This document shows positions 1-64,000 of a DNA stretch of 64,000 nt, piece by piece; position 1 is the stretch's first letter; every line of letters begins with the position of its first letter. The DNA comes from Eledone cirrhosa. Lineage: Eukaryota. A program made the position numbers and the translations under genes. The notes under the pieces were generated by a model. The model was not told the origin of the DNA, made no database searches, and saw only the letters and a program-made list of their open reading frames with translations. The stretch covers positions 14,446,001 through 14,510,000 of the forward strand of contig OZ024744.1 in assembly GCA_964016885.1 (NCBI GenBank), read 5' to 3'.

Positions 1-70
1 AGCAATTAACCAGTACATTACTGGTACTTTATTTTATCGACCCCGTAAGGATCAATGGCAAAGTTAACCT
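1..70 (-). mobile_element. Fragment of a SINE central domain with no tRNA head, cut by the window edge
   Basis: The minus strand reads AGGTTAACTTTGCCATTGATCCTTACGGGGTCGATAAAATAAAGTACCAGT. This resembles the GCCTTTCATCCTTTCGGGGTCGATAAA..GTACCAG central motif I recall from mollusc/cephalopod SINEs (Meta/MESC-like). An internal 7-bp inverted repeat ACCAGTA-cat-TACTGGT lies at 9-25. The family assignment is from memory only. Confidence 0.6.
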
Positions 71-97
71 AAAATAAATAAAAATAATAATAAATAA
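71..97. repeat. A-rich low-complexity tract (AAAT/AAT)n
   Basis: aaaataaataaaaataataataaataa is directly visible. Confidence 0.8.
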
Positions 98-229
98 GAG
101 TACTGATGTATCTTAACAACCAGTTTAACAGAAGAGTAATTTTAGATCTGTAGTTAAAGTTAAAGAAAACAATGATCACAACTATACTGCAATGCCTGTA
201 ATCATAAGTTTGCTAACATAGGGTGTTTC

Positions 230-296
230 AAAGATAAACAACAACAACAGTAACAAGAACAAGATGTGACAATATCGCAGATTAGTATTATTTATT
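230..296 (-). terminator. Putative polyadenylation signal and downstream GU-rich element of the minus-strand gene
   Basis: AATAAA on the minus strand at 296-291 (tttatt on +) lies about 140 nt after the stop codon. About 30 nt further on is a GU/U-rich tract, TCTTGTTCTTGTTACTGTTGTTGTTGTTT (about 264-236). This is the canonical metazoan cleavage/polyA layout. Confidence 0.6.
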
Positions 297-438
297 GACT
301 ATAAATACGTATCTATGGAGCAAGAATAGTAAAGTTAAAGCAAACAAGACAAACAAGATAAGCAGCACTAGTTGAAATTGATTAAGAGGTTTCTAAAGTA
401 GATTGGTGATAACATGTGAATGGTCAGTATTAGTGGTC

Positions 439-477
439 TTAATCAACCTGGGGGTTGTTTTTAAACAAATATTCAGC
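439..477 (-). CDS. AK7: Terminal coding exon of adenylate kinase 7 (end of the Dpy-30-like dimerisation motif), [12 protein letters not shown]
   Basis: On the minus strand, TTTTTTCTTTTTCTTCAACAG| is followed by GCT GAA TAT TTG TTT AAA AAC AAC CCC CAG GTT GAT TAA (phase 0). The peptide matches the metazoan AK7 C-terminus as I recall it (human ...[21 protein letters not shown]). A polyA signal follows. The exon is too short for the ORF track, and only 12 residues support the identity. Confidence 0.8.
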   Translation of the reverse strand, partial: [12 protein letters not shown]

Positions 478-500
478 CTGTTGAAGAAAAAGAAAAAATA
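478..500 (-). promoter_or_regulatory. 3' splice acceptor: polypyrimidine tract plus CAG
   Basis: Minus-strand TATTTTTTCTTTTTCTTCAACAG ends at 478, directly before the AEYLFKNNP codons. Confidence 0.8.
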
Positions 501-506
501 TAAATA

Positions 507-510
<4 letters not shown>

Positions 511-577
<67 letters not shown>

Positions 578-599
578 TATACATATATATGTATATATA
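511..599. repeat. (AT)n microsatellite
   Basis: Perfect (AT)30 at 511-570, then interrupted by C/G substitutions to about 599. Confidence 0.97.
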
Positions 600-616
600 A
601 CAGAGTTTTTTTCAAA

Positions 617-740
617 CGCGTGCATTATGAAATGTATGATATATGTATGATATATGCGTGTGTGTGCATGAATGTTTGTATGTGTGTGCATGAATATAAA
701 TTTATGTAGTGAAAGATATGTGTGCGATATATGCATGTGT
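617..740. repeat. Degenerate (AT/GT/ATGT)n microsatellite-like tract
   Basis: Alternating purine-pyrimidine runs such as gtatgatatatgtatgatatatgcgtgtgtgtgcatgaatg and gtatgtgtgtgcatgaat. Confidence 0.7.
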
Positions 741-810
741 CTAGTGAGAACATAGATTTAATTTGAAAGAAAGAATGAAACTGGCCTTTGGGATGTTGGA
801 ATATTGGCTT

Positions 811-1560
811 TTAAATTAACCATTCTGGTGTATTTCTTTCCATTCAATTATTGATCCTAGGTTTTAATTGCTTGATTAAGAGGGCTTCCTTAATTCTCAG
901 TGTGCCTCTGCCGTGTTCAGTAGCTAAGATTGTGGTGGTAATGTTGTCCTGGTTCCCACATTTGATGATGTCTTCCCGGAAGGAAGAGGAGTTGGTGTTA
1001 ACAGGCTCTTTAATACGGAGATGTAACAGTCAAATAGTGCTGCCTATGTAAAATAGATTGCACTTGTTACATTCTAGCCTGTATACTACGTAGGTACGTA
1101 GGCAACAATTAGTGTTGAGGATAGGGAAATTGGGAAGGGTTCATCTGTTATCATCGTTAGGGGGTTGCCTTGTGGTGAGGCATTTTCGCAGGGAAGGTCT
1201 AGAGTGACCTAGTTTGATATTGAGGCCCTCTCTTTTGATGGCTTTGCATATGGGATTGGTGGTTTCCTCGGTGAGATGTGGGATCTTGAAGAAGCAACTG
1301 TTGTTTGTGTTGGTCCGGTCTCTGGGTCTGGGGTTTCATCTTGGGGTGGGGAAGGAAGCTGGGTAGCCATTAATCTCTAGTACCTTGTGGAATCGTCTGA
1401 TATGGGTAGCTCTATTAACAGCATCACTGCATTGGTTGCATATGCGAACCATTTCATTGAAGATGTACCCTCTTTTAGAGCTGGAGGAGGGGGGCAGATT
1501 TGTCATGCACAAACAGGTCTCTGCTGGCCACCTTCAGTAGAAATTGGTGTGGAATTCAGT
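811..1560 (-). mobile_element. Decayed, 5'-truncated Penelope-like element (RT C-terminal/thumb region, linker and GIY-YIG endonuclease), non-functional
   Basis: My translation of one minus frame, 1482 to 811, reads SSKRGYIFNEMVRICNQCS...FHKVLEINGYP...FFKIPHL...R*TLPNFPILNTNCCLRTYVVYRLECNKCNLFYIGSTI*LLHLRIKE...LRIKEALLIKQLKPRINN*MERNTPEWLI*. It shows the NGYP thumb motif (1360-1371), VVY (1081-1089), CxxC, YIG (1042-1050) and the terminal E..I...P.IN motif typical of PLE GIY-YIG domains. A frameshifted FY(R)..ASRDLFVHDKSA segment lies at about 1545-1495. In-frame TGA stops are at 1336-1338, 1141-1143, 1030-1032 and 844-846. Confidence 0.88.
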
Positions 1561-1659
1561 TGTCAGAAATGTTCAAGGGTTTAGTAACATTTGTAGAGCA
1601 TAAAAACATTGGCTACTGGACTTGGTAGTGCTTTGTTTGAGTTTATCATAGTAGTAAAC

Positions 1660-2000
1660 CGGTCTGGTGGAGAAAGTGGGGGGGGGGGCAGTCGGTGGTA
1701 AGTGTATCTGGACAGGCAAGGGGTCAGGAGAAGGATGTAGTGTGGGTAGGGGTAGGAGTGGTTAGTGGGTGGGAGTGAAGTAGAAGAAGAAGGGGCATAA
1801 TGACCATAGTGTGGTAGGGTAAGTCTATTTATAGATGGAGCTTATAGGCTGAAGGAGTATTTCGAAGTGAAGAATTAAAAGTAAAAAGTAGATTGTATAG
1901 AAGAAAAGGAGCAGATAGTTAAATAAAGTTGTAAATAAGGTAAAATAAGATCAGGTAAAATATAGGGGTTTAAAAATAGGTAGAGTGGATTATATGGGTG
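1660..2000. other. Purine-rich, strand-asymmetric low-complexity segment with a G11 run and G-tracts
   Basis: G11 at 1678-1688, GGGTAGGGGTAGGAGTGGTTAGTGGGTGGG at about 1744-1773, then A/G-rich sequence with few C on the + strand up to about 2000. Confidence 0.55.
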
Positions 2001-2311
2001 GTAATCAGTGATGAATTATATGTACTATGTGTATGTATACTGCATATGTAGAGGCATACATAAAAGTAGACTGGGAAGTTATAGAAGATTTTACACTGAA
2101 ATGTATGAATAAAACAGTTAAATATTACTTTAATGAGTCATCATCATCATCATTTCATTTTAAGTCCACTTTTCCCAGCTTGCTAGGGTGGGACGGGAAC
2201 TGATTCTGGCTTGATTTCTACAGCTGGATGCCCTTCCTAACACCAACCACATTTACAGTGAGTGCTGGGTGCTTTTTTGCCGTGGCACCTCCATGACCAC
2301 TTTGCAGTTGA

Positions 2312-2337
2312 ATGATAGGGACCCCAGTCCCTATCAT
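2312..2337. repeat. Perfect 11-bp inverted repeat (hairpin) inside the SINE
   Basis: ATGATAGGGAC (2312-2322), loop CCCA, then GTCCCTATCAT (2327-2337). Confidence 0.9.
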
Positions 2338-2417
2338 CTCATTGCTACAGCTGAGTAAACTGGAGCAATGTGAAATAAAGTGTCTGGCTCAAGGAAACAA
2401 CACATCGCCCGGTCTGA

Positions 2418-2471
2418 GAATTGAACTCACAACCTTTCGATTGCAAGGCCAATGCTCTAACCACTATGCCA
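2418..2471 (-). promoter_or_regulatory. Internal RNA polymerase III type-2 promoter (A box and B box) of the SINE
   Basis: The A box TGGCATAGTGG fits TRGCNNARYGG. The B-box-like GAGTTCAATTC lies in a T-arm-like hairpin, TGAG-TTCAATT-CTCA. The boxes are 32 nt apart, as in tRNA genes. Confidence 0.75.
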
Positions 2472-5400
2472 TGTGCCTCCATTGCAAGGCCAATGCTCAA
2501 ACCACTAAGTCATGTGCGTCCATTGCAAGGCCAGTGCTCTAACCACTAAGTCATGTGCGTCCATTGCAAGGCCAGTGCTCTAACCACTAAGTCATGTGCG
2601 TCCATTGCAAGGCCAGTGCTCTAACCACTAATTCATGTGCCTCCATTGCAAGGCCAGTGCTCTAACCACTAAGTCATGTGGCTCCATTGCAAGGCCAATG
2701 CTCTAACCACTAAGCCATGTCCCTCCATTGCAAGGCCAATGCTCTAACCAATAAGCCATGTAACTCTATTGCAAGGTCAATACGCTAACCACTAAGCCAT
2801 GTGCCTCCATTGCAAAGCCAATGCTCTAACCACTAAGCCATGTGCCTCCAATACAAGGCCAATGCTCTAACCACTAAGCAATGTACCTCCATTGCAAGGC
2901 CAATGCTCTAACCACTAAGTCATGTGCCTCCATTGCAAGGCCAATGCTCTAACCACTAAGCCATGTGCCTCCAATGCAAGGCCAATGCTCTAACCACTAA
3001 ACCATGTGCCTCCATTGCAAGACCAATGCTCTAACCACTAAGCCATGTGCCTCCATTGCAAGTCAATGCTCTAACCACTAAGCCATGTGCCTCCATTGCA
3101 AGGCCAATGCTCTAACCACTAAGCCATGTGCCTCCATTGCAACACCAATGCTCTAACAACTAAGCCATGTGCCTCTATTGCAAGGCCAATGTTCTAACCA
3201 CTAAGTCATGTGCCTCCATTGCAAGGCCAATACTCTAACCACTAAGCCATGTGCCTCCATTGCAAGGCCAATGCTCTAACCACTAAGCCATGTGCCTACA
3301 TTGCAAGGCCAATGCTCTAACCACTAAGCCAAGTGCCTCCATTGCAAGGCCAATGCTCTAACCATTAAGTCATGTGCCTCCATTGCAAGGTGAATGCTCT
3401 AACCACTAAGTCATGTACCTCCATTGCAAGGCCAATGCTCTAACCACTAAGAGATGTGCCTCCATTGCAAGGCCAATGCTCTAACCACTAAGTCATGTGC
3501 CTCCATTGCAAGGCCAATGCTCTAACCACTAAGTCATGTGGCTCCATTGCAAGGCCAATGCTCTAACCACTAAGCCATGTGCCTCCATTGCAAGGCCAAT
3601 GCTCTAACCACTAAGCCATGTGCCTCCATTGCAAGGCCAATGCTCTAACCCCTAAGCCATGTGCCTCCATTGCAAGGCCAATGCTCTAACCACTAAGTCA
3701 TGTGCCTCCATTGCAACGCTAATGCTCTAACCACTAAGTCATGTGCCTCCATTGCAAGGCCAATGCTCTAACCACTAAGTCGTGTGCCTCCATTGCAAGG
3801 CCAATGCTCTAACCACTAAGCCATGTGCCGCAATTGCAAGGCCAATACTCTAACCACTAAGCCATGTGCCTCCATTGCAAGGCCAATGTTCTAACCACTA
3901 AGCCATGTGCCTCCATTGCAATGCCAATGCTCTAACCACTAAGCCATGTGCCTCCATTGCAAGGCCAATGCTCTAACCACTAAACCATGTGCATCCATTG
4001 CAAGGCCAATGCTCTAACCACTAAACCATGTGCCTACATTGCAAGTCCAATGCTCTAACCACTAAGCCATGTGCCTCCATTGCAAGGTCAATGCGATAAC
4101 CACTAAGCCATGTGCCTCCATTGCAAAGACAATGCTCTAACCACTAAGCCATGTGCCTCCATTACAAGGCCAATGCTCTAACCACTAAGCCATGTGCCTC
4201 CATTGCAAGGCCAATGCTCTAAACAATAAGCCATGTGCCTCCATTTCAAGGCCATTGCTCTAACCACTAAGCCATGTGCCTCCATTGCAAGGCCAACGTT
4301 CTAACCACTAAGCATTGTGCCCCCATTGCAAGGCCAATGCTCTAACCACTAAGTCATGTGCCTCCATTGCAAGGCCAATGCTCTAACCACTAAGCCATGT
4401 GCCTCCATTGCAAGGTCAATGCTCTAACCACTAAGTCATGTGCCTCCATTGCAAGGCCAATGCTCTAATCACTAAGTCATGTGCCTCCATTGCAAGGCCA
4501 ATGCTCTAACCACTAAGTCATGTGCCTCCATTGAAAGGCCAATGCTGTAACCCCTAAGCCATGTACCTCCATTGCAAGGCCAATGCTCTAACCACTAAGC
4601 CATGTGCCTCCATTGCAAGGTCAATGCTCTAACCACTAAGTCATGTGCCTCCATTGCAAGGCCAATGCTCTAATCACTAAGTCATGTGCCTCCATTGCAA
4701 GGCCAATGCTCTAACCACTAAGTCATGTGCCTCCATTGAAAGGCCAATGCTGTAACCACTAAGCCATGTACCTCCATTGCAAGGCCAATGCTCTAACCAC
4801 TAAGCCATGTGCCTCCATTACAAGGCCAATGCTCTAAACACTAAGCCATGTGCCTCCACTGCAAGACCAATGCTCTAACCACTAAGTCATCTGCCTCCAT
4901 TGCAAGGCCAATGCTCTAACCACTAAGTCACCTGCCTCCATTGCAAGGCCAATGCTCTAACCACTAAACCATGTGCCTCCATTGCAAGGCCAATGCTCTA
5001 ACCACTAAGCCATGTGCTTCCATTGCAAGGCCAATGCTCTGACCACTAAGCCATGTGCCTCCATTGCAAGTCAATGCTCTAACCACTAAGCCATGTGCCT
5101 CCATTGCAAGGCCAATGCTCTAACCACTAAGTCATGTGCCTCCATTGCAAGGCCAATGCTCTAACCACTAAGCCATGTGCCTCCTTTGCAATGCCAATGC
5201 TCTAACCACTAAGCCATGTGCCTCCATTGCAAGGCCAATGCTCTAACCACTAAACCATGTGCATCCATTGTAAGGCTAATGCTCTAACCACTAAGCAATG
5301 TGCCTCCATTGCAAGGCCAATGCTCTAACCACTAAGCCATGTGCCTCCATTGCAAGGCCAATGTTCTAACCACTAAGTCATGTGCCTCCATTGCAAGGCC

Positions 5401-8400
5401 AATGCTCTAACCACTAAGCCATGTGCCTCCATTGCAAGGCCAATGATCTAACCACTAAGCAATGTGCCTACATTGCAAAACCAATGCTCTAACCACTAAG
5501 CCATGTGCCTCCATTGCAAGGCCAATGCTCTAACCACTAAGTCATGTGCCTCCATTGCAAGGCGAATGCTCTAACCACTAAGTCATGTCCCTCCATTGCA
5601 AGGCCAATGCTCTAACCACTAAGCCATGTGCCTCCATTGCAAGGCCAATGCTCTAACCACTAAATCATGTGCCTCCATTGCAAGGCCAATGCACTAACCA
5701 CTAAGTCATGTGCCTCCATTGCAAGGCCAATGCTCTAACCACTAAGCCATGTGCCTCACTTGCAAGGCCAATGCTCTAACCACTAAGCCATGTGACTCCA
5801 TTGCAAGGCCAATCCTCTTACCACTAAGCCATGTGCCTCCATTGCAAGGCCAATACTTTAACCACTAAGTCATGTGCCTCCATTGCAACGCCAATGCTCT
5901 AACCACTAAGTCATGTGCCTCCATTGCAAGGCCAATGCTCTAACCACTAAGTCATGCGCCTCCATTGCAAGGCCAATGCTCTAACCACTAAGCCATGTGC
6001 CTCCATTGCAAGGCCAATGCTCTAACCACTAAGCCATGTGCCTCCATTACAAGGCCAATGCTCTAAACACTAAGCCATGTGCCTCCATTGCAAGACCAAT
6101 GCTCTAACCACTAAGTCATCTGCCTCCATTGCAAGGCCAATGCTCTAACCACTAAGTCACCTGCCTCCATTGCAAGGCCAATGCTCTAACCACTAAACCA
6201 TGTGCCTCCATTGCAAGGCCAATGCTCTAACCACTAAGCCATGTGCCTCCATTGCAAGGCCAATGCTCTAACCACTAAGTCATGTGCCTCCATTGCTAGG
6301 CCAATGCTCTGACCACTAAGCCATGTGCCTCCATTGCAAGTCAATGCTCTAACCACTAAGCCATGTGCCTCCATTGCAAGGCCAATGCTCTAACCACTAA
6401 GTCATGTGCCTCCATTGCAAGGCCAATGCTCTAACCACTAAGCCATGTGCCTCCTTTGCAATGCCAATGCTCTAACCACTAAGCCATGTGCCTCCATTGC
6501 AAGGCCAATGCTCTAACCACTAAACCATGTGCATCCATTGTAAGGCTAATGCTCTAACCACTAAGCCATGTGCCTCCATTGCAAGGCCAATGCCCTAACC
6601 ACTAAGCCATGTGCCTCCATTGCAAGGCCAATGTTCTAACCACTAAGTCATGTGCCTCCATTGCAAGGCCAATGCTCTAACCACTAAGCCATGTGCCTCC
6701 ATTGCAAGGCTAATGATCTAACCACTAAGCAATGTGCCTACATTGCAAAACCATTGCTCTAACCACTAAGCCATGTGCCTCCATTGCAAGGCCAATGCTC
6801 TAACCACTAAGTCATGTGCCTCCATTGCAAGGCGAATGCTCTAACCACTAACTCATGTACCTCCATTGCAAGGCCAATGCTCTAACCACTAAGCCATGTG
6901 CCTCCATTGCAAGGCCAATGCTCTAACCACTAAATCATGTGCCTCCATTGCAAGGCCAATGCACTAACCACTAAGTCATATGCCTCCATTGCAAGGCCAA
7001 TGCTCTAACCACTAAGCCATGTGCCTCCATTGCAAGGCCAATGCTCTAACTACTAAGCCATGTGCCTCCATTGCAAGGCCAATGCTCTAACCACTAAGCC
7101 ATGTGCCTCCATTGCAAGGCCAATGCTCTAACCATTAAGCCATGTGCCTCCATTGCAAGGCCAATGCTCTAACCACTAAGCCATGTGCCTCCCTTGCAAG
7201 GCCAAAGCTCTAACCACTAAGTCATGTGACTCCATTGCAAGGCCAATGCTCTAACCGCTAAGCCATGTGCATCCATTGCAAAGCCAATGCTCTAACCACT
7301 AAGTCATGTGCCTCCATTGCAAGGCCAATGCTCTAACCACTAAGTCATGTACCTCCATTGCAAGGCCAATACTCTAACCACTAAGTCATGTCCCTCCATT
7401 GCAAGGCCAATGCTCTAACCACTAAGCCATGTGCCTCCATTGCAAGGCCAATGCTCTAACCACTAAATCATGTGCCTCCATTGCAAGGCCAATGCACTAA
7501 CCACTAAGTCATGTGCCTCCATTGCAAGGCCAATGCTCTAACCACTAAGCCATGTGCCTCACTTGCAAGGCCAATGCTCTAACCACTAAGCCATGTGACT
7601 CCATTGCAAGGCCAATCCTCTTACCACTAAGCCATGTGCCTCCATTGCAAGGCCAATACTTTAACCACTAAGTCATGTGCCTCCATTGCAACGCCAATGC
7701 TCTAACCACTAAGTCATGTGCCTCCATTGCAAGGCCAATGCTCTAACCACTAAGTCATGCGCCTCCATTGCAAGGCCAATGCTCTAACCACTAAGCCATG
7801 TGCCTCCATTGCAAGGCCAATGCTCTAACCACTAAGCCATGTGCCTCCATTACAAGGCCAATGCTCTAAACACTAAGCCATGTGCCTCCATTGCAAGACC
7901 AATGCTCTAACCACTAAGTCATCTGCCTCCATTGCAAGGCCAATGCTCTAACCACTAAGTCACCTGCCTCCATTGCAAGGCCAATGCTCTAACCACTAAA
8001 CCATGTGCCTCCATTGCAAGGCCAATGCTCTAACCACTAAGCCATGTGCCTCCATTGCAAGGCCAATGCTCTAACCACTAAGTCATGTGCCTCCATTGCT
8101 AGGCCAATGCTCTGACCACTAAGCCATGTGCCTCCATTGCAAGTCAATGCTCTAACCACTAAGCCATGTGCCTCCATTGCAAGGCCAATGCTCTAACCAC
8201 TAAGTCATGTGCCTCCATTGCAAGGCCAATGCTCTAACCACTAAGCCATGTGCCTCCTTTGCAATGCCAATGCTCTAACCACTAAGCCATGTGCCTCCAT
8301 TGCAAGGCCAATGCTCTAACCACTAAACCATGTGCATCCATTGTAAGGCTAATGCTCTAACCACTAAGCCATGTGCCTCCATTGCAAGGCCAATGCCCTA

Positions 8401-11400
8401 ACCACTAAGCCATGTGCCTCCATTGCAAGGCCAATGTTCTAACCACTAAGTCATGTGCCTCCATTGCAAGGCCAATGCTCTAACCACTAAGCCATGTGCC
8501 TCCATTGCAAGGCTAATGATCTAACCACTAAGCAATGTGCCTACATTGCAAAACCATTGCTCTAACCACTAAGCCATGTGCCTCCATTGCAAGGCCAATG
8601 CTCTAACCACTAAGTCATGTGCCTACATTGCAAAACCATTGCTCTAACCACTAAGCCATGTGCCTCCATTGCAAGGCCAATGCTCTAACCACTAAGTCAT
8701 GTGCCTCCATTGCAAGGCGAATGCTCTAACCACTAACTCATGTACCTCCATTGCAAGGCCAATGCTCTAACCACTAAGCCATGTGCCTCCATTGCAAGGC
8801 CAATGCTCTAACCACTAAGCCATGTGCCTCCATTGCAAGGCCAATGCTCTAACTACTAAGCCATGTGCCTCCATTGCAAGGCCAATGCTCTAACCACTAA
8901 GCCATGTGCCTCCATTGCAAGGCCAATGCTCTAACCATTAAGCCATGTGCCTCCATTGCAAGGCCAATGCTCTAACCACTAAGCCATGTGCCTCCCTTGC
9001 AAGGCCAAAGCTCTAACCACTAAGTCATGTGACTCCATTGCAAGGCCAATGCTCTAACCGCTAAGCCATGTGCATCCATTGCAAAGCCAATGCTCTAACC
9101 ACTAAGTCATGTGCCTCCATTGCAAGGCCAATGCTCTAACCACTAAGTCATGTACCTCCATTGCAAGGCCAATACTCTAACCACTAAGTCATGTCCCTCC
9201 ATTGCAAGGCCAATGCTCTAACCACTAAGCCATGTGCCTCCATTGCAAGGCCAATGCTCTAACCACTAAATCATGTGCCTCCATTGCAAGGCCAATGCAC
9301 TAACCACTAAGTCATGTGCCTCCATTGCAAGGCCAATGCTCTAACCACTAAGCCATGTGCCTCACTTGCAAGGCCAATGCTCTAACCACTAAGCCATGTG
9401 ACTCCATTGCAAGGCCAATCCTCTTACCACTAAGCCATGTGCCTCCATTGCAAGGCCAATACTTTAACCACTAAGTCATGTGCCTCCATTGCAACGCCAA
9501 TGCTCTAACCACTAAGTCATGTGCCTCCATTGCAAGGCCAATGCTCTAACCACTAAGTCATGCGCCTCCATTGCAAGGCCAATGCTCTAACCACTAAGCC
9601 ATGTGCCTCCATTGCAAGGCCAATGCTCTAACCACTAAGCCATGTGCCTCCATTACAAGGCCAATGCTCTAAACACTAAGCCATGTGCCTCCATTGCAAG
9701 ACCAATGCTCTAACCACTAAGTCATCTGCCTCCATTGCAAGGCCAATGCTCTAACCACTAAGTCACCTGCCTCCATTGCAAGGCCAATGCTCTAACCACT
9801 AAACCATGTGCCTCCATTGCAAGGCCAATGCTCTAACCACTAAGCCATGTGCCTCCATTGCAAGGCCAATGCTCTAACCACTAAGTCATGTGCCTCCATT
9901 GCTAGGCCAATGCTCTGACCACTAAGCCATGTGCCTCCATTGCAAGTCAATGCTCTAACCACTAAGCCATGTGCCTCCATTGCAAGGCCAATGCTCTAAC
10001 CACTAAGTCATGTGCCTCCATTGCAAGGCCAATGCTCTAACCACTAAGCCATGTGCCTCCTTTGCAATGCCAATGCTCTAACCACTAAGCCATGTGCCTC
10101 CATTGCAAGGCCAATGCTCTAACCACTAAACCATGTGCATCCATTGTAAGGCTAATGCTCTAACCACTAAGCCATGTGCCTCCATTGCAAGGCCAATGCC
10201 CTAACCACTAAGCCATGTGCCTCCATTGCAAGGCCAATGTTCTAACCACTAAGTCATGTGCCTCCATTGCAAGGCCAATGCTCTAACCACTAAGCCATGT
10301 GCCTCCATTGCAAGGCTAATGATCTAACCACTAAGCAATGTGCCTACATTGCAAAACCATTGCTCTAACCACTAAGCCATGTGCCTCCATTGCAAGGCCA
10401 ATGCTCTAACCACTAAGTCATGTGCCTACATTGCAAAACCATTGCTCTAACCACTAAGCCATGTGCCTCCATTGCAAGGCCAATGCTCTAACCACTAAGT
10501 CATGTGCCTCCATTGCAAGGCGAATGCTCTAACCACTAACTCATGTACCTCCATTGCAAGGCCAATGCTCTAACCACTAAGCCATGTGCCTCCATTGCAA
10601 GGCCAATGCTCTAACCACTAAGCCATGTGACTCCATTGCAAGGCCAATCCTCTTACCACTAAGCCATGTGCCTCCATTGCAAGGCCAATACTTTAACCAC
10701 TAAGTCATGTGCCTCCATTGCAACGCCAATGCTCTAACCACTAAGTCATGTGCCTCCATTGCAAGGCCAATGCTCTAACCACTAAGTCATGCGCCTCCAT
10801 TGCAAGGCCAATGCTCTAACCACTAAGCCATGTGCCTCCATTGCAAGGCCAATGCTCTAACCACTAAGCCATGTGCCTCCATTACAAGGCCAATGCTCTA
10901 AACACTAAGCCATGTGCCTCCATTGCAAGACCAATGCTCTAACCACTAAGTCATCTGCCTCCATTGCAAGGCCAATGCTCTAACCACTAAGTCACCTGCC
11001 TCCATTGCAAGGCCAATGCTCTAACCACTAAACCATGTGCCTCCATTGCAAGGCCAATGCTCTAACCACTAAGCCATGTGCCTCCATTGCAAGGCCAATG
11101 CTCTAACCACTAAGTCATGTGCCTCCATTGCTAGGCCAATGCTCTGACCACTAAGCCATGTGCCTCCATTGCAAGTCAATGCTCTAACCACTAAGCCATG
11201 TGCCTCCATTGCAAGGCCAATGCTCTAACCACTAAGTCATGTGCCTCCATTGCAAGGCCAATGCTCTAACCACTAAGCCATGTGCCTCCTTTGCAATGCC
11301 AATGCTCTAACCACTAAGCCATGTGCCTCCATTGCAAGGCCAATGCTCTAACCACTAAACCATGTGCATCCATTGTAAGGCTAATGCTCTAACCACTAAG

Positions 11401-14400
11401 CCATGTGCCTCCATTGCAAGGCCAATGCCCTAACCACTAAGCCATGTGCCTCCATTGCAAGGCCAATGTTCTAACCACTAAGTCATGTGCCTCCATTGCA
11501 AGGCCAATGCTCTAACCACTAAGCCATGTGCCTCCATTGCAAGGCTAATGATCTAACCACTAAGCAATGTGCCTACATTGCAAAACCATTGCTCTAACCA
11601 CTAAGCCATGTGCCTCCATTGCAAGGCCAATGCTCTAACCACTAAGTCATGTGCCTCCATTGCAAGGCGAATGCTCTAACCACTAACTCATGTACCTCCA
11701 TTGCAAGGCCAATGCTCTAACCACTAAGCCATGTGCCTCCATTGCAAGGCCAATGCTCTAACCACTAAATCATGTGCCTCCATTGCAAGGCCAATGCACT
11801 AACCACTAAGTCATATGCCTCCATTGCAAGGCCAATGCTCTAACCACTAAGCCATGTGCCTCCATTGCAAGGCCAATGCTCTAACTACTAAGCCATGTGC
11901 CTCCATTGCAAGGCCAATGCTCTAACCACTAAGCCATGTGCCTCCATTGCAAGGCCAATGCTCTAACCATTAAGCCATGTGCCTCCATTGCAAGGCCAAT
12001 GCTCTAACCACTAAGCCATGTGCCTCCCTTGCAAGGCCAAAGCTCTAACCACTAAGTCATGTGACTCCATTGCAAGGCCAATGCTCTAACCGCTAAGCCA
12101 TGTGCATCCATTGCAAAGCCAATGCTCTAACCACTAAGTCATGTGCCTCCATTGCAAGGCCAATGCTCTAACCACTAAGTCATGTACCTCCATTGCAAGG
12201 CCAATACTCTAACCACTAAGTCATGTACCTCCATTACAAGGCCAATACTCTAACCACGAAGCCATGTGCCTCCATTGCAAGGCCAATGCTCTAACCACTA
12301 GGTCATGTGCCTCCATTGCAAGGCCAATGCTGTAACCACTAAGCCATGTGCCTCCATTGCAAGGCCAATGCTCTAACCACTAAGCCATGTGCCTCCATTG
12401 CAAGGTCAATGCTCTAACCAATAAGCCATGTGCCTCCATTGCAAGGCCAATGCTCTAACCACTAAACCATGTGCCTCCATTGCAAGGCCAATGCTCTAAC
12501 CACTAGGTCATGTGCCTCCATTGCAACGCCAGTGCTCCTACCACTAAGTCATGTGCCTCCATTGCAAGGACAATGCTCTAACCACTAAGTCATGCGCCTA
12601 CATTGCAAGGCCAATGCTCTAACCACTAAGCCATGTGCCGCAATTGCAAGGCCAATGCTCTAACCACTAAGTCATGTGCCTCCATTGCAAGGCCAATGCT
12701 CTAACCACTAAGCCATGTGCCTCCATTGCAAGGCCAATGCTCTAACCACTACGTCATGTGCCTCCATTGCAAGGCCAATGCTCTAACCACTAAGTCATGT
12801 ACCTCCATTGCAAGCCAATCCTCTAACCACTAAGCCATGTCCCTCCATTGCAAGGCCAATGCTCTAACCATTAAGCCATGTCCCTCAATTGCAAGGCCAA
12901 TGCTCTAACCAATAAGCCATGTACCTCTATTGCAAGGTCAATGCGCTAACCACTAAGCCATGTGCCTCCATTGCAAAGCCAATGCTCTAACCACTAAGCC
13001 ATGTGCCTCCATTACAAGGCCAATGTTCTAACCACAAAGCCATGTCCCTCCATTGCAAGGCCAATGCTCTAACCACTAAGGCATGTACCTCCATTGCAAG
13101 GCCAATGCGCTAACCACTAAGCCATGTGCCTCCATTGCAAAGCCAATGCTCTAATCACTAAGCCATGTGCCTCCATTACAAGGCCAATGCTCTAACCACT
13201 AAGCCATGTGCCTCCATTGCAAGGCCAATGCTCTAACCACTAAGCATGTGCCTCCATTGCAAGGCCAATGCTCTAACCACTAAGCCATGTGCCTCCATTT
13301 CAAGGCCAATGCTCTAACCACTAAGCCATGTGCCTCCATTGCAAGGCCAATGCTCTAAACAATAAGCCATGTGCCTCCAATGCAAGGCCAATGCTCTAAC
13401 CACTAAGCCATGTGCCTCCATTGCAAGGCCAATGCTCTAACCACTAAGTCATGTGCCTCCATGGCAACGCCAATGCTCCTACCACTAATGCATGTGCCTC
13501 CATTGCAAGGCCAATGCTCTAACCACTAAGTCATGCGCATCCATTTTAAGGCCAATGCTCTAACCACTAAGCCATGTGCCGCAATTGCAAGGCCAATGCT
13601 CTAACCACTAAGTCATGTGCCTCCATTGCAAGGCCAATGCTCTAACCACTAAGCCATATGCCTCCATTGCAAGGCCAATGCTCTAACCACTAAGTCATGT
13701 GCCTCCATTGCAAGGCCAATGCTCTAACCACTAAGTCATGTACCTCCATTGCAAGGCCAATGCTCTAACCACTAAGCCATGTCCCTCCATTGCAAGGCCA
13801 ATGCTCTAACCACTAAGCCATGTCCCTCCATTGCAAGGCCAATGCTCTAACCAATAAGCCATGTAACTCTATTGCAAGGTCAATACGCTAACCACTAAGC
13901 CATGTGCCTCCATTGCAAAGCCAATGCTCTAACCACTAAGCCATGTGCCTCCAATACAAGGCCAATGCTCTAACCACTAAGCAATGTACCTCCATTGCAA
14001 GGCCAATGCTCTAACCACTAAGTCATATGCCTCCATTGCAAGGCCAATGCTCTAACCACTAAGCCATGTGCCTCCAATGCAAGGCCAATGCTCTAACAAC
14101 TAAACCATGTGCCTCCATTGCAAGACCAATGCTCTAACCACTAAGCCATGTGCCTCCATTGCAAGTCAATGCTCTAACCACTAAGCCATGTGCCTCCATT
14201 GCAAGGCCAATGCTCTAACCACTAAGTCATGTGCCTCCATTGCAAGGCCAATGCTCTAACCACTAAGCCATGTGCCTCCATTGCAACGCCAATGCTCTAA
14301 CAACTAAGCCATGTGCCTCTATTGCAAGGCCAATGTTCTAACCACTAAGTCATGTGCCTCCATTGCAAGGCCAATGCTCTAACCACTAAGCCATGTGCCT

Positions 14401-17400
14401 ACATTGCAAGGCCAATGCTCTAACCACTAAGCCAAGTGCCTCCATTGCAAGGCCAATGCTCTAACCATTAAGTCATGTGCCTCCATTGCAAGGTGAATGC
14501 TCTAACCACTAAGTCATGTACCTCCATTGCAAGGCCAATGCTCTAACCACTAAGAGATGTGCCTCCATTGCAAGGCCAATGCTCTAACCACTAAGTCATG
14601 TGCCTCCATTGCAAGGCCAATGCTCTAACCACTAAGTCATGTGGCTCCATTGCAAGGCCAATGCTCTAACCACTAAGCCATGTGCCTCCATTGCAAGGCC
14701 AATGCTCTAACCACTAAGCCATGTGCCTCCATTGCAAGGCCAATGCTCTAACCCCTAAGCCATGTGCCTCCATTGCAAGGCCAATGCTCTAACCACTAAG
14801 TCATGTGCCTCCATTGCAACGCTAATGCTCTAACCACTAAGTCATGTGCCTCCATTGCAAGGCCAATGCTCTAACCACTAAGTCATGTGCCTCCATTGCA
14901 AGGCCAATGCTCTAACCACTAAGCCATGTGCCGCAATTGCAAGGCCAATGCTCTAACCACTAAGTCATGTGCCTCCATTGCAAGGCCAATGTTCTAACCA
15001 CTAAGCCATGTGCCTCCATTGCAATGCCAATGCTCTAACCACTAAGCCATGTGCCTCCATTGCAAGGCCAATGCTCTAACCACTAAACCATGTGCATCCA
15101 TTGCAAGGCTAATGCTCTAACCACTAAGCCATGTGCCTCCATTGCAAGGTCAATGCGATAACCACTAAGCCATTTGCCTCCATTGCAAAGTCAATGCTCT
15201 AACCACTAAGCCATGTGCCTCCATTACAAGGCCAATGCTCTAACCACTAAGCCATGTGCCTCCATTGCAAGGCCAATGCTCTAAACAATAAGCCATGTGC
15301 CTCCATTTCAAGGCCGTTGCTCTAACCACTAAGCCATGTGCCTCCATTGCAAGGCCAACGTTCTAACCACTAAGCATTGTGCCCCCATTGCAAGGCCAAT
15401 GCTCTAACCACTAAGTCATGTGCCTCCATTGCAAGGCCAATGCTCTAACCACTAAGCCATGTGCCTCCATTGCAAGGTCAATGCTCTAACCACTAAGTCA
15501 TGTGCCTCCATTGCAAGGCCAATGCTCTAATCACTAAGTCATGTGCCTCCATTGCAAGGCCAATGCTCTAACCACTAAGTCATGTGCCTCCATTGAAAGG
15601 CCAATGCTGTAACCCCTAAGCCATGTACCTCCATTGCAAGGCCAATGCTCTAACCACTAAGCCATGTGCCTCCATTGCAAGGTCAATGCTCTAACCACTA
15701 AGTCATGTGCCTCCATTGCAAGGCCAATGCTCTAATCACTAAGTCATGTGCCTCCATTGCAAGGCCAATGCTCTAACCACTAAGTCATGTGCCTCCATTG
15801 AAAGGCCAATGCTGTAACCACTAAGCCATGTACCTCCATTGCAAGGCCAATGCTCTAACCACTAAGCCATGTGCCTCCATTACAAGGCCAATGCTCTAAA
15901 CACTAAGCCATGTGCCTCCATTGCAAGACCAATGCTCTAACCACTAAGTCATCTGCCTCCATTGCAAGGCCAATGCTCTAACCACTAAGTCACCTGCCTC
16001 CATTGCAAGGCCAATGCTCTAACCACTAAACCATGTGCCTCCATTGCAAGGCCAATGCTCTAACCACTAAGCCATGTGCCTCCATTGCAAGGCCAATGCT
16101 CTGACCACTAAGCCATGTGCCTCCATTGCAAGTCAATGCTCTAACCACTAAGCCATGTGCCTCCATTGCAAGGCCAATGCTCTAACCACTAAGTCATGTG
16201 CCTCCATTGCAAGGCCAATGCTCTAACCACTAAGCCATGTGCCTCCATTGCAAGGCCAATGTTCTAACCACTAAGTCATGTGCCTCCATTGCAAGGCCAA
16301 TGCTCTAACCACTAAGCCATGTGCCTCCATTGCAAGGCCAATGATCTAACCACTAAGCAATGTGCCTACATTGCAAAACCAATGCTCTAACCACTAAGCC
16401 ATGTGCCTCCATTGCAAGGCCAATGCTCTAACCACTAAGTCATGTGCCTCCATTGCAAGGCCAAGGCTCTAACCACTAAGTCATGTACCTCCATTGCAAG
16501 GCCAATGCTCTAACCACTAAGCCATGTGCCTCCATTGCAAGGCCAATGCTCTAACCACTAAATCATGTGCCTCCATTGCAAGGCCAATGCACTAACCACT
16601 AAGTCATATGCCTCCATTGCAAGGCCAATGCTCTAACCACTAAGCCATGTGCCTCCATTGCAAGGCCAATGCTCTAACTACTAAGCCATGTGCCTCCATT
16701 GCAAGGCCAATGCTCTAACCACTAAGCCATGTGCTTCCATTGCAAGGCCAATGCTCTAACCATTAAGCCATGTGCCTCCATTGCAAGGCCAATGCTCTAA
16801 CTACTAAGCCATGTGCCTCCATCGCAAGGCCAATACTCTGAACCACTAAGTCATGTGCCTCAATTGCAAGGCCAATGCTCTAACCACTAAGCCATGTGCC
16901 TCCCTTGCAAGGCCAATGCTCTAACCACTAAGTCATGTGACTCCATTGCAAGGCCAATGCTCTAACCACTAAGCCATGTGCCTCCATTGCAAAGCCAATG
17001 CTCTAACCACTAAGCCATGTGCCTCCATTGCAAGGCCAATGCTCTAACCACTAAGTCATGTACCTCCATTGCAAGGCCAATACTCTAACCACTAAGTCAT
17101 GTACCTCCATTACAAGGCCAATACTCTAACCACTAAGCCATGTGCCTCCATTGCAAGGCCAATGCTCTAACCACTAGGTCATGTGCCTCCATTGCAAGGC
17201 CAATGCTCTAACCACTAAGCCATGTGCCTCCATTGCAAGGCCAATGCTCTAACCATTAAGCCATGTGCCTCCATTGCAAGGTCAATGCTCTAACCAATAA
17301 GCCATGTGCCTCCATTGCAAGGCCAATGCTCTAACCACTAAACCATGTGCCTCCATTGCAAGGCCAATGCTCTAACCACTAGGTCATGTGCCTCCATTGC

Positions 17401-20400
17401 AACGCCAGTGCTCCTACCACTAAGTCATGTGCCTCCATTGCAAGGCCAATGCTCTAACCACTAAGTCATGCGCCTACATTGCAAGGCCAATGCTCTAACC
17501 ACTAAGCCATGTGCCGCAATTGCAAGGCCAATGCTCTAACCACTAAGTCATGTGCCTCCATTGCAAGGCCAATGCTCTAACCACTAAGCCATGTGCCTCC
17601 ATTGCAAGGCCAATGCTCTAACCACTACGTCATGTGCCTCCATTGCAAGGCCAATGCTCTAACCACTAAGTCATGTACCTCCATTGCAAGCCAATCCTCT
17701 AACCACTAAGCCATGTCCCTCCATTGCAAGGCCAATGCTCTAACCATTAAGTCATGTCCCTCAATTGCAAGGCCAATGCTCTAACCAATAAGCCATGTAC
17801 CTCTATTGCAAGGTCAATGCGCTAACCACTAAGCCATGTGCCTCCATTGCAAAGCCAATGCTCTAACCACTAAGCCATGTGCCTCCATTACAAGGCCAAT
17901 GTTCTAACCACAAAGCCATGTCCCTCCATTGCAAGGCCAATGCTATAAACACTAAGGCATGTACCTCCATTGCAAGGCCAATGCGCTAACCACTAAGCCA
18001 TGTGCCTCCATTGCAAAGCCAATGCTCTAATCACTAAGCCATGTGCCTCCATTACAAGGCCAATGCTCTAACCACTAAGCCATGTGCCTCCATTGCAAGG
18101 CCAATGCTCTAACCACTAAGCATGTGCCTCCATTTCAAGGCCAATGCTCTAACCACTAAGCCATGTGCCTCCATTTCAAGGCCAATGCTCTAACCACTAA
18201 GCCATGTGCCTCCATTGCAAGGCCAATGCTCTAAACAATAAGCCATGTGCCTCCAATGCAAGGCCAATGCTCTAACCACTAAGCCATGTGCCTCCATTGC
18301 AAGGCCAATGCTCTAACCACTAATTCATGTGCCTCCATGGCAACGCCAATGCTCCTACCACTAATGCATGTGCCTCCATTGCAAGGCCAATGCTCTAACC
18401 ACTAAGTCATGCGCCTCCATTTTAAGGCCAATGCTCTAACCACTAAGCCATGTGCCGCAATTGCAAGGCCAATGCTCTAACCACTAAGTCATGTGCCTCC
18501 ATTGCAAGGCCAATGCTCTAACCACTAAGCCATATGCCTCCATTGCAAGGCCAATGCTCTAACCACTAAGTCATGTGCCTCCATTGCAAGGTCAATGCTC
18601 TAACCACTAAGTCATGTACCTCCATTGCAAGGCCAATGCTCTAACCACTAAGCCATGTCCCTCCATTGCAAGGCCAATGCTCTAACCACTAAGCCATGTC
18701 CCTCCATTGCAAGGCCAATGCTCTAACCAATAAGCCATGTAACTCTATTGCAAGGTCAATACGCTAACCACTAAGCCATGTGCCTCCATTGCAAAGCCAA
18801 TGCTCTAACCACTAAGCCATGTGCCTCCAATACAAGGCCAATGCTCTAACCACTAAGCAATGTACCTCCATTGCAAGGCCAATGCTCTAACCACTAAGTC
18901 ATGTGCCTCCATTGCAAGGCCAATGCTCTAACCACTAAGCCATGTGCCTCCAATGCAAGGCCAATGCTCTAACCACTAAACCATGTGCCTCCATTGCAAG
19001 ACCAATGCTCTAACCACTAAGCCATGTGCCTCCATTGCAAGTCAATGCTCTAACCACTAAGCCATGTGCCTCCATTGCAAGGCCAATGCTCTAACCACTA
19101 AGTCATGTGCCTCCATTGCAAGGCCAATGCTCTAACCACTAAGCCATGTGCCTCCATTGCAACGCCAATGCTCTAACAACTAAGCCATGTGCCTCTATTG
19201 CAAGGCCAATGTTCTAACCACTAAGTCATGTGCCTCCATTGCAAGGCCAATACTCTAACCACTACGCCATGTGCCTCCATTGCAAGGCCAATGCTCTAAC
19301 CACTAAGCCATGTGCCTACATTGCAAGGCCAATGCTCTAACCACTAAGCCAAGTGCCTCCATTGCAAGGCCAATGCTCTAACCATTAAGTCATGTGCCTC
19401 CATTGCAAGGTGAATGCTCTAACCACTAAGTCATGTACCTCCATTGCAAGGCCAATGCTCTAACCACTAAGAGATGTGCCTCCATTGCAAGGCCAATGCT
19501 CTAACCACTAAGTCATGTGCCTCCATTGCAAGGCCAATGCTCTAACCACTAAGTCATGTGGCTCCATTGCAAGGCCAATGCTCTAACCACTAAGCCATGT
19601 GCCTCCATTGCAAGGCCAATGCTCTAACCACTAAGCCATGTGCCTCCATTGCAAGGCCAATGCTCTAACCACTAAGTCATGTGCCTCCATTGCAAGGCCA
19701 ATGCTCTAACCACTAAGTCATGTGCCTCCATTGCAAGGCCAATGCTCTAACCACTAAGCCATGTGCCTCCATTGCAAGGCCAATGCTCTAACCACTAAGT
19801 CATGTGCCTCCATTGCAAGGCCAATGTTCTAACCACTAAGCCATGTGCCTCCATTGCAATGCCAATGCTCTAACCACTAAGCCATGTGCCTCCATTGCAA
19901 GGCCAATGCTCTAACCACTAAACCATGTGCATCCATTGCAAGGCCAATGCTCTAACCACTAAGCCATGTGCCTCCATTGCAAGGTCAATGCGATAACCAC
20001 TAAGCCATGTGCCTCCATTGCAAAGACAATGCTCTAACCACTAAGCCATGTGCCTCCATTACAAGGCCAATGCTCTAACCACTAAGCCATGTGCCTCCAT
20101 TGCAAGGCCAATGCTCTAAACTATAAGCCATGTGCCTCCATTTCAAGGCCATTGCTCTAACCACTAAGCCATGTGCCTCCATTGCAAGGCCAACGTTCTA
20201 ACCACTAAGCATTGTGCCCCCATTGCAAGGCCAATGCTCTAACCACTAAGTCATGTGCCTCCATTGCAAGGCCAATGCTCTAACCACTAAGCCATGTGCC
20301 TCCATTGCAAGGTCAATGCTCTAACCACTAAGTCATGTGCCTCCATTGCAAGGTCAATGCTCTAATCACTAAGTCATGTGCCTCCATTGCAAGGCCAATG

Positions 20401-23400
20401 CTCTAACCACTAAGTCATGTGCCTCCATTGAAAGGCCAATGCTGTAACCCCTAAGCCATGTACCTCCATTGCAAGGCCAATGCTCTAACCACTAAGCCAT
20501 GTGCCTCCATTGCAAGGTCAATGCTCTAACCACTAAGTCATGTGCCTCCATTGCAAGGCCAATGCTCTAATCACTAAGTCATGTGCCTCCATTGCAAGGC
20601 CAATGCTCTAACCACTAAGTCATGTGCCTCCATTGAAAGGCCAATGCTGTAACCACTAAGCCATGTACCTCCATTGCAAGGCCAATGCTCTAACCACTAA
20701 GCCATGTGCCTCCATTACAAGGCCAATGCTCTAAACACTAAGCCATGTGCCTCCATTGCAAGACCAATGCTCTAACCACTAAGTCATCTGCCTCCATTGC
20801 AAGGCCAATGCTCTAACCACTAAGTCACCTGCCTCCATTGCAAGGCCAATGCTCTAACCACTAAACCATGTGCCTCCATTGCAAGGCCAATGCTCTAACC
20901 ACTAAGCCATGTGCCTCCATTGCAAGGCCAATGCTCTGACCACTAAGCCATGTGCCTCCATTGCAAGTCAATGCTCTAACCACTAAGCCATGTGCCTCCA
21001 TTGCAAGGCCAATGCTCTAACCACTAAGTCATGTGCCTCCATTGCAAGGCCAATGCTCTAACCACTAAGCCATGTGCCTCCATTGCAAGGCCAATGCTCT
21101 AACCACTAAACCATGTGCATCCATTGTAAGGCCAATGCTCTAACCACTAAGCCATGTGCCTCCATTGCAAGGCCAATGTTCTAACCACTAAGTCATGTGC
21201 CTCCATTGCAAGGCCAATGCTCTAACCACTAAGCCATGTGCCTCCATTGCAAGGCCAATGATCTAACCACTAAGCAATGTGCCTACATTGCAAAACCAAT
21301 GCTCTAACCACTAAGCCATGTGCCTCCATTGCAAGGCCAATGCTCTAACCACTAAGTCATGTGCCTCCATTGCAAGGCCAATGCTCTAACCACTAAGTCA
21401 TGTACCTCCATTGCAAGGCCAATGCTCTAACCACTAAGCCATGTGCCTCCATTGCAAGGCCAATGCTCTAACTACTAAGCCATGTGCCTCCATTGCAAGC
21501 CAATGCTCTAACCACTAAGCCATGTGCTTCCATTGCAAGGCCAATGCTCTAACCATTAAGCCATGTGCCTCCATTGCAAGGCCAATGCTCTAACCACTAA
21601 GCCATGTGCCTCCATTGCAAGGCCAATACTCTGAACCACTAAGTCATGTGCCTCAATTGCAAGGCCAATGCTCTAACCACTAAGCCATGTGCCTCCCTTG
21701 CAAGGCCAATGCTCTAACCACTAAGTCATGTGACTCCATTGCAAGGCCAATGCTCTAACCACTAAGCCATGTGCCTCCATTGCAAAGCCAATGCTCTAAC
21801 CACTAAGCCATGTGCCTCCATTGCAAGGCCAATGCTCTAACCACTACGTCATGTGCCTCCATTGCAAGGCCAATGCTCTAACCACTAAGTCATGTACCTC
21901 CATTGCAAGCCAATCCTCTAACCACTAAGCCATGTCCCTCCATTGCAAGGCCAATGCTCTAACCATTAAGCCATGTCCCTCAATTGCAAGGCCAATGCTC
22001 TAACCAATAAGCCATGTACCTCTATTGCAAGGTCAATGCGCTAACCACTAAGCCATGTGCCTCCATTGCAAAGCCAATGCTCTAACCACTAAGCCATGTG
22101 CCTCCATTACAAGGCCAATGTTCTAACCACAAAGCCATGTCCCTCCATTGCAAGGCCAATGCTCTAACCACTAAGGCATGTACCTCCATTGCAAGGCCAA
22201 TGCGTTAACCACTAAGCCATGTGCCTCCATTGCAAAGCCAATGCTCTAATCACAAAGCCATGTGCCTCCATTACAAGGCCAATGCTCTAACCACTAAGCC
22301 ATGTGCCTCCATTGCAAGGCCAATGCTCTAACCACTAAGCATGTGCCTCCATTGCAAGGCCAATGCTCTAACCACTAAGCCATGTGCCTCCATTTCAAGG
22401 CCAATGCTCTAACCACTAAGCCATGTGCCTCCATTGCAAGGCCAATGCTCTAAACAATAAGCCATGTGCCTCCAATGCAAGGCCAATGCTCTAACCACTA
22501 AGCCATGTGCCTCCATTGCAAGGCCAATGCTCTAACCACTAAGTCATGTGCCTCCATGGCAACGCCAATGCTCCTACCACTAATGCATGTGCCTCCATTG
22601 CAAGGCCAATGCTCTAACCACTAAGTCATGCGCCTCCATTTTAAGGCCAATGCTCTAACCACTAAGCCATGTGCCGCAATTGCAAGGCCAATGCTCTAAC
22701 CACTAAGTCATGTGCCTCCATTGCAAGGCCAATGCTCTAACCACTAAGCCATATGCCTCCATTGCAAGGCCAATGCTCTAACCACTAAGTCATGTGCCTC
22801 CATTGCAAGGCCAATGCTCTAACCACTAAGTCATGTACCTCCATTGCAAGGCCAATGCTCTAACCACTAAGCCATGTCCCTCCATTGCAAGGCCAATGCT
22901 CTAACCACTAAGCCATGTCCCTCCATTGCAAGGCCAATGCTCTAACCAATAAGCCATGTAACTCTATTGCAAGGTCAATACGCTAACCACTAAGCCATGT
23001 GCCTCCATTGCAAAGCCAATGCTCTAACCACTAAGCCATGTGCCTCCAATACAAGGCCAATGCTCTAACCACTAAGCAATGTACCTCCATTGCAAGGCCA
23101 ATGCTCTAACCACTAAGTCATGTGCCTCCATTGCAAGGCCAATGCTCTAACCACTAAGCCATGTGCCTCCAATGCAAGGCCAATGCTCTAACCACTAAAC
23201 CATGTGCCTCCATTGCAAGACCAATGCTCTAACCACTAAGCCATGTGCCTCCATTGCAAGTCAATGCTCTAACCACTAAGCCATGTGCCTCCATTGCAAG
23301 GCCAATGCTCTAACCACTAAGTCATGTGCCTCCATTGCAAGGCCAATGCTCTAACCACTAAGCCATGTGCCTCCATTGCAACGCCAATGCTCTAACAACT

Positions 23401-26400
23401 AAGCCATGTGCCTCTATTGCAAGGCCAATGTTCTAACCACTAAGTCATGTGCCTCCATTGCAAGGCCAATACTCTAACCACTAAGCCATGTGCCTCCATT
23501 GCAAGGCCAATGCTCTAACCACTAAGCCATGTGCCTACATTGCAAGGCCAATGCTCTAACCACTAAGCCAAGTGCCTCCATTGCAAGGCCAATGCTCTAA
23601 CCATTAAGTCATGTGCCTCCATTGCAAGGTGAATGCTCTAACCACTAAGTCATGTACTTCCATTGCAAGGCCAATGCTCTAACCACTAAGACATGTGCCT
23701 CCATTGCAAGGCCAATGCTCTAACCACTAAGTCATGTGCCTCCATTGTAAGGCCAATGCTCTAACCACTAAGTCATGTGGCTCCATTGCAAGGCCAATGC
23801 TCTAACCACTAAGCCATGTGCCTCCATTGCAAGGCCAATGCTCTAACCACTAAGCCATGTGCCTCCATTGCAAGGCCAATGCTCTAACCCCTAAGCCATG
23901 TGCCTCCATTGCAAGGCCAATGCTCTAACCACTAAGTCATGTGCCTCCATTGCAACGCTAATGCTCTAACCACTAAGTCATGTGCCTCCATTGCAAGGCC
24001 AATGCTCTAACCACTAAGTCATGTGCCTCCATTGCAAGGCCAATGCTCTAACCACTAAGCCATGTGCCGCAATTGCAAGGCCAATGCTCTAACCACTAAG
24101 TCATGTGCCTCCATTGCAAGGCCAATGTTCTAACCACTAAGCCATGTGCCTCCATTGCAATGCCAATGCTCTAACCACTAAGCCATGTGCCTCCATTGCA
24201 AGGCCAATGCTCTAACCACTAAACCATGTGCATCCATTGCAAGGCCAATGCTCTAACCACTAAGCCATGTGCCTCCATTGCAAGGTCAATGCGATAACCA
24301 CTAAGCCATGTGCCTCCATTGCAAAGACAATGCTGTAACCACTAAGCCATGTGCCTCCATTACAAGGCCAATGCTCTAACCACTAAGCCATGTACCTCCA
24401 TTGCAAGGCCAATGCTCTAAACAATAAGCCATGTGCCTCCATTTCAAGGCCATTGCTCTAACCACTAAGCCATGTGCCTCCATTGCAAGGCCAACGTTCT
24501 AACCACTAAGCATTGTGCCCCCATTGCAAGGTCAATGCTCTAACCACTAAGTCATGTGCCTCCATTGCAAGGCCAATGCTCTAACCACTAAGCCATGTGC
24601 CTCCATTGCAAGGTCAATGCTCTAACCACTAAGTCATGTGCCTCCATTGCAAGGCCAATGCTCTAATCACTAAGTCATGTGCCTCCATTGCAAGGCCAAT
24701 GCTCTAACCACTAAGTCATGTGCCTCCATTGAAAGGCCAATGCTGTAACCCCTATGCCATGTACCTCCATTGCAAGGCCAATGCTCTAACCACTAAGCCA
24801 TGTGCCTCCATTGCAAGGTCAATGCTCTAACCACTAAGTCATGTGCCTCCATTGCAAGGCCAATGCTCTAATCACCAAGTCATGTGCCCCCATTGCAAGG
24901 CCAATGCTCTAACCACTAAGTCATGTGCCTCCATTGAAAGGCCAATGCTGTAACCACTAAGCCATGTACCTCCATTGCAAGGCCAATTCTCTAACCACTA
25001 AGCCATGTGCCTCCATTACAAGGCCAATGCTCTAAACACTAAGCCATGTGCCTCCATTGCAAGACCAATGCTCTAACCACTAAGTCATCTGCCTCCATTG
25101 CAAGGCCAATGCTCTAACCACTAAGTCACCTGCCTCCATTGCAAGGCCAATGCTCTAACCACTAAACCATGTGCCTCCATTGCAAGGCCAATGCTCTAAC
25201 CACTAAGCCATGTGCCTCCATTGCAAGGCCAATGCTCTGACCACTAAGCCATGTGCCTCCATTGCAAGTCAATGCTCTAACCACTAAGCCATGTGCCTCC
25301 ATTGCAAGGCCAATGCTCTAACCACTAAGTCATGTGCCTCCATTGCAAGGCCAATGCTCTAACCACTAAGCCATGTGCCTCCATTGCAAGGCCAATGCTC
25401 TAACCACTAAACCATGTGCATCCATTGTAAGGCTAATGCTCTAACCACTAAGCCATGTGCCTCCATTGCAAGGCCAATGCTCTAACCACTAAGCCATGTG
25501 CCTCCATTGCAAGGCCAATGTTCTAACCACTAAGTCATGTGCCTCCATTGCAAGGCCAATGCTCTAACCACTAAGCCATGTGCCTCCATTGCAAGGCCAA
25601 TGATCTAACCACTAAGCAATGTGCCTACATTGCAAAACCAATGCTCTAACCACTAAGCCATGTGCCTCCATTGCAAGGCCAATGCTCTAACCACTAAGTC
25701 ATGTACCTCCATTGCAAGGCCAATGCTCTAACCACTAAGCCATGTGCCTCCATTGCAAGGCCAATGCTCTAACCACTAAATCATGTGCCTCCATTGCAAG
25801 GCCAATGCACTAACCACTAAGTCATATGCCTCCATTGCAAGGCCAATGCTCTAACCACTAAGCCATGTGCCTCCATTGCAAGGCCAATGCTCTAACTACT
25901 AAGCCATGTGCCTCCATTGCAAGGCCAATGCTCTAACCACTAAGCCATGTGCTTCCATTGCAAGGCCAATGCTCTAACCATTAAGCCATGTGCCTCCATT
26001 GCAAGGCCAATGCTCTAACCACTAAGCCATGTGCCTCCATTGAAAGGCCAATACTCTGAACCACTAAGTCATGTGCCTCAATTGCAAGGCCAATGCTCTA
26101 ACCACTAAGCCATGTGCCTCCCTTGCAAGGCCAATGCTCTAACCACTAAGTCATGTGACTCCATTGCAAGGCCAATGCTCTAACCACTAAGCCATGTGCC
26201 TCCATTGCAAAGCCAATGCTCTAACCACTAAGTCATGTGCCTCCATTGCAACGCCAATGCTCTAACCACTAAGTCATGTGCCTCCACTGCAAGGCTAATG
26301 CTCTAACCACTAAGTCATGCGCCTCCATTCAAGGCCAATGCTCTAACCACTAAGCCATGTGCCTCCATTGCAAGATAATGCTCTAACCACTAAGCCATGT

Positions 26401-29400
26401 GCCGCAATTGCAAGGCCAATGCTCTAACCACTAAGTCATGTGCCTCCATTGCAAGGCCAATGCTCTAACCACTAAGCCATGTGCCTCCATTGCAAAGCCA
26501 ATGCTCTAACCACTAAGCCATGTGCCTCCATTGCAAGGTCAATGCTCTGAACCACTAGGTCATGTGCCTCAATTGCAAGGCCAATGCTCTAACCACTAAG
26601 CCATGTGCCTCACTTGCAGGGCCAATGCTCTAACCACTAAGCCATGTGACTCCATTGCAAGGCCAATCCTCTTACCACTAAGCCATGTGCCTCCATTGCA
26701 AGGCCAATACTCTAACCACTAAGTCATGTGCCTCCATTGCAACGCCAATGCTCTAACCACTAAGTCATGTGCCTCCATTGCAAGGCCAATGCTCTAACCA
26801 CTAAGTCATGCGCCTCCATTGCAAGGCCAATGCTCTAACCACTAAGCCATGTGCCTCCATTGCAAGGCCAATGCTCTAACCACTAAGCCATGTGCCTCCA
26901 TTACAAGGCCAATGCTCTAAACACTAAGCCATGTGCCTCCATTGCAAGATCAATGCTCTAACCACTAAGTCATCTGCCTCCATTGCAAGGCCAATGCTCT
27001 AACCACTACGTCACCTGCCTCCATTGCAAGGCCAATGCTCTAACCACTAAACCATGTGCCTCCATTGCAAGGCCAATGCTCTAACCACTAAGCCATGTGC
27101 CTCCATTGCAAGGCCAATGCTCTAACCACTAAGTCATGTGCCTCCATTGCTAGGCCAATGCTCTGACCACTAAGCCATGTGCCTCCATTGCAAGTCAATG
27201 CTCTAACCACTAAGCCATGTGCCTCCATTGCAAGGCCAATGCTCTAACCACTAAGCCATGTGCCTCCATTGCAAGACCAATGCTCTAACCACTAAGTCAT
27301 CTGCCTCCATTGCAAGGCCAATGCTCTAACCACTAAGTCACCTGCCTCCATTGCAAGGCCAATGCTCTAACCACTAAACCATGTGCCTCCATTGCAAGGC
27401 CAATGCTCTAACCACTAAGCCATGTGCCTCCATTGCAAGGCCAATGCTCTGACCACTAAGCCATGTGCCTCCATTGCAAGTCAATGCTCTAACCACTAAG
27501 CCATGTGCCTCCATTGCAAGGCCAATGCTCTAACCACTAAGTCATGTGCCTCCATTGCAAGGCCAATGCTCTAACCACTAAGCCATGTGCCTCCATTGCA
27601 AGGCCAATGCTCTAACCACTAAACCATGTGCATCCATTGTAAGGCTAATGCTCTAACCACTAAGCCATGTGCCTCCATTGCAAGCCCAATGCTCTAACCA
27701 CTAAGCCATGTGCCTCCATTGCAAGGCCAATGTTCTAACCACTAAGTCATGTGCCTCCATTGCAAGGCCAATGCTCTAACCACTAAGCCATGTGCCTCCA
27801 TTGCAAGGCCAATGATCTAACCACTAAGCAATGTGCCTACATTGCAAAACCAATGCTCTAACCACTAAGCCATGTGCCTCCATTGCAAGGCCAATGCTCT
27901 AACCACTAAGTCATGTACCTCCATTGCAAGGCCAATGCTCTAACCACTAAGCCATGTGCCTCCATTGCAAGGCCAATGCTCTAACCACTAAATCATGTGC
28001 CTCCATTGCAAGGCCAATGCACTAACCACTAAGTCATATGCCTCCATTGCAAGGCCAATGCTCTAACCACTAAGCCATGTGCCTCCATTGCAAGGCCAAT
28101 GCTCTAACTACTAAGCCATGTGCCTCCATTGCAAGGCCAATGCTCTAACCACTAAGCCATGTGCTTCCATTGCAAGGCCAATGCTCTAACCATTAAGCCA
28201 TGTGCCTCCATTGCAAGGCCAATGCTCTAACCACTAAGCCATGTGCCTCCATTGAAAGGCCAATACTCTGAACCACTAAGTCATGTGCCTCAATTGCAAG
28301 GCCAATGCTCTAACCACTAAGCCATGTGCCTCCCTTGCAAGGCCAATGCTCTAACCACTAAGTCATGTGACTCCATTGCAAGGCCAATGCTCTAACCACT
28401 AAGCCATGTGCCTCCATTGCAAAGCCAATGCTCTAACCACTAAGTCATGTGCCTCCATTGCAACGCCAATGCTCTAACCACTAAGTCATGTGCCTCCACT
28501 GCAAGGCCAATGCTCTAACCACTAAGCCATGTGCCTCCATTGCAAGATAATGCTCTAACCACTAAGCCATGTGCCGCAATTGCAAGGCCAATGCTCTAAC
28601 CACTAAGTCATGTGCCTCCATTGCAAGGCCAATGCTCTAACCACTAAGCCATGTGCCTCCATTGCAAAGCCAATGCTCTAACCACTAAGCCATGTGCCTC
28701 CATTGCAAGGTCAATGCTCTGAACCACTAGGTCATGTGCCTCAATTGCAAGGCCAATGCTCTAACCACTAAGCCATGTGCCTCACTTGCAAGGCCAATGC
28801 TCTAACCACTAAGCCATGTGACTCCATTGCAAGGCCAATCCTCTTACCACTAAGCCATGTGCCTCCATTGCAAGGCCAATACTCTAACCACTAAGTCATG
28901 TGCCTCCATTGCAACGCCAATGCTCTAACCACTAAGTCATGTGCCTCCATTGCAAGGCCAATGCTCTAACCACTAAGTCATGCGCCTCCATTGCAAGGCC
29001 AATGCTCTAACCACTAAGCCATGTGCCTCCATTGCAAGGCCAATGCTCTAACCACTAAGCCATGTGCCTCCATTACAAGGCCAATGCTCTAAACACTAAG
29101 CCATGTGCCTCCATTGCAAGATCAATGCTCTAACCACTAAGTCATCTGCCTCCATTGCAAGGCCAATGCTCTAACCACTACGTCACCTGCCTCCATTGCA
29201 AGGCCAATGCTCTAACCACTAAACCATGTGCCTCCATTGCAAGGCCAATGCTCTAACCACTAAGCCATGTGCCTCCATTGCAAGGCCAATGCTCTAACCA
29301 CTAAGTCATGTGCCTCCATTGCTAGGCCAATGCTCTGACCACTAAGCCATGTGCCTCCATTGCAAGTCAATGCTCTAACCACTAAGCCATGTGCCTCCAT

Positions 29401-32400
29401 TGCAAGGCCAATGCTCTAACCACTAAGTCATGTGCCTCCATTGCAAGGCCAATGCTCTAACCACTAAGCCATGTGCCTCCTTTGCAATGCCAATGCTCTA
29501 ACCACTAAGCCATGTGCCTCCATTGCAAGGCCAATGCTCTAACCACTAAACCATGTGCCTCCACTGCAAGGCTAATGCTCTAACCACTAAGTCATGCGCC
29601 TCCATTCAAGGCCAATGCCCTAACCACTAAGCCATGTGCCTCCATTGCAAGATAATGCTCTAACCACTAAGCCATGTGCCTCCATTGCAAGGCCAATGTT
29701 CTAACCACTAAGTCTTGTGCCTCCATTGCAAGGCCAATGCTCTAACCACTAAGCCATGTGCCTCCATTGCAAGGCCAATGCTCTAACCTCTAAGTCATCT
29801 ACCTCCAATGAAGGGCCAATGCTCTAACCACTAAGCCATGTGCCGCAATTGCAAGGCCAATGCTCTAACCACTAAGTCATGTGCCTCCATTGCAAGGCCA
29901 ATGCTCTAACCACTAAGCCATGTGCCTCCATTGCAAAGCCAATGCTCTAACCACTAAGCCATGTGCCTCCATTGCAAGGTCAATGCTCTGAACCACTAGG
30001 TCATGTGCCTCAATTGCAAGGCCAATGCTCTAACCACTAAGCCATGTGCCTCACTTGCAAGGCCAATGCTCTAACCACTAAGCCATGTGACTCCATTGCA
30101 AGGCCAATCCTCTTACCACTAAGCCATGTGCCTCCATTGCAAGGCCAATACTCTAACCACTAAGTCATGTGCCTCCATTGCAACGCCAATGCTCTAACCA
30201 CTAAGTCATGTGCCTCCATTGCAAGGCCAATGCTCTAACCACTAAGTCATGCGCCTCCATTGCAAGGCCAATGCTCTAACCACTAAGCCATGTGCCTCCA
30301 TTGCAAGGCCAATGCTCTAACCACTAAGCCATGTGCCTCCATTACAAGGCCAATGCTCTAAACACTAAGCCATGTGCCTCCATTGCAAGATCAATGCTCT
30401 AACCACTAAGTCATCTGCCTCCATTGCAAGGCCAATGCTCTAACCACTAAGTCACCTGCCTCCATTGCAAGGCCAATGCTCTAACCACTAAACCATGTGC
30501 CTCCATTGCAAGGCCAATGCTCCAACCACTAAGCCATGTGCCTCCATTGCAAGGCCAATGCTCTAACCACTAAGTCATGTGCCTCCATTGCTAGGCCAAT
30601 GCTCTGACCACTAAGCCATGTGCCTCCATTGCAAGTCAATGCTCTAACCACTAAGCCATGTGCCTCCATTGCAAGGCCAATGCTCTAACCACTAAGTCAT
30701 GTGCCTCCATTGCAAGGCCAATGCTCTAACCACTAAGCCATGTGCCTCCTTTGCAATGCCAATGCTCTAACCACTAAGCCATGTGCCTCCATTGCAAGGC
30801 CAATGCTCTAACCACTAAACCATGTGCATCCATTGTAAGGCTAATGCTCTAACCACTAAGCCATGTGCCTCCATTGCAAGGCCAATGCTCTAACCACTAA
30901 GCCATGTGCCTCCATTGCAAGGCCAATGTTCTAACCACTAAGTCATGTGCCTCCATTGCAAGGCCAATGCTCTAACCACTAAGCCATGTGCCTCCATTGC
31001 AAGGCCAATGCTCTAACCACTAAGCCATGTGCCTCCATTGCAAGTCCAATGCTCTAACCACTAAGTCATGTGCCTACATTGCAAAACCAATGCTCTAACC
31101 ACTAAGCCATGTGCCTCCATTGCAAGGCCAATGCTCTAACCACTAAGTCATGTGCCTCCATTGCAAGGCGAATGCTCTAACCACTAAGTCATGTACCTCC
31201 ATTGCAAGGCCAATGCTCTAACCACTAAGCCATGTGCCTCCATTGCAAGGCCAATGCTCTAACCACTAAATCATGTGCCTCCATTGCAAGGCCAATGCAC
31301 TAACCGCTAAGTCATATGCCTCCACTGCAAGGCCAATGCTCTAACCACTAAGCCATGTGCCTCCATTGCAAGGCCAATGCTCTAACTACTAAGCCATGTG
31401 CCTCCATTGCAAGGCCAATGCTCTAACCACTAAGCCATGTGCCTCCATTGCAAGGCCAATGCTCTAACCATTAAGCCATGTGCCTCCATTGCAAGGCCAA
31501 TGCTCTAACCACTAAGCCATGTGCCTCCATTGCAAGGCCAATACTCTGAACCACTAAGCCATGTGCCTCCCTTGCAAGGCCAAAGCTCTAACCACTAAGT
31601 CATGTGACTCCATTGCAAGGCCAATGCTCTAACCACTAAGCCATGTGCATCCATTGCAAAGCCAATGCTCTAACCACTAAGTCATGTGCCTCCATTGCAA
31701 CGCCAATGCTCTAACCACTAAGTCATGTGCCTCCACTGCAAGGCTAATGCTCTAAACACTAAGTCATGCGCCTCCATTCAAGGCCAATGCTCTAACCACT
31801 AAGTCTTGTGCCTCCATTGCAAGGCCAATGCTCTAACCACTAAGCCATGTGCCTCCATTGCAAGGCCAATGCTCTAACCTCTAAGTCATCTACCTCCAAT
31901 GAAGGGCCAATGCTCTAACCACTAAGCCATGTGCCGCAATTGCAAGGCCAATGCTCTAACCACTAAGTCATGTGCCTCCATTGCAAGGCCAATGCTCTAA
32001 CCACTAAGCCATGTGCCTCCATTGCAAAGCCAATGCTCTAACCACTAAGCCATGTGCCTCCATTGCAAGGTCAATGCTCTGAACCACTAGGTCATGTGCC
32101 TCAATTGCAAGGCCAATGCTCTAACCACTAAGCCATGTGCCTCACTTGCAAGGCCAATGCTCTAACCACTAAGCCATGTGACTCCATTGCAAGGCCAATC
32201 CTCTTACCACTAAGCCATGTGCCTCCATTGCAAGGCCAATACTCTAACCACTAAGTCATGTGCCTCCATTGCAACGCCAATGCTCTAACCACTAAGTCAT
32301 GTGCCTCCATTGCAAGGCCAATGCTCTAACCACTAAGTCATGCGCCTCCATTGCAAGGCCAATGCTCTAACGTCTAAGCCATGTGCCTCCATTGCAAGGC

Positions 32401-35400
32401 CAATGTTCTAACCACTAAGACTTGTGCCTCCATTGCAAGGCCAATGCTCTAACCACTAAGCCATGTGCCTCCATTGCAAGGCCAATGCTCTAACCACTAA
32501 GTCATTTACCTCCATTGCAGGGCCAATGCTCTAACCTCTAAGTCATCTACCTCCAATGCAGGGCCAATGCTCTAACCACTAAGCCATGTGCCGCAATTGC
32601 AAGGCCAATGCTCTAACCACTAAGTCATGTGCCTCCATTGCAAGGCCAATGCTCTAACCACTAAGCCATGTGCCTCCACTGCAAGGCCAATGCTCTAACC
32701 ACTAAGCCATGTGCCTCCATTGCAAGGTCAATGCTCTGAACCACTAGGTCATGTGCCTCAATTGCAAGGCCAATGCTCTAACCACTAAGCCATGTGCCTC
32801 ACTTGCAAGGCCAATGCTCTAACCACTAAGCCATGTGACTCCATTGCAAGGCCAATCCTCTTACCACTAAGCCATGTGCCTCCATTGCAAGGCCAATACT
32901 CTAACCACTAAGTCATGTGCCTCCATTGCAACGCCAATGCTCTAACCACTAAGTCATGTGCCTCCATTGCAAGGCCAATGCTCTAACCACTAAGTCATGC
33001 GCCTCCATTGCAAGGCCAATGCTCTAACGTCTAAGCCATGTGCCTCCATTGCAAGGCCAATGTTCTAACCACTAAGACTTGTGCCTCCATTGCAAGGCCA
33101 ATGCTCTAACCACTAAGCCATGTGCCTCCATTGCAAGGCCAATGCTCTAACCACTAAGTCATTTACCTCCATTGCAGGGCCAATGCTCTAACCTCTAAGT
33201 CATCTACCTCCAATGCAGGGCCAATGCTCTAACCACTAAGCCATGTGCCGCAATTGCAAGGCCAATGCTCTAACCACTAAGTCATGTGCCTCCATTGCAA
33301 GGCCAATGCTCTAACCACTAAGCCATGTGCCTCCACTGCAAGGCCAATGCTCTAACCACTAAGCCATGTGCCTCCATTGCAAGGTCAATGCTCTGAACCA
33401 CTAGGTCACGTGCCTCAATTGCAAGGCCAATGCTCTAACCACTAAGCCATGTGCCTCCCTTGCAAGGCCAATGCTCTAACCACTAAGCCATGTGACTCCA
33501 TTGCAAGGCCAATGCTCTTACCACTAAGCCATATGCCTCCATTGCAAGGCCAATACTCTAACCACTAAGTCATGTGCCTCCATTGCAAAGCCAATGCTCT
33601 AACCACTAAGTCATGCGCCTCCATTGCAAGGCCAATGCTCTAACCACTAAGCCATGTGCCTCCATTGCAAGGCCAATGTTCTAGCCACTAAGTCATGCGC
33701 CTCCATTGCAAGGCCAATGCTCTAACCACTAAGCCATGTGCCTCCATTGCAAGGCCAATGCTCTAACCACTAAGCCATGTGCCTCCATTACAAGGCCAAT
33801 GCTCTAAACACTAAGCCATGTGCCTCCATTGCAAGACCAATGCTCTAACCACTAAGTCATCTGCCTCCATTGCAAAGCCAATGCTCTAACCACTAAGTCA
33901 CCTGCCTCCATTGCAAGGCCAATGCTCTAACCACTAAACCATGTGCCTCCATTGCAAGGCCAATGCTCTAACCACTAAGCCATGTGCCTCCATTGCAAGG
34001 CCAATGCTCTAACCACTAAGTCATGTGCCTCCATTGCTAGGCCAATGCTCTGACCACTAAGCCATGTGCCTCCATTGCAAGGCCAATGCTCTAACCACTA
34101 AACCATGTGCATCCATTGTAAGGCTAATGCTCTAACCACTAAGCCATGTGCCTCCATTGCAAGGCCAATGCTCTAACCACTAAGCCATGTGCCTCCATTG
34201 CAAGGCCAATGTTCTAACCACTAAGTCATGTGCCTCCATTGCAAGGCCAATGCTCTAACCACTAAGCCATGTGCCTCCATTGCAAGGCCAATGATCTAAC
34301 CACTAAGCAATGTGCCTACATTGCAAAACCAATGCTCTAACCACTAAGCCATGTGCCTCCATTGCAAGGCCAATGCTCTAACCACTAAGTCATGTGCCTC
34401 CATTGCAAGGCGAATGCTCTAACCACTAAGTCATGTACCTCCATTGCAAGGCCAATGCTCTAACCACTAAGCCATGTGCCTCCATTGCAAGGCCAATGCT
34501 CTAACCACTAAATCATGTGCCTCCATTGCAAGGCCAATGCACTAACCACTAAGTCATATGCCTCCATTGCAAGGCCAATGCTCTAACCACTAAGCCATGT
34601 GCCTCCATTGCAAGGCCAATGCTCTAACTACTAAGCCATGTGCCTCCATTGCAAGGCCAATGCTCTAACCACTAAGCCATGTGCCTCCATTGCAAGGCCA
34701 ATACTCTGAACCACTAAGCCATGTGCCTCCCTTGCAAGGCCAAAGCTCTAACCACTAAGTCATGTGACTCCATTGCAAGGCCAATGCTCTAACCACTAAG
34801 CCATGTGCATCCATTGCAAAGCCAATGCTCTAACCACTAAGTCATGTGCCTCTATTGCAACGCCAATGCTCTAACCACTAAGTCATGTGCCTCTACTGCA
34901 AGGCTAATGCTCTAACCACTAAGTCATGCGCCTCCATTCAAGGCCAATGCTCTAACCACTAAGTCTTGTGCCTCCATTGCAAGGCCAATGCTCTAACCAC
35001 TAAGCCATGTGCCTCCATTGCAAGGCCAATGCTCTAACCTCTAAGTCATCTACCTCCAATGAAGGGCCAATGCTCTAACCACTAAGCCATGTGCCGCAAT
35101 TGCAAGGCCAAAGCTCTAACCACTAAGTCATGTGCCTCCATTGCAAGGCCAATGCTCTAACCACTAAGCCATGTGCCTCCATTGCAAAGCCAATGCTCTA
35201 ACCACTAAGCCATGTGCCTCCATTGCAAGGTCAATGCTCTGAACCACTAGGTCATGTGCCTCAATTGCAAGGCCAATGCTCTAACCACCAAGCCATGTGC
35301 CTCACTTGCAAGGCCAATGCTCTAACCACTAAGCCATGTGACTCCATTGCAAGGCCAATCCTCTTACCACTAAGCCATGTGCCTCCATTGCAAGGCCAAT

Positions 35401-38400
35401 ACTCTAACCACTAAGTCATGTGCCTCCATTGCAACGCCAATGCTCTAACCACTAAGTCATGTGCCTCCATTGCAAGGCCAATGCTCTAACCACTAAGTCA
35501 TGCGCCTCCATTGCAAGGCCAATGCTCTAACCTCTAAGCCATGTGCCTCCATTGCAAGGCCAATGTTCTAACCACTAAGACTTGTGCCTCCATTGCAAGG
35601 CCAATGCTCTAACCACTAAGCCATGTGCCTCCATTGCAAGGCAAATGCTCTAACCACTAAGTCATTTACCTCCATTGCAGGGCCAATGCTCTAACCTCTA
35701 AGTCATCTACCTCCAATGCAGGGCCAATGCTCTAACCACTAAGCCATGTGCCTCCATTGCAAGTCAATGCTCTAACCACTAAGCCATGTGCCTCCATTGC
35801 AAGGCCAATGCTCTAACCACTAAGTCATGTGCCTCCATTGCAAGGCCAATGCTCTAACCACTAAGCCATGTGCCTCCTTTGCAATGCCAATGCTCTAACC
35901 ACTAAGCCATGTGCCTCCATTGCAAGGCCAATGCTCTAACCACTAAACCATGTGCATCCATTGTAAGGCTAATGCTCTAACCACTAAGCCATGTGCCTCC
36001 ATTGCAAGGCCAATGCTCTAACCACTAAGCCATGTGCCTCCATTGCAAGGCCAATGTTCTAACCACTAAGTCATGTGCCTCCATTGCAAGGCCAATGCTC
36101 TAACCACTAAGCCATGTGCCTCCATTGCAAGGCCAATGCTCTAACCACTAAGCCATGTGCCTCCATTGCAAGGCCAATGATCTAACCACTAAGCAATGTG
36201 CCTACATTGCAAAACCAATGCTCTAACCACTAAGCCATGTGCCTCCATTGCAAGGCCAATGCTCTAACCACTAAGTCATGTGCCTCCATTGCAAGGCGAA
36301 TGCTCTAACCACTAAGTCATGTACCTCCATTGCAAGGCCAATGCTCTAACCACTAAGCCATGTGCCTCCATTGCAAGGCCAATGATCTAACCACTAAGCA
36401 ATGTGCCTACATTGCAAAACCAATGCTCTAACCACTAAGCCATGTGCCTCCATTGCAAGGCCAATACTCTGAACCACTAAGCCATGTGCCTCCCTTGCAA
36501 GGCCAAAGCTCTAACCACTAAGTCATGTGACTCCATTGCAAGGCCAATGCTCTAACCACTAAGCCATGTGCATCCATTGCAAAGCCAATGCTCTAACCAC
36601 TAAGTCATGTGCCTCCATTGCAACGCCAATGCTCTAACCACTAAGTCATGTGCCTCCACTGCAAGGCTAATGCTCTAAACACTAAGTCATGCGCCTCCAT
36701 TCAAGGCCAATGCTCTAACCACTAAGTCTTGTGCCTCCATTGCAAGGCCAATGCTCTAACCACTAAGCCATGTGCCTCCATTGCAAGGCCAATGCTCTAA
36801 CCTCTAAGTCATCTACCTCCAATGAAGGGCCAATGCTCTAACCACTAAGCCATGTGCCGCAATTGCAAGGCCAATGCTCTAACCACTAAGTCATGTGCCT
36901 CCATTGCAAGGCCAATGCTCTAACCACTAAGCCATGTGCCTCCATTGCAAAGCCAATGCTCTAACCACTAAGCCATGTGCCTCCATTGCAAGGTCAATGC
37001 TCTGAACCACTAGGTCATGTGCCTCAATTGCAAGGCCAATGCTCTAACCACTAAGCCATGTGCCTCACTTGCAAGGCCAATGCTCTAACCACTAAGCCAT
37101 GTGACTCCATTGCAAGGCCAATCCTCTTACCACTAAGCCATGTGCCTCCATTGCAAGGCCAATACTCTAACCACTAAGTCATGTGCCTCCATTGCAACGC
37201 CAATGCTCTAACCACTAAGTCATGTGCCTCCATTGCAAGGCCAATGCTCTAACCACTAAGTCATGCGCCTCCATTGCAAGGCCAATGCTCTAACGTCTAA
37301 GCCATGTGCCTCCATTGCAAGGCCAATGTTCTAACCACTAAGACTTGTGCCTCCATTGCAAGGCCAATGCTCTAACCACTAAGCCATGTGCCTCCATTGC
37401 AAGGCCAATGCTCTAACCACTAAGTCATTTACCTCCATTGCAGGGCCAATGCTCTAACCTCTAAGTCATCTACCTCCAATGCAGGGCCAATGCTCTAACC
37501 ACTAAGCCATGTGCCGCAATTGCAAGGCCAATGCTCTAACCACTAAGTCATGTGCCTCCATTGCAAGGCCAATGCTCTAACCACTAAGCCATGTGCCTCC
37601 ACTGCAAGGCCAATGCTCTAACCACTAAGCCATGTGCCTCCATTGCAAGGTCAATGCTCTGAACCACTAGGTCATGTGCCTCAATTGCAAGGCCAATGCT
37701 CTAACCACTAAGCCATGTGCCTCACTTGCAAGGCCAATGCTCTAACCACTAAGCCATGTGACTCCATTGCAAGGCCAATCCTCTTACCACTAAGCCATGT
37801 GCCTCCATTGCAAGGCCAATACTCTAACCACTAAGTCATGTGCCTCCATTGCAACGCCAATGCTCTAACCACTAAGTCATGTGCCTCCATTGCAAGGCCA
37901 ATGCTCTAACCACTAAGTCATGCGCCTCCATTGCAAGGCCAATGCTCTAACGTCTAAGCCATGTGCCTCCATTGCAAGGCCAATGTTCTAACCACTAAGA
38001 CTTGTGCCTCCATTGCAAGGCCAATGCTCTAACCACTAAGCCATGTGCCTCCATTGCAAGGCCAATGCTCTAACCACTAAGTCATTTACCTCCATTGCAG
38101 GGCCAATGCTCTAACCTCTAAGTCATCTACCTCCAATGCAGGGCCAATGCTCTAACCACTAAGCCATGTGCCGCAATTGCAAGGCCAATGCTCTAACCAC
38201 TAAGTCATGTGCCTCCATTGCAAGGCCAATGCTCTAACCACTAAGCCATGTGCCTCCACTGCAAGGCCAATGCTCTAACCACTAAGCCATGTGCCTCCAT
38301 TGCAAGGTCAATGCTCTGAACCACTAGGTCACGTGCCTCAATTGCAAGGCCAATGCTCTAACCACTAAGCCATGTGCCTCCCTTGCAAGGCCAATGCTCT

Positions 38401-41400
38401 AACCACTAAGCCATGTGACTCCATTGCAAGGCCAATGCTCTTACCACTAAGCCATATGCCTCCATTGCAAGGCCAATACTCTAACCACTAAGTCATGTGC
38501 CTCCATTGCAAAGCCAATGCTCTAACCACTAAGTCATGCGCCTCCATTGCAAGGCCAATGCTCTAACCACTAAGCCATGTGCCTCCATTGCAAGGCCAAT
38601 GTTCTAGCCACTAAGTCATGCGCCTCCATTGCAAGGCCAATGCTCTAACCACTAAGCCATGTGCCTCCATTGCAAGGCCAATGCTCTAACCACTAAGCCA
38701 TGTGCCTCCATTACAAGGCCAATGCTCTAAACACTAAGCCATGTGCCTCCATTGCAAGACCAATGCTCTAACCACTAAGTCATCTGCCTCCATTGCAAAG
38801 CCAATGCTCTAACCACTAAGTCACCTGCCTCCATTGCAAGGCCAATGCTCTAACCACTAAACCATGTGCCTCCATTGCAAGGCCAATGCTCTAACCACTA
38901 AGCCATGTGCCTCCATTGCAAGGCCAATGCTCTAACCACTAAGTCATGTGCCTCCATTGCTAGGCCAATGCTCTGACCACTAAGCCATGTGCCTCCATTG
39001 CAAGGCCAATGCTCTAACCACTAAACCATGTGCATCCATTGTAAGGCTAATGCTCTAACCACTAAGCCATGTGCCTCCATTGCAAGGCCAATGCTCTAAC
39101 CACTAAGCCATGTGCCTCCATTGCAAGGCCAATGTTCTAACCACTAAGTCATGTGCCTCCATTGCAAGGCCAATGCTCTAACCACTAAGCCATGTGCCTC
39201 CATTGCAAGGCCAATGATCTAACCACTAAGCAATGTGCCTACATTGCAAAACCAATGCTCTAACCACTAAGCCATGTGCCTCCATTGCAAGGCCAATGCT
39301 CTAACCACTAAGTCATGTGCCTCCATTGCAAGGCGAATGCTCTAACCACTAAGTCATGTACCTCCATTGCAAGGCCAATGCTCTAACCACTAAGCCATGT
39401 GCCTCCATTGCAAGGCCAATGCTCTAACCACTAAATCATGTGCCTCCATTGCAAGGCCAATGCACTAACCACTAAGTCATATGCCTCCATTGCAAGGCCA
39501 ATGCTCTAACCACTAAGCCATGTGCCTCCATTGCAAGGCCAATGCTCTAACTACTAAGCCATGTGCCTCCATTGCAAGGCCAATGCTCTAACCACTAAGC
39601 CATGTGCCTCCATTGCAAGGCCAATACTCTGAACCACTAAGCCATGTGCCTCCCTTGCAAGGCCAAAGCTCTAACCACTAAGTCATGTGACTCCATTGCA
39701 AGGCCAATGCTCTAACCACTAAGCCATGTGCATCCATTGCAAAGCCAATGCTCTAACCACTAAGTCATGTGCCTCTATTGCAACGCCAATGCTCTAACCA
39801 CTAAGTCATGTGCCTCTACTGCAAGGCTAATGCTCTAACCACTAAGTCATGCGCCTCCATTCAAGGCCAATGCTCTAACCACTAAGTCTTGTGCCTCCAT
39901 TGCAAGGCCAATGCTCTAACCACTAAGCCATGTGCCTCCATTGCAAGGCCAATGCTCTAACCTCTAAGTCATCTACCTCCAATGAAGGGCCAATGCTCTA
40001 ACCACTAAGCCATGTGCCGCAATTGCAAGGCCAAAGCTCTAACCACTAAGTCATGTGCCTCCATTGCAAGGCCAATGCTCTAACCACTAAGCCATGTGCC
40101 TCCATTGCAAAGCCAATGCTCTAACCACTAAGCCATGTGCCTCCATTGCAAGGTCAATGCTCTGAACCACTAGGTCATGTGCCTCAATTGCAAGGCCAAT
40201 GCTCTAACCACTAAGCCATGTGCCTCACTTGCAAGGCCAATGCTCTAACCACTAAGCCATGTGACTCCATTGCAAGGCCAATCCTCTTACCACTAAGCCA
40301 TGTGCCTCCATTGCAAGGCCAATACTCTAACCACTAAGTCATGTGCCTCCATTGCAACGCCAATGCTCTAACCACTAAGTCATGTGCCTCCATTGCAAGG
40401 CCAATGCTCTAACCACTAAGTCATGCGCCTCCATTGCAAGGCCAATGCTCTAACCTCTAAGCCATGTGCCTCCATTGCAAGGCCAATGTTCTAACCACTA
40501 AGACTTGTGCCTCCATTGCAAGGCCAATGCTCTAACCACTAAGCCATGTGCCTCCATTGCAAGGCAAATGCTCTAACCACTAAGTCATTTACCTCCATTG
40601 CAGGGCCAATGCTCTAACCTCTAAGTCATCTACCTCCAATGCAGGGCCAATGCTCTAACCACTAAGCCATGTGCCTCCATTGCAAGTCAATGCTCTAACC
40701 ACTAAGCCATGTGCCTCCATTGCAAGGCCAATGCTCTAACCACTAAGTCATGTGCCTCCATTGCAAGGCCAATGCTCTAACCACTAAGCCATGTGCCTCC
40801 TTTGCAATGCCAATGCTCTAACCACTAAGCCATGTGCCTCCATTGCAAGGCCAATGCTCTAACCACTAAACCATGTGCATCCATTGTAAGGCTAATGCTC
40901 TAACCACTAAGCCATGTGCCTCCATTGCAAGGCCAATGCTCTAACCACTAAGCCATGTGCCTCCATTGCAAGGCCAATGTTCTAACCACTAAGTCATGTG
41001 CCTCCATTGCAAGGCCAATGCTCTAACCACTAAGCCATGTGCCTCCATTGCAAGGCCAATGCTCTAACCACTAAGCCATGTGCCTCCATTGCAAGGCCAA
41101 TGATCTAACCACTAAGCAATGTGCCTACATTGCAAAACCAATGCTCTAACCACTAAGCCATGTGCCTCCATTGCAAGGCCAATGCTCTAACCACTAAGTC
41201 ATGTGCCTCCATTGCAAGGCGAATGCTCTAACCACTAAGTCATGTACCTCCATTGCAAGGCCAATGCTCTAACCACTAAGCCATGTGCCTCCATTGCAAG
41301 GCCAATGCTCTAACCACTAAATCATGTGCCTCCATTGCAAGGCCAATGCACTAACCACTAAGTCATATGCCTCCATTGCAAGGCCAATGCTCTAACCACT

Positions 41401-44400
41401 AAGCCATGTGCCTCCATTGCAAGGCCAATGCTCTAACTACTAAGCCATGTGCCTCCATTGCAAGGCCAATGCTCTAACCACTAAGCCATGTGCCTCCATT
41501 GCAAGGCCAATGCTCTAACCATTAAGCCATGTGCCTCCATTGCAAGGCCAATGCTCTAACCACTAAGCCATGTGCCTCCATTGCAAGGCCAATACTCTGA
41601 ACCACTAAGCCATGTGCCTCCCTTGCAAGCCCAAAGCTCTAACCACTAAGTCATGTGACTCCATTGCAAGGCCAATGCTCTAACCACTAAGCCATGTGCA
41701 TCCATTGCAAAGCCAATGCTCTAACCACTAAGTCATGTGCCTCCATTGCAACGCCAATGCTCTAACCACTAAGTCATGTGCCTCCACTGCAAGGCTAATG
41801 CTCTAACCACTAAGTCATGCGCCTCCATTCAAGGCCAATGCTCTAACCACTAAGTCTTGTGCCTCCATTGCAAGGCCAATGCTCTAACCACTAAGCCATG
41901 TGCCTCCATTGCAAGGCCAATGCTCTAACCTCTAAGTCATCTACCTCCAATGAAGGGCCAATGCTCTAACCACTAAGCCATGTGCCGCAATTGCAAGGCC
42001 AATGCTCTAACCACTAAGTCATGTGCCTCCATTGCAAGGCCAATGCTCTAACCTCTAAGCCATGTGCCTCCATTGCAAAGCCAATGCTCTAACCACTAAG
42101 CCATGTGCCTCCATTGCAAGGTCAATGCTCTGAACCACTAGGTCATGTGCCTCAATTGCAAGGCCAATGCTCTAACCACTAAGCCATGTGCCTCACTTGC
42201 AAGGCCAATGCTCTAACCACTAAGCCATGTGACTCCATTGCAAGGCCAATCCTCTTACCACTAAGCCATGTGCCTCCATTGCAAGGCCAATACTCTAACC
42301 ACTAAGTCATGTGCCTCCATTGCAACGCCAATGCTCTAACCACTAAGTCATGTGCCTCCATTGCAAGGCCAATGCTCTAACCACTAAGTCATGCGCCTCC
42401 ATTGCAAGGCCAATGCTCTAACGTCTAAGCCATGTGCCTCCATTGCAAGGCCAATGTTCTAACCACTAAGACTTGTGCCTCCATTGCAAGGCCAATGCTC
42501 TAACCACTAAGCCATGTGCCTCCATTGCAAGGCCAATGCTCTAACCACTAAGTCATTTACCTCCATTGCAGGGCCAATGCTCTAACCTCTAAGTCATCTA
42601 CCTCCAATGCAGGGCCAATGCTCTAACCACTAAGCCATGTGCCGCAATTGCAAGGCCAATGCTCGAACCACTAAGTCATGTGCCTCCATTGCAAGGCCAA
42701 TGCTCTAACCACTAAGCCATGTGCCTCCACTGCAAGGCCAATGCTCTAACCACTAAGCCATGTGCCTCCATTGCAAGGTCAATGCTCTGAACCACTAGGT
42801 CACGTGCCTCAATTGCAAGGCCAATGCTCTTACCACTAAGCCATATGCCTCCATTGCAAGGCCAATACTCTAACCACTAAGTCATGTGCCTCCATTGCAA
42901 GGCCAATGCTCTAACCACTAAGTCATGCGCCTCCATTGCAAGGCCAATGCTCTAACCACTAAGCCATGTGCCTCCATTGCAAGGCCAATGTTCTAGCCAC
43001 TAAGTCATGCGCCTCCATTGCAAGGCCAATGCTCTAACCACTAAGCCATGTGCCTCCATTGCAAGGCCAATGCTCTAACAACTAAGCCATGTGCCTCCAT
43101 TACAAGGCCAATGCTCTAAACACTAAGCCATGTGCCTCCATTGCAAGACCAATGCTCTAACCACTAAGTCATCTGCCTCCATTGCAAAGCCAATGCTCTA
43201 ACCACTAAGTCACCTGCCTCCATTGCAAGGCCAATGCTCTAACCACTAAACCATGTGCCTCCATTGCAAGGCCAATGCTCTAACCACTAAGCCATGTGCC
43301 TCCATTGCAAGGCCAATGCTCTAACCACTAAGTCATGTGCCTCCATTGCTAGGCCAATGCTCTGACCACTAAGCCATGTGCCTCCATTGCAAGGCCAATG
43401 CTCTAACCACTAAACCATGTGCATCCATTGTAAGGCTAATGCTCTAACCACTAAGCCATGTGCCTCCATTGCAAGGCCAATGCTCTAACCACTAAGCCAT
43501 GTGCCTCCATTGCAAGGCCAATGTTCTAACCACTAAGTCATGTGCCTCCATTGCAAGGCCAATGCTCTAACCACTAAGCCATGTGCCTCCATTGCAAGGC
43601 CAATGATCTAACCACTAAGCAATGTGCCTACATTGCAAAACCAATGCTCTAACCACTAAGCCATGTGCCTCCATTGCAAGGCCAATGCTCTAACCACTAA
43701 GTCATGTGCCTCCATTGCAAGGCGAATGCTCTAACCACTAAGTCATGTACCTCCATTGCAAGGCCAATGCTCTAACCACTAAGCCATGTGCCTCCATTGC
43801 AAGGCCAATGCTCTAACCACTAAATCATGTGCCTCCATTGCAAGGCCAATGCACTAACCACTAAGTCATATGCCTCCATTGCAAGGCCAATGCTCTAACC
43901 ACTAAGCCATGTGCCTCCATTGCAAGGCCAATGCTCTAACTACTAAGCCATGTGCCTCCATTGCAAGGCCAATGCTCTAACCACTAAGCCATGTGCCTCC
44001 ATTGCAAGGCCAATACTCTGAACCACTAAGCCATGTGCCTCCCTTGCAAGGCCAAAGCTCTAACCACTAAGTCATGTGACTCCATTGCAAGGCCAATGCT
44101 CTAACCACTAAGCCATGTGCATCCATTGCAAAGCCAATGCTCTAACCACTAAGTCATGTGCCTCCATTGCAACGCCAATGCTCTAACCACTAAGTCATGT
44201 GCCTCCACTGCAAGGCTAATGCTCTAACCACTAAGTCATGCGCCTCCATTCAAGGCCAATGCTCTAACCACTAAGTCTTGTGCCTCCATTGCAAGGCCAA
44301 TGCTCTAACCACTAAGCCATGTGCCTCCATTGCAAGGCCAATGCTCTAACCTCTAAGTCATCTACCTCCAATGAAGGGCCAATGCTCTAACCACTAAGCC

Positions 44401-47400
44401 ATGTGCCGCAATTGCAAGGCCAAAGCTCTAACCACTAAGTAAGGTGCCTCCATTGCAAGGCCAATGCTCTAACCACTAAGCCATGTGCCTCCATTGCAAA
44501 GCCAATGCTCTAACCACTAAGCCATGTGCCTCCATTGCAAGGTCAATGCTCTGAACCACTAGGTCATGTGCCTCAATTGCAAGGCCAATGCTCTAACCAA
44601 TAAGCCATGTGCCTCACTTGCAAGGCCAATGCTCTAACCACTAAGCCATGTGACTCCATTGCAAGGCCAATCCTCTTACCACTAAGCCATGTGCCTCCAT
44701 TGCAAGGCCAATACTCTAACCACTAAGTCATGTGCCTCCATTGCAACGCCAATGCTCTAACCACTAAGTCATGTGCCTCCATTGTAAGGCCAATGCTCTA
44801 ACCACTAAGTCATGCGCCTCCATTGCAAGGCCAATGCTCTAACCTCTAAGCCATGTGCCTCCATTGCAAGGCCAATGTTCTAACCACTAAGACTTGTGCC
44901 TCCATTGCAAGGCCAATGCTCTAACCACTAAGCCATGTGCCTCCATTGCAAGGCCAATGCTCTAACCACTAAGTCATTTACCTCCATTGCAGGGCCAATG
45001 CTCTAACCTCTAAGTCATCTACCTCCAATGCAGGGCCAATGCTCTAACCACTAAGCCATGTGCCGCAATTGCAAGGCCAATGCTCTAACCACTAAGTCAT
45101 GTGCCTCCATTGCAAGGCCAATGCTCTAACCACTAAGCCATGTGCCTCCATTGCAAGGCCAATGCTCTAACCACTAAGCCATGTGCCTCCATTGCAAGGT
45201 CAATGCTCTGAACCACTAGGTCACGTGCCTCAATTGCAAGGCCAATGCTCTAACCACTAAGCCATGTGCCTCCCTTGCAAGGCCAATGCTCTAATCCCTA
45301 AGCCATGTGACTCCATTGCAAGGCCAATGCTCTTACCACTAAGCCATATGCCTCCATTGCAAGGCCAATACTCTAACCACTAAGTCATGTGCCTCCATTG
45401 CAAGGCCAATGCTCTAACCACTAAGTCATGCGCCTCCATTGCAAGGCCAATGCTCTAACCACTAAGCCATGTGCCTCCATTGCAAGGCCAATGTTCTAGC
45501 CACTAAGACTTGTGCCTCCATTGCAAGGCCAATGCTCTAACCACTAAGCCATGTGCCTCCATTGCAAGGCCAATGCTCTAACCACTAAGTCATTTACCTC
45601 CATTGCAGGGCCAATGCTCTAACCACTAAGCCATGTGCCGCAATTGCAAGGCCAATGCTCTAACCACTAAGTCATGTGCCTCCATTGCAAGGCCAATGCT
45701 CTAGCCACTAAGCCATGTGCCTCCATTGCAAGGCCAATGCTCTAACCACTACGCCATGTGCCTCCATTGCAAGGCCAATGCTCTAACCACTAAGCCATGT
45801 CCCTCCATTGCAAGGCCAATGCTCTAACCACTAAGCCATGTCCCTCCATTGCAAGGCCAATGCTCTAACCACTAAGCATGTGCCTCCATTGCAAGGCCAA
45901 TGCTCTAACCACTAAGCCATGTCCCTCCATTGCAAGGCCAATGCTCTAACCACTAAGCATGTGCCTCCATTGCAAGGCCAATGCTCTAACCACTAAGCCA
46001 TGTGCCTCCATTGCAACGCCAATGCTCTAACAACTAAGCCATGTGCCTCTATTGCAAGGCCAATGTTCTAACCACTAAGTCATGTACCTCCATTGCAAGG
46101 CCAATACTCTAACCACTAAGTCATGTACCTCCATTACAAGGCCAATACTCTAACCACTAAGCCATGTGCCTCCATTGCAAGGCCAATGCTCTAACCACTA
46201 GGTCATGTGCCTCCATTGCAACGCCAGTGCTCCTACCACTAAGTCATGTGCCTGCATTGCAAGGCCAATGCTCTAACCACTAAGTCATGCGCCTCCATTG
46301 CAAGGCCAATGCTCTAACCACTAAGCCATGTGCCGCAATTGCAAGGCCAATGCTCTAACCACTAAGTCATGTGCCTCCATTGCAAGGCCAATGCTCTAAC
46401 CAATAAGCCATGTGCCTCCATTGCAAGGCCAATGCTCTAACCACTACGTCATGTGCCTCCATTGCAAGGCCAATGCTCTAACCACTAAGTCATGTACCTC
46501 CATTGCAAGGCCAATCCTCTAACCACTAAGCCATGTCCCTCCATTGCAAGGCCAATGCTCTAACCACTAAGCCATGTGCCTCCATTACAAGGCCAATGTT
46601 CTAACCACTAAGCCATGTCCCTCCATTGCAAGGCCAATGCTCTAACCACTAAGGCATGTACCTCCATTGCAAGGCCAATGCGCTAACCACTAAGCCATGT
46701 GCCTCCATTGCAAAGCCAATGCTCTAATCACTAAGCCATGTGCCTCCATTACAAGGCCAATGCTCTAACCACTAAGCCATGTGCCTCCATTGCAAGGCCA
46801 ATGCTCTAACCACTAAGCATGTACCTCCATTGCAAGGCCAATGCTCTAACCACTAAGCCATATGCCTCCATTGCAAGGCCAATGCTCTAACCACTAAGCC
46901 ATGTGCCTCCATTGCAAGGCCAATGCTCTAAACAATAAGCCATGTTCCTCCAATGCAAGGCCAATGCTCTAACCACTAAGCCATGTGCCTCCATTGCAAG
47001 GCCAATGCTCTAACCACTAAGCCATGTGCCTCCATGGCAACGCCAATGCTCTAAACAATAAGCCATGTTCCTCCAATGCAAGGCCAATGCTCTAACCACT
47101 AATGCATGTGCCTCCATTGCAAGGCCAATGCTCTAACCACTAAGTCATGCGCCTCCATTGTAAGGCCAATGCTCTAACCACTAAGCCATGTGCCTCCATT
47201 GCAATGCCAATGTTCTAACCACTAAGTCTTGTGCCTCCATTGCAAGGCCAATGCTCTAACCACTAATCCATGTGCCTCCATTGCAAGGCCAATGCTCTAA
47301 CCACTAAGTCATCTACCTCCATTGCAGGGCCAATGCTCTAACCACCAAGCCATGTGCCGCAATTGCAAGGCCAATGCTCTAACCACTAAGTCATGTGCCT

Positions 47401-50400
47401 CCATTGCAAGGCCAATGCACTAACCACTAAGCCATATGCCTCCATTGCAAGGCCAATGCTCTAACCACTAAGCCATGTGCCTCCATTGCAAGGCCAATGC
47501 TCTAACCACTAAGTCATGTCCCTCCATTGCAAGGCCAATGCTCTAACCACTAAGCATGTGCCTCCATTGCAAGGCCAATGCTCTAAGCACTAAGCAATGA
47601 CCCTCCATTGCAAGGCCAATGCTCTAACCACTAAGCTATGTCCCTCCATTGCAAGGCCAATGCTCTAAAAACTAAGCCGTGTACCTCCATTGCATGGCCA
47701 ATGCGCTAACCACTAAGCCATGTGCCTCCATTGCAAAGCCAATGCTCTAACCACTAAGCCATGTGCCTCCATTACAAGGCCAATGCTCTAACCACTAAGC
47801 CATGTGCCTCCATTGCAAGGCCAATGCTCTAACCACTAAGCATGTGCCTCCATTGCAAGACCAATGCTCTAACCACTAAGCCATGTCCCTCCATTGCAAG
47901 GCCAATGCTCTACCCACTAAGTCATGTGCCTCCATTGCAAAGCCAATGCTCTAGCCACTAAGTCATGTGCCTCCATTGCAAGGCCAATGCTCTAACCACT
48001 AAGCCATGTCCCTCCATTGCAAGGCCAATGCTCTAACCACTAAGACATGTGCCTCCATTGCAAGGCCAATTCTCTAACCACTAAGTCATGTGCCTCCAAT
48101 GCAAGGCCAATGCTCTAACCACTAAGTCATGCGCCTCCGTTGCAAGGCCAATGCTCTAACCACTAAGCCATGTGCCTCCAATGCAAGGCAAATGCTCTAA
48201 CCACTAAGCCATGTGCCTCCATTGCAATGCCAATGTTCTAACCACTAAGTCTTGTGCCTCCATTGCAAGGCCAATGCTCTAACCACTAATCCATGTGCCT
48301 CCATTGCAAGCCCAATGCTCTAACCACTAAGTCATCTACCTCCATTGCAGGGCCAATGTTCTAACCACTAAGCGCTGTGCCGCAATTGCAAGGCCAATGC
48401 TCTAACCACTAAGTCATGTGCCTCCATTGCAAGGCCAATGCACTAACCACTAAGCCATGTGCCTCCATTGCAAGGCCAATGCTCTAACCACTAAGCCATG
48501 TGCCTCCATTGCAAGTCCAATGCTCTAACCACTAAGTCATGTCCCTCCATTGCAAGGCCTATGCTCTAACCACTAAGCACGTGCCTCCATTGCAAGACCA
48601 ATGCTCTAACCACTAAGCCATGTCCCTCCATTGCAAGGCCAATGCTCTAACCACTAAGCAATGTACCTCCATTGCAAGGCCAATGCTCTAACCACTAAGT
48701 CATGTGCCTCCATTGCAAGGCCAATGCTCTAACCACTAAGCCATGTGCCTCCAATGCAAGGCCAATGCTCTAACCACTAAACCATGTGCCTCCATTGCAA
48801 GGCCAATGCTCTAACCACTAAGCCATGTGCCTCCATTGCAAGTCAATGCTGTAACCACTAAGCCATGTGCCTCCATTGCAAGTCCAATGCTCTAACCACT
48901 AAGTCATGTCCCTCCATTGCAAGGCCAATGCTCTAACCACTAAACCATCTGCCTCCATTGCAAGGCCAATGCTCTAACCACTAAGTCATGTGCCTCCATT
49001 GCAAGGCCAATGCTCTAACCACTAAGCCATGTGCCTCCATTGCAAGGCCAATACTCTAACCACTAAGTCATGTGCCTCCATTGCAAGGCCAATGCTCTAA
49101 CCACTAAGTCATGTGCCTCCATTGCAAGGTCAATGCTCTAACCACTAAGTCATGTGCCTCCATTGCAAGGCCAATGCTCTAACCACTAAGTTATGTGCCT
49201 CCATTGCAAGGCCAATGCTCTAACCACTAAGTCATGTGCCTCCATTGCAAGGCCAATGCTCTAACCACTAAGCCATGTGCCTCCATTGCAAGTCAATGCT
49301 GTAACCACTAAGCCATGTGCCTCCATTGCAAGGCCAATGCTCTAACCACTAAGTCATGTGCCTCCATTGCAAGGCCAATGCTCTAACCACTAAGCCATGT
49401 GCCTCCATTGCAACGCCAATGCTCTAACAACTAAGCCATGTGCCTCTATTGCAAGGCCAATGTTCTAACCACTAAGTCATGTGCCTCCATGGCAAGGCCA
49501 ATACTCTAACCACTAAGCCATGTGCCTCCATTGCAAGGCCAATGCTCTAACCACTAAGCCATGTGCCTACATTGCAAGGCCAATGCTCTAACCACTAAGC
49601 CAAGTGCCTCCATTGCAAGGCCAATGCTCTAACCATTAAGTCATGTGCCTCCATTGCAAGGTGAATGCTCTAACCACTAAGTCATGTGCCTCCATTGCAA
49701 GGCCAATGCTCTAACCACTAAGCCATGTGCCTCCATTGCAAGGCCAATGCTCTAACCACTAAGCCATGTGCCTCCATTGCAAGGCCAATGCCCTAACCAC
49801 TAAGCCATGTGCCTCCATTGCAAGGCCAATGCTCTAACCACGAAGCCATGTGCCTCCATTGCAAGGCCAATGCTCTAACCACTAAGCCATGTGCTTCCAT
49901 TGCAAGGCCAATGCTCTAACCACTAAGCCATGTGCCTCCATTGCAAGGCCAATGTTCTAACCACTAAGTCATGTGCCTCCATTGCAAGGCCAATGCTCTA
50001 ACCACTAAGTCATGTGCCTCCATTGCAAGGTCAATGCTCTAACCACTAAACCATCTGCCTCCATTGCAAGGCCAATGCTCTAACCACTAAGTCATGTGCC
50101 TCCATTGCAAGGCCAATGCTCTAACCACTAAGACATATGCCTCCATTGCAAGGCCAATACTCTAACCACTAAGTCATGTGCCTCCAATGCAAGGCCAATG
50201 CTCTAACCACTAAGTCATGTGCCTCCATTGCAAGGTCAATGCTCTAACCACTAAGTCATGTGCCTTCATTGCAAGGCCAATGCTCTAAACACTAAGCCAT
50301 GTGCCTCCATTGCAAGGCCAATTCTCTAACCACTCAGCTATGTGCCTCCATTGCAAGGCCAATGCTCTAACCACTAAGTCATGTGCCTCCATTGCAAGGC

Positions 50401-53400
50401 CAATGCTCTAACCACTAAACCATCTGCCTCCATTGCAAGGCCAATGCTCTAACCACTAAGCCATGTGCCTCCATTGCAAGGCAAATGCTCTAACCACTAA
50501 GTCATGTGCCTCCATTGCAAGGCCAATGCTCTAACCACTAAACCATCTGCCCCCATTGCAAGGCCAATGCTCTAACCACTAAGTCATGTGCCTCCATTGC
50601 AAGGCCAATGCTCTAACCACTAAGCCATGTGCCTCCATTGCAAGGCCAATGCTCTAACCACTAAGCCATCTTCCTCCATTGCAAGATCAATGCTCTAACC
50701 ACTAAGTCATGTTCCTCCATTGCAAATCCAATGCTCTAACCACTAAGCCATGTGCCTCCATTGCAAGGCCAATGCTCTAACCACTAAGCCATGTGCCACC
50801 ATTGCAAGGCCAATGCTCTAACCACTAAGTCATGTGCCACCATTGCAAGGCTAATGCTCTAACCACTAAACCATCTGCCTCCGTTGCAAGGCCAATGCTC
50901 TAACCACTAAGCCATCTGCCTCCATTACAAGGCCAATGCTCTAACCACTAAGCCATGTGCCTCCATTGCAAGGCCAATGCTCTAACCACTAAGCCATGTG
51001 CCTCCATTGCAAGGCCAATGTTCTAACCACTAATTCATGTGCCTCCATTACAAGGCCAACGCTCTAACCACTAAGCCATGTGCCTCCATTGCAAGGCCAA
51101 TGCTCTAACCACTAAGCCATGTGCCTCCATTGCAAGGCCAATGCTCTAACCACTAAGCCATGTATCTCCATTGCAAGGACAATGCTCTAACCACTAAGTC
51201 ATGTGCCTCCATTGCAAGGCCAATGCTCTAACCACTAAGCCATGTGCCTCCATTGCAAGGCCAATGCTCTAACCACTAAGCCATGTGCCTCCATTGCAAG
51301 GCCAATGCTCTAACCACTAAGCCATGTGCCTCCACTGCAAGGCCAATGCTCTAACCACTAAGTCATGTGCCTCCATTGCAAGGCCAATGCTCTAACCACT
51401 AAGTCATGTGCCTCCATTGCAAGGCCAATGCTCTAACCACTAAGCCATGTGCCTCCATTGCAAGGCCAATGCTCTAACAACTAAGCCATGTGCCTCCATT
51501 GCAAAGCCAACGCTCTAACCACTAAGCCATGTGCCTCCATTGCAAGGCCAATGCTCTAACCACTAAGCCATGTGCCTCCATTGCAAGGCCAATGCTCTAA
51601 CCACTAAGCCATGTGCCTCCATTGCAAGGCCAATGCTCTAACCACTAAGCCATGTGCCTCCATTGCAAGGCCAATGTTCTAACCACTAAGTCATGTGCCT
51701 CCATTGCAAGGCCAATGCTCTAACCACTAAGTCATGTGCCTCCATTGCAAGGCCAATGCTCTAACCACTAAGCCATGTGCCTCCATTGCAAGGCCAATAC
51801 TCTAACCACTAAGTCATGTGCCTCCATTGCAAGGCCAATGCTCTAACCACTAAGTCATGTGCCTCCATTGCAAGGTCAATGCTCTAACCACTAAGTCATG
51901 TGCCTCCATTGCAAGGCCAATGCTCTAACCACTAAGTCATGTGCCTCCATTGCAAGGCCAATGCTCTAACCACTAAGTCATGTGCCTCCATTGCAAGGCC
52001 AATGCTCTAACCACTAAGTCATGCGCCTCCATTGCAAGGCCAATGCTCTAACCACTAAGCCATGTGCCTCGATTGCAAGGCCAATGCTCTAACCACTAAG
52101 CCATGTGCCTCCATTGCAAGGCCAATTCTCTAACCACTAAGCCATGTGCCTCCATTGCAAGGCCAATGCTCTAACCACTAAGTCATGTGCCTCCATTGCA
52201 AGGCCAATGCTCTAACCACTAAGCCATGTGCCTCCACTGCAAGGCCAATGCTCTAACCACTAAGTCATGTGCCTCCATTGCAAGGCCAATGCTCTAACCA
52301 CTAAGTCATGTGCCTCCATTGCAAGGCCAATGCTCTAACCACTAAGCCATGTGCCTCCATTGCAAGGCCAATGCTCTAACCACTAAGCCATGTGCCTCCA
52401 TTGCAAGGCCAATGTTCTAACCACTAAGTCATGTGCCTCCATTGCAAGGCCAATGCTCTAACCACTAAGTCATGTGCCTCCATTGCAAGGCCAATGCTCT
52501 AACCACTAAACCATCTGCCTCCATTGCAAGGCCAATGCTCTAACCACTAAGTCATGTGCCTCCATTGCAAGGCCAATGCTCTAACCACTAAGCCATGTGC
52601 CTCCATTGCAAGGCCAATACTCTAACCACTAAGTCATGTGCCTCCATTGCAAGGCCAATGCTCTAACCACTAAGTCATGTGCCTCCATTGCAAGGTCAAT
52701 GCTCTAACCACTAAGTCATGTGCCTCCATTGCAAGGCCAATGCTCTAACCACTAAGTTATGTGCCTCCATTGCAAGGCCAATGCTCTAACCACTAAGTCA
52801 TGTGCCTCCATTGCAAGGCCAATGCTCTAACCACTAAGTCATGCGCCTCCATTGCAAGGCCAATGCTCTAACCACTAAGCCATGTGCCTCGATTGCAAGG
52901 CCAATGCTCTAACCACTAAGCCATGTGCCTCCATTGCAAGGCCAATTCTCTAACCACTAAGCCATGTGCCTCCATTGCAAGGCCAATGCTCTAACCACTA
53001 AGTCATGTGCCTCCATTGCAAGGCCAATGCTCTAACCACTAAACCATCTGCCTCCATTGCAAGGCCAATGCTCTAACCACTAAGCCATGTGCCTCCATTG
53101 CAAGGCCAATGCTCCAACCACTAAGTCATGTGCCTCCATTGCAAGGCCAATGCTCTAACCACTAAACCATCTGCCTCCATTGCAAGGCCAATGCTCTAAC
53201 CACTAAGCCATGTGCCTCCATTGCAAGGCCAATGCTCTAACCACTAAGCCATGTTCCTCCATTGCAAGGCCAATGCTCTAACCACTAAGTCATGTTCCTC
53301 CATTGCAAATCCAATGCTCTAACCACTAAGCCATGTGCCTCCATTGCAAGGCCAATGCTCTAACCACTAAGCCATGTGCCACCATTGCAAGGTCAATGCT

Positions 53401-56400
53401 CTAAACACTAAGCCATGTGCCACCATTGCAAGGCCAATGCTCTAACCACTAAACCATCTGCCTCCGTTGCAAGGCCAATGCTCTAACCATTAAGCCATCT
53501 GCCTCCATTGCAAGGCCAATGCTCTAACCACTAAGCCATGTGCCTCCATTGCAAGGCCAATGCTCTAACCAATAAGCCAAGTGCCTCCATTGCAAGGCCA
53601 ATACTCTAACCACTAAGCCATGTGCCTCCATTGCAAGGCCAATGCACTAACCAATAAGCCATGTGCCTCCATTGCAAGGCCAATGCTCTAACCACTAAGC
53701 AATGTGCCTCCATTGCAAGGCCAATGCTCTAACCACTAAGCCATGTTCCTCCATTGCAAGGACAATGCTCTAACCACTAAGTCATGTTCCTCCATTGCAA
53801 AGCTAATGCTCTAACCACTAAGCCATGTGCCCCCATTGCAAGGCCAATGCTCTAACCACTAAGCCATGTGCCACCATTGCAAGGCCAATGCTCTAACCAC
53901 TAAACCATCTGCCTCCGTTGCAAGGCCAATGCTCTAACCACTATGCCATCTGCCTCCATTGCAAGGCCAATGCTCTAACCACTAAGCCATGTGCCTCCAT
54001 TGCAAGGCGAATGCTCTAACCAATAAGCCATGTGCCTCCATTGCAAGGCCAATGTTCTAACCACTAAGTCATGTGCCTCCATTGCAAGGCAAATGCTCTA
54101 ACCACTAAGTCATGTGCCTCCATTGCAAGGCCAATGCTCTAACCACTAAGACATATGCCTCCATTGCAAGGCCAATACTCTAACCACTAAGTCATGTGCC
54201 TCCATTGCAAGGTCAATGCTCTAACCACTAAGACATATGCCTCCATTGCAAGGCCAATGCTCTAACCACTAAGTCATGTGCCTCCATTGCAAGGTCAATG
54301 CTCTAACCACTAAGCCATGTGCCTCCATTGCAAGGCCAATGCTCTAACCACTAAGCCATGTGCCTCCATTGCAAGGCCAATTCTCTAACCACTAAGCCAT
54401 GTGCCTCCATTGCAAGGCCAATGCTCTAACCACTAAGTCATGTGCCTCCATTGCAAGCCCAATGCTCTAACCACTAAACCATCTGCCTCCATTGCAAGGC
54501 CAATGCTCTAACCACTAAGCCATGTGCCTCCATTGCAAGGCCAATGCTCTAACCACTAAGTCATGTGCCTCCATTGCAAGGCCAATGCTCTAACCACTAA
54601 ACCATCTGCCTCCATTGCAAGGCCAATGCTCTAACCACTAAGTCATGTGCCTCCCATTGCAAGGCCAATGCTCTAACCACTAAGCCATGTGCCCACATTG
54701 TAAGGCCAATGCTCTAACCACTAAGCCATGTTCCTCCATTGCAAGGCCAATGCTCTAACCACTAAGTCATGTTCTTCCATTGCAAATCCAATGCTCTAAC
54801 CACTAAGCCATGTATCTCCATTGCAAGGCCAATGCTCTAACCACTAAGCCATGTGCCACCATTGCAAAGCCAATGCTCTAACCACTATGTCATGTGCCAC
54901 CATTGCAAGGCCAATGCTCTAACCACTAAACCATCTGCCTCCGTTGCAAGGCCAATGCTCTAACCACTAAGCCATCTGCCTCCATTGCAAGGCCAATGCT
55001 CTAACCACTAAGCCATGTGCCTCCATTGCAAGGCCAATGCTCTAACCACTAAGCCATGTGCCTCCACTGCAAGGCCAATGCTCTAACCACTAAGTCATGT
55101 GCCTCCATTGCAAGGCCAATGCTCTAACCACTAAGTCATGTGCCTCCATTGCAAGGCCAATGCTCTAACCACTAAGCCCTGTGCCTCCATTGCAAGGCCA
55201 ATGCTCTAACAACTAAGCCATGTGCCTCCATTGCAAGGCCAACGCTCTAACCACTAAGCCATGTGCCTCCATTGCAAGGCCAATGCTCTAACCACTAAGC
55301 CATGTGCCTCCATTGCAAGGCCAATGCTCTAACCACTAAGCCATGTGCCTTCATTGCAAGGCCAATGCTCTAACAACTAAGCCATGTGCCTCCATTGCAA
55401 GGCCAACGCTCTAACCACTAAGCCATGTGCCTCCATTGCAAGGCCAATGCTCTAACCACTAAGCCATGTGCCTCCATTGCAAGGCCAATGCTCTAACCAC
55501 TAAGCCATGTGCCTCCATTGCAAGGCCAATGTTCTAACCACTAATTCATGTGCCTCCATTACAAGGCCAACGCTCTAACCACTAAGCCATGTGCCTCCAT
55601 TGCAAGGCCAATGCTCTAACCACTAAGCCATGTGCCTCCATTGCAAGGCCAATGCTCTAACCACTAAGCCATGTATCTCCATTGCAAGGACAATGCTCTA
55701 ACCACTAAGTCATGTGCCTCCATTGCAAGGCCAATGCTCTAACCACTAAGCCATGTGCCTCCATTGCAAGGCCAATGCTCTAACCACTAAGCCATGTGCC
55801 TCCATTGCAAGGCCAATGCTCTAACCACTAAGCCATGTGCCTCTACTGCAAGGCCAATGCTCTAACCACTAAGTCATGTGCCTCCATTGCAAGGCCAATG
55901 CTCTAACCACTAAGTCATGTGCCTCCATTGCAAGGCCAATGCTCTAACCACTAAGCCATGTGCCTCCATTGCAAGGCCAATGCTCTAACAACTAAGCCAT
56001 GTGCCTCCATTGCAAAGCCAACGCTCTAACCACTAAGCCATGTGCCTCCATTGCAAGGCCAATGCTCTAACCACTAAGCCATGTGCCTCCATTGCAAGGC
56101 CAATGCTCTAACCACTAAGCCATGTGCCTCCATTGCAAGGCCAATGCTCTAACCACTAAGCCATGTGCCTCCATTGCAAGGCCAATGTTCTAACCACTAA
56201 GTCATGTGCCTCCATTGCAAGGCCAATGCTCTAACCACTAAGTCATGTGCCTCCATTGCAAGGCCAATGCTCTAACCACTAAACCATCTGCCTCCATTGC
56301 AAGGCCAATGCTCTAACCACTAAGTCATGTGCCTCCATTGCAAGGCCAATGCTCTAACCACTAAGCCATGTGCCTCCATTGCAAGGCCAATACTCTAACC

Positions 56401-59400
56401 ACTAAGTCATGTGCCTCCATTGCAAGGCCAATGCTCTAACCACTAAGTCATGTGCCTCCATTGCAAGGCCAATGCTCTAACCACTAAGTCATGTGCCTCC
56501 ATTGCAAGGCCAATGCTCTAACCACTAAGTCATGTGCCTCCATTGCAAGGCCAATGCTCTAACAACTAAGTCATGTGCCTCCATTGCAAGGCCAATGGTC
56601 TAACCACTAAGTCATGCGCCTCCATTGCAAGGCCAATGCTCTAACCACTAAGCCATGTGCCTCGATTGCAAGGCCAATGCTCTAACCACTAAGCCATGTG
56701 CCTCCATTGCAAGGCCAATTCTCTAACCACTAAGCCATGTGCCTCCATTGCAAGGCCAATGCTCTAACCACTAAGTCATGTGCCTCCATTGCAAGGCCAA
56801 TGCTCTAACCACTAAGCCATGTGCCTCCACTGCAAGGCCAATGCTCTAACCACTAAGTCATGTGCCTCCATTGCAAGGCCAATGCTCTAACCACTAAGTC
56901 ATGTGCCTCCATTGCAAGGCCAATGCTCTAACCACTAAGCCATGTGCCTCCATTGCAAGGCCAATGCTCTAACAACTAAGCCATGTGCCTCCATTGCAAA
57001 GCCAACGCTCTAACCACTAAGCCATGTGCCTCCATTGCAAGGCCAATGCTCTAACCACTAAGCCATGTGCCTCCATTGCAAGGCCAATGCTCTAACCACT
57101 AAGCCATGTGCCTCCATTGCAAGGCCAATGTTCTAACCACTAAGTCATGTGCCTCCATTGCAAGGCCAATGCTCTAACCACTAAGTCATGTGCCTCCATT
57201 GCAAGGCCAATGCTCTAACCACTAAACCATCTGCCTCCATTGCAAGGCCAATGCTCTAACCACTAAGTCATGTGCCTCCATTGCAAGGCCAATGCTCTAA
57301 CCACTAAGCCATGTGCCTCCATTGCAAGGCCAATACTCTAACCACTAAGTCATGTGCCTCCATTGCAAGGCCAATGCTCTAACCACTAAGTCATGTGCCT
57401 CCATTGCAAGGTCAATGCTCTAACCACTAAGTCATGTGCCTCCATTGCAAGGCCAATGCTCTAACCACTAAGTTATGTGCCTCCATTGCAAGGCCAATGC
57501 TCTAACCACTAAGTCATGTGCCTCCATTGCAAGGCCAATGCTCTAACCACTAAGTCATGCGCCTCCATTGCAAGGCCAATGCTCTAACCACTAAGCCATG
57601 TGCCTCGATTGCAAGGCCAATGCTCTAACCACTAAGCCATGTGCCTCCATTGCAAGGCCAATTCTCTAACCACTAAGCCATGTGCCTCCATTGCAAGGCC
57701 AATGCTCTAACCACTAAGTCATGTGCCTCCATTGCAAGACCAATGCTCTAACCACTAAACCATCTGCCTCCATTGCAAGGCCAATGCTCTAACCACTAAG
57801 CCATGTGCCTCCATTGCAAGGCCAATGCTCCAACCACTAAGTCATGTGCCTCCATTGCAAGGCCAATGCTCTAACCACTAAACCATCTGCCTCCATTGCA
57901 AGGCCAATGCTCTAACCACTAAGCCATGTGCCTCCATTGCAAGGCCAATGCTCTAACCACTAAGCCATGTTCCTCCATTGCAAGGCCAATGCTCTAACCA
58001 CTAAGCCATGTTCCTCCATTGCAAATCCAATGCTCTAACCACTAAGCCATGTGCCTCCATTGCAAGGCCAATGCTCTAACCACTAAGTCATGTGCCTCCA
58101 TTGCAAGGCCAATGCTCTAACCACTAAGTCATGTGCCTCCATTGCAAGGCCAATGCTCTAACCACTAAGTCATGTGCCTCCATTGCAAGGCCAATGCTCT
58201 AACCACTAAGTCATGCGCCTCCATTGCAAGGCCAATGCTCTAACCACTAAGCCATGTGCCTCGATTGCAAGGCCAATGCTCTAACCACTAAGCCATGTGC
58301 CTCCATTGCAAGGCCAATTCTCTAACCACTAAGCCATGTGCCTCCATTGCAAGGCCAATGCTCTAACCACTAAGTCATGTGCCTCCATTGCAAGGCCAAT
58401 GCTCTAACCACTAAGCCATGTGCCTCCACTGCAAGGCCAATGCTCTAACCACTAAGTCATGTGCCTCCATTGCAAGGCCAATGCTCTAACCACTAAGTCA
58501 TGTGCCTCCATTGCAAGGCCAATGATCTAACCACTAAGCCATGTGCCTCCATTGCAAGGCCAATGCTCTAACCACTAAGCCATGTGCCTCCATTGCAAGG
58601 CCAATGTTCTAACCACTAAGTCATGTGCCTCCATTGCAAGGCCAATGCTCTAACCACTAAGTCATGTGCCTCCATTGCAAGGCCAATGCTCTAACCACTA
58701 AACCATCTGCCTCCATTGCAAGGCCAATGCTCTAACCACTAAGTCATGTGCCTCCATTGCAAGGCCAATGCTCTAACCACTAAGCCATGTGCCTCCATTG
58801 CAAGGCCAATACTCTAACCACTAAGTCATGTGCCTCCATTGCAAGGCCAATGCTCTAACCACTAAGTCATGTGCCTCCATTGCAAGGTCAATGCTCTAAC
58901 CACTAAGTCATGTGCCTCCATTGCAAGGCCAATGCTCTAACCACTAAGTCATGTTCCTCCATTGCAAATCCAATGCTCTAACCACTAAGCCATGTGCCTC
59001 CATTGCAAGGCCAATGCTCTAACCACTAAGTCATGTGCCTCCATTGCAAGGCCAATGCTCTAACCACTAAGTCATGCGCCTCCATTGCAAGGCCAATGCT
59101 CTAACCACTAAGTCATGTGCCTCCATTGCAAGGCCAATGCTCTAACCACTAAGTCATGTGCCTCCATTGCAAGGTCAATGCTCTAACCACTAAGTCATGT
59201 TCCTCCATTGCAAGGCCAATGCTCTAACCACTAAGTCATGTTCCTCCATTGCAAATCCAATGCTCTAACCACTAAGCCATGTGCCTCCATTGCAAGGCCA
59301 ATGCTCTAACCACTAAGTCATGTGCCTCCATTGCAAGGCCAATGCTCTAACCACTAAGTCATGTGCCTCCATTGCAAGGCCAATGCTCTAACCACTAAGT

Positions 59401-62400
59401 CATGTGCCTCCATTGCAAGGCCAATGCTCTAACCACTAAGTCATGCGCCTCCATTGCAAGGCCAATGCTCTAACCACTAAGCCATGTGCCTCGATTGCAA
59501 GGCCAATGCTCTAACCACTAAGCCATGTGCCTCCATTGCAAGGCCAATTCTCTAACCACTAAGCCATGTGCCTCCATTGCAAGGCCAATGCTCTAACCAC
59601 TAAGTCATGTGCCTCCATTGCAAGGCCAATGCTCTAACCACTAAGCCATGTGCCTCCACTGCAAGGCCAATGCTCTAACCACTAAGTCATGTGCCTCCAT
59701 TGCAAGGCCAATGCTCTAACCACTAAGTCATGTGCCTCCATTGCAAGGCCAATGCTCTAACCACTAAGCCATGTGCCTCCATTGCAAGGCCAATGCTCTA
59801 ACCACTAAGCCATGTGCCTCCATTGCAAGGCCAATGTTCTAACCACTAAGTCATGTGCCTCCATTGCAAGGCCAATGCTCTAACCACTAAGTCATGTGCC
59901 TCCATTGCAAGGCCAATGCTCTAACCACTAAACCATCTGCCTCCATTGCAAGGCCAATGCTCTAACCACTAAGTCATGTGCCTCCATTGCAAGGCCAATG
60001 CTCTAACCACTAAGCCATGTGCCTCCATTGCAAGGCCAATACTCTAACCACTAAGTCATGTGCCTCCATTGCAAGGCCAATGCTCTAACCACTAAGTCAT
60101 GTGCCTCCATTGCAAGGTCAATGCTCTAACCACTAAGTCATGTGCCTCCATTGCAAGGCCAATGCTCTAACCACTAAGTTATGTGCCTCCATTGCAAGGC
60201 CAATGCTCTAACCACTAAGTCATGTGCCTCCATTGCAAGGCCAATGCTCTAACCACTAAGTCATGCGCCTCCATTGCAAGGCCAATGCTCTAACCACTAA
60301 GCCATGTGCCTCGATTGCAAGGCCAATGCTCTAACCACTAAGCCATGTGCCTCCATTGCAAGGCCAATTCTCTAACCACTAAGCCATGTGCCTCCATTGC
60401 AAGGCCAATGCTCTAACCACTAAGTCATGTGCCTCCATTGCAAGGCCAATGCTCTAACCACTAAGTCATGTGCCTCCATTGCAAGGCCAATGCTCTAACC
60501 ACTAAACCATCTGCCTCCATTGCAAGGCCAATGCTCTAACCACTAAGCCATGTGCCTCCATTGCAAGGCCAATGCTCCAACCACTAAGTCATGTGCCTCC
60601 ATTGCAAGGCCAATGCTCTAACCACTAAACCATCTGCCTCCATTGCAAGGCCAATGCTCTAACCACTAAGCCATGTGCCTCCATTGCAAGGCCAATGGTC
60701 TAACCACTAAGCCATGTTCCTCCATTGCAAGGCCAATGCTCTAACCACTAAGTCATGTTCCTCCATTGCAAATCCAATGCTCTAACCACTAAGCCATGTG
60801 CCTCCATTGCAAGGCCAATGCTCTAACCACTAAGCCATGTGCCACCATTGCAAGGTCAATGCTCTAAACACTAAGCCATGTGTCACCATTGCAAGGCCAA
60901 TGCTCTAACCACTAAACCATCTGCCTCCGTTGCAAGGCCAATGCTCTAACCATTAAGCCATCTGCCTCCATTGCAAGGCCAATGCTCTAACCACTAAGCC
61001 ATGTGCCTCCATTGCAAGGCCAATGCTCTAACCAATAAGCCAAGTGCCTCCATTGCAAGGCCAATACTCTAACCACTAAGCCATGTGCCTCCATTGCAAG
61101 GCCAAAGCACTAACCAATAAGCCATGTGCCTCCATTGCAAGGCCAATGCTCTAACCACTAAGCAATGTGCCTCCATTGCAAGGCCAATGCTCTAACCACT
61201 AAGCCATGTTCCTCCATTGCAAGGACAATGCTCTAACCACTAAGTCATGTTCCTCCATTGCAAAGCTAATGCTCTAACCACTAAGCCATGTGCCCCCATT
61301 GCAAGGCCAATGCTCTAACCACTAAGCCATGTGCCACCATTGCAAGGCCAATGCTCTAACCACTAAACCATCTGCCTCCGTTGCAAGGCCAATGCTCTAA
61401 CCACTATGCCATCTGCCTCCATTGCAAGGCCAATGCTCTAACCACTAAGCCATGTGCCTCCATTGCAAGGCGAATGCTCTAACCAATAAGCCATGTGCCT
61501 CCATTGCAAGGCCAATGTTCTAACCACTAAGTCATGTGCCTCCATTGCAAGGCCAATGCTCTAACCACTAAGTCATGTGCCTCCATTGCAAGGCCAATGC
61601 TCTAACCACTAAGACATATGCCTCCATTGCAAGGCCAATACTCTAACCACTAAGTCATGTGCCTCCATTGCAAGGTCAATGCTCTAACCACTAAGACATA
61701 TGCCTCCATTGCAAGGCCAATGCTCTAACCACTAAGTCATGTGCCTCCATTGCAAGGTCAATGCTCTAACCACTAAGTCATGTGCCTCCATTGCAAGGCC
61801 AATGCTCTAACCACTAAGTCATGTGCCTACATTGCAAGGCCAATGCTCTAACCACTAAGTCATGTGCCTCCATTGCAAGGCCAATGCTCTAACCACTAAG
61901 CCATGTGCCTCCATTGCAAGGCCAATGCTCTAACCACTAAGTCATGTGCCTCCATTGCAAGGCCAATGCTCTAACCACTAAACCATCTGCCTCCATTGCA
62001 AGGCCAATGCTCTAACCACTAAGTCATGTGCCCCCCATTGCAAGGCCAATGCTCTAACCACTAAGCCATGTGCCTCCATTGTAAGGCCAATGCTCTAACC
62101 ACTAAGCCATGTTCCTCCATTGCAAGGCCAATGCTCTAACCACTAAGTCATGTTCCTCCATTGCAAATCCAATGCTCTAACCACTAAGCCATGTGCCTCC
62201 ATTGCAAGGCCAATGCTCTAACCACTAAGCCATGTGCCACCATTGCAAAGCCAATGCTCTAACCACTATGTCATGTGCCACCATTGCAAGGCCAATGCTC
62301 TAACCACTAAACCATCTGCCTCCGTTGCAAGGCCAATGCTCTAACCACTAAGCCATCTGCCTCCATTGCAAGGCCAATGCTCTAACCACTAAGCCATGTG

Positions 62401-64000
62401 CCTGCATTGCAAGGCCAATGCTCTAACCACTAAGCCATGTGCCTCCACTGCAAGGCCAATGCTCTAACCACTAAGTCATGTGCCTCCATTGCAAGGCCAA
62501 TGCTCTAACCACTAAGTCATGTGCCTCCATTGCAAGGCCAATGCTCTAACCACTAAGCCCTGTGCCTCCATTGCAAGGCCAATGCTCTAACAACTAAGCC
62601 ATGTGCCTCCATTGCAAGGCCAACGCTCTAACCACTAAGCCATGTGCCTCCATTGCAAGGCCAATGCTCTAACCACTAAGCCATGTGCCTCCATTGCAAG
62701 GCCAATGCTCTAACCACTAAGCCATGTGCCTCCATTGCAAGGCCAATGCTCTAACAACTAAGCCATGTGCCTCCATTGCAAGGCCAACGCTCTAACCACT
62801 AAGCCATGTGCCTCCATTGCAAGGCCAATGCTCTAACCACTAAGCCATGTGCCTCCATTGCAAGGCCAATACTCTAACCACTAAGCCATGTGCCTCCATT
62901 GCAAGGCCAATGCTCTAACCACTAAGCCATGTGCTTCCATTCCAAGGCCAATGCTCTAACCACTAAGCCATGTGCCTCCATTGCAAGGCCAATGTTCTAA
63001 CCACTAATTCATGTGCCTCCATTACAAGGCCAACGCTCTAACCACTAAGCCATGTGCCTCCATTGCAAGGCCAATGCTCTAACCACTAAGCCATGTGCCT
63101 CCATTGCAAGGCCAATGCTCTAACCACTAAGCCATGTATCTCCATTGCAAGGACAATGCTCTAACCACTAAGTCATGTGCCTCCATTGCAAGGCCAATGC
63201 TCTAACCACTAAGCCATGTGCCTCCATTGCAAGGCCAATGCTCTAACCACTAAGCCATGTGCCTCCATTGCAAGGCCAATGCTCTAACCACTAAGCCATG
63301 TGCCTCCACTGCAAGGCCAATGCTCTAACCACTAAGTCATGTGCCTCCATTGCAAGGCCAATGCTCTAACCACTAAGTCATGTGCCTCCATTGCAAGGCC
63401 AATGCTCTAACCACTAAGCCATGTGCCTCCATTGCAAGGCCAATGCTCTAATAACTAAGCCATGTGCCTCCATTGCAAAGCCAACGCTCTAACCACTAAG
63501 CCATGTGCCTCCATTGCAAGGCCAATGCTCTAACCACTAAGCCATGTGCCTCCATTGCAAGGCCAATGCTCTAACCACTAAGCCATGTGCCTCCATTGCA
63601 AGGCCAATGCTCTAACCACTAAGCCATGTGCCTCCATTGCAAGGCCAATGTTCTAACCACTAAGTCATGTGCCTCCATTGCAAGGCCAATGCTCTAACCA
63701 CTAAGTCATGTGCCTCCATTGCAAGGCCAATGCTCTAACCACTAAACCATCTGCCTCCATTGCAAGGCCAATGCTCTAACCACTAAGTCATGTGCCTCCA
63801 TTGCAAGGCCAATGCTCTAACCACTAAGCCATGTGCCTCCATTGCAAGGCCAATACTCTAACCACTAAGTCATGTGCCTCCATTGCAAGGCCAATGCTCT
63901 AACCACTAAGCCATGTATCTCCATTGCAAGGCCAATGCTCTAACCACTAAGTCATGTGCCTCCATTGCAAGGCCAATGCTCTAACCACTAAGTCATGTGC
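2440..64000 (-). repeat. 41-bp tandem satellite, about 1,500 head-to-tail copies, derived from the tRNA-like SINE head; continues past the window end
   Basis: The + strand consensus is ATTGCAAGGCCAATGCTCTAACCACTAAG(C/T)CATGTGCCTCC (41 nt), or GGAGGCACATG(G/A)CTTAGTGGTTAGAGCATTGGCCTTGCAAT on the minus strand. The span of 61,561 bp divided by 41 gives about 1,500 copies. Most units carry 0-3 substitutions, with occasional 40- or 42-bp units. I saw no spacers, inversions or foreign insertions. Confidence 0.99.

Follow-up and report, generated by a model that had tools for sequence, protein, structure and literature searches.

AK7 gene model and terminal exon

The window analysed here – 64,000 nucleotides of Eledone cirrhosa contig OZ024744.1, designated C28 – contains the terminal exon of the gene AK7 on the minus strand, a likely polyadenylation signal behind it, and an intron that occupies the remainder of the window and continues past its end (Table 1). 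An earlier note on this stretch had described a clean acceptor, a 12-codon exon and a polyA signal, had assigned them to AK7, and had seen no further AK7 exon upstream within the window; these observations are borne out, and the exon shares 11 of its 12 residues with positions 696-707 of AK7 from Octopus bimaculoides. The penultimate exon, which the note proposed to seek beyond position 64000 on the minus strand, does lie there, 206,267 bp upstream. It ends in ...RPDDPVDYL followed by a GTAGGT donor, with phase 0 on both sides, and carries positions 1-33 of the Dpy-30 motif (663-704 of protein P0001); the short last exon completes that motif, as the note had claimed.

Table 1. Features in and next to the window (window positions, except where a position on C28 is given)
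Feature	Position	Strand	Remarks
AATAAA, likely polyadenylation signal	291..296	-	GU-rich stretch downstream, about 262-235
AK7 terminal coding exon (17/17), 12 codons + TAA	439..477	-	completes Dpy-30 motif
Pyrimidine tract and CAG acceptor of AK7 exon 17	478..497	-
AK7 intron 16, 3' part	478..64000	-	continues past window up to G000:C28:14,652,744
(AT)n microsatellite, 50 copies	498..599	.	directly upstream of exon 17 pyrimidine tract
Broken GIY-YIG endonuclease remnant, likely Penelope-like element, dispersed repeat	847..1110	-	PF01541; raised read depth
tRNA-like SINE body and tail (B-box part, central part, ATG-repeat tail)	2136..2439	-	very high genome copy
41-bp tandem array (SINE's first 41 nt, A-box half)	2440..64000	-	ends beyond window, G000:C28:14,651,642
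AK7 exon 16	G000:C28:14,652,745-14,652,903	-	53 codons, Dpy-30 positions 1-33

The complete gene comprises 17 collinear exons, with GT-AG borders at 16/16 introns and a 706-aa frame without internal stops, and 534 of the 706 residues are identical to O. bimaculoides AK7. It encodes an adenylate-kinase domain with a P-loop together with the C-terminal Dpy-30 motif, and its best matches are AK7. All 16 AK7-like matches follow one another along a single strand of C28, and of the outcomes that the earlier note would have counted against itself, exons on another scaffold or strand and an orphan duplicate did not occur. An orphan exon or second copy is ruled out by a genome search – using a stricter first look – that gave a single AK7 locus, the only match elsewhere being one on C19 with 19.6 bits and 25% identity. 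A palindrome of RFX type, named from what we take to be the RFX consensus, is positioned 32 bp upstream of the ATG. On the evidence of its reading frame and matches, this octopod AK7 is single-copy with an intact frame, and the window exon is the final one of the gene.

Origin of the intron 16 array from a SINE

Intron 16 is giant and satellite-filled, as the note had proposed, although its figures ('>63 kb', 'about 1,500 repeats') are true only as lower bounds imposed by the window; the window holds 1,501.9 copies of the 41-bp unit, whereas the intron totals 206,267 bp and the whole array 203,203 bp and 4,958 copies, with no N. The GIY-YIG remnant near its 3' end matches PF01541 with an E value of 1.4e-4 and 22.5 bits, just below the 22.6 cut-off. 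Contig sequence from two runs that aligns across 100-2440 shows, among the alignments listed, no joint at 478, a result that speaks neither for nor against expression of AK7.

The 41-mer is the head of a single tRNA-like SINE, repeated in tandem. It is part of a dispersed element, and the array runs straight into the remainder of that same element, whose body and tail have a summed read depth of 1-3 million and of which 94-96% identical bodies are present at 10 of the 11 further loci inspected. Positions 8-63 of the Rfam tRNA model align to the SINE with 21.5 bits (E 0.055), below the gathering score of 29. The boxes in the SINE and in the 41-mer were placed using what we assume to be the A- and B-box consensus, and the SINE presumably resembles named octopus SINE families of the CORE type. 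The earlier note had overlooked the SINE in which the array ends and from which it is built. Tandem heads are also present at other loci, in 2, 7, about 14 and about 120 copies (the last with a 50-nt unit); with the intron 16 array included, one SINE head is seen at copy numbers ranging from 2 to about 5,000. The 48-mer array of AK7 intron 6 matches the body of the same SINE. A cluster of Pol III genes is an unlikely description of the 41-mer array, which has a single B-box half, at its 3' end only; the most variable column (40% changed) sits in the A-box-like part and also counts against it.

Satellite-filled introns in AK7

AK7 spans 1,137,023 bp and shows several hallmarks of intron gigantism: it is 99.8% intron, four introns exceed 150 kb (332.8, 266.6, 206.3 and 152.2 kb), and these consist of satellite. 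The earlier note had missed the other introns that are as large as intron 16 or larger. Satellite makes up about 87% of the gene (introns 4, 6 and 9 by sampling), and the introns differ in the units of their arrays (41, 26, 48, 25, 43, 48, 22 and 89 bp). Genome-wide, 2,479 of 2,518 exact junction 22-mers of the 41-mer (98%) fall in the intron 16 array, and such intron-specific units can therefore serve as intron-specific FISH probes, with which the timing of transcription, the order of splicing and variation in length become directly testable. Satellite-filled giant introns have been best studied on the Drosophila Y, with short simple repeats; here the assembly covers the whole 1.14-Mb gene, with its exons where they belong, and the big introns each carry a different unit of 22-89 bp.

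Contig C28 and its satellite belt

C28 is likely the Z sex chromosome. All five marker families taken from published octopus Z lists are represented on C28 (AMN and DDOST unambiguously; JIP/SPAG9, FHIP and SLC5 by family only), and AMN and AK7 are on records of identical length in O. bimaculoides and likewise in O. sinensis, and hence share a chromosome in both species. At 136.5 Mb, C28 is 2.4-4.1 times as long as the AK7-bearing records of the two Octopus assemblies (57.5 and 33.0 Mb).

Satellite is abundant well beyond AK7. The gene is bordered by minisatellite arrays at either end, and of 20 samples of 10 kb each taken outside it at 9.5-20.5 Mb, 12 consist of long minisatellite over at least 90% of their length. 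The satellite share of the flanks averages 64% compared with about 87% in AK7, and there may have been extra growth specific to the gene. Long minisatellite represents about 45% of sampled C28. It fills at least half of the sample in 9/19 cases on C28 as against 4/38 on autosomes (Fisher p 0.005), a contrast inflated by eighteen autosomal samples taken mostly from mid-chromosome, and as against 2/20 on the same-sized C5 (p 0.014). Four compact Z genes, located in the satellite-poorer middle of C28, extend over 9-49 kb across their matched domains (AMN measured over profile positions 1-246). In the belt around AK7, 66 of the 508 long frames and 110 of the 111 exon-like candidates gave no host-gene Pfam match, a weak negative; with two exceptions the domains in these candidates are of transposon type (RT, integrase, GIY-YIG, endonuclease, PIF1). 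The two are a proline-rich match and an RT/PHD chimera that lies within one of the AK7 introns.

Interpretation

The reading that we favour, at a probability of about 0.7, is that an intact single-copy AK7 has had its introns filled by locally grown minisatellites, likely as a passive result of a satellite belt on the likely Z; regional minisatellite growth would be strongest on the Z and tolerated inside a working gene. A SINE would have inserted into intron 16, and its first 41 nt would then have been duplicated in place, as at several other loci, with unequal exchange or slippage amplifying this copy to about 5,000 units, and with other introns taking the same course from other seeds. A distal position and, for a Z, more time in recombining males could favour array growth (PMC13669787, in part). 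Pol II would read through all of the arrays, and ordinary GT-AG splicing with exon definition would join the exons. More broadly, these findings point to minisatellites, possibly lost from older assemblies, as a means by which chromosome tips and the Z of octopods can enlarge.

The arrays have a strand pattern that offers a post hoc hint: the arrays that have grown large appear to be those whose sense strand presents no acceptor-like sequence, with 8 of 9 AK7 arrays of at least 3 kb fitting (sign test p 0.04, post hoc, and with the 22- and 89-mers related). Autosomal arrays give a mixed result (G-skew 3/4, acceptor asymmetry 2/4), and the skew flips at the AK7 promoter, which a replication origin could equally produce; we do not accept the asymmetry as proof of splicing selection for these reasons. 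The intron 11 48-mer, with AATAAA at 18.4 per kb on the sense strand, is a counter-example to a strand filter. It is doubtful whether locus-born minisatellite blocks have brought the Z of this octopod to more than twice its size, with sperm and cilia genes on this recombining sex chromosome becoming Y-loop-like megabase units that admit strand-filtered, splice-safe arrays only.

The earlier note suggested possible convergence with Drosophila Y-linked dynein genes, whose satellite-filled giant introns need specialised processing in spermatocytes, and thought that array length could affect expression. In a Y-loop-like form of this idea, AK7 would be giant because a long spermatocyte phase of transcription lets sperm and ciliary genes on a sex chromosome tolerate or use satellite introns, with dedicated RNA-binding proteins. 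The likeness extends to sex linkage, which is likely for AK7; like kl-3 and kl-5, the gene is almost wholly intron and has satellite in several introns (PMC6508621, in part), it exceeds its flanks in satellite share, and whether loops form seems to depend on Y linkage rather than on which gene is involved, fitting a sex-chromosome effect (PMC6508621, in part). Nonetheless, arrays are common just outside AK7, and the 19 dynein heavy-chain genes, none of them on C28, are compact, spanning 36-453 kb (median 110 kb) with about four times AK7's coding length; one autosomal member (C2, 408 kb) holds a large array. The non-ciliary autosomal UNC79, at 414.3-414.8 Mb of the 416.3-Mb C2 and so near its tip, has giant introns, with gaps of 109 and 331 kb by exon positions. 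Moreover, the octopus Z recombines in males, unlike the Drosophila Y, and its rate is not reported as reduced (PMC13669787, in part). We consider such convergence unlikely, and giant introns as a feature of flagellar genes are a weak reading because of the satellites outside AK7, the compact dynein genes and UNC79; AK7 alone does not show convergence among flagellar genes.

Exon 17 could instead be rarely used, with transcripts ending or being spliced out earlier through an alternative last exon or intronic polyadenylation signals such as the sense-strand AATAAA of the intron 11 48-mer, or the donor-like sites of the 26-mer array (12.5 per kb), but this is improbable for an exon that completes the Dpy-30 motif, has no second copy that we could find, and keeps 11/12 residues, its acceptor, stop and polyadenylation signal. 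It is also improbable that the arrays were over-expanded or mis-joined in assembly and the true introns are much shorter, for although array lengths are as assembled and the AK7-bearing Octopus records are much shorter than C28, 464 kb of the locus read continuously contain no N, the 41-mer array has 513 distinct 41-mers that diverge by 3.7% on average, shows higher-order periods locally and contains no exact duplicate longer than about 4.9 kb, a length that long reads can span, and exon order and phase are correct across all AK7 arrays.

Comparison with known systems

A literature search covering few subscription papers found no work describing giant introns filled with satellite in octopods, or a cephalopod Z expanded by satellite, and the available portions of PMC13122204, PMC13282606 and PMC13218726 contain nothing on either. 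C28 shares with the cephalopod Z the five marker families of its conserved gene set, and the non-satellite islands near AK7, with several reverse-transcriptase remnants, are a further likeness; however, the published signature of that chromosome is an excess of LINEs, whereas C28 is rich in long minisatellite (PMC10925132; 10.1101/2024.12.09.627507; both in part).

Like kl-3, kl-5 and ks-1 of Drosophila, AK7 encodes a motile-cilium or flagellum protein, is (likely) sex-linked, and is >99% intron with several satellite-filled introns (PMC6508621; PMC11207136; both in part). The Y-loop genes differ in exceeding 4 Mb, compared with 1.14 Mb for AK7, and in having 5-bp simple satellites rather than locus-born minisatellites of 22-89 bp (same sources, in part). 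They also reside on a non-recombining Y; for AK7 the markers point not to a non-recombining, sex-limited chromosome but to the Z of a ZZ/Z0 system, recombining in males (PMC13669787, in part). Unlike the Drosophila dyneins kl-3 and kl-5, the dyneins here are autosomal and mostly compact, and giant introns are also present here in a non-ciliary autosomal gene. In Y-loop genes the satellite is transcribed together with the exons, as lampbrush-like loops in spermatocytes that require dedicated RNA-binding proteins; for AK7 such loops and factors are hypothetical.

The closest parallel to the intron 16 array itself is provided by the SINE-derived satellites of squamates, sSat (PMC10702118, in part), which are likewise tandem repeats of part of a SINE bounded by the remaining element, with many short loci and rare long ones, and with long arrays that are homogeneous but have locus-specific subvariants. 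The squamate units derive from a B-box or body segment, whereas the AK7 unit is the extreme 5' A-box half; the longest squamate loci described have 320 and >1,200 units compared with 4,958 here; and the AK7 array, in a mollusc, sits in an intron of an intact gene (PMC10702118, in part).

AK7 spans 1.14 Mb and its last intron is filled with satellite

The earlier note had read, at 477-230, an acceptor, a short exon and a polyA signal of AK7 behind a satellite-filled last intron of more than 63 kb, and all of these elements are present (Table). The window corresponds to C28:14,446,001-14,510,000, and its exon region has a single match in the 3.0-Gb genome. A Dpy-30 search placed positions 1-33 of the profile farther along this contig, at C28:14,652,745-14,652,843, also on the minus strand and beyond position 64000 as anticipated. 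This upstream exon ends in ...RPDDPVDYL followed by GTAGGT and is in phase with the window exon; its top homologues are the AK7 proteins from Octopus bimaculoides and from O. sinensis (92% over 53 aa), which marks the genome as that of an octopod. The intervening intron 16 measures 206,267 bp; the expected figure of about 1,500 repeats holds within the window, whereas the whole array has 4,958 copies, without any N. Among the array's 4,783 41-mers, 513 are distinct and mean divergence is 3.7%; higher-order periods occur locally, and no exact duplicate is longer than about 4.9 kb, all of which argues against expansion by the assembler.

The O. bimaculoides AK7 query has 17 matches. Sixteen are collinear on the C28 minus strand (15.58 down to 14.65 Mb) and the other is a weak hit on C19, which speaks against the remaining exons lying elsewhere and against the window exon being an orphan duplicate. 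With exon boundaries placed by hand from genomic DNA, the model has 17 exons, 2,121 nt and 706 aa without an internal stop, GT-AG ends in all 16 introns, and 534/706 residues identical to the O. bimaculoides protein (P0001). The intact single-copy frame argues for AK7 being a working gene. It spans 1,137,023 bp, and the largest introns besides intron 16 are introns 4 (332,793 bp), 9 (266,590 bp) and 13 (152,217 bp). An RFX-type palindrome lies at C28:15,583,493-15,583,505, 32 bp upstream of the ATG; the pattern has 25 matches across 1.74 Mb of examined DNA, much of it satellite.

Features of the AK7 3′ end (window positions) and satellites of the AK7 introns
Feature	Location	Strand	Extent	Basis or remark
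AK7 terminal exon	477-439	-	12 codons	read from sequence
CAG acceptor preceded by pyrimidine tract	478	-		read from sequence
AATAAA	296-291	-		read from sequence
41-bp tandem array	2440 to window end		1,501.9 copies in window	one array
41-mer	intron 16		203,203 bp	
26-mer	intron 13		151.5 kb	
48-mer	intron 11		28 kb	
25-mer	intron 9		~257 kb	
43-mer	intron 7			
48-mer	intron 6		~32 kb	second, different 48-mer
22- and 89-mers	intron 4		~300 kb	

Every big AK7 intron carries its own satellite, and satellites make up ~87% of the gene, a share based on continuous reading of the first 464 kb and on 10-kb samples of introns 4, 6 and 9. Most units of the 26-mer (C28:14.68-14.83 Mb; 31/kb) and the 22-mer (C28:15.21-15.51 Mb; 38/kb) carry the 5′-splice-site-like GTRAG on the sense strand; such motifs could recruit U1 and thereby suppress premature polyadenylation, or could act as decoys.

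The 41-mer and a SINE head

On the sense strand, the last 41-mer unit continues directly into a ~300-bp stretch of extreme abundance in two sequence runs. The start of this stretch aligns weakly to the tRNA model, at 21.5 bits, which is less than the gathering score; the unit is therefore identified as the opening 41 nt of a tRNA-like SINE. Genome-wide, there are 2,518 copies of the exact unit-to-unit junction (control 0), 2,479 of them in the intron-16 array. A further 11 loci were examined. Tandem heads are followed by SINE bodies of 94-96% identity on C7 and C22 (2 by script count), C24 (7) and C27 (~14), and ~120 copies of a different 50-nt head unit precede such a body at C25:19.656-19.662 Mb. 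Five loci (C1, C2, C12, C15 and C18) have a single full head behind a partial one, and at one C27 locus (18.83 Mb) a longer 41-nt run extends past the examined stretch, with no SINE body at its end. The two unit lengths, 41 and 50 nt, point to independent duplications of the SINE head. The intron-6 48-mer and an array at C28:29 Mb also match the SINE body. The pattern is the same as that described for reptile SINE-derived satellites in PMC10702118.

Strand bias

Eight of the nine AK7 arrays of at least 3 kb are purine-rich on the sense strand, and in 8/9 acceptor-like sites score lower on the sense than on the antisense strand (p 0.04 in a post hoc test, using an acceptor model built from AK7's own 16 acceptors). 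Sense-strand acceptor-like sites number at most 0.25/kb in all nine, versus 0.65-3.1/kb in unique intron DNA; two arrays of opposite orientation stay near 1 kb. These values hint that arrays may be filtered by strand for acceptor-like sequence. One AK7 array is rich in sense-strand AATAAA, and autosomal arrays gave a mixed outcome for strand asymmetry. The G-skew of the arrays changes sign across the AK7 promoter, which could also be explained by replication direction; a replication origin, or else a divergent transcript, may lie at this switch. Pol II, which would have to cross the arrays, moves at 1-4 kb per minute, so that transcribing AK7 would take about 5-19 hours.

Satellites beyond AK7

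The earlier note had also raised a possible convergent case of intron gigantism in a flagellar gene; the controls do not support convergence among flagellar genes. Near AK7 but outside it, arrays take up 90% or more of the sequence in 12/20 samples, and their units are of many kinds. Arrays also begin a few kb or less from each end of the gene, and no host gene was found among 66 long frames and 110 exon-like candidates from the surrounding satellite belt. The non-satellite islands below AK7 hold a retroelement at C28:14.00 Mb, with two frames of ~570 aa (RT/RNase H and RNase H/integrase), and at C28:14.35 Mb what is left of a PIF1 helicase, likely from a Helitron. When a 10-kb sample is called satellite-rich if minisatellite arrays of at least 1 kb cover half of it or more, the counts are 9/19 on C28, 2/20 on the same-sized C5 and 2/18 on other autosomes, the last mostly mid-chromosome (C28 against all 38 autosomal samples, Fisher p 0.005; one 1-kb sample inside AK7 left out).

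Three domain searches, with hits paired by contig, strand and order and one lone C-terminal hit left out, gave 19 dynein heavy-chain genes, axonemal and cytoplasmic together, none on C28, with DHC_N2-to-Dynein_C spans of 36-453 kb (median 110 kb). Among 20 samples within four long-span genes, 2 were wholly satellite, 4 partly and 14 not at all. Within the span of one autosomal dynein heavy-chain gene, at C2:278.33-278.46 Mb, lie a 23-mer and a 48-mer array, both G-rich on the gene's strand, with two samples 50 kb apart wholly filled. At C19:6.70-6.84 Mb, two dynein heavy-chain genes with matching exon scores lie tail to tail, and an extra lone C-terminal fragment is present at 6.84 Mb; either an inverted duplication of recent date or a duplicate made in assembly would account for this.

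UNC79, a non-ciliary gene, has domain exons over 500 kb (C2:414,327,024-414,827,510), 1.5-2 Mb from the C2 end, with a 109-kb gap between profile-adjacent exons that has GT and AG ends, and a 331-kb gap with minisatellite read at both borders. Minisatellites lie beside most of its exons, and one intron contains 400 bp of a telomere-like hexamer repeat. In the middle of C28, genes are compact when measured over the matched domains (DDOST 13 kb, FHIP 9.5 kb, AMN 43 kb, SLC5 49 kb).

C28 is likely the Z chromosome

C28 is 136.5 Mb long, though numbered after the 22-Mb C27, and it carries AMN, which 10.1101/2024.12.09.627507 gives as Z-linked in O. vulgaris with a locus conserved in O. sinensis. 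PMC10925132 lists 19 Z genes (Table S6), of which four families were tested: OST48/DDOST matches only C28, and JIP/SPAG9, FHIP and SLC5 have one C28 locus each plus autosomal paralogues. C28 is thus likely the Z on gene content. AMN and AK7 lie on records of equal length in O. bimaculoides (57,524,431) and in O. sinensis (32,976,114), and AK7 has therefore probably long belonged to the Z. Long minisatellite makes up ~45% of C28 (19 samples), and C28 has 136.5 Mb where the two Octopus records with AK7 and AMN have 57.5 and 33.0 Mb; arrays may be missing from older assemblies. Near the end of the contig, two C28 samples separated by 7 Mb (127 and 134 Mb) are filled by one G-rich unit of 16 bp and may belong to a multi-megabase subtelomeric array. 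C1-C4 are 379-443 Mb each and the next contigs drop to 135 Mb and below, suggesting a likely strongly fused karyotype.

Discussion

The giant satellite-filled intron is confirmed, as part of a 1.14-Mb gene with several satellites on what is likely a satellite-swollen Z. Local seeds, at least two of them from one SINE family, have become blocks of tens to hundreds of kb, within AK7 introns and outside the gene, densest in outer C28. Their growth would be driven by unequal exchange. PMC13669787 describes, for two Octopus species, higher recombination towards chromosome tips and a Z without obvious reduction, and proposes achiasmate females. In that case, recombination would be confined to males, where a Z would be found for more of its time.

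A literature search, with most subscription papers outside its scope, found no paper on satellite-filled giant introns in octopods or on a satellite-expanded cephalopod Z. AK7 resembles in anatomy the Drosophila Y-loop genes, as these are described in PMC6508621 and PMC11207136. However, AK7 lacks one defining feature of Y-loop genes, a non-recombining, sex-limited chromosome, and the likeness shown here is one of anatomy.

Follow-up and report, generated by a model that had tools for sequence, protein, structure and literature searches.

A 203-kb satellite of SINE heads, joined to a complete SINE, in the last intron of a cephalopod AK7 gene

The array and its host gene

The window, the whole 64,000-nt stretch analysed here (G000:C28:14,446,001-14,510,000), was read together with the neighbouring stretches. 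With rising coordinates it holds the last coding exon of adenylate kinase 7 (AK7), a gene of cilia and sperm flagella, then an older dispersed repeat, a complete SINE and the first part of a tandem array that runs out of the window (Table 1).

Table 1. Features of the locus, in window positions except where contig coordinates are given
Feature	Position	Strand	Evidence
Last coding exon of AK7, 12 codons and stop	439..477	-	Preceded by pyrimidine tract and AG
Last AK7 intron, 206,267 bp	478..64000, on to G000:C28:14,652,744	-	tblastn of P0001
Older decayed dispersed repeat, adjoins SINE tail	840..2137	-	Other genomic copies
Founder SINE body: B box (~2418-2428), body, (TGA)n tail (~2138-2152)	2138..2439	-	96-97% to best other copies
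Founder SINE head, positions 1-41, with A box (~2461-2471); also terminal array unit	2440..2480	-	
41-nt head array, head-to-tail	2440..64000, on to G000:C28:14,651,640	-	TRF and unit parse

The short exon translates as AEYLFKNNPQVD and a stop, and it agrees with the C-terminal end of octopus AK7 (P0001) at 11 of the 12 residues. When P0001 was searched by tblastn, residues 569-596, 596-642 and 643-695 were placed beyond the array and residues 696-707 in the window, in order and on one strand; these four exons were the only ones over the 70% filter within the 304 kb examined. The penultimate exon, of 53 codons, lies 1.1 kb past the far end of the array. It matches the first 33 of the 42 positions of the Dpy-30 motif (E 2e-13) and the PDB chains of adenylate kinase 7 (E 2e-20), and it has one match in the whole genome. 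Its identity with the AK7 proteins of Octopus bimaculoides and O. sinensis is 92%, which assigns the genome to the octopods. The exon ends in GT at G000:C28:14,652,744, the other end of the intron has AG, and the phase is 0.

The satellite makes up 203,201 of the 206,267 bp of this intron, which with one SINE head in its place would measure about 3.1 kb; the two preceding introns are about 15 and 8 kb long. Both the SINE and the heads are oriented in the AK7 sense, and neither AATAAA nor ATTAAA occurs on the AK7-sense strand of the array. The predicted fate of the intron is transcription along its whole length and removal by splicing, and no function of the array would be needed.

TRF reported a single array in the window, with a period of 41 and 1,501.9 copies. 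Together with the neighbouring stretches the array contains 4,958 units, of which 4,812 have 41 nt, 105 have 40, 40 have 42 and one has 29. The figure of about 1,500 units given in the original prediction therefore describes the part inside the window and not the total. The mean identity of the units to the array consensus is 96.4%, and 526 distinct 41-mers are present. A single orientation is kept throughout the 203,201 bp, in which a scan found no N or gap, no inverted junction motif and no internal SINE body. The far end falls exactly on head position 1, beyond which come AT and a (GT)n stretch. Since reversed control patterns for the head and junction searches gave 0 matches in 3 Gb, the matches to the array and its junctions are not due to chance. 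Four sequencing runs were also aligned to positions 1500-2521, where other SINE copies swamped the signal and no read piece crossed a junction. Relative to position 2467, the depth at 2499, which lies in the second unit, was 5.9% in X1, 2.4% in X5, a run from another organism, 1.1% in X21 and 0.2% in X4; these values do not represent copy number.

On the minus strand, positions 2138-2480 read as a SINE of 343 nt with A box, B box, body and (TGA)n tail. The founder head stops just past the anticodon loop, and the array unit corresponds to positions 1-41 of the SINE, the head of its family. That the array consists of SINE heads, and that its terminal unit is continuous with a complete SINE, was confirmed by TRF and by alignments to other copies. 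Positions 10-67 of the SINE align to the Rfam tRNA model (positions 8-63) with 21.5 bits (E 0.047), under the gathering cut-off of 29 bits, as would be expected for a decayed tRNA-like head; ARAGORN called no tRNA.

The repeat next to the SINE tail, presumably Penelope-like by its motifs, had 45 other matches at 70-84% identity over positions 1560-2137 (40 candidates scored), and its three frame fragments had no match in Pfam. Its other copies extend past 2137. When these paralogues were used as an empty-site test, the continuation was not found in the 18 kb past the array, which means that the old copy was already truncated at this point or that some target DNA has been lost. No allele with an empty site or an unexpanded SINE was observed. 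The bases before the head and after the tail agree at 5 of 6 positions. This level is also reached by 18 of 52 true flank pairs and by 22% of mismatched pairs, so with a background this high the agreement is no evidence for a target-site duplication. The best evidence for growth in place is that consecutive, collinear, in-phase AK7 exons stand on either side of the array. Together with the exact array ends, they support the earlier proposal that the array grew in situ from one SINE insertion.

The SINE family and its other loci with repeated heads

In all 14 of the best-matching other loci the head continues into the body across positions 41|42, three of these loci having a shortened head. Exact head-body junctions of the family number at least 19,036 genome-wide, divided evenly between the strands, with 0 for the control. 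Its members differ by 2.3-2.5% from the family majority, and the founder by 3.4%. The parent is a bona fide dispersed, large and young tRNA-like SINE family of the same genome.

An 18-nt head-to-head junction had 2,701 exact matches in the genome. Of these, 2,653 lie in the giant array, 46 at 23 other loci and 2 are unlisted. Units of 27-40 nt were found at 39 or more loci among the 100 listed of 221 gap-pattern matches, units of 42-55 nt at 9 further loci, two of them with common flanks, and units of 54-68 nt at one further locus. At least 72 other loci thus carry repeated heads, about 0.4% of some 19,200 intact heads (21,666 genome-wide minus 2,454 in the giant array), in searches that rely on exact motifs and could miss diverged arrays. 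No giant head array other than that of the AK7 intron was found in the genome. The predicted single-locus satellite holds in this sense, for the giant array, and fails for head repeats in general.

Unit length is specific to the locus and ranges from 28 to 51 nt among these siblings. Most have 2-4 heads, and the larger ones have 7, 15, 15, 54, 108, 110 and 123. Exact target-site duplications of 6-8 bp occur at some sibling loci, among them the 123-head locus (7 bp) and one of the 15-head loci (6 bp). By an automated test the body is kept in at least 52 of the 57 multi-head loci inspected, and one locus with 110 heads (L076) is the only one clearly without it. The situation that had been named as contrary to an origin at the SINE, many arrays elsewhere with no SINE junction, is not what the inspected loci present.

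Internal segments of the SINE also form arrays; one locus (L077) has 49-nt repeats of a body segment. Two further explanations of the breakpoint at position 41 were considered. Nesting of one SINE in another at this position was rejected, no second body being present past the tail in dimer loci. Cleavage in the anticodon loop is not needed as a cause, as there are many other breakpoints, most of them with AT.

Seeding and growth of the array

The common form of the junction is SINE positions 1..k, then AT, then SINE position 1. AT precedes the last head at 51 of 57 loci, and at 31 of the 37 where the unit is not a 41-mer. For comparison, an AT-ending flank was seen at 18 of 26 single copies (30 loci were drawn, 4 of which lacked the head start). 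The upstream head is cut at its 5' end in about 21 of the 57 multi-head loci, a number used in place of an automated tally of 28 that over-calls units shorter than 32 nt, and nested stutters occur at some loci (L037, L042 and L118, for example). This pattern fits re-priming at the 5' junction, a step at which microhomology and non-templated bases are documented for R1 and R2 in the available part of that work (PMC2718515).

We consider that a SINE-derived satellite, still joined to its founder, was seeded by copying of the head at insertion and grew by local duplication of DNA, and we give this reading a probability of roughly 0.6. A putative partner LINE would have copied the SINE RNA by reverse transcription into a site ending in AT, within an intron of about 2.8 kb. 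Synthesis, to judge from the sibling loci, would then have re-primed on the head while the 5' junction was forming. Re-priming would have joined SINE positions 1..k through AT to position 1 and so left two or a few copies of the head; k = 41 would be favoured because positions 40-41 are themselves AT. Unequal exchange, or similar events at the DNA level, would subsequently have duplicated blocks of kilobases, the blocks themselves being visible in the array.

Another explanation, which we regard as possible rather than probable, is that a SINE with a single head was inserted and that the DNA later slipped between two AT dinucleotides, one in the flank and one at positions 40-41, reverse transcription having no part in the seeding. 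At the AK7 site no part of the first head is missing and the AT at the junction is that of the SINE itself, and for this reason later slippage looks the same there as seeding at insertion. Slippage would suit the 12 loci at which an internal segment is duplicated and the body-segment repeats of L077, the extra unit bases that copy the flank at L120, L149 and L150, and the unstable (TA)n flanks that adjoin the head. However, with an identical search geometry those 12 loci stand against 40,689 intact copies (0.03%), whereas head duplications of 27-40 nt were found at 39 or more loci per ~19,200 intact heads (0.20%); the excess at the head is 7-fold or more over the one internal segment that served as control. 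Slippage from the flank also sits poorly with four loci that have the internal AT although their flank does not end in AT (L078, L181, L113, L131), and with upstream heads that are 5'-cut and stuttered and joined directly to flank DNA.

If a multi-headed master copy had been transcribed and retrotransposed, the AK7 site could have received two or more heads from another locus. Truncated copying of a multi-head RNA would be expected to give 5'-cut upstream heads, and two loci 19 Mb apart on C25 have the same derived 50-nt unit, a sharing which suggests that multi-head copies may sometimes be retrotransposed or otherwise copied. As the origin of the AK7 array we nevertheless think this unlikely. 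There are more than a dozen unit lengths, and with lengths varying between 28 and 51 nt one template cannot account for the sibling loci. A tree was made of 70 bodies, 45 of them multi-head (the founder among these) and 25 single, from which L141, a duplicate of L140, and L108, L110, L134 and L149, with short or missing bodies, were left out. It had 19 label changes against 20.7 in shuffles, as few changes being seen in 123 of 500 shuffles, and 5 of its 67 branches were well supported. The multi-head bodies are unclustered on this weakly resolved tree, a single multi-head subfamily is not supported, and both single and multi-head copies occur among the founder's nearest neighbours. The many unit lengths and the lack of clustering argue for repeated independent events. 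Less probable still is a secondary junction, in which an array from elsewhere was recombined into the SINE or the assembly was misjoined or inflated. It would agree with the inexact target-site duplication, the near-flank repeat that does not resume, and the reading of the junctions from the assembly alone, where there could be assembly errors among the identical blocks, which reach 118 units. It is opposed by the AK7 exons that flank the array, its exact ends, the 526 distinct 41-mers set in ordered local blocks with no N between them, and the assembly's lack of a second giant array of the 41-nt unit.

No single higher-order period was found, the best lags shifting along the array (44, 119, 120, 181, 227, 67 and 151 units). 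There are 186 identical blocks of at least 12 units, at lags of 44-938 units, the longest spanning 118 units, and these ordered local blocks are likely to be the marks of local duplication at the DNA level. One variant at unit position 30 is present in 1,818 of the 4,812 units and is spread throughout the array, as would follow from a mutation that arose while there were still few units. The units are 3.6% from their consensus, compared with 3.4% for the founder and 2.3-2.5% for the family, and the similarity of these divergences suggests that growth began at about the time the family spread.

It is seldom possible to see the duplication from which a satellite starts. In this young SINE family dozens of independent loci span a range from 2 to 4,958 heads, and their common junction signature suggests how the seed forms and makes the seeding step testable. 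With the conserved flanking exons, the same intron can be located in any octopod genome and the expansion dated. A broader reading, tentative and on balance doubtful, is that SINE insertion is a recurrent seeding step that leaves head repeats in ~0.4% of copies, and that one of these grew to 203 kb and made the AK7 intron 65-fold larger, an independent and datable case of intron gigantism in which some 5,000 A-box heads might alter the timing or the chromatin of AK7 in sperm or in ciliated cells. The question is raised of whether a ciliary gene tolerates a 200-kb satellite intron or is changed by it.

Comparison with known systems

Squamate SINE-derived satellites (sSat1-3) in most cases have a terminal unit extending into the SINE, and the longest has more than 1,200 monomers, according to the available part of Vassetzky et al. 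2023 (PMC10702118). A founder at one end is the usual pattern in those satellites (PMC10702118), and the claim in the original prediction that such a junction is seldom this clear was overstated. The AK7 array resembles them in being a tandem of part of a tRNA-related SINE with a longer terminal unit into the SINE, and its family, like theirs, has numerous loci that are short and heterogeneous and few that are long and homogeneous (PMC10702118). Unlike the squamate units of ~70-290 nt, with ~1,200 at most, the cephalopod unit is a 41-nt half-head with the A box, present 4,958 times (PMC10702118). The squamate arrays tend to be subtelomeric, a trend and not a strict rule, while the AK7 array is interstitial and intronic, 14.4 Mb into a contig of 136.5 Mb, and is one giant locus (PMC10702118). 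The locus-specific unit lengths and common AT junction of its siblings point to seeding at insertion, where the squamate paper, in the part available, suggests unequal recombination (PMC10702118). By the definition of an sSat, the AK7 locus has at least four middle monomers, a dispersed parent SINE in its genome and a terminal unit that runs through the SINE end.

The Drosophila genes kl-3 and kl-5 encode axonemal dyneins, which are needed for motile flagella. As in their giant introns, satellite occupies more than 98% of the AK7 intron, a likeness in DNA content (available parts of PMC6508621 and PMC11207136). The AK7 case differs in measuring 0.2 Mb and not megabases, in affecting one intron, and in having a SINE-head unit with a traceable founder in place of simple repeats (PMC6508621, PMC11207136).

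Among molluscs, PcH-Sat of the limpet Patella caerulea is likewise a SINE-related satellite (PMC11121367). Its monomer is 179 bp, of which 118 bp are Nin-SINE-like, and it makes up ~10% of the genome and is pericentromeric; the available part of the report describes no attached founder (PMC11121367). The tandem SINEs of bivalves are whole elements in arrays of 2-15 in the accessible text (PMC11481361), and a review table, seen in part, lists further element-derived repeats (PMC9659126). In the accessible part of the Octopus vulgaris repeat annotation the word "satellite" is absent apart from microsatellites (PMC13282606). The literature, as far as our partial coverage extends, yielded neither a satellite of SINE heads in a cephalopod nor an account of seeding at a SINE 5' junction.

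The junctions of the sibling loci resemble the 5' junctions of R1 and R2, with microhomology, non-templated bases and short duplications at second-strand priming. The R1 and R2 duplications are of target DNA, not of the element head, and seed no arrays in the available part of that account (PMC2718515). The architecture of the AK7 satellite is already known; it departs from the squamate cases in its phylum, its head-only unit of 41 nt, its size, its intronic position and its junction signature.

Repeated heads with and without a SINE body

Copies of the SINE head occur in tandem at several further loci, with the unit varying in length. The array at L076, which carries no SINE body, terminates in a partial head followed by a TA/CA-rich tandem repeat. 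The two C25 loci, L078 and L051, lie 19 Mb apart and have in common a derived 50-nt head unit, which is intermixed with units of 41 nt. The L078 array, with an identity of 99.4% and a target duplication of 7 bp, looks very young. On C1, the flanks of L140 and L141 are identical and the two loci are separated by 750 kb; the pair reflects either segmental duplication in the genome or a region that the assembly contains twice.

Positions of repeated SINE segments and decayed repeats
Locus	Position	Repeat	SINE body
L078	G000:C25:19,655,727-19,661,786	123 heads; longer of the two 50-nt-unit loci	
L051	G000:C25:~871,400	derived 50-nt head unit	
L076	G000:C27:18,829,093-18,833,587	110 heads	absent
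L140, L141	G000:C1:341.6 and 342.3 Mb	43-nt double head in both	
L180	C10	54 x 40-nt heads	attached
L181	C12	15 x 34-nt heads	attached
L182/L196	C21	108 x 29-nt heads	attached
L077	G000:C27:19,878,000-19,883,700	15 heads; 49-nt body repeats	split into tandem repeats
L172-L178	G000:C3:31,153,000-31,170,000	internal SINE segment	
Last AK7 intron	window 840-2137, minus strand	decayed repeat	
Preceding AK7 intron	L074:3700-8000; about G000:C28:14,659,200-14,660,700	decayed LINE frames	

Arrays and possible arrays from internal SINE segments

At L077 the body repeats come from SINE positions of about 173-235, and this locus is one element giving two arrays, of head and of body. At L172-L178 the junction of an internal SINE segment is matched seven times within 16 kb, and this cluster is possibly another SINE-derived array.

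Decayed repeats in the AK7 introns

The reading frames of the repeat in the last intron are fragmentary and gave no Pfam match. They resemble a reverse-transcriptase thumb and a GIY-YIG end, and we take the repeat to be Penelope-like; nearly all of its scored paralogues lie on the four largest contigs. The frames in the preceding intron are presumably those of a LINE, judging from endonuclease- and reverse-transcriptase-like motifs.
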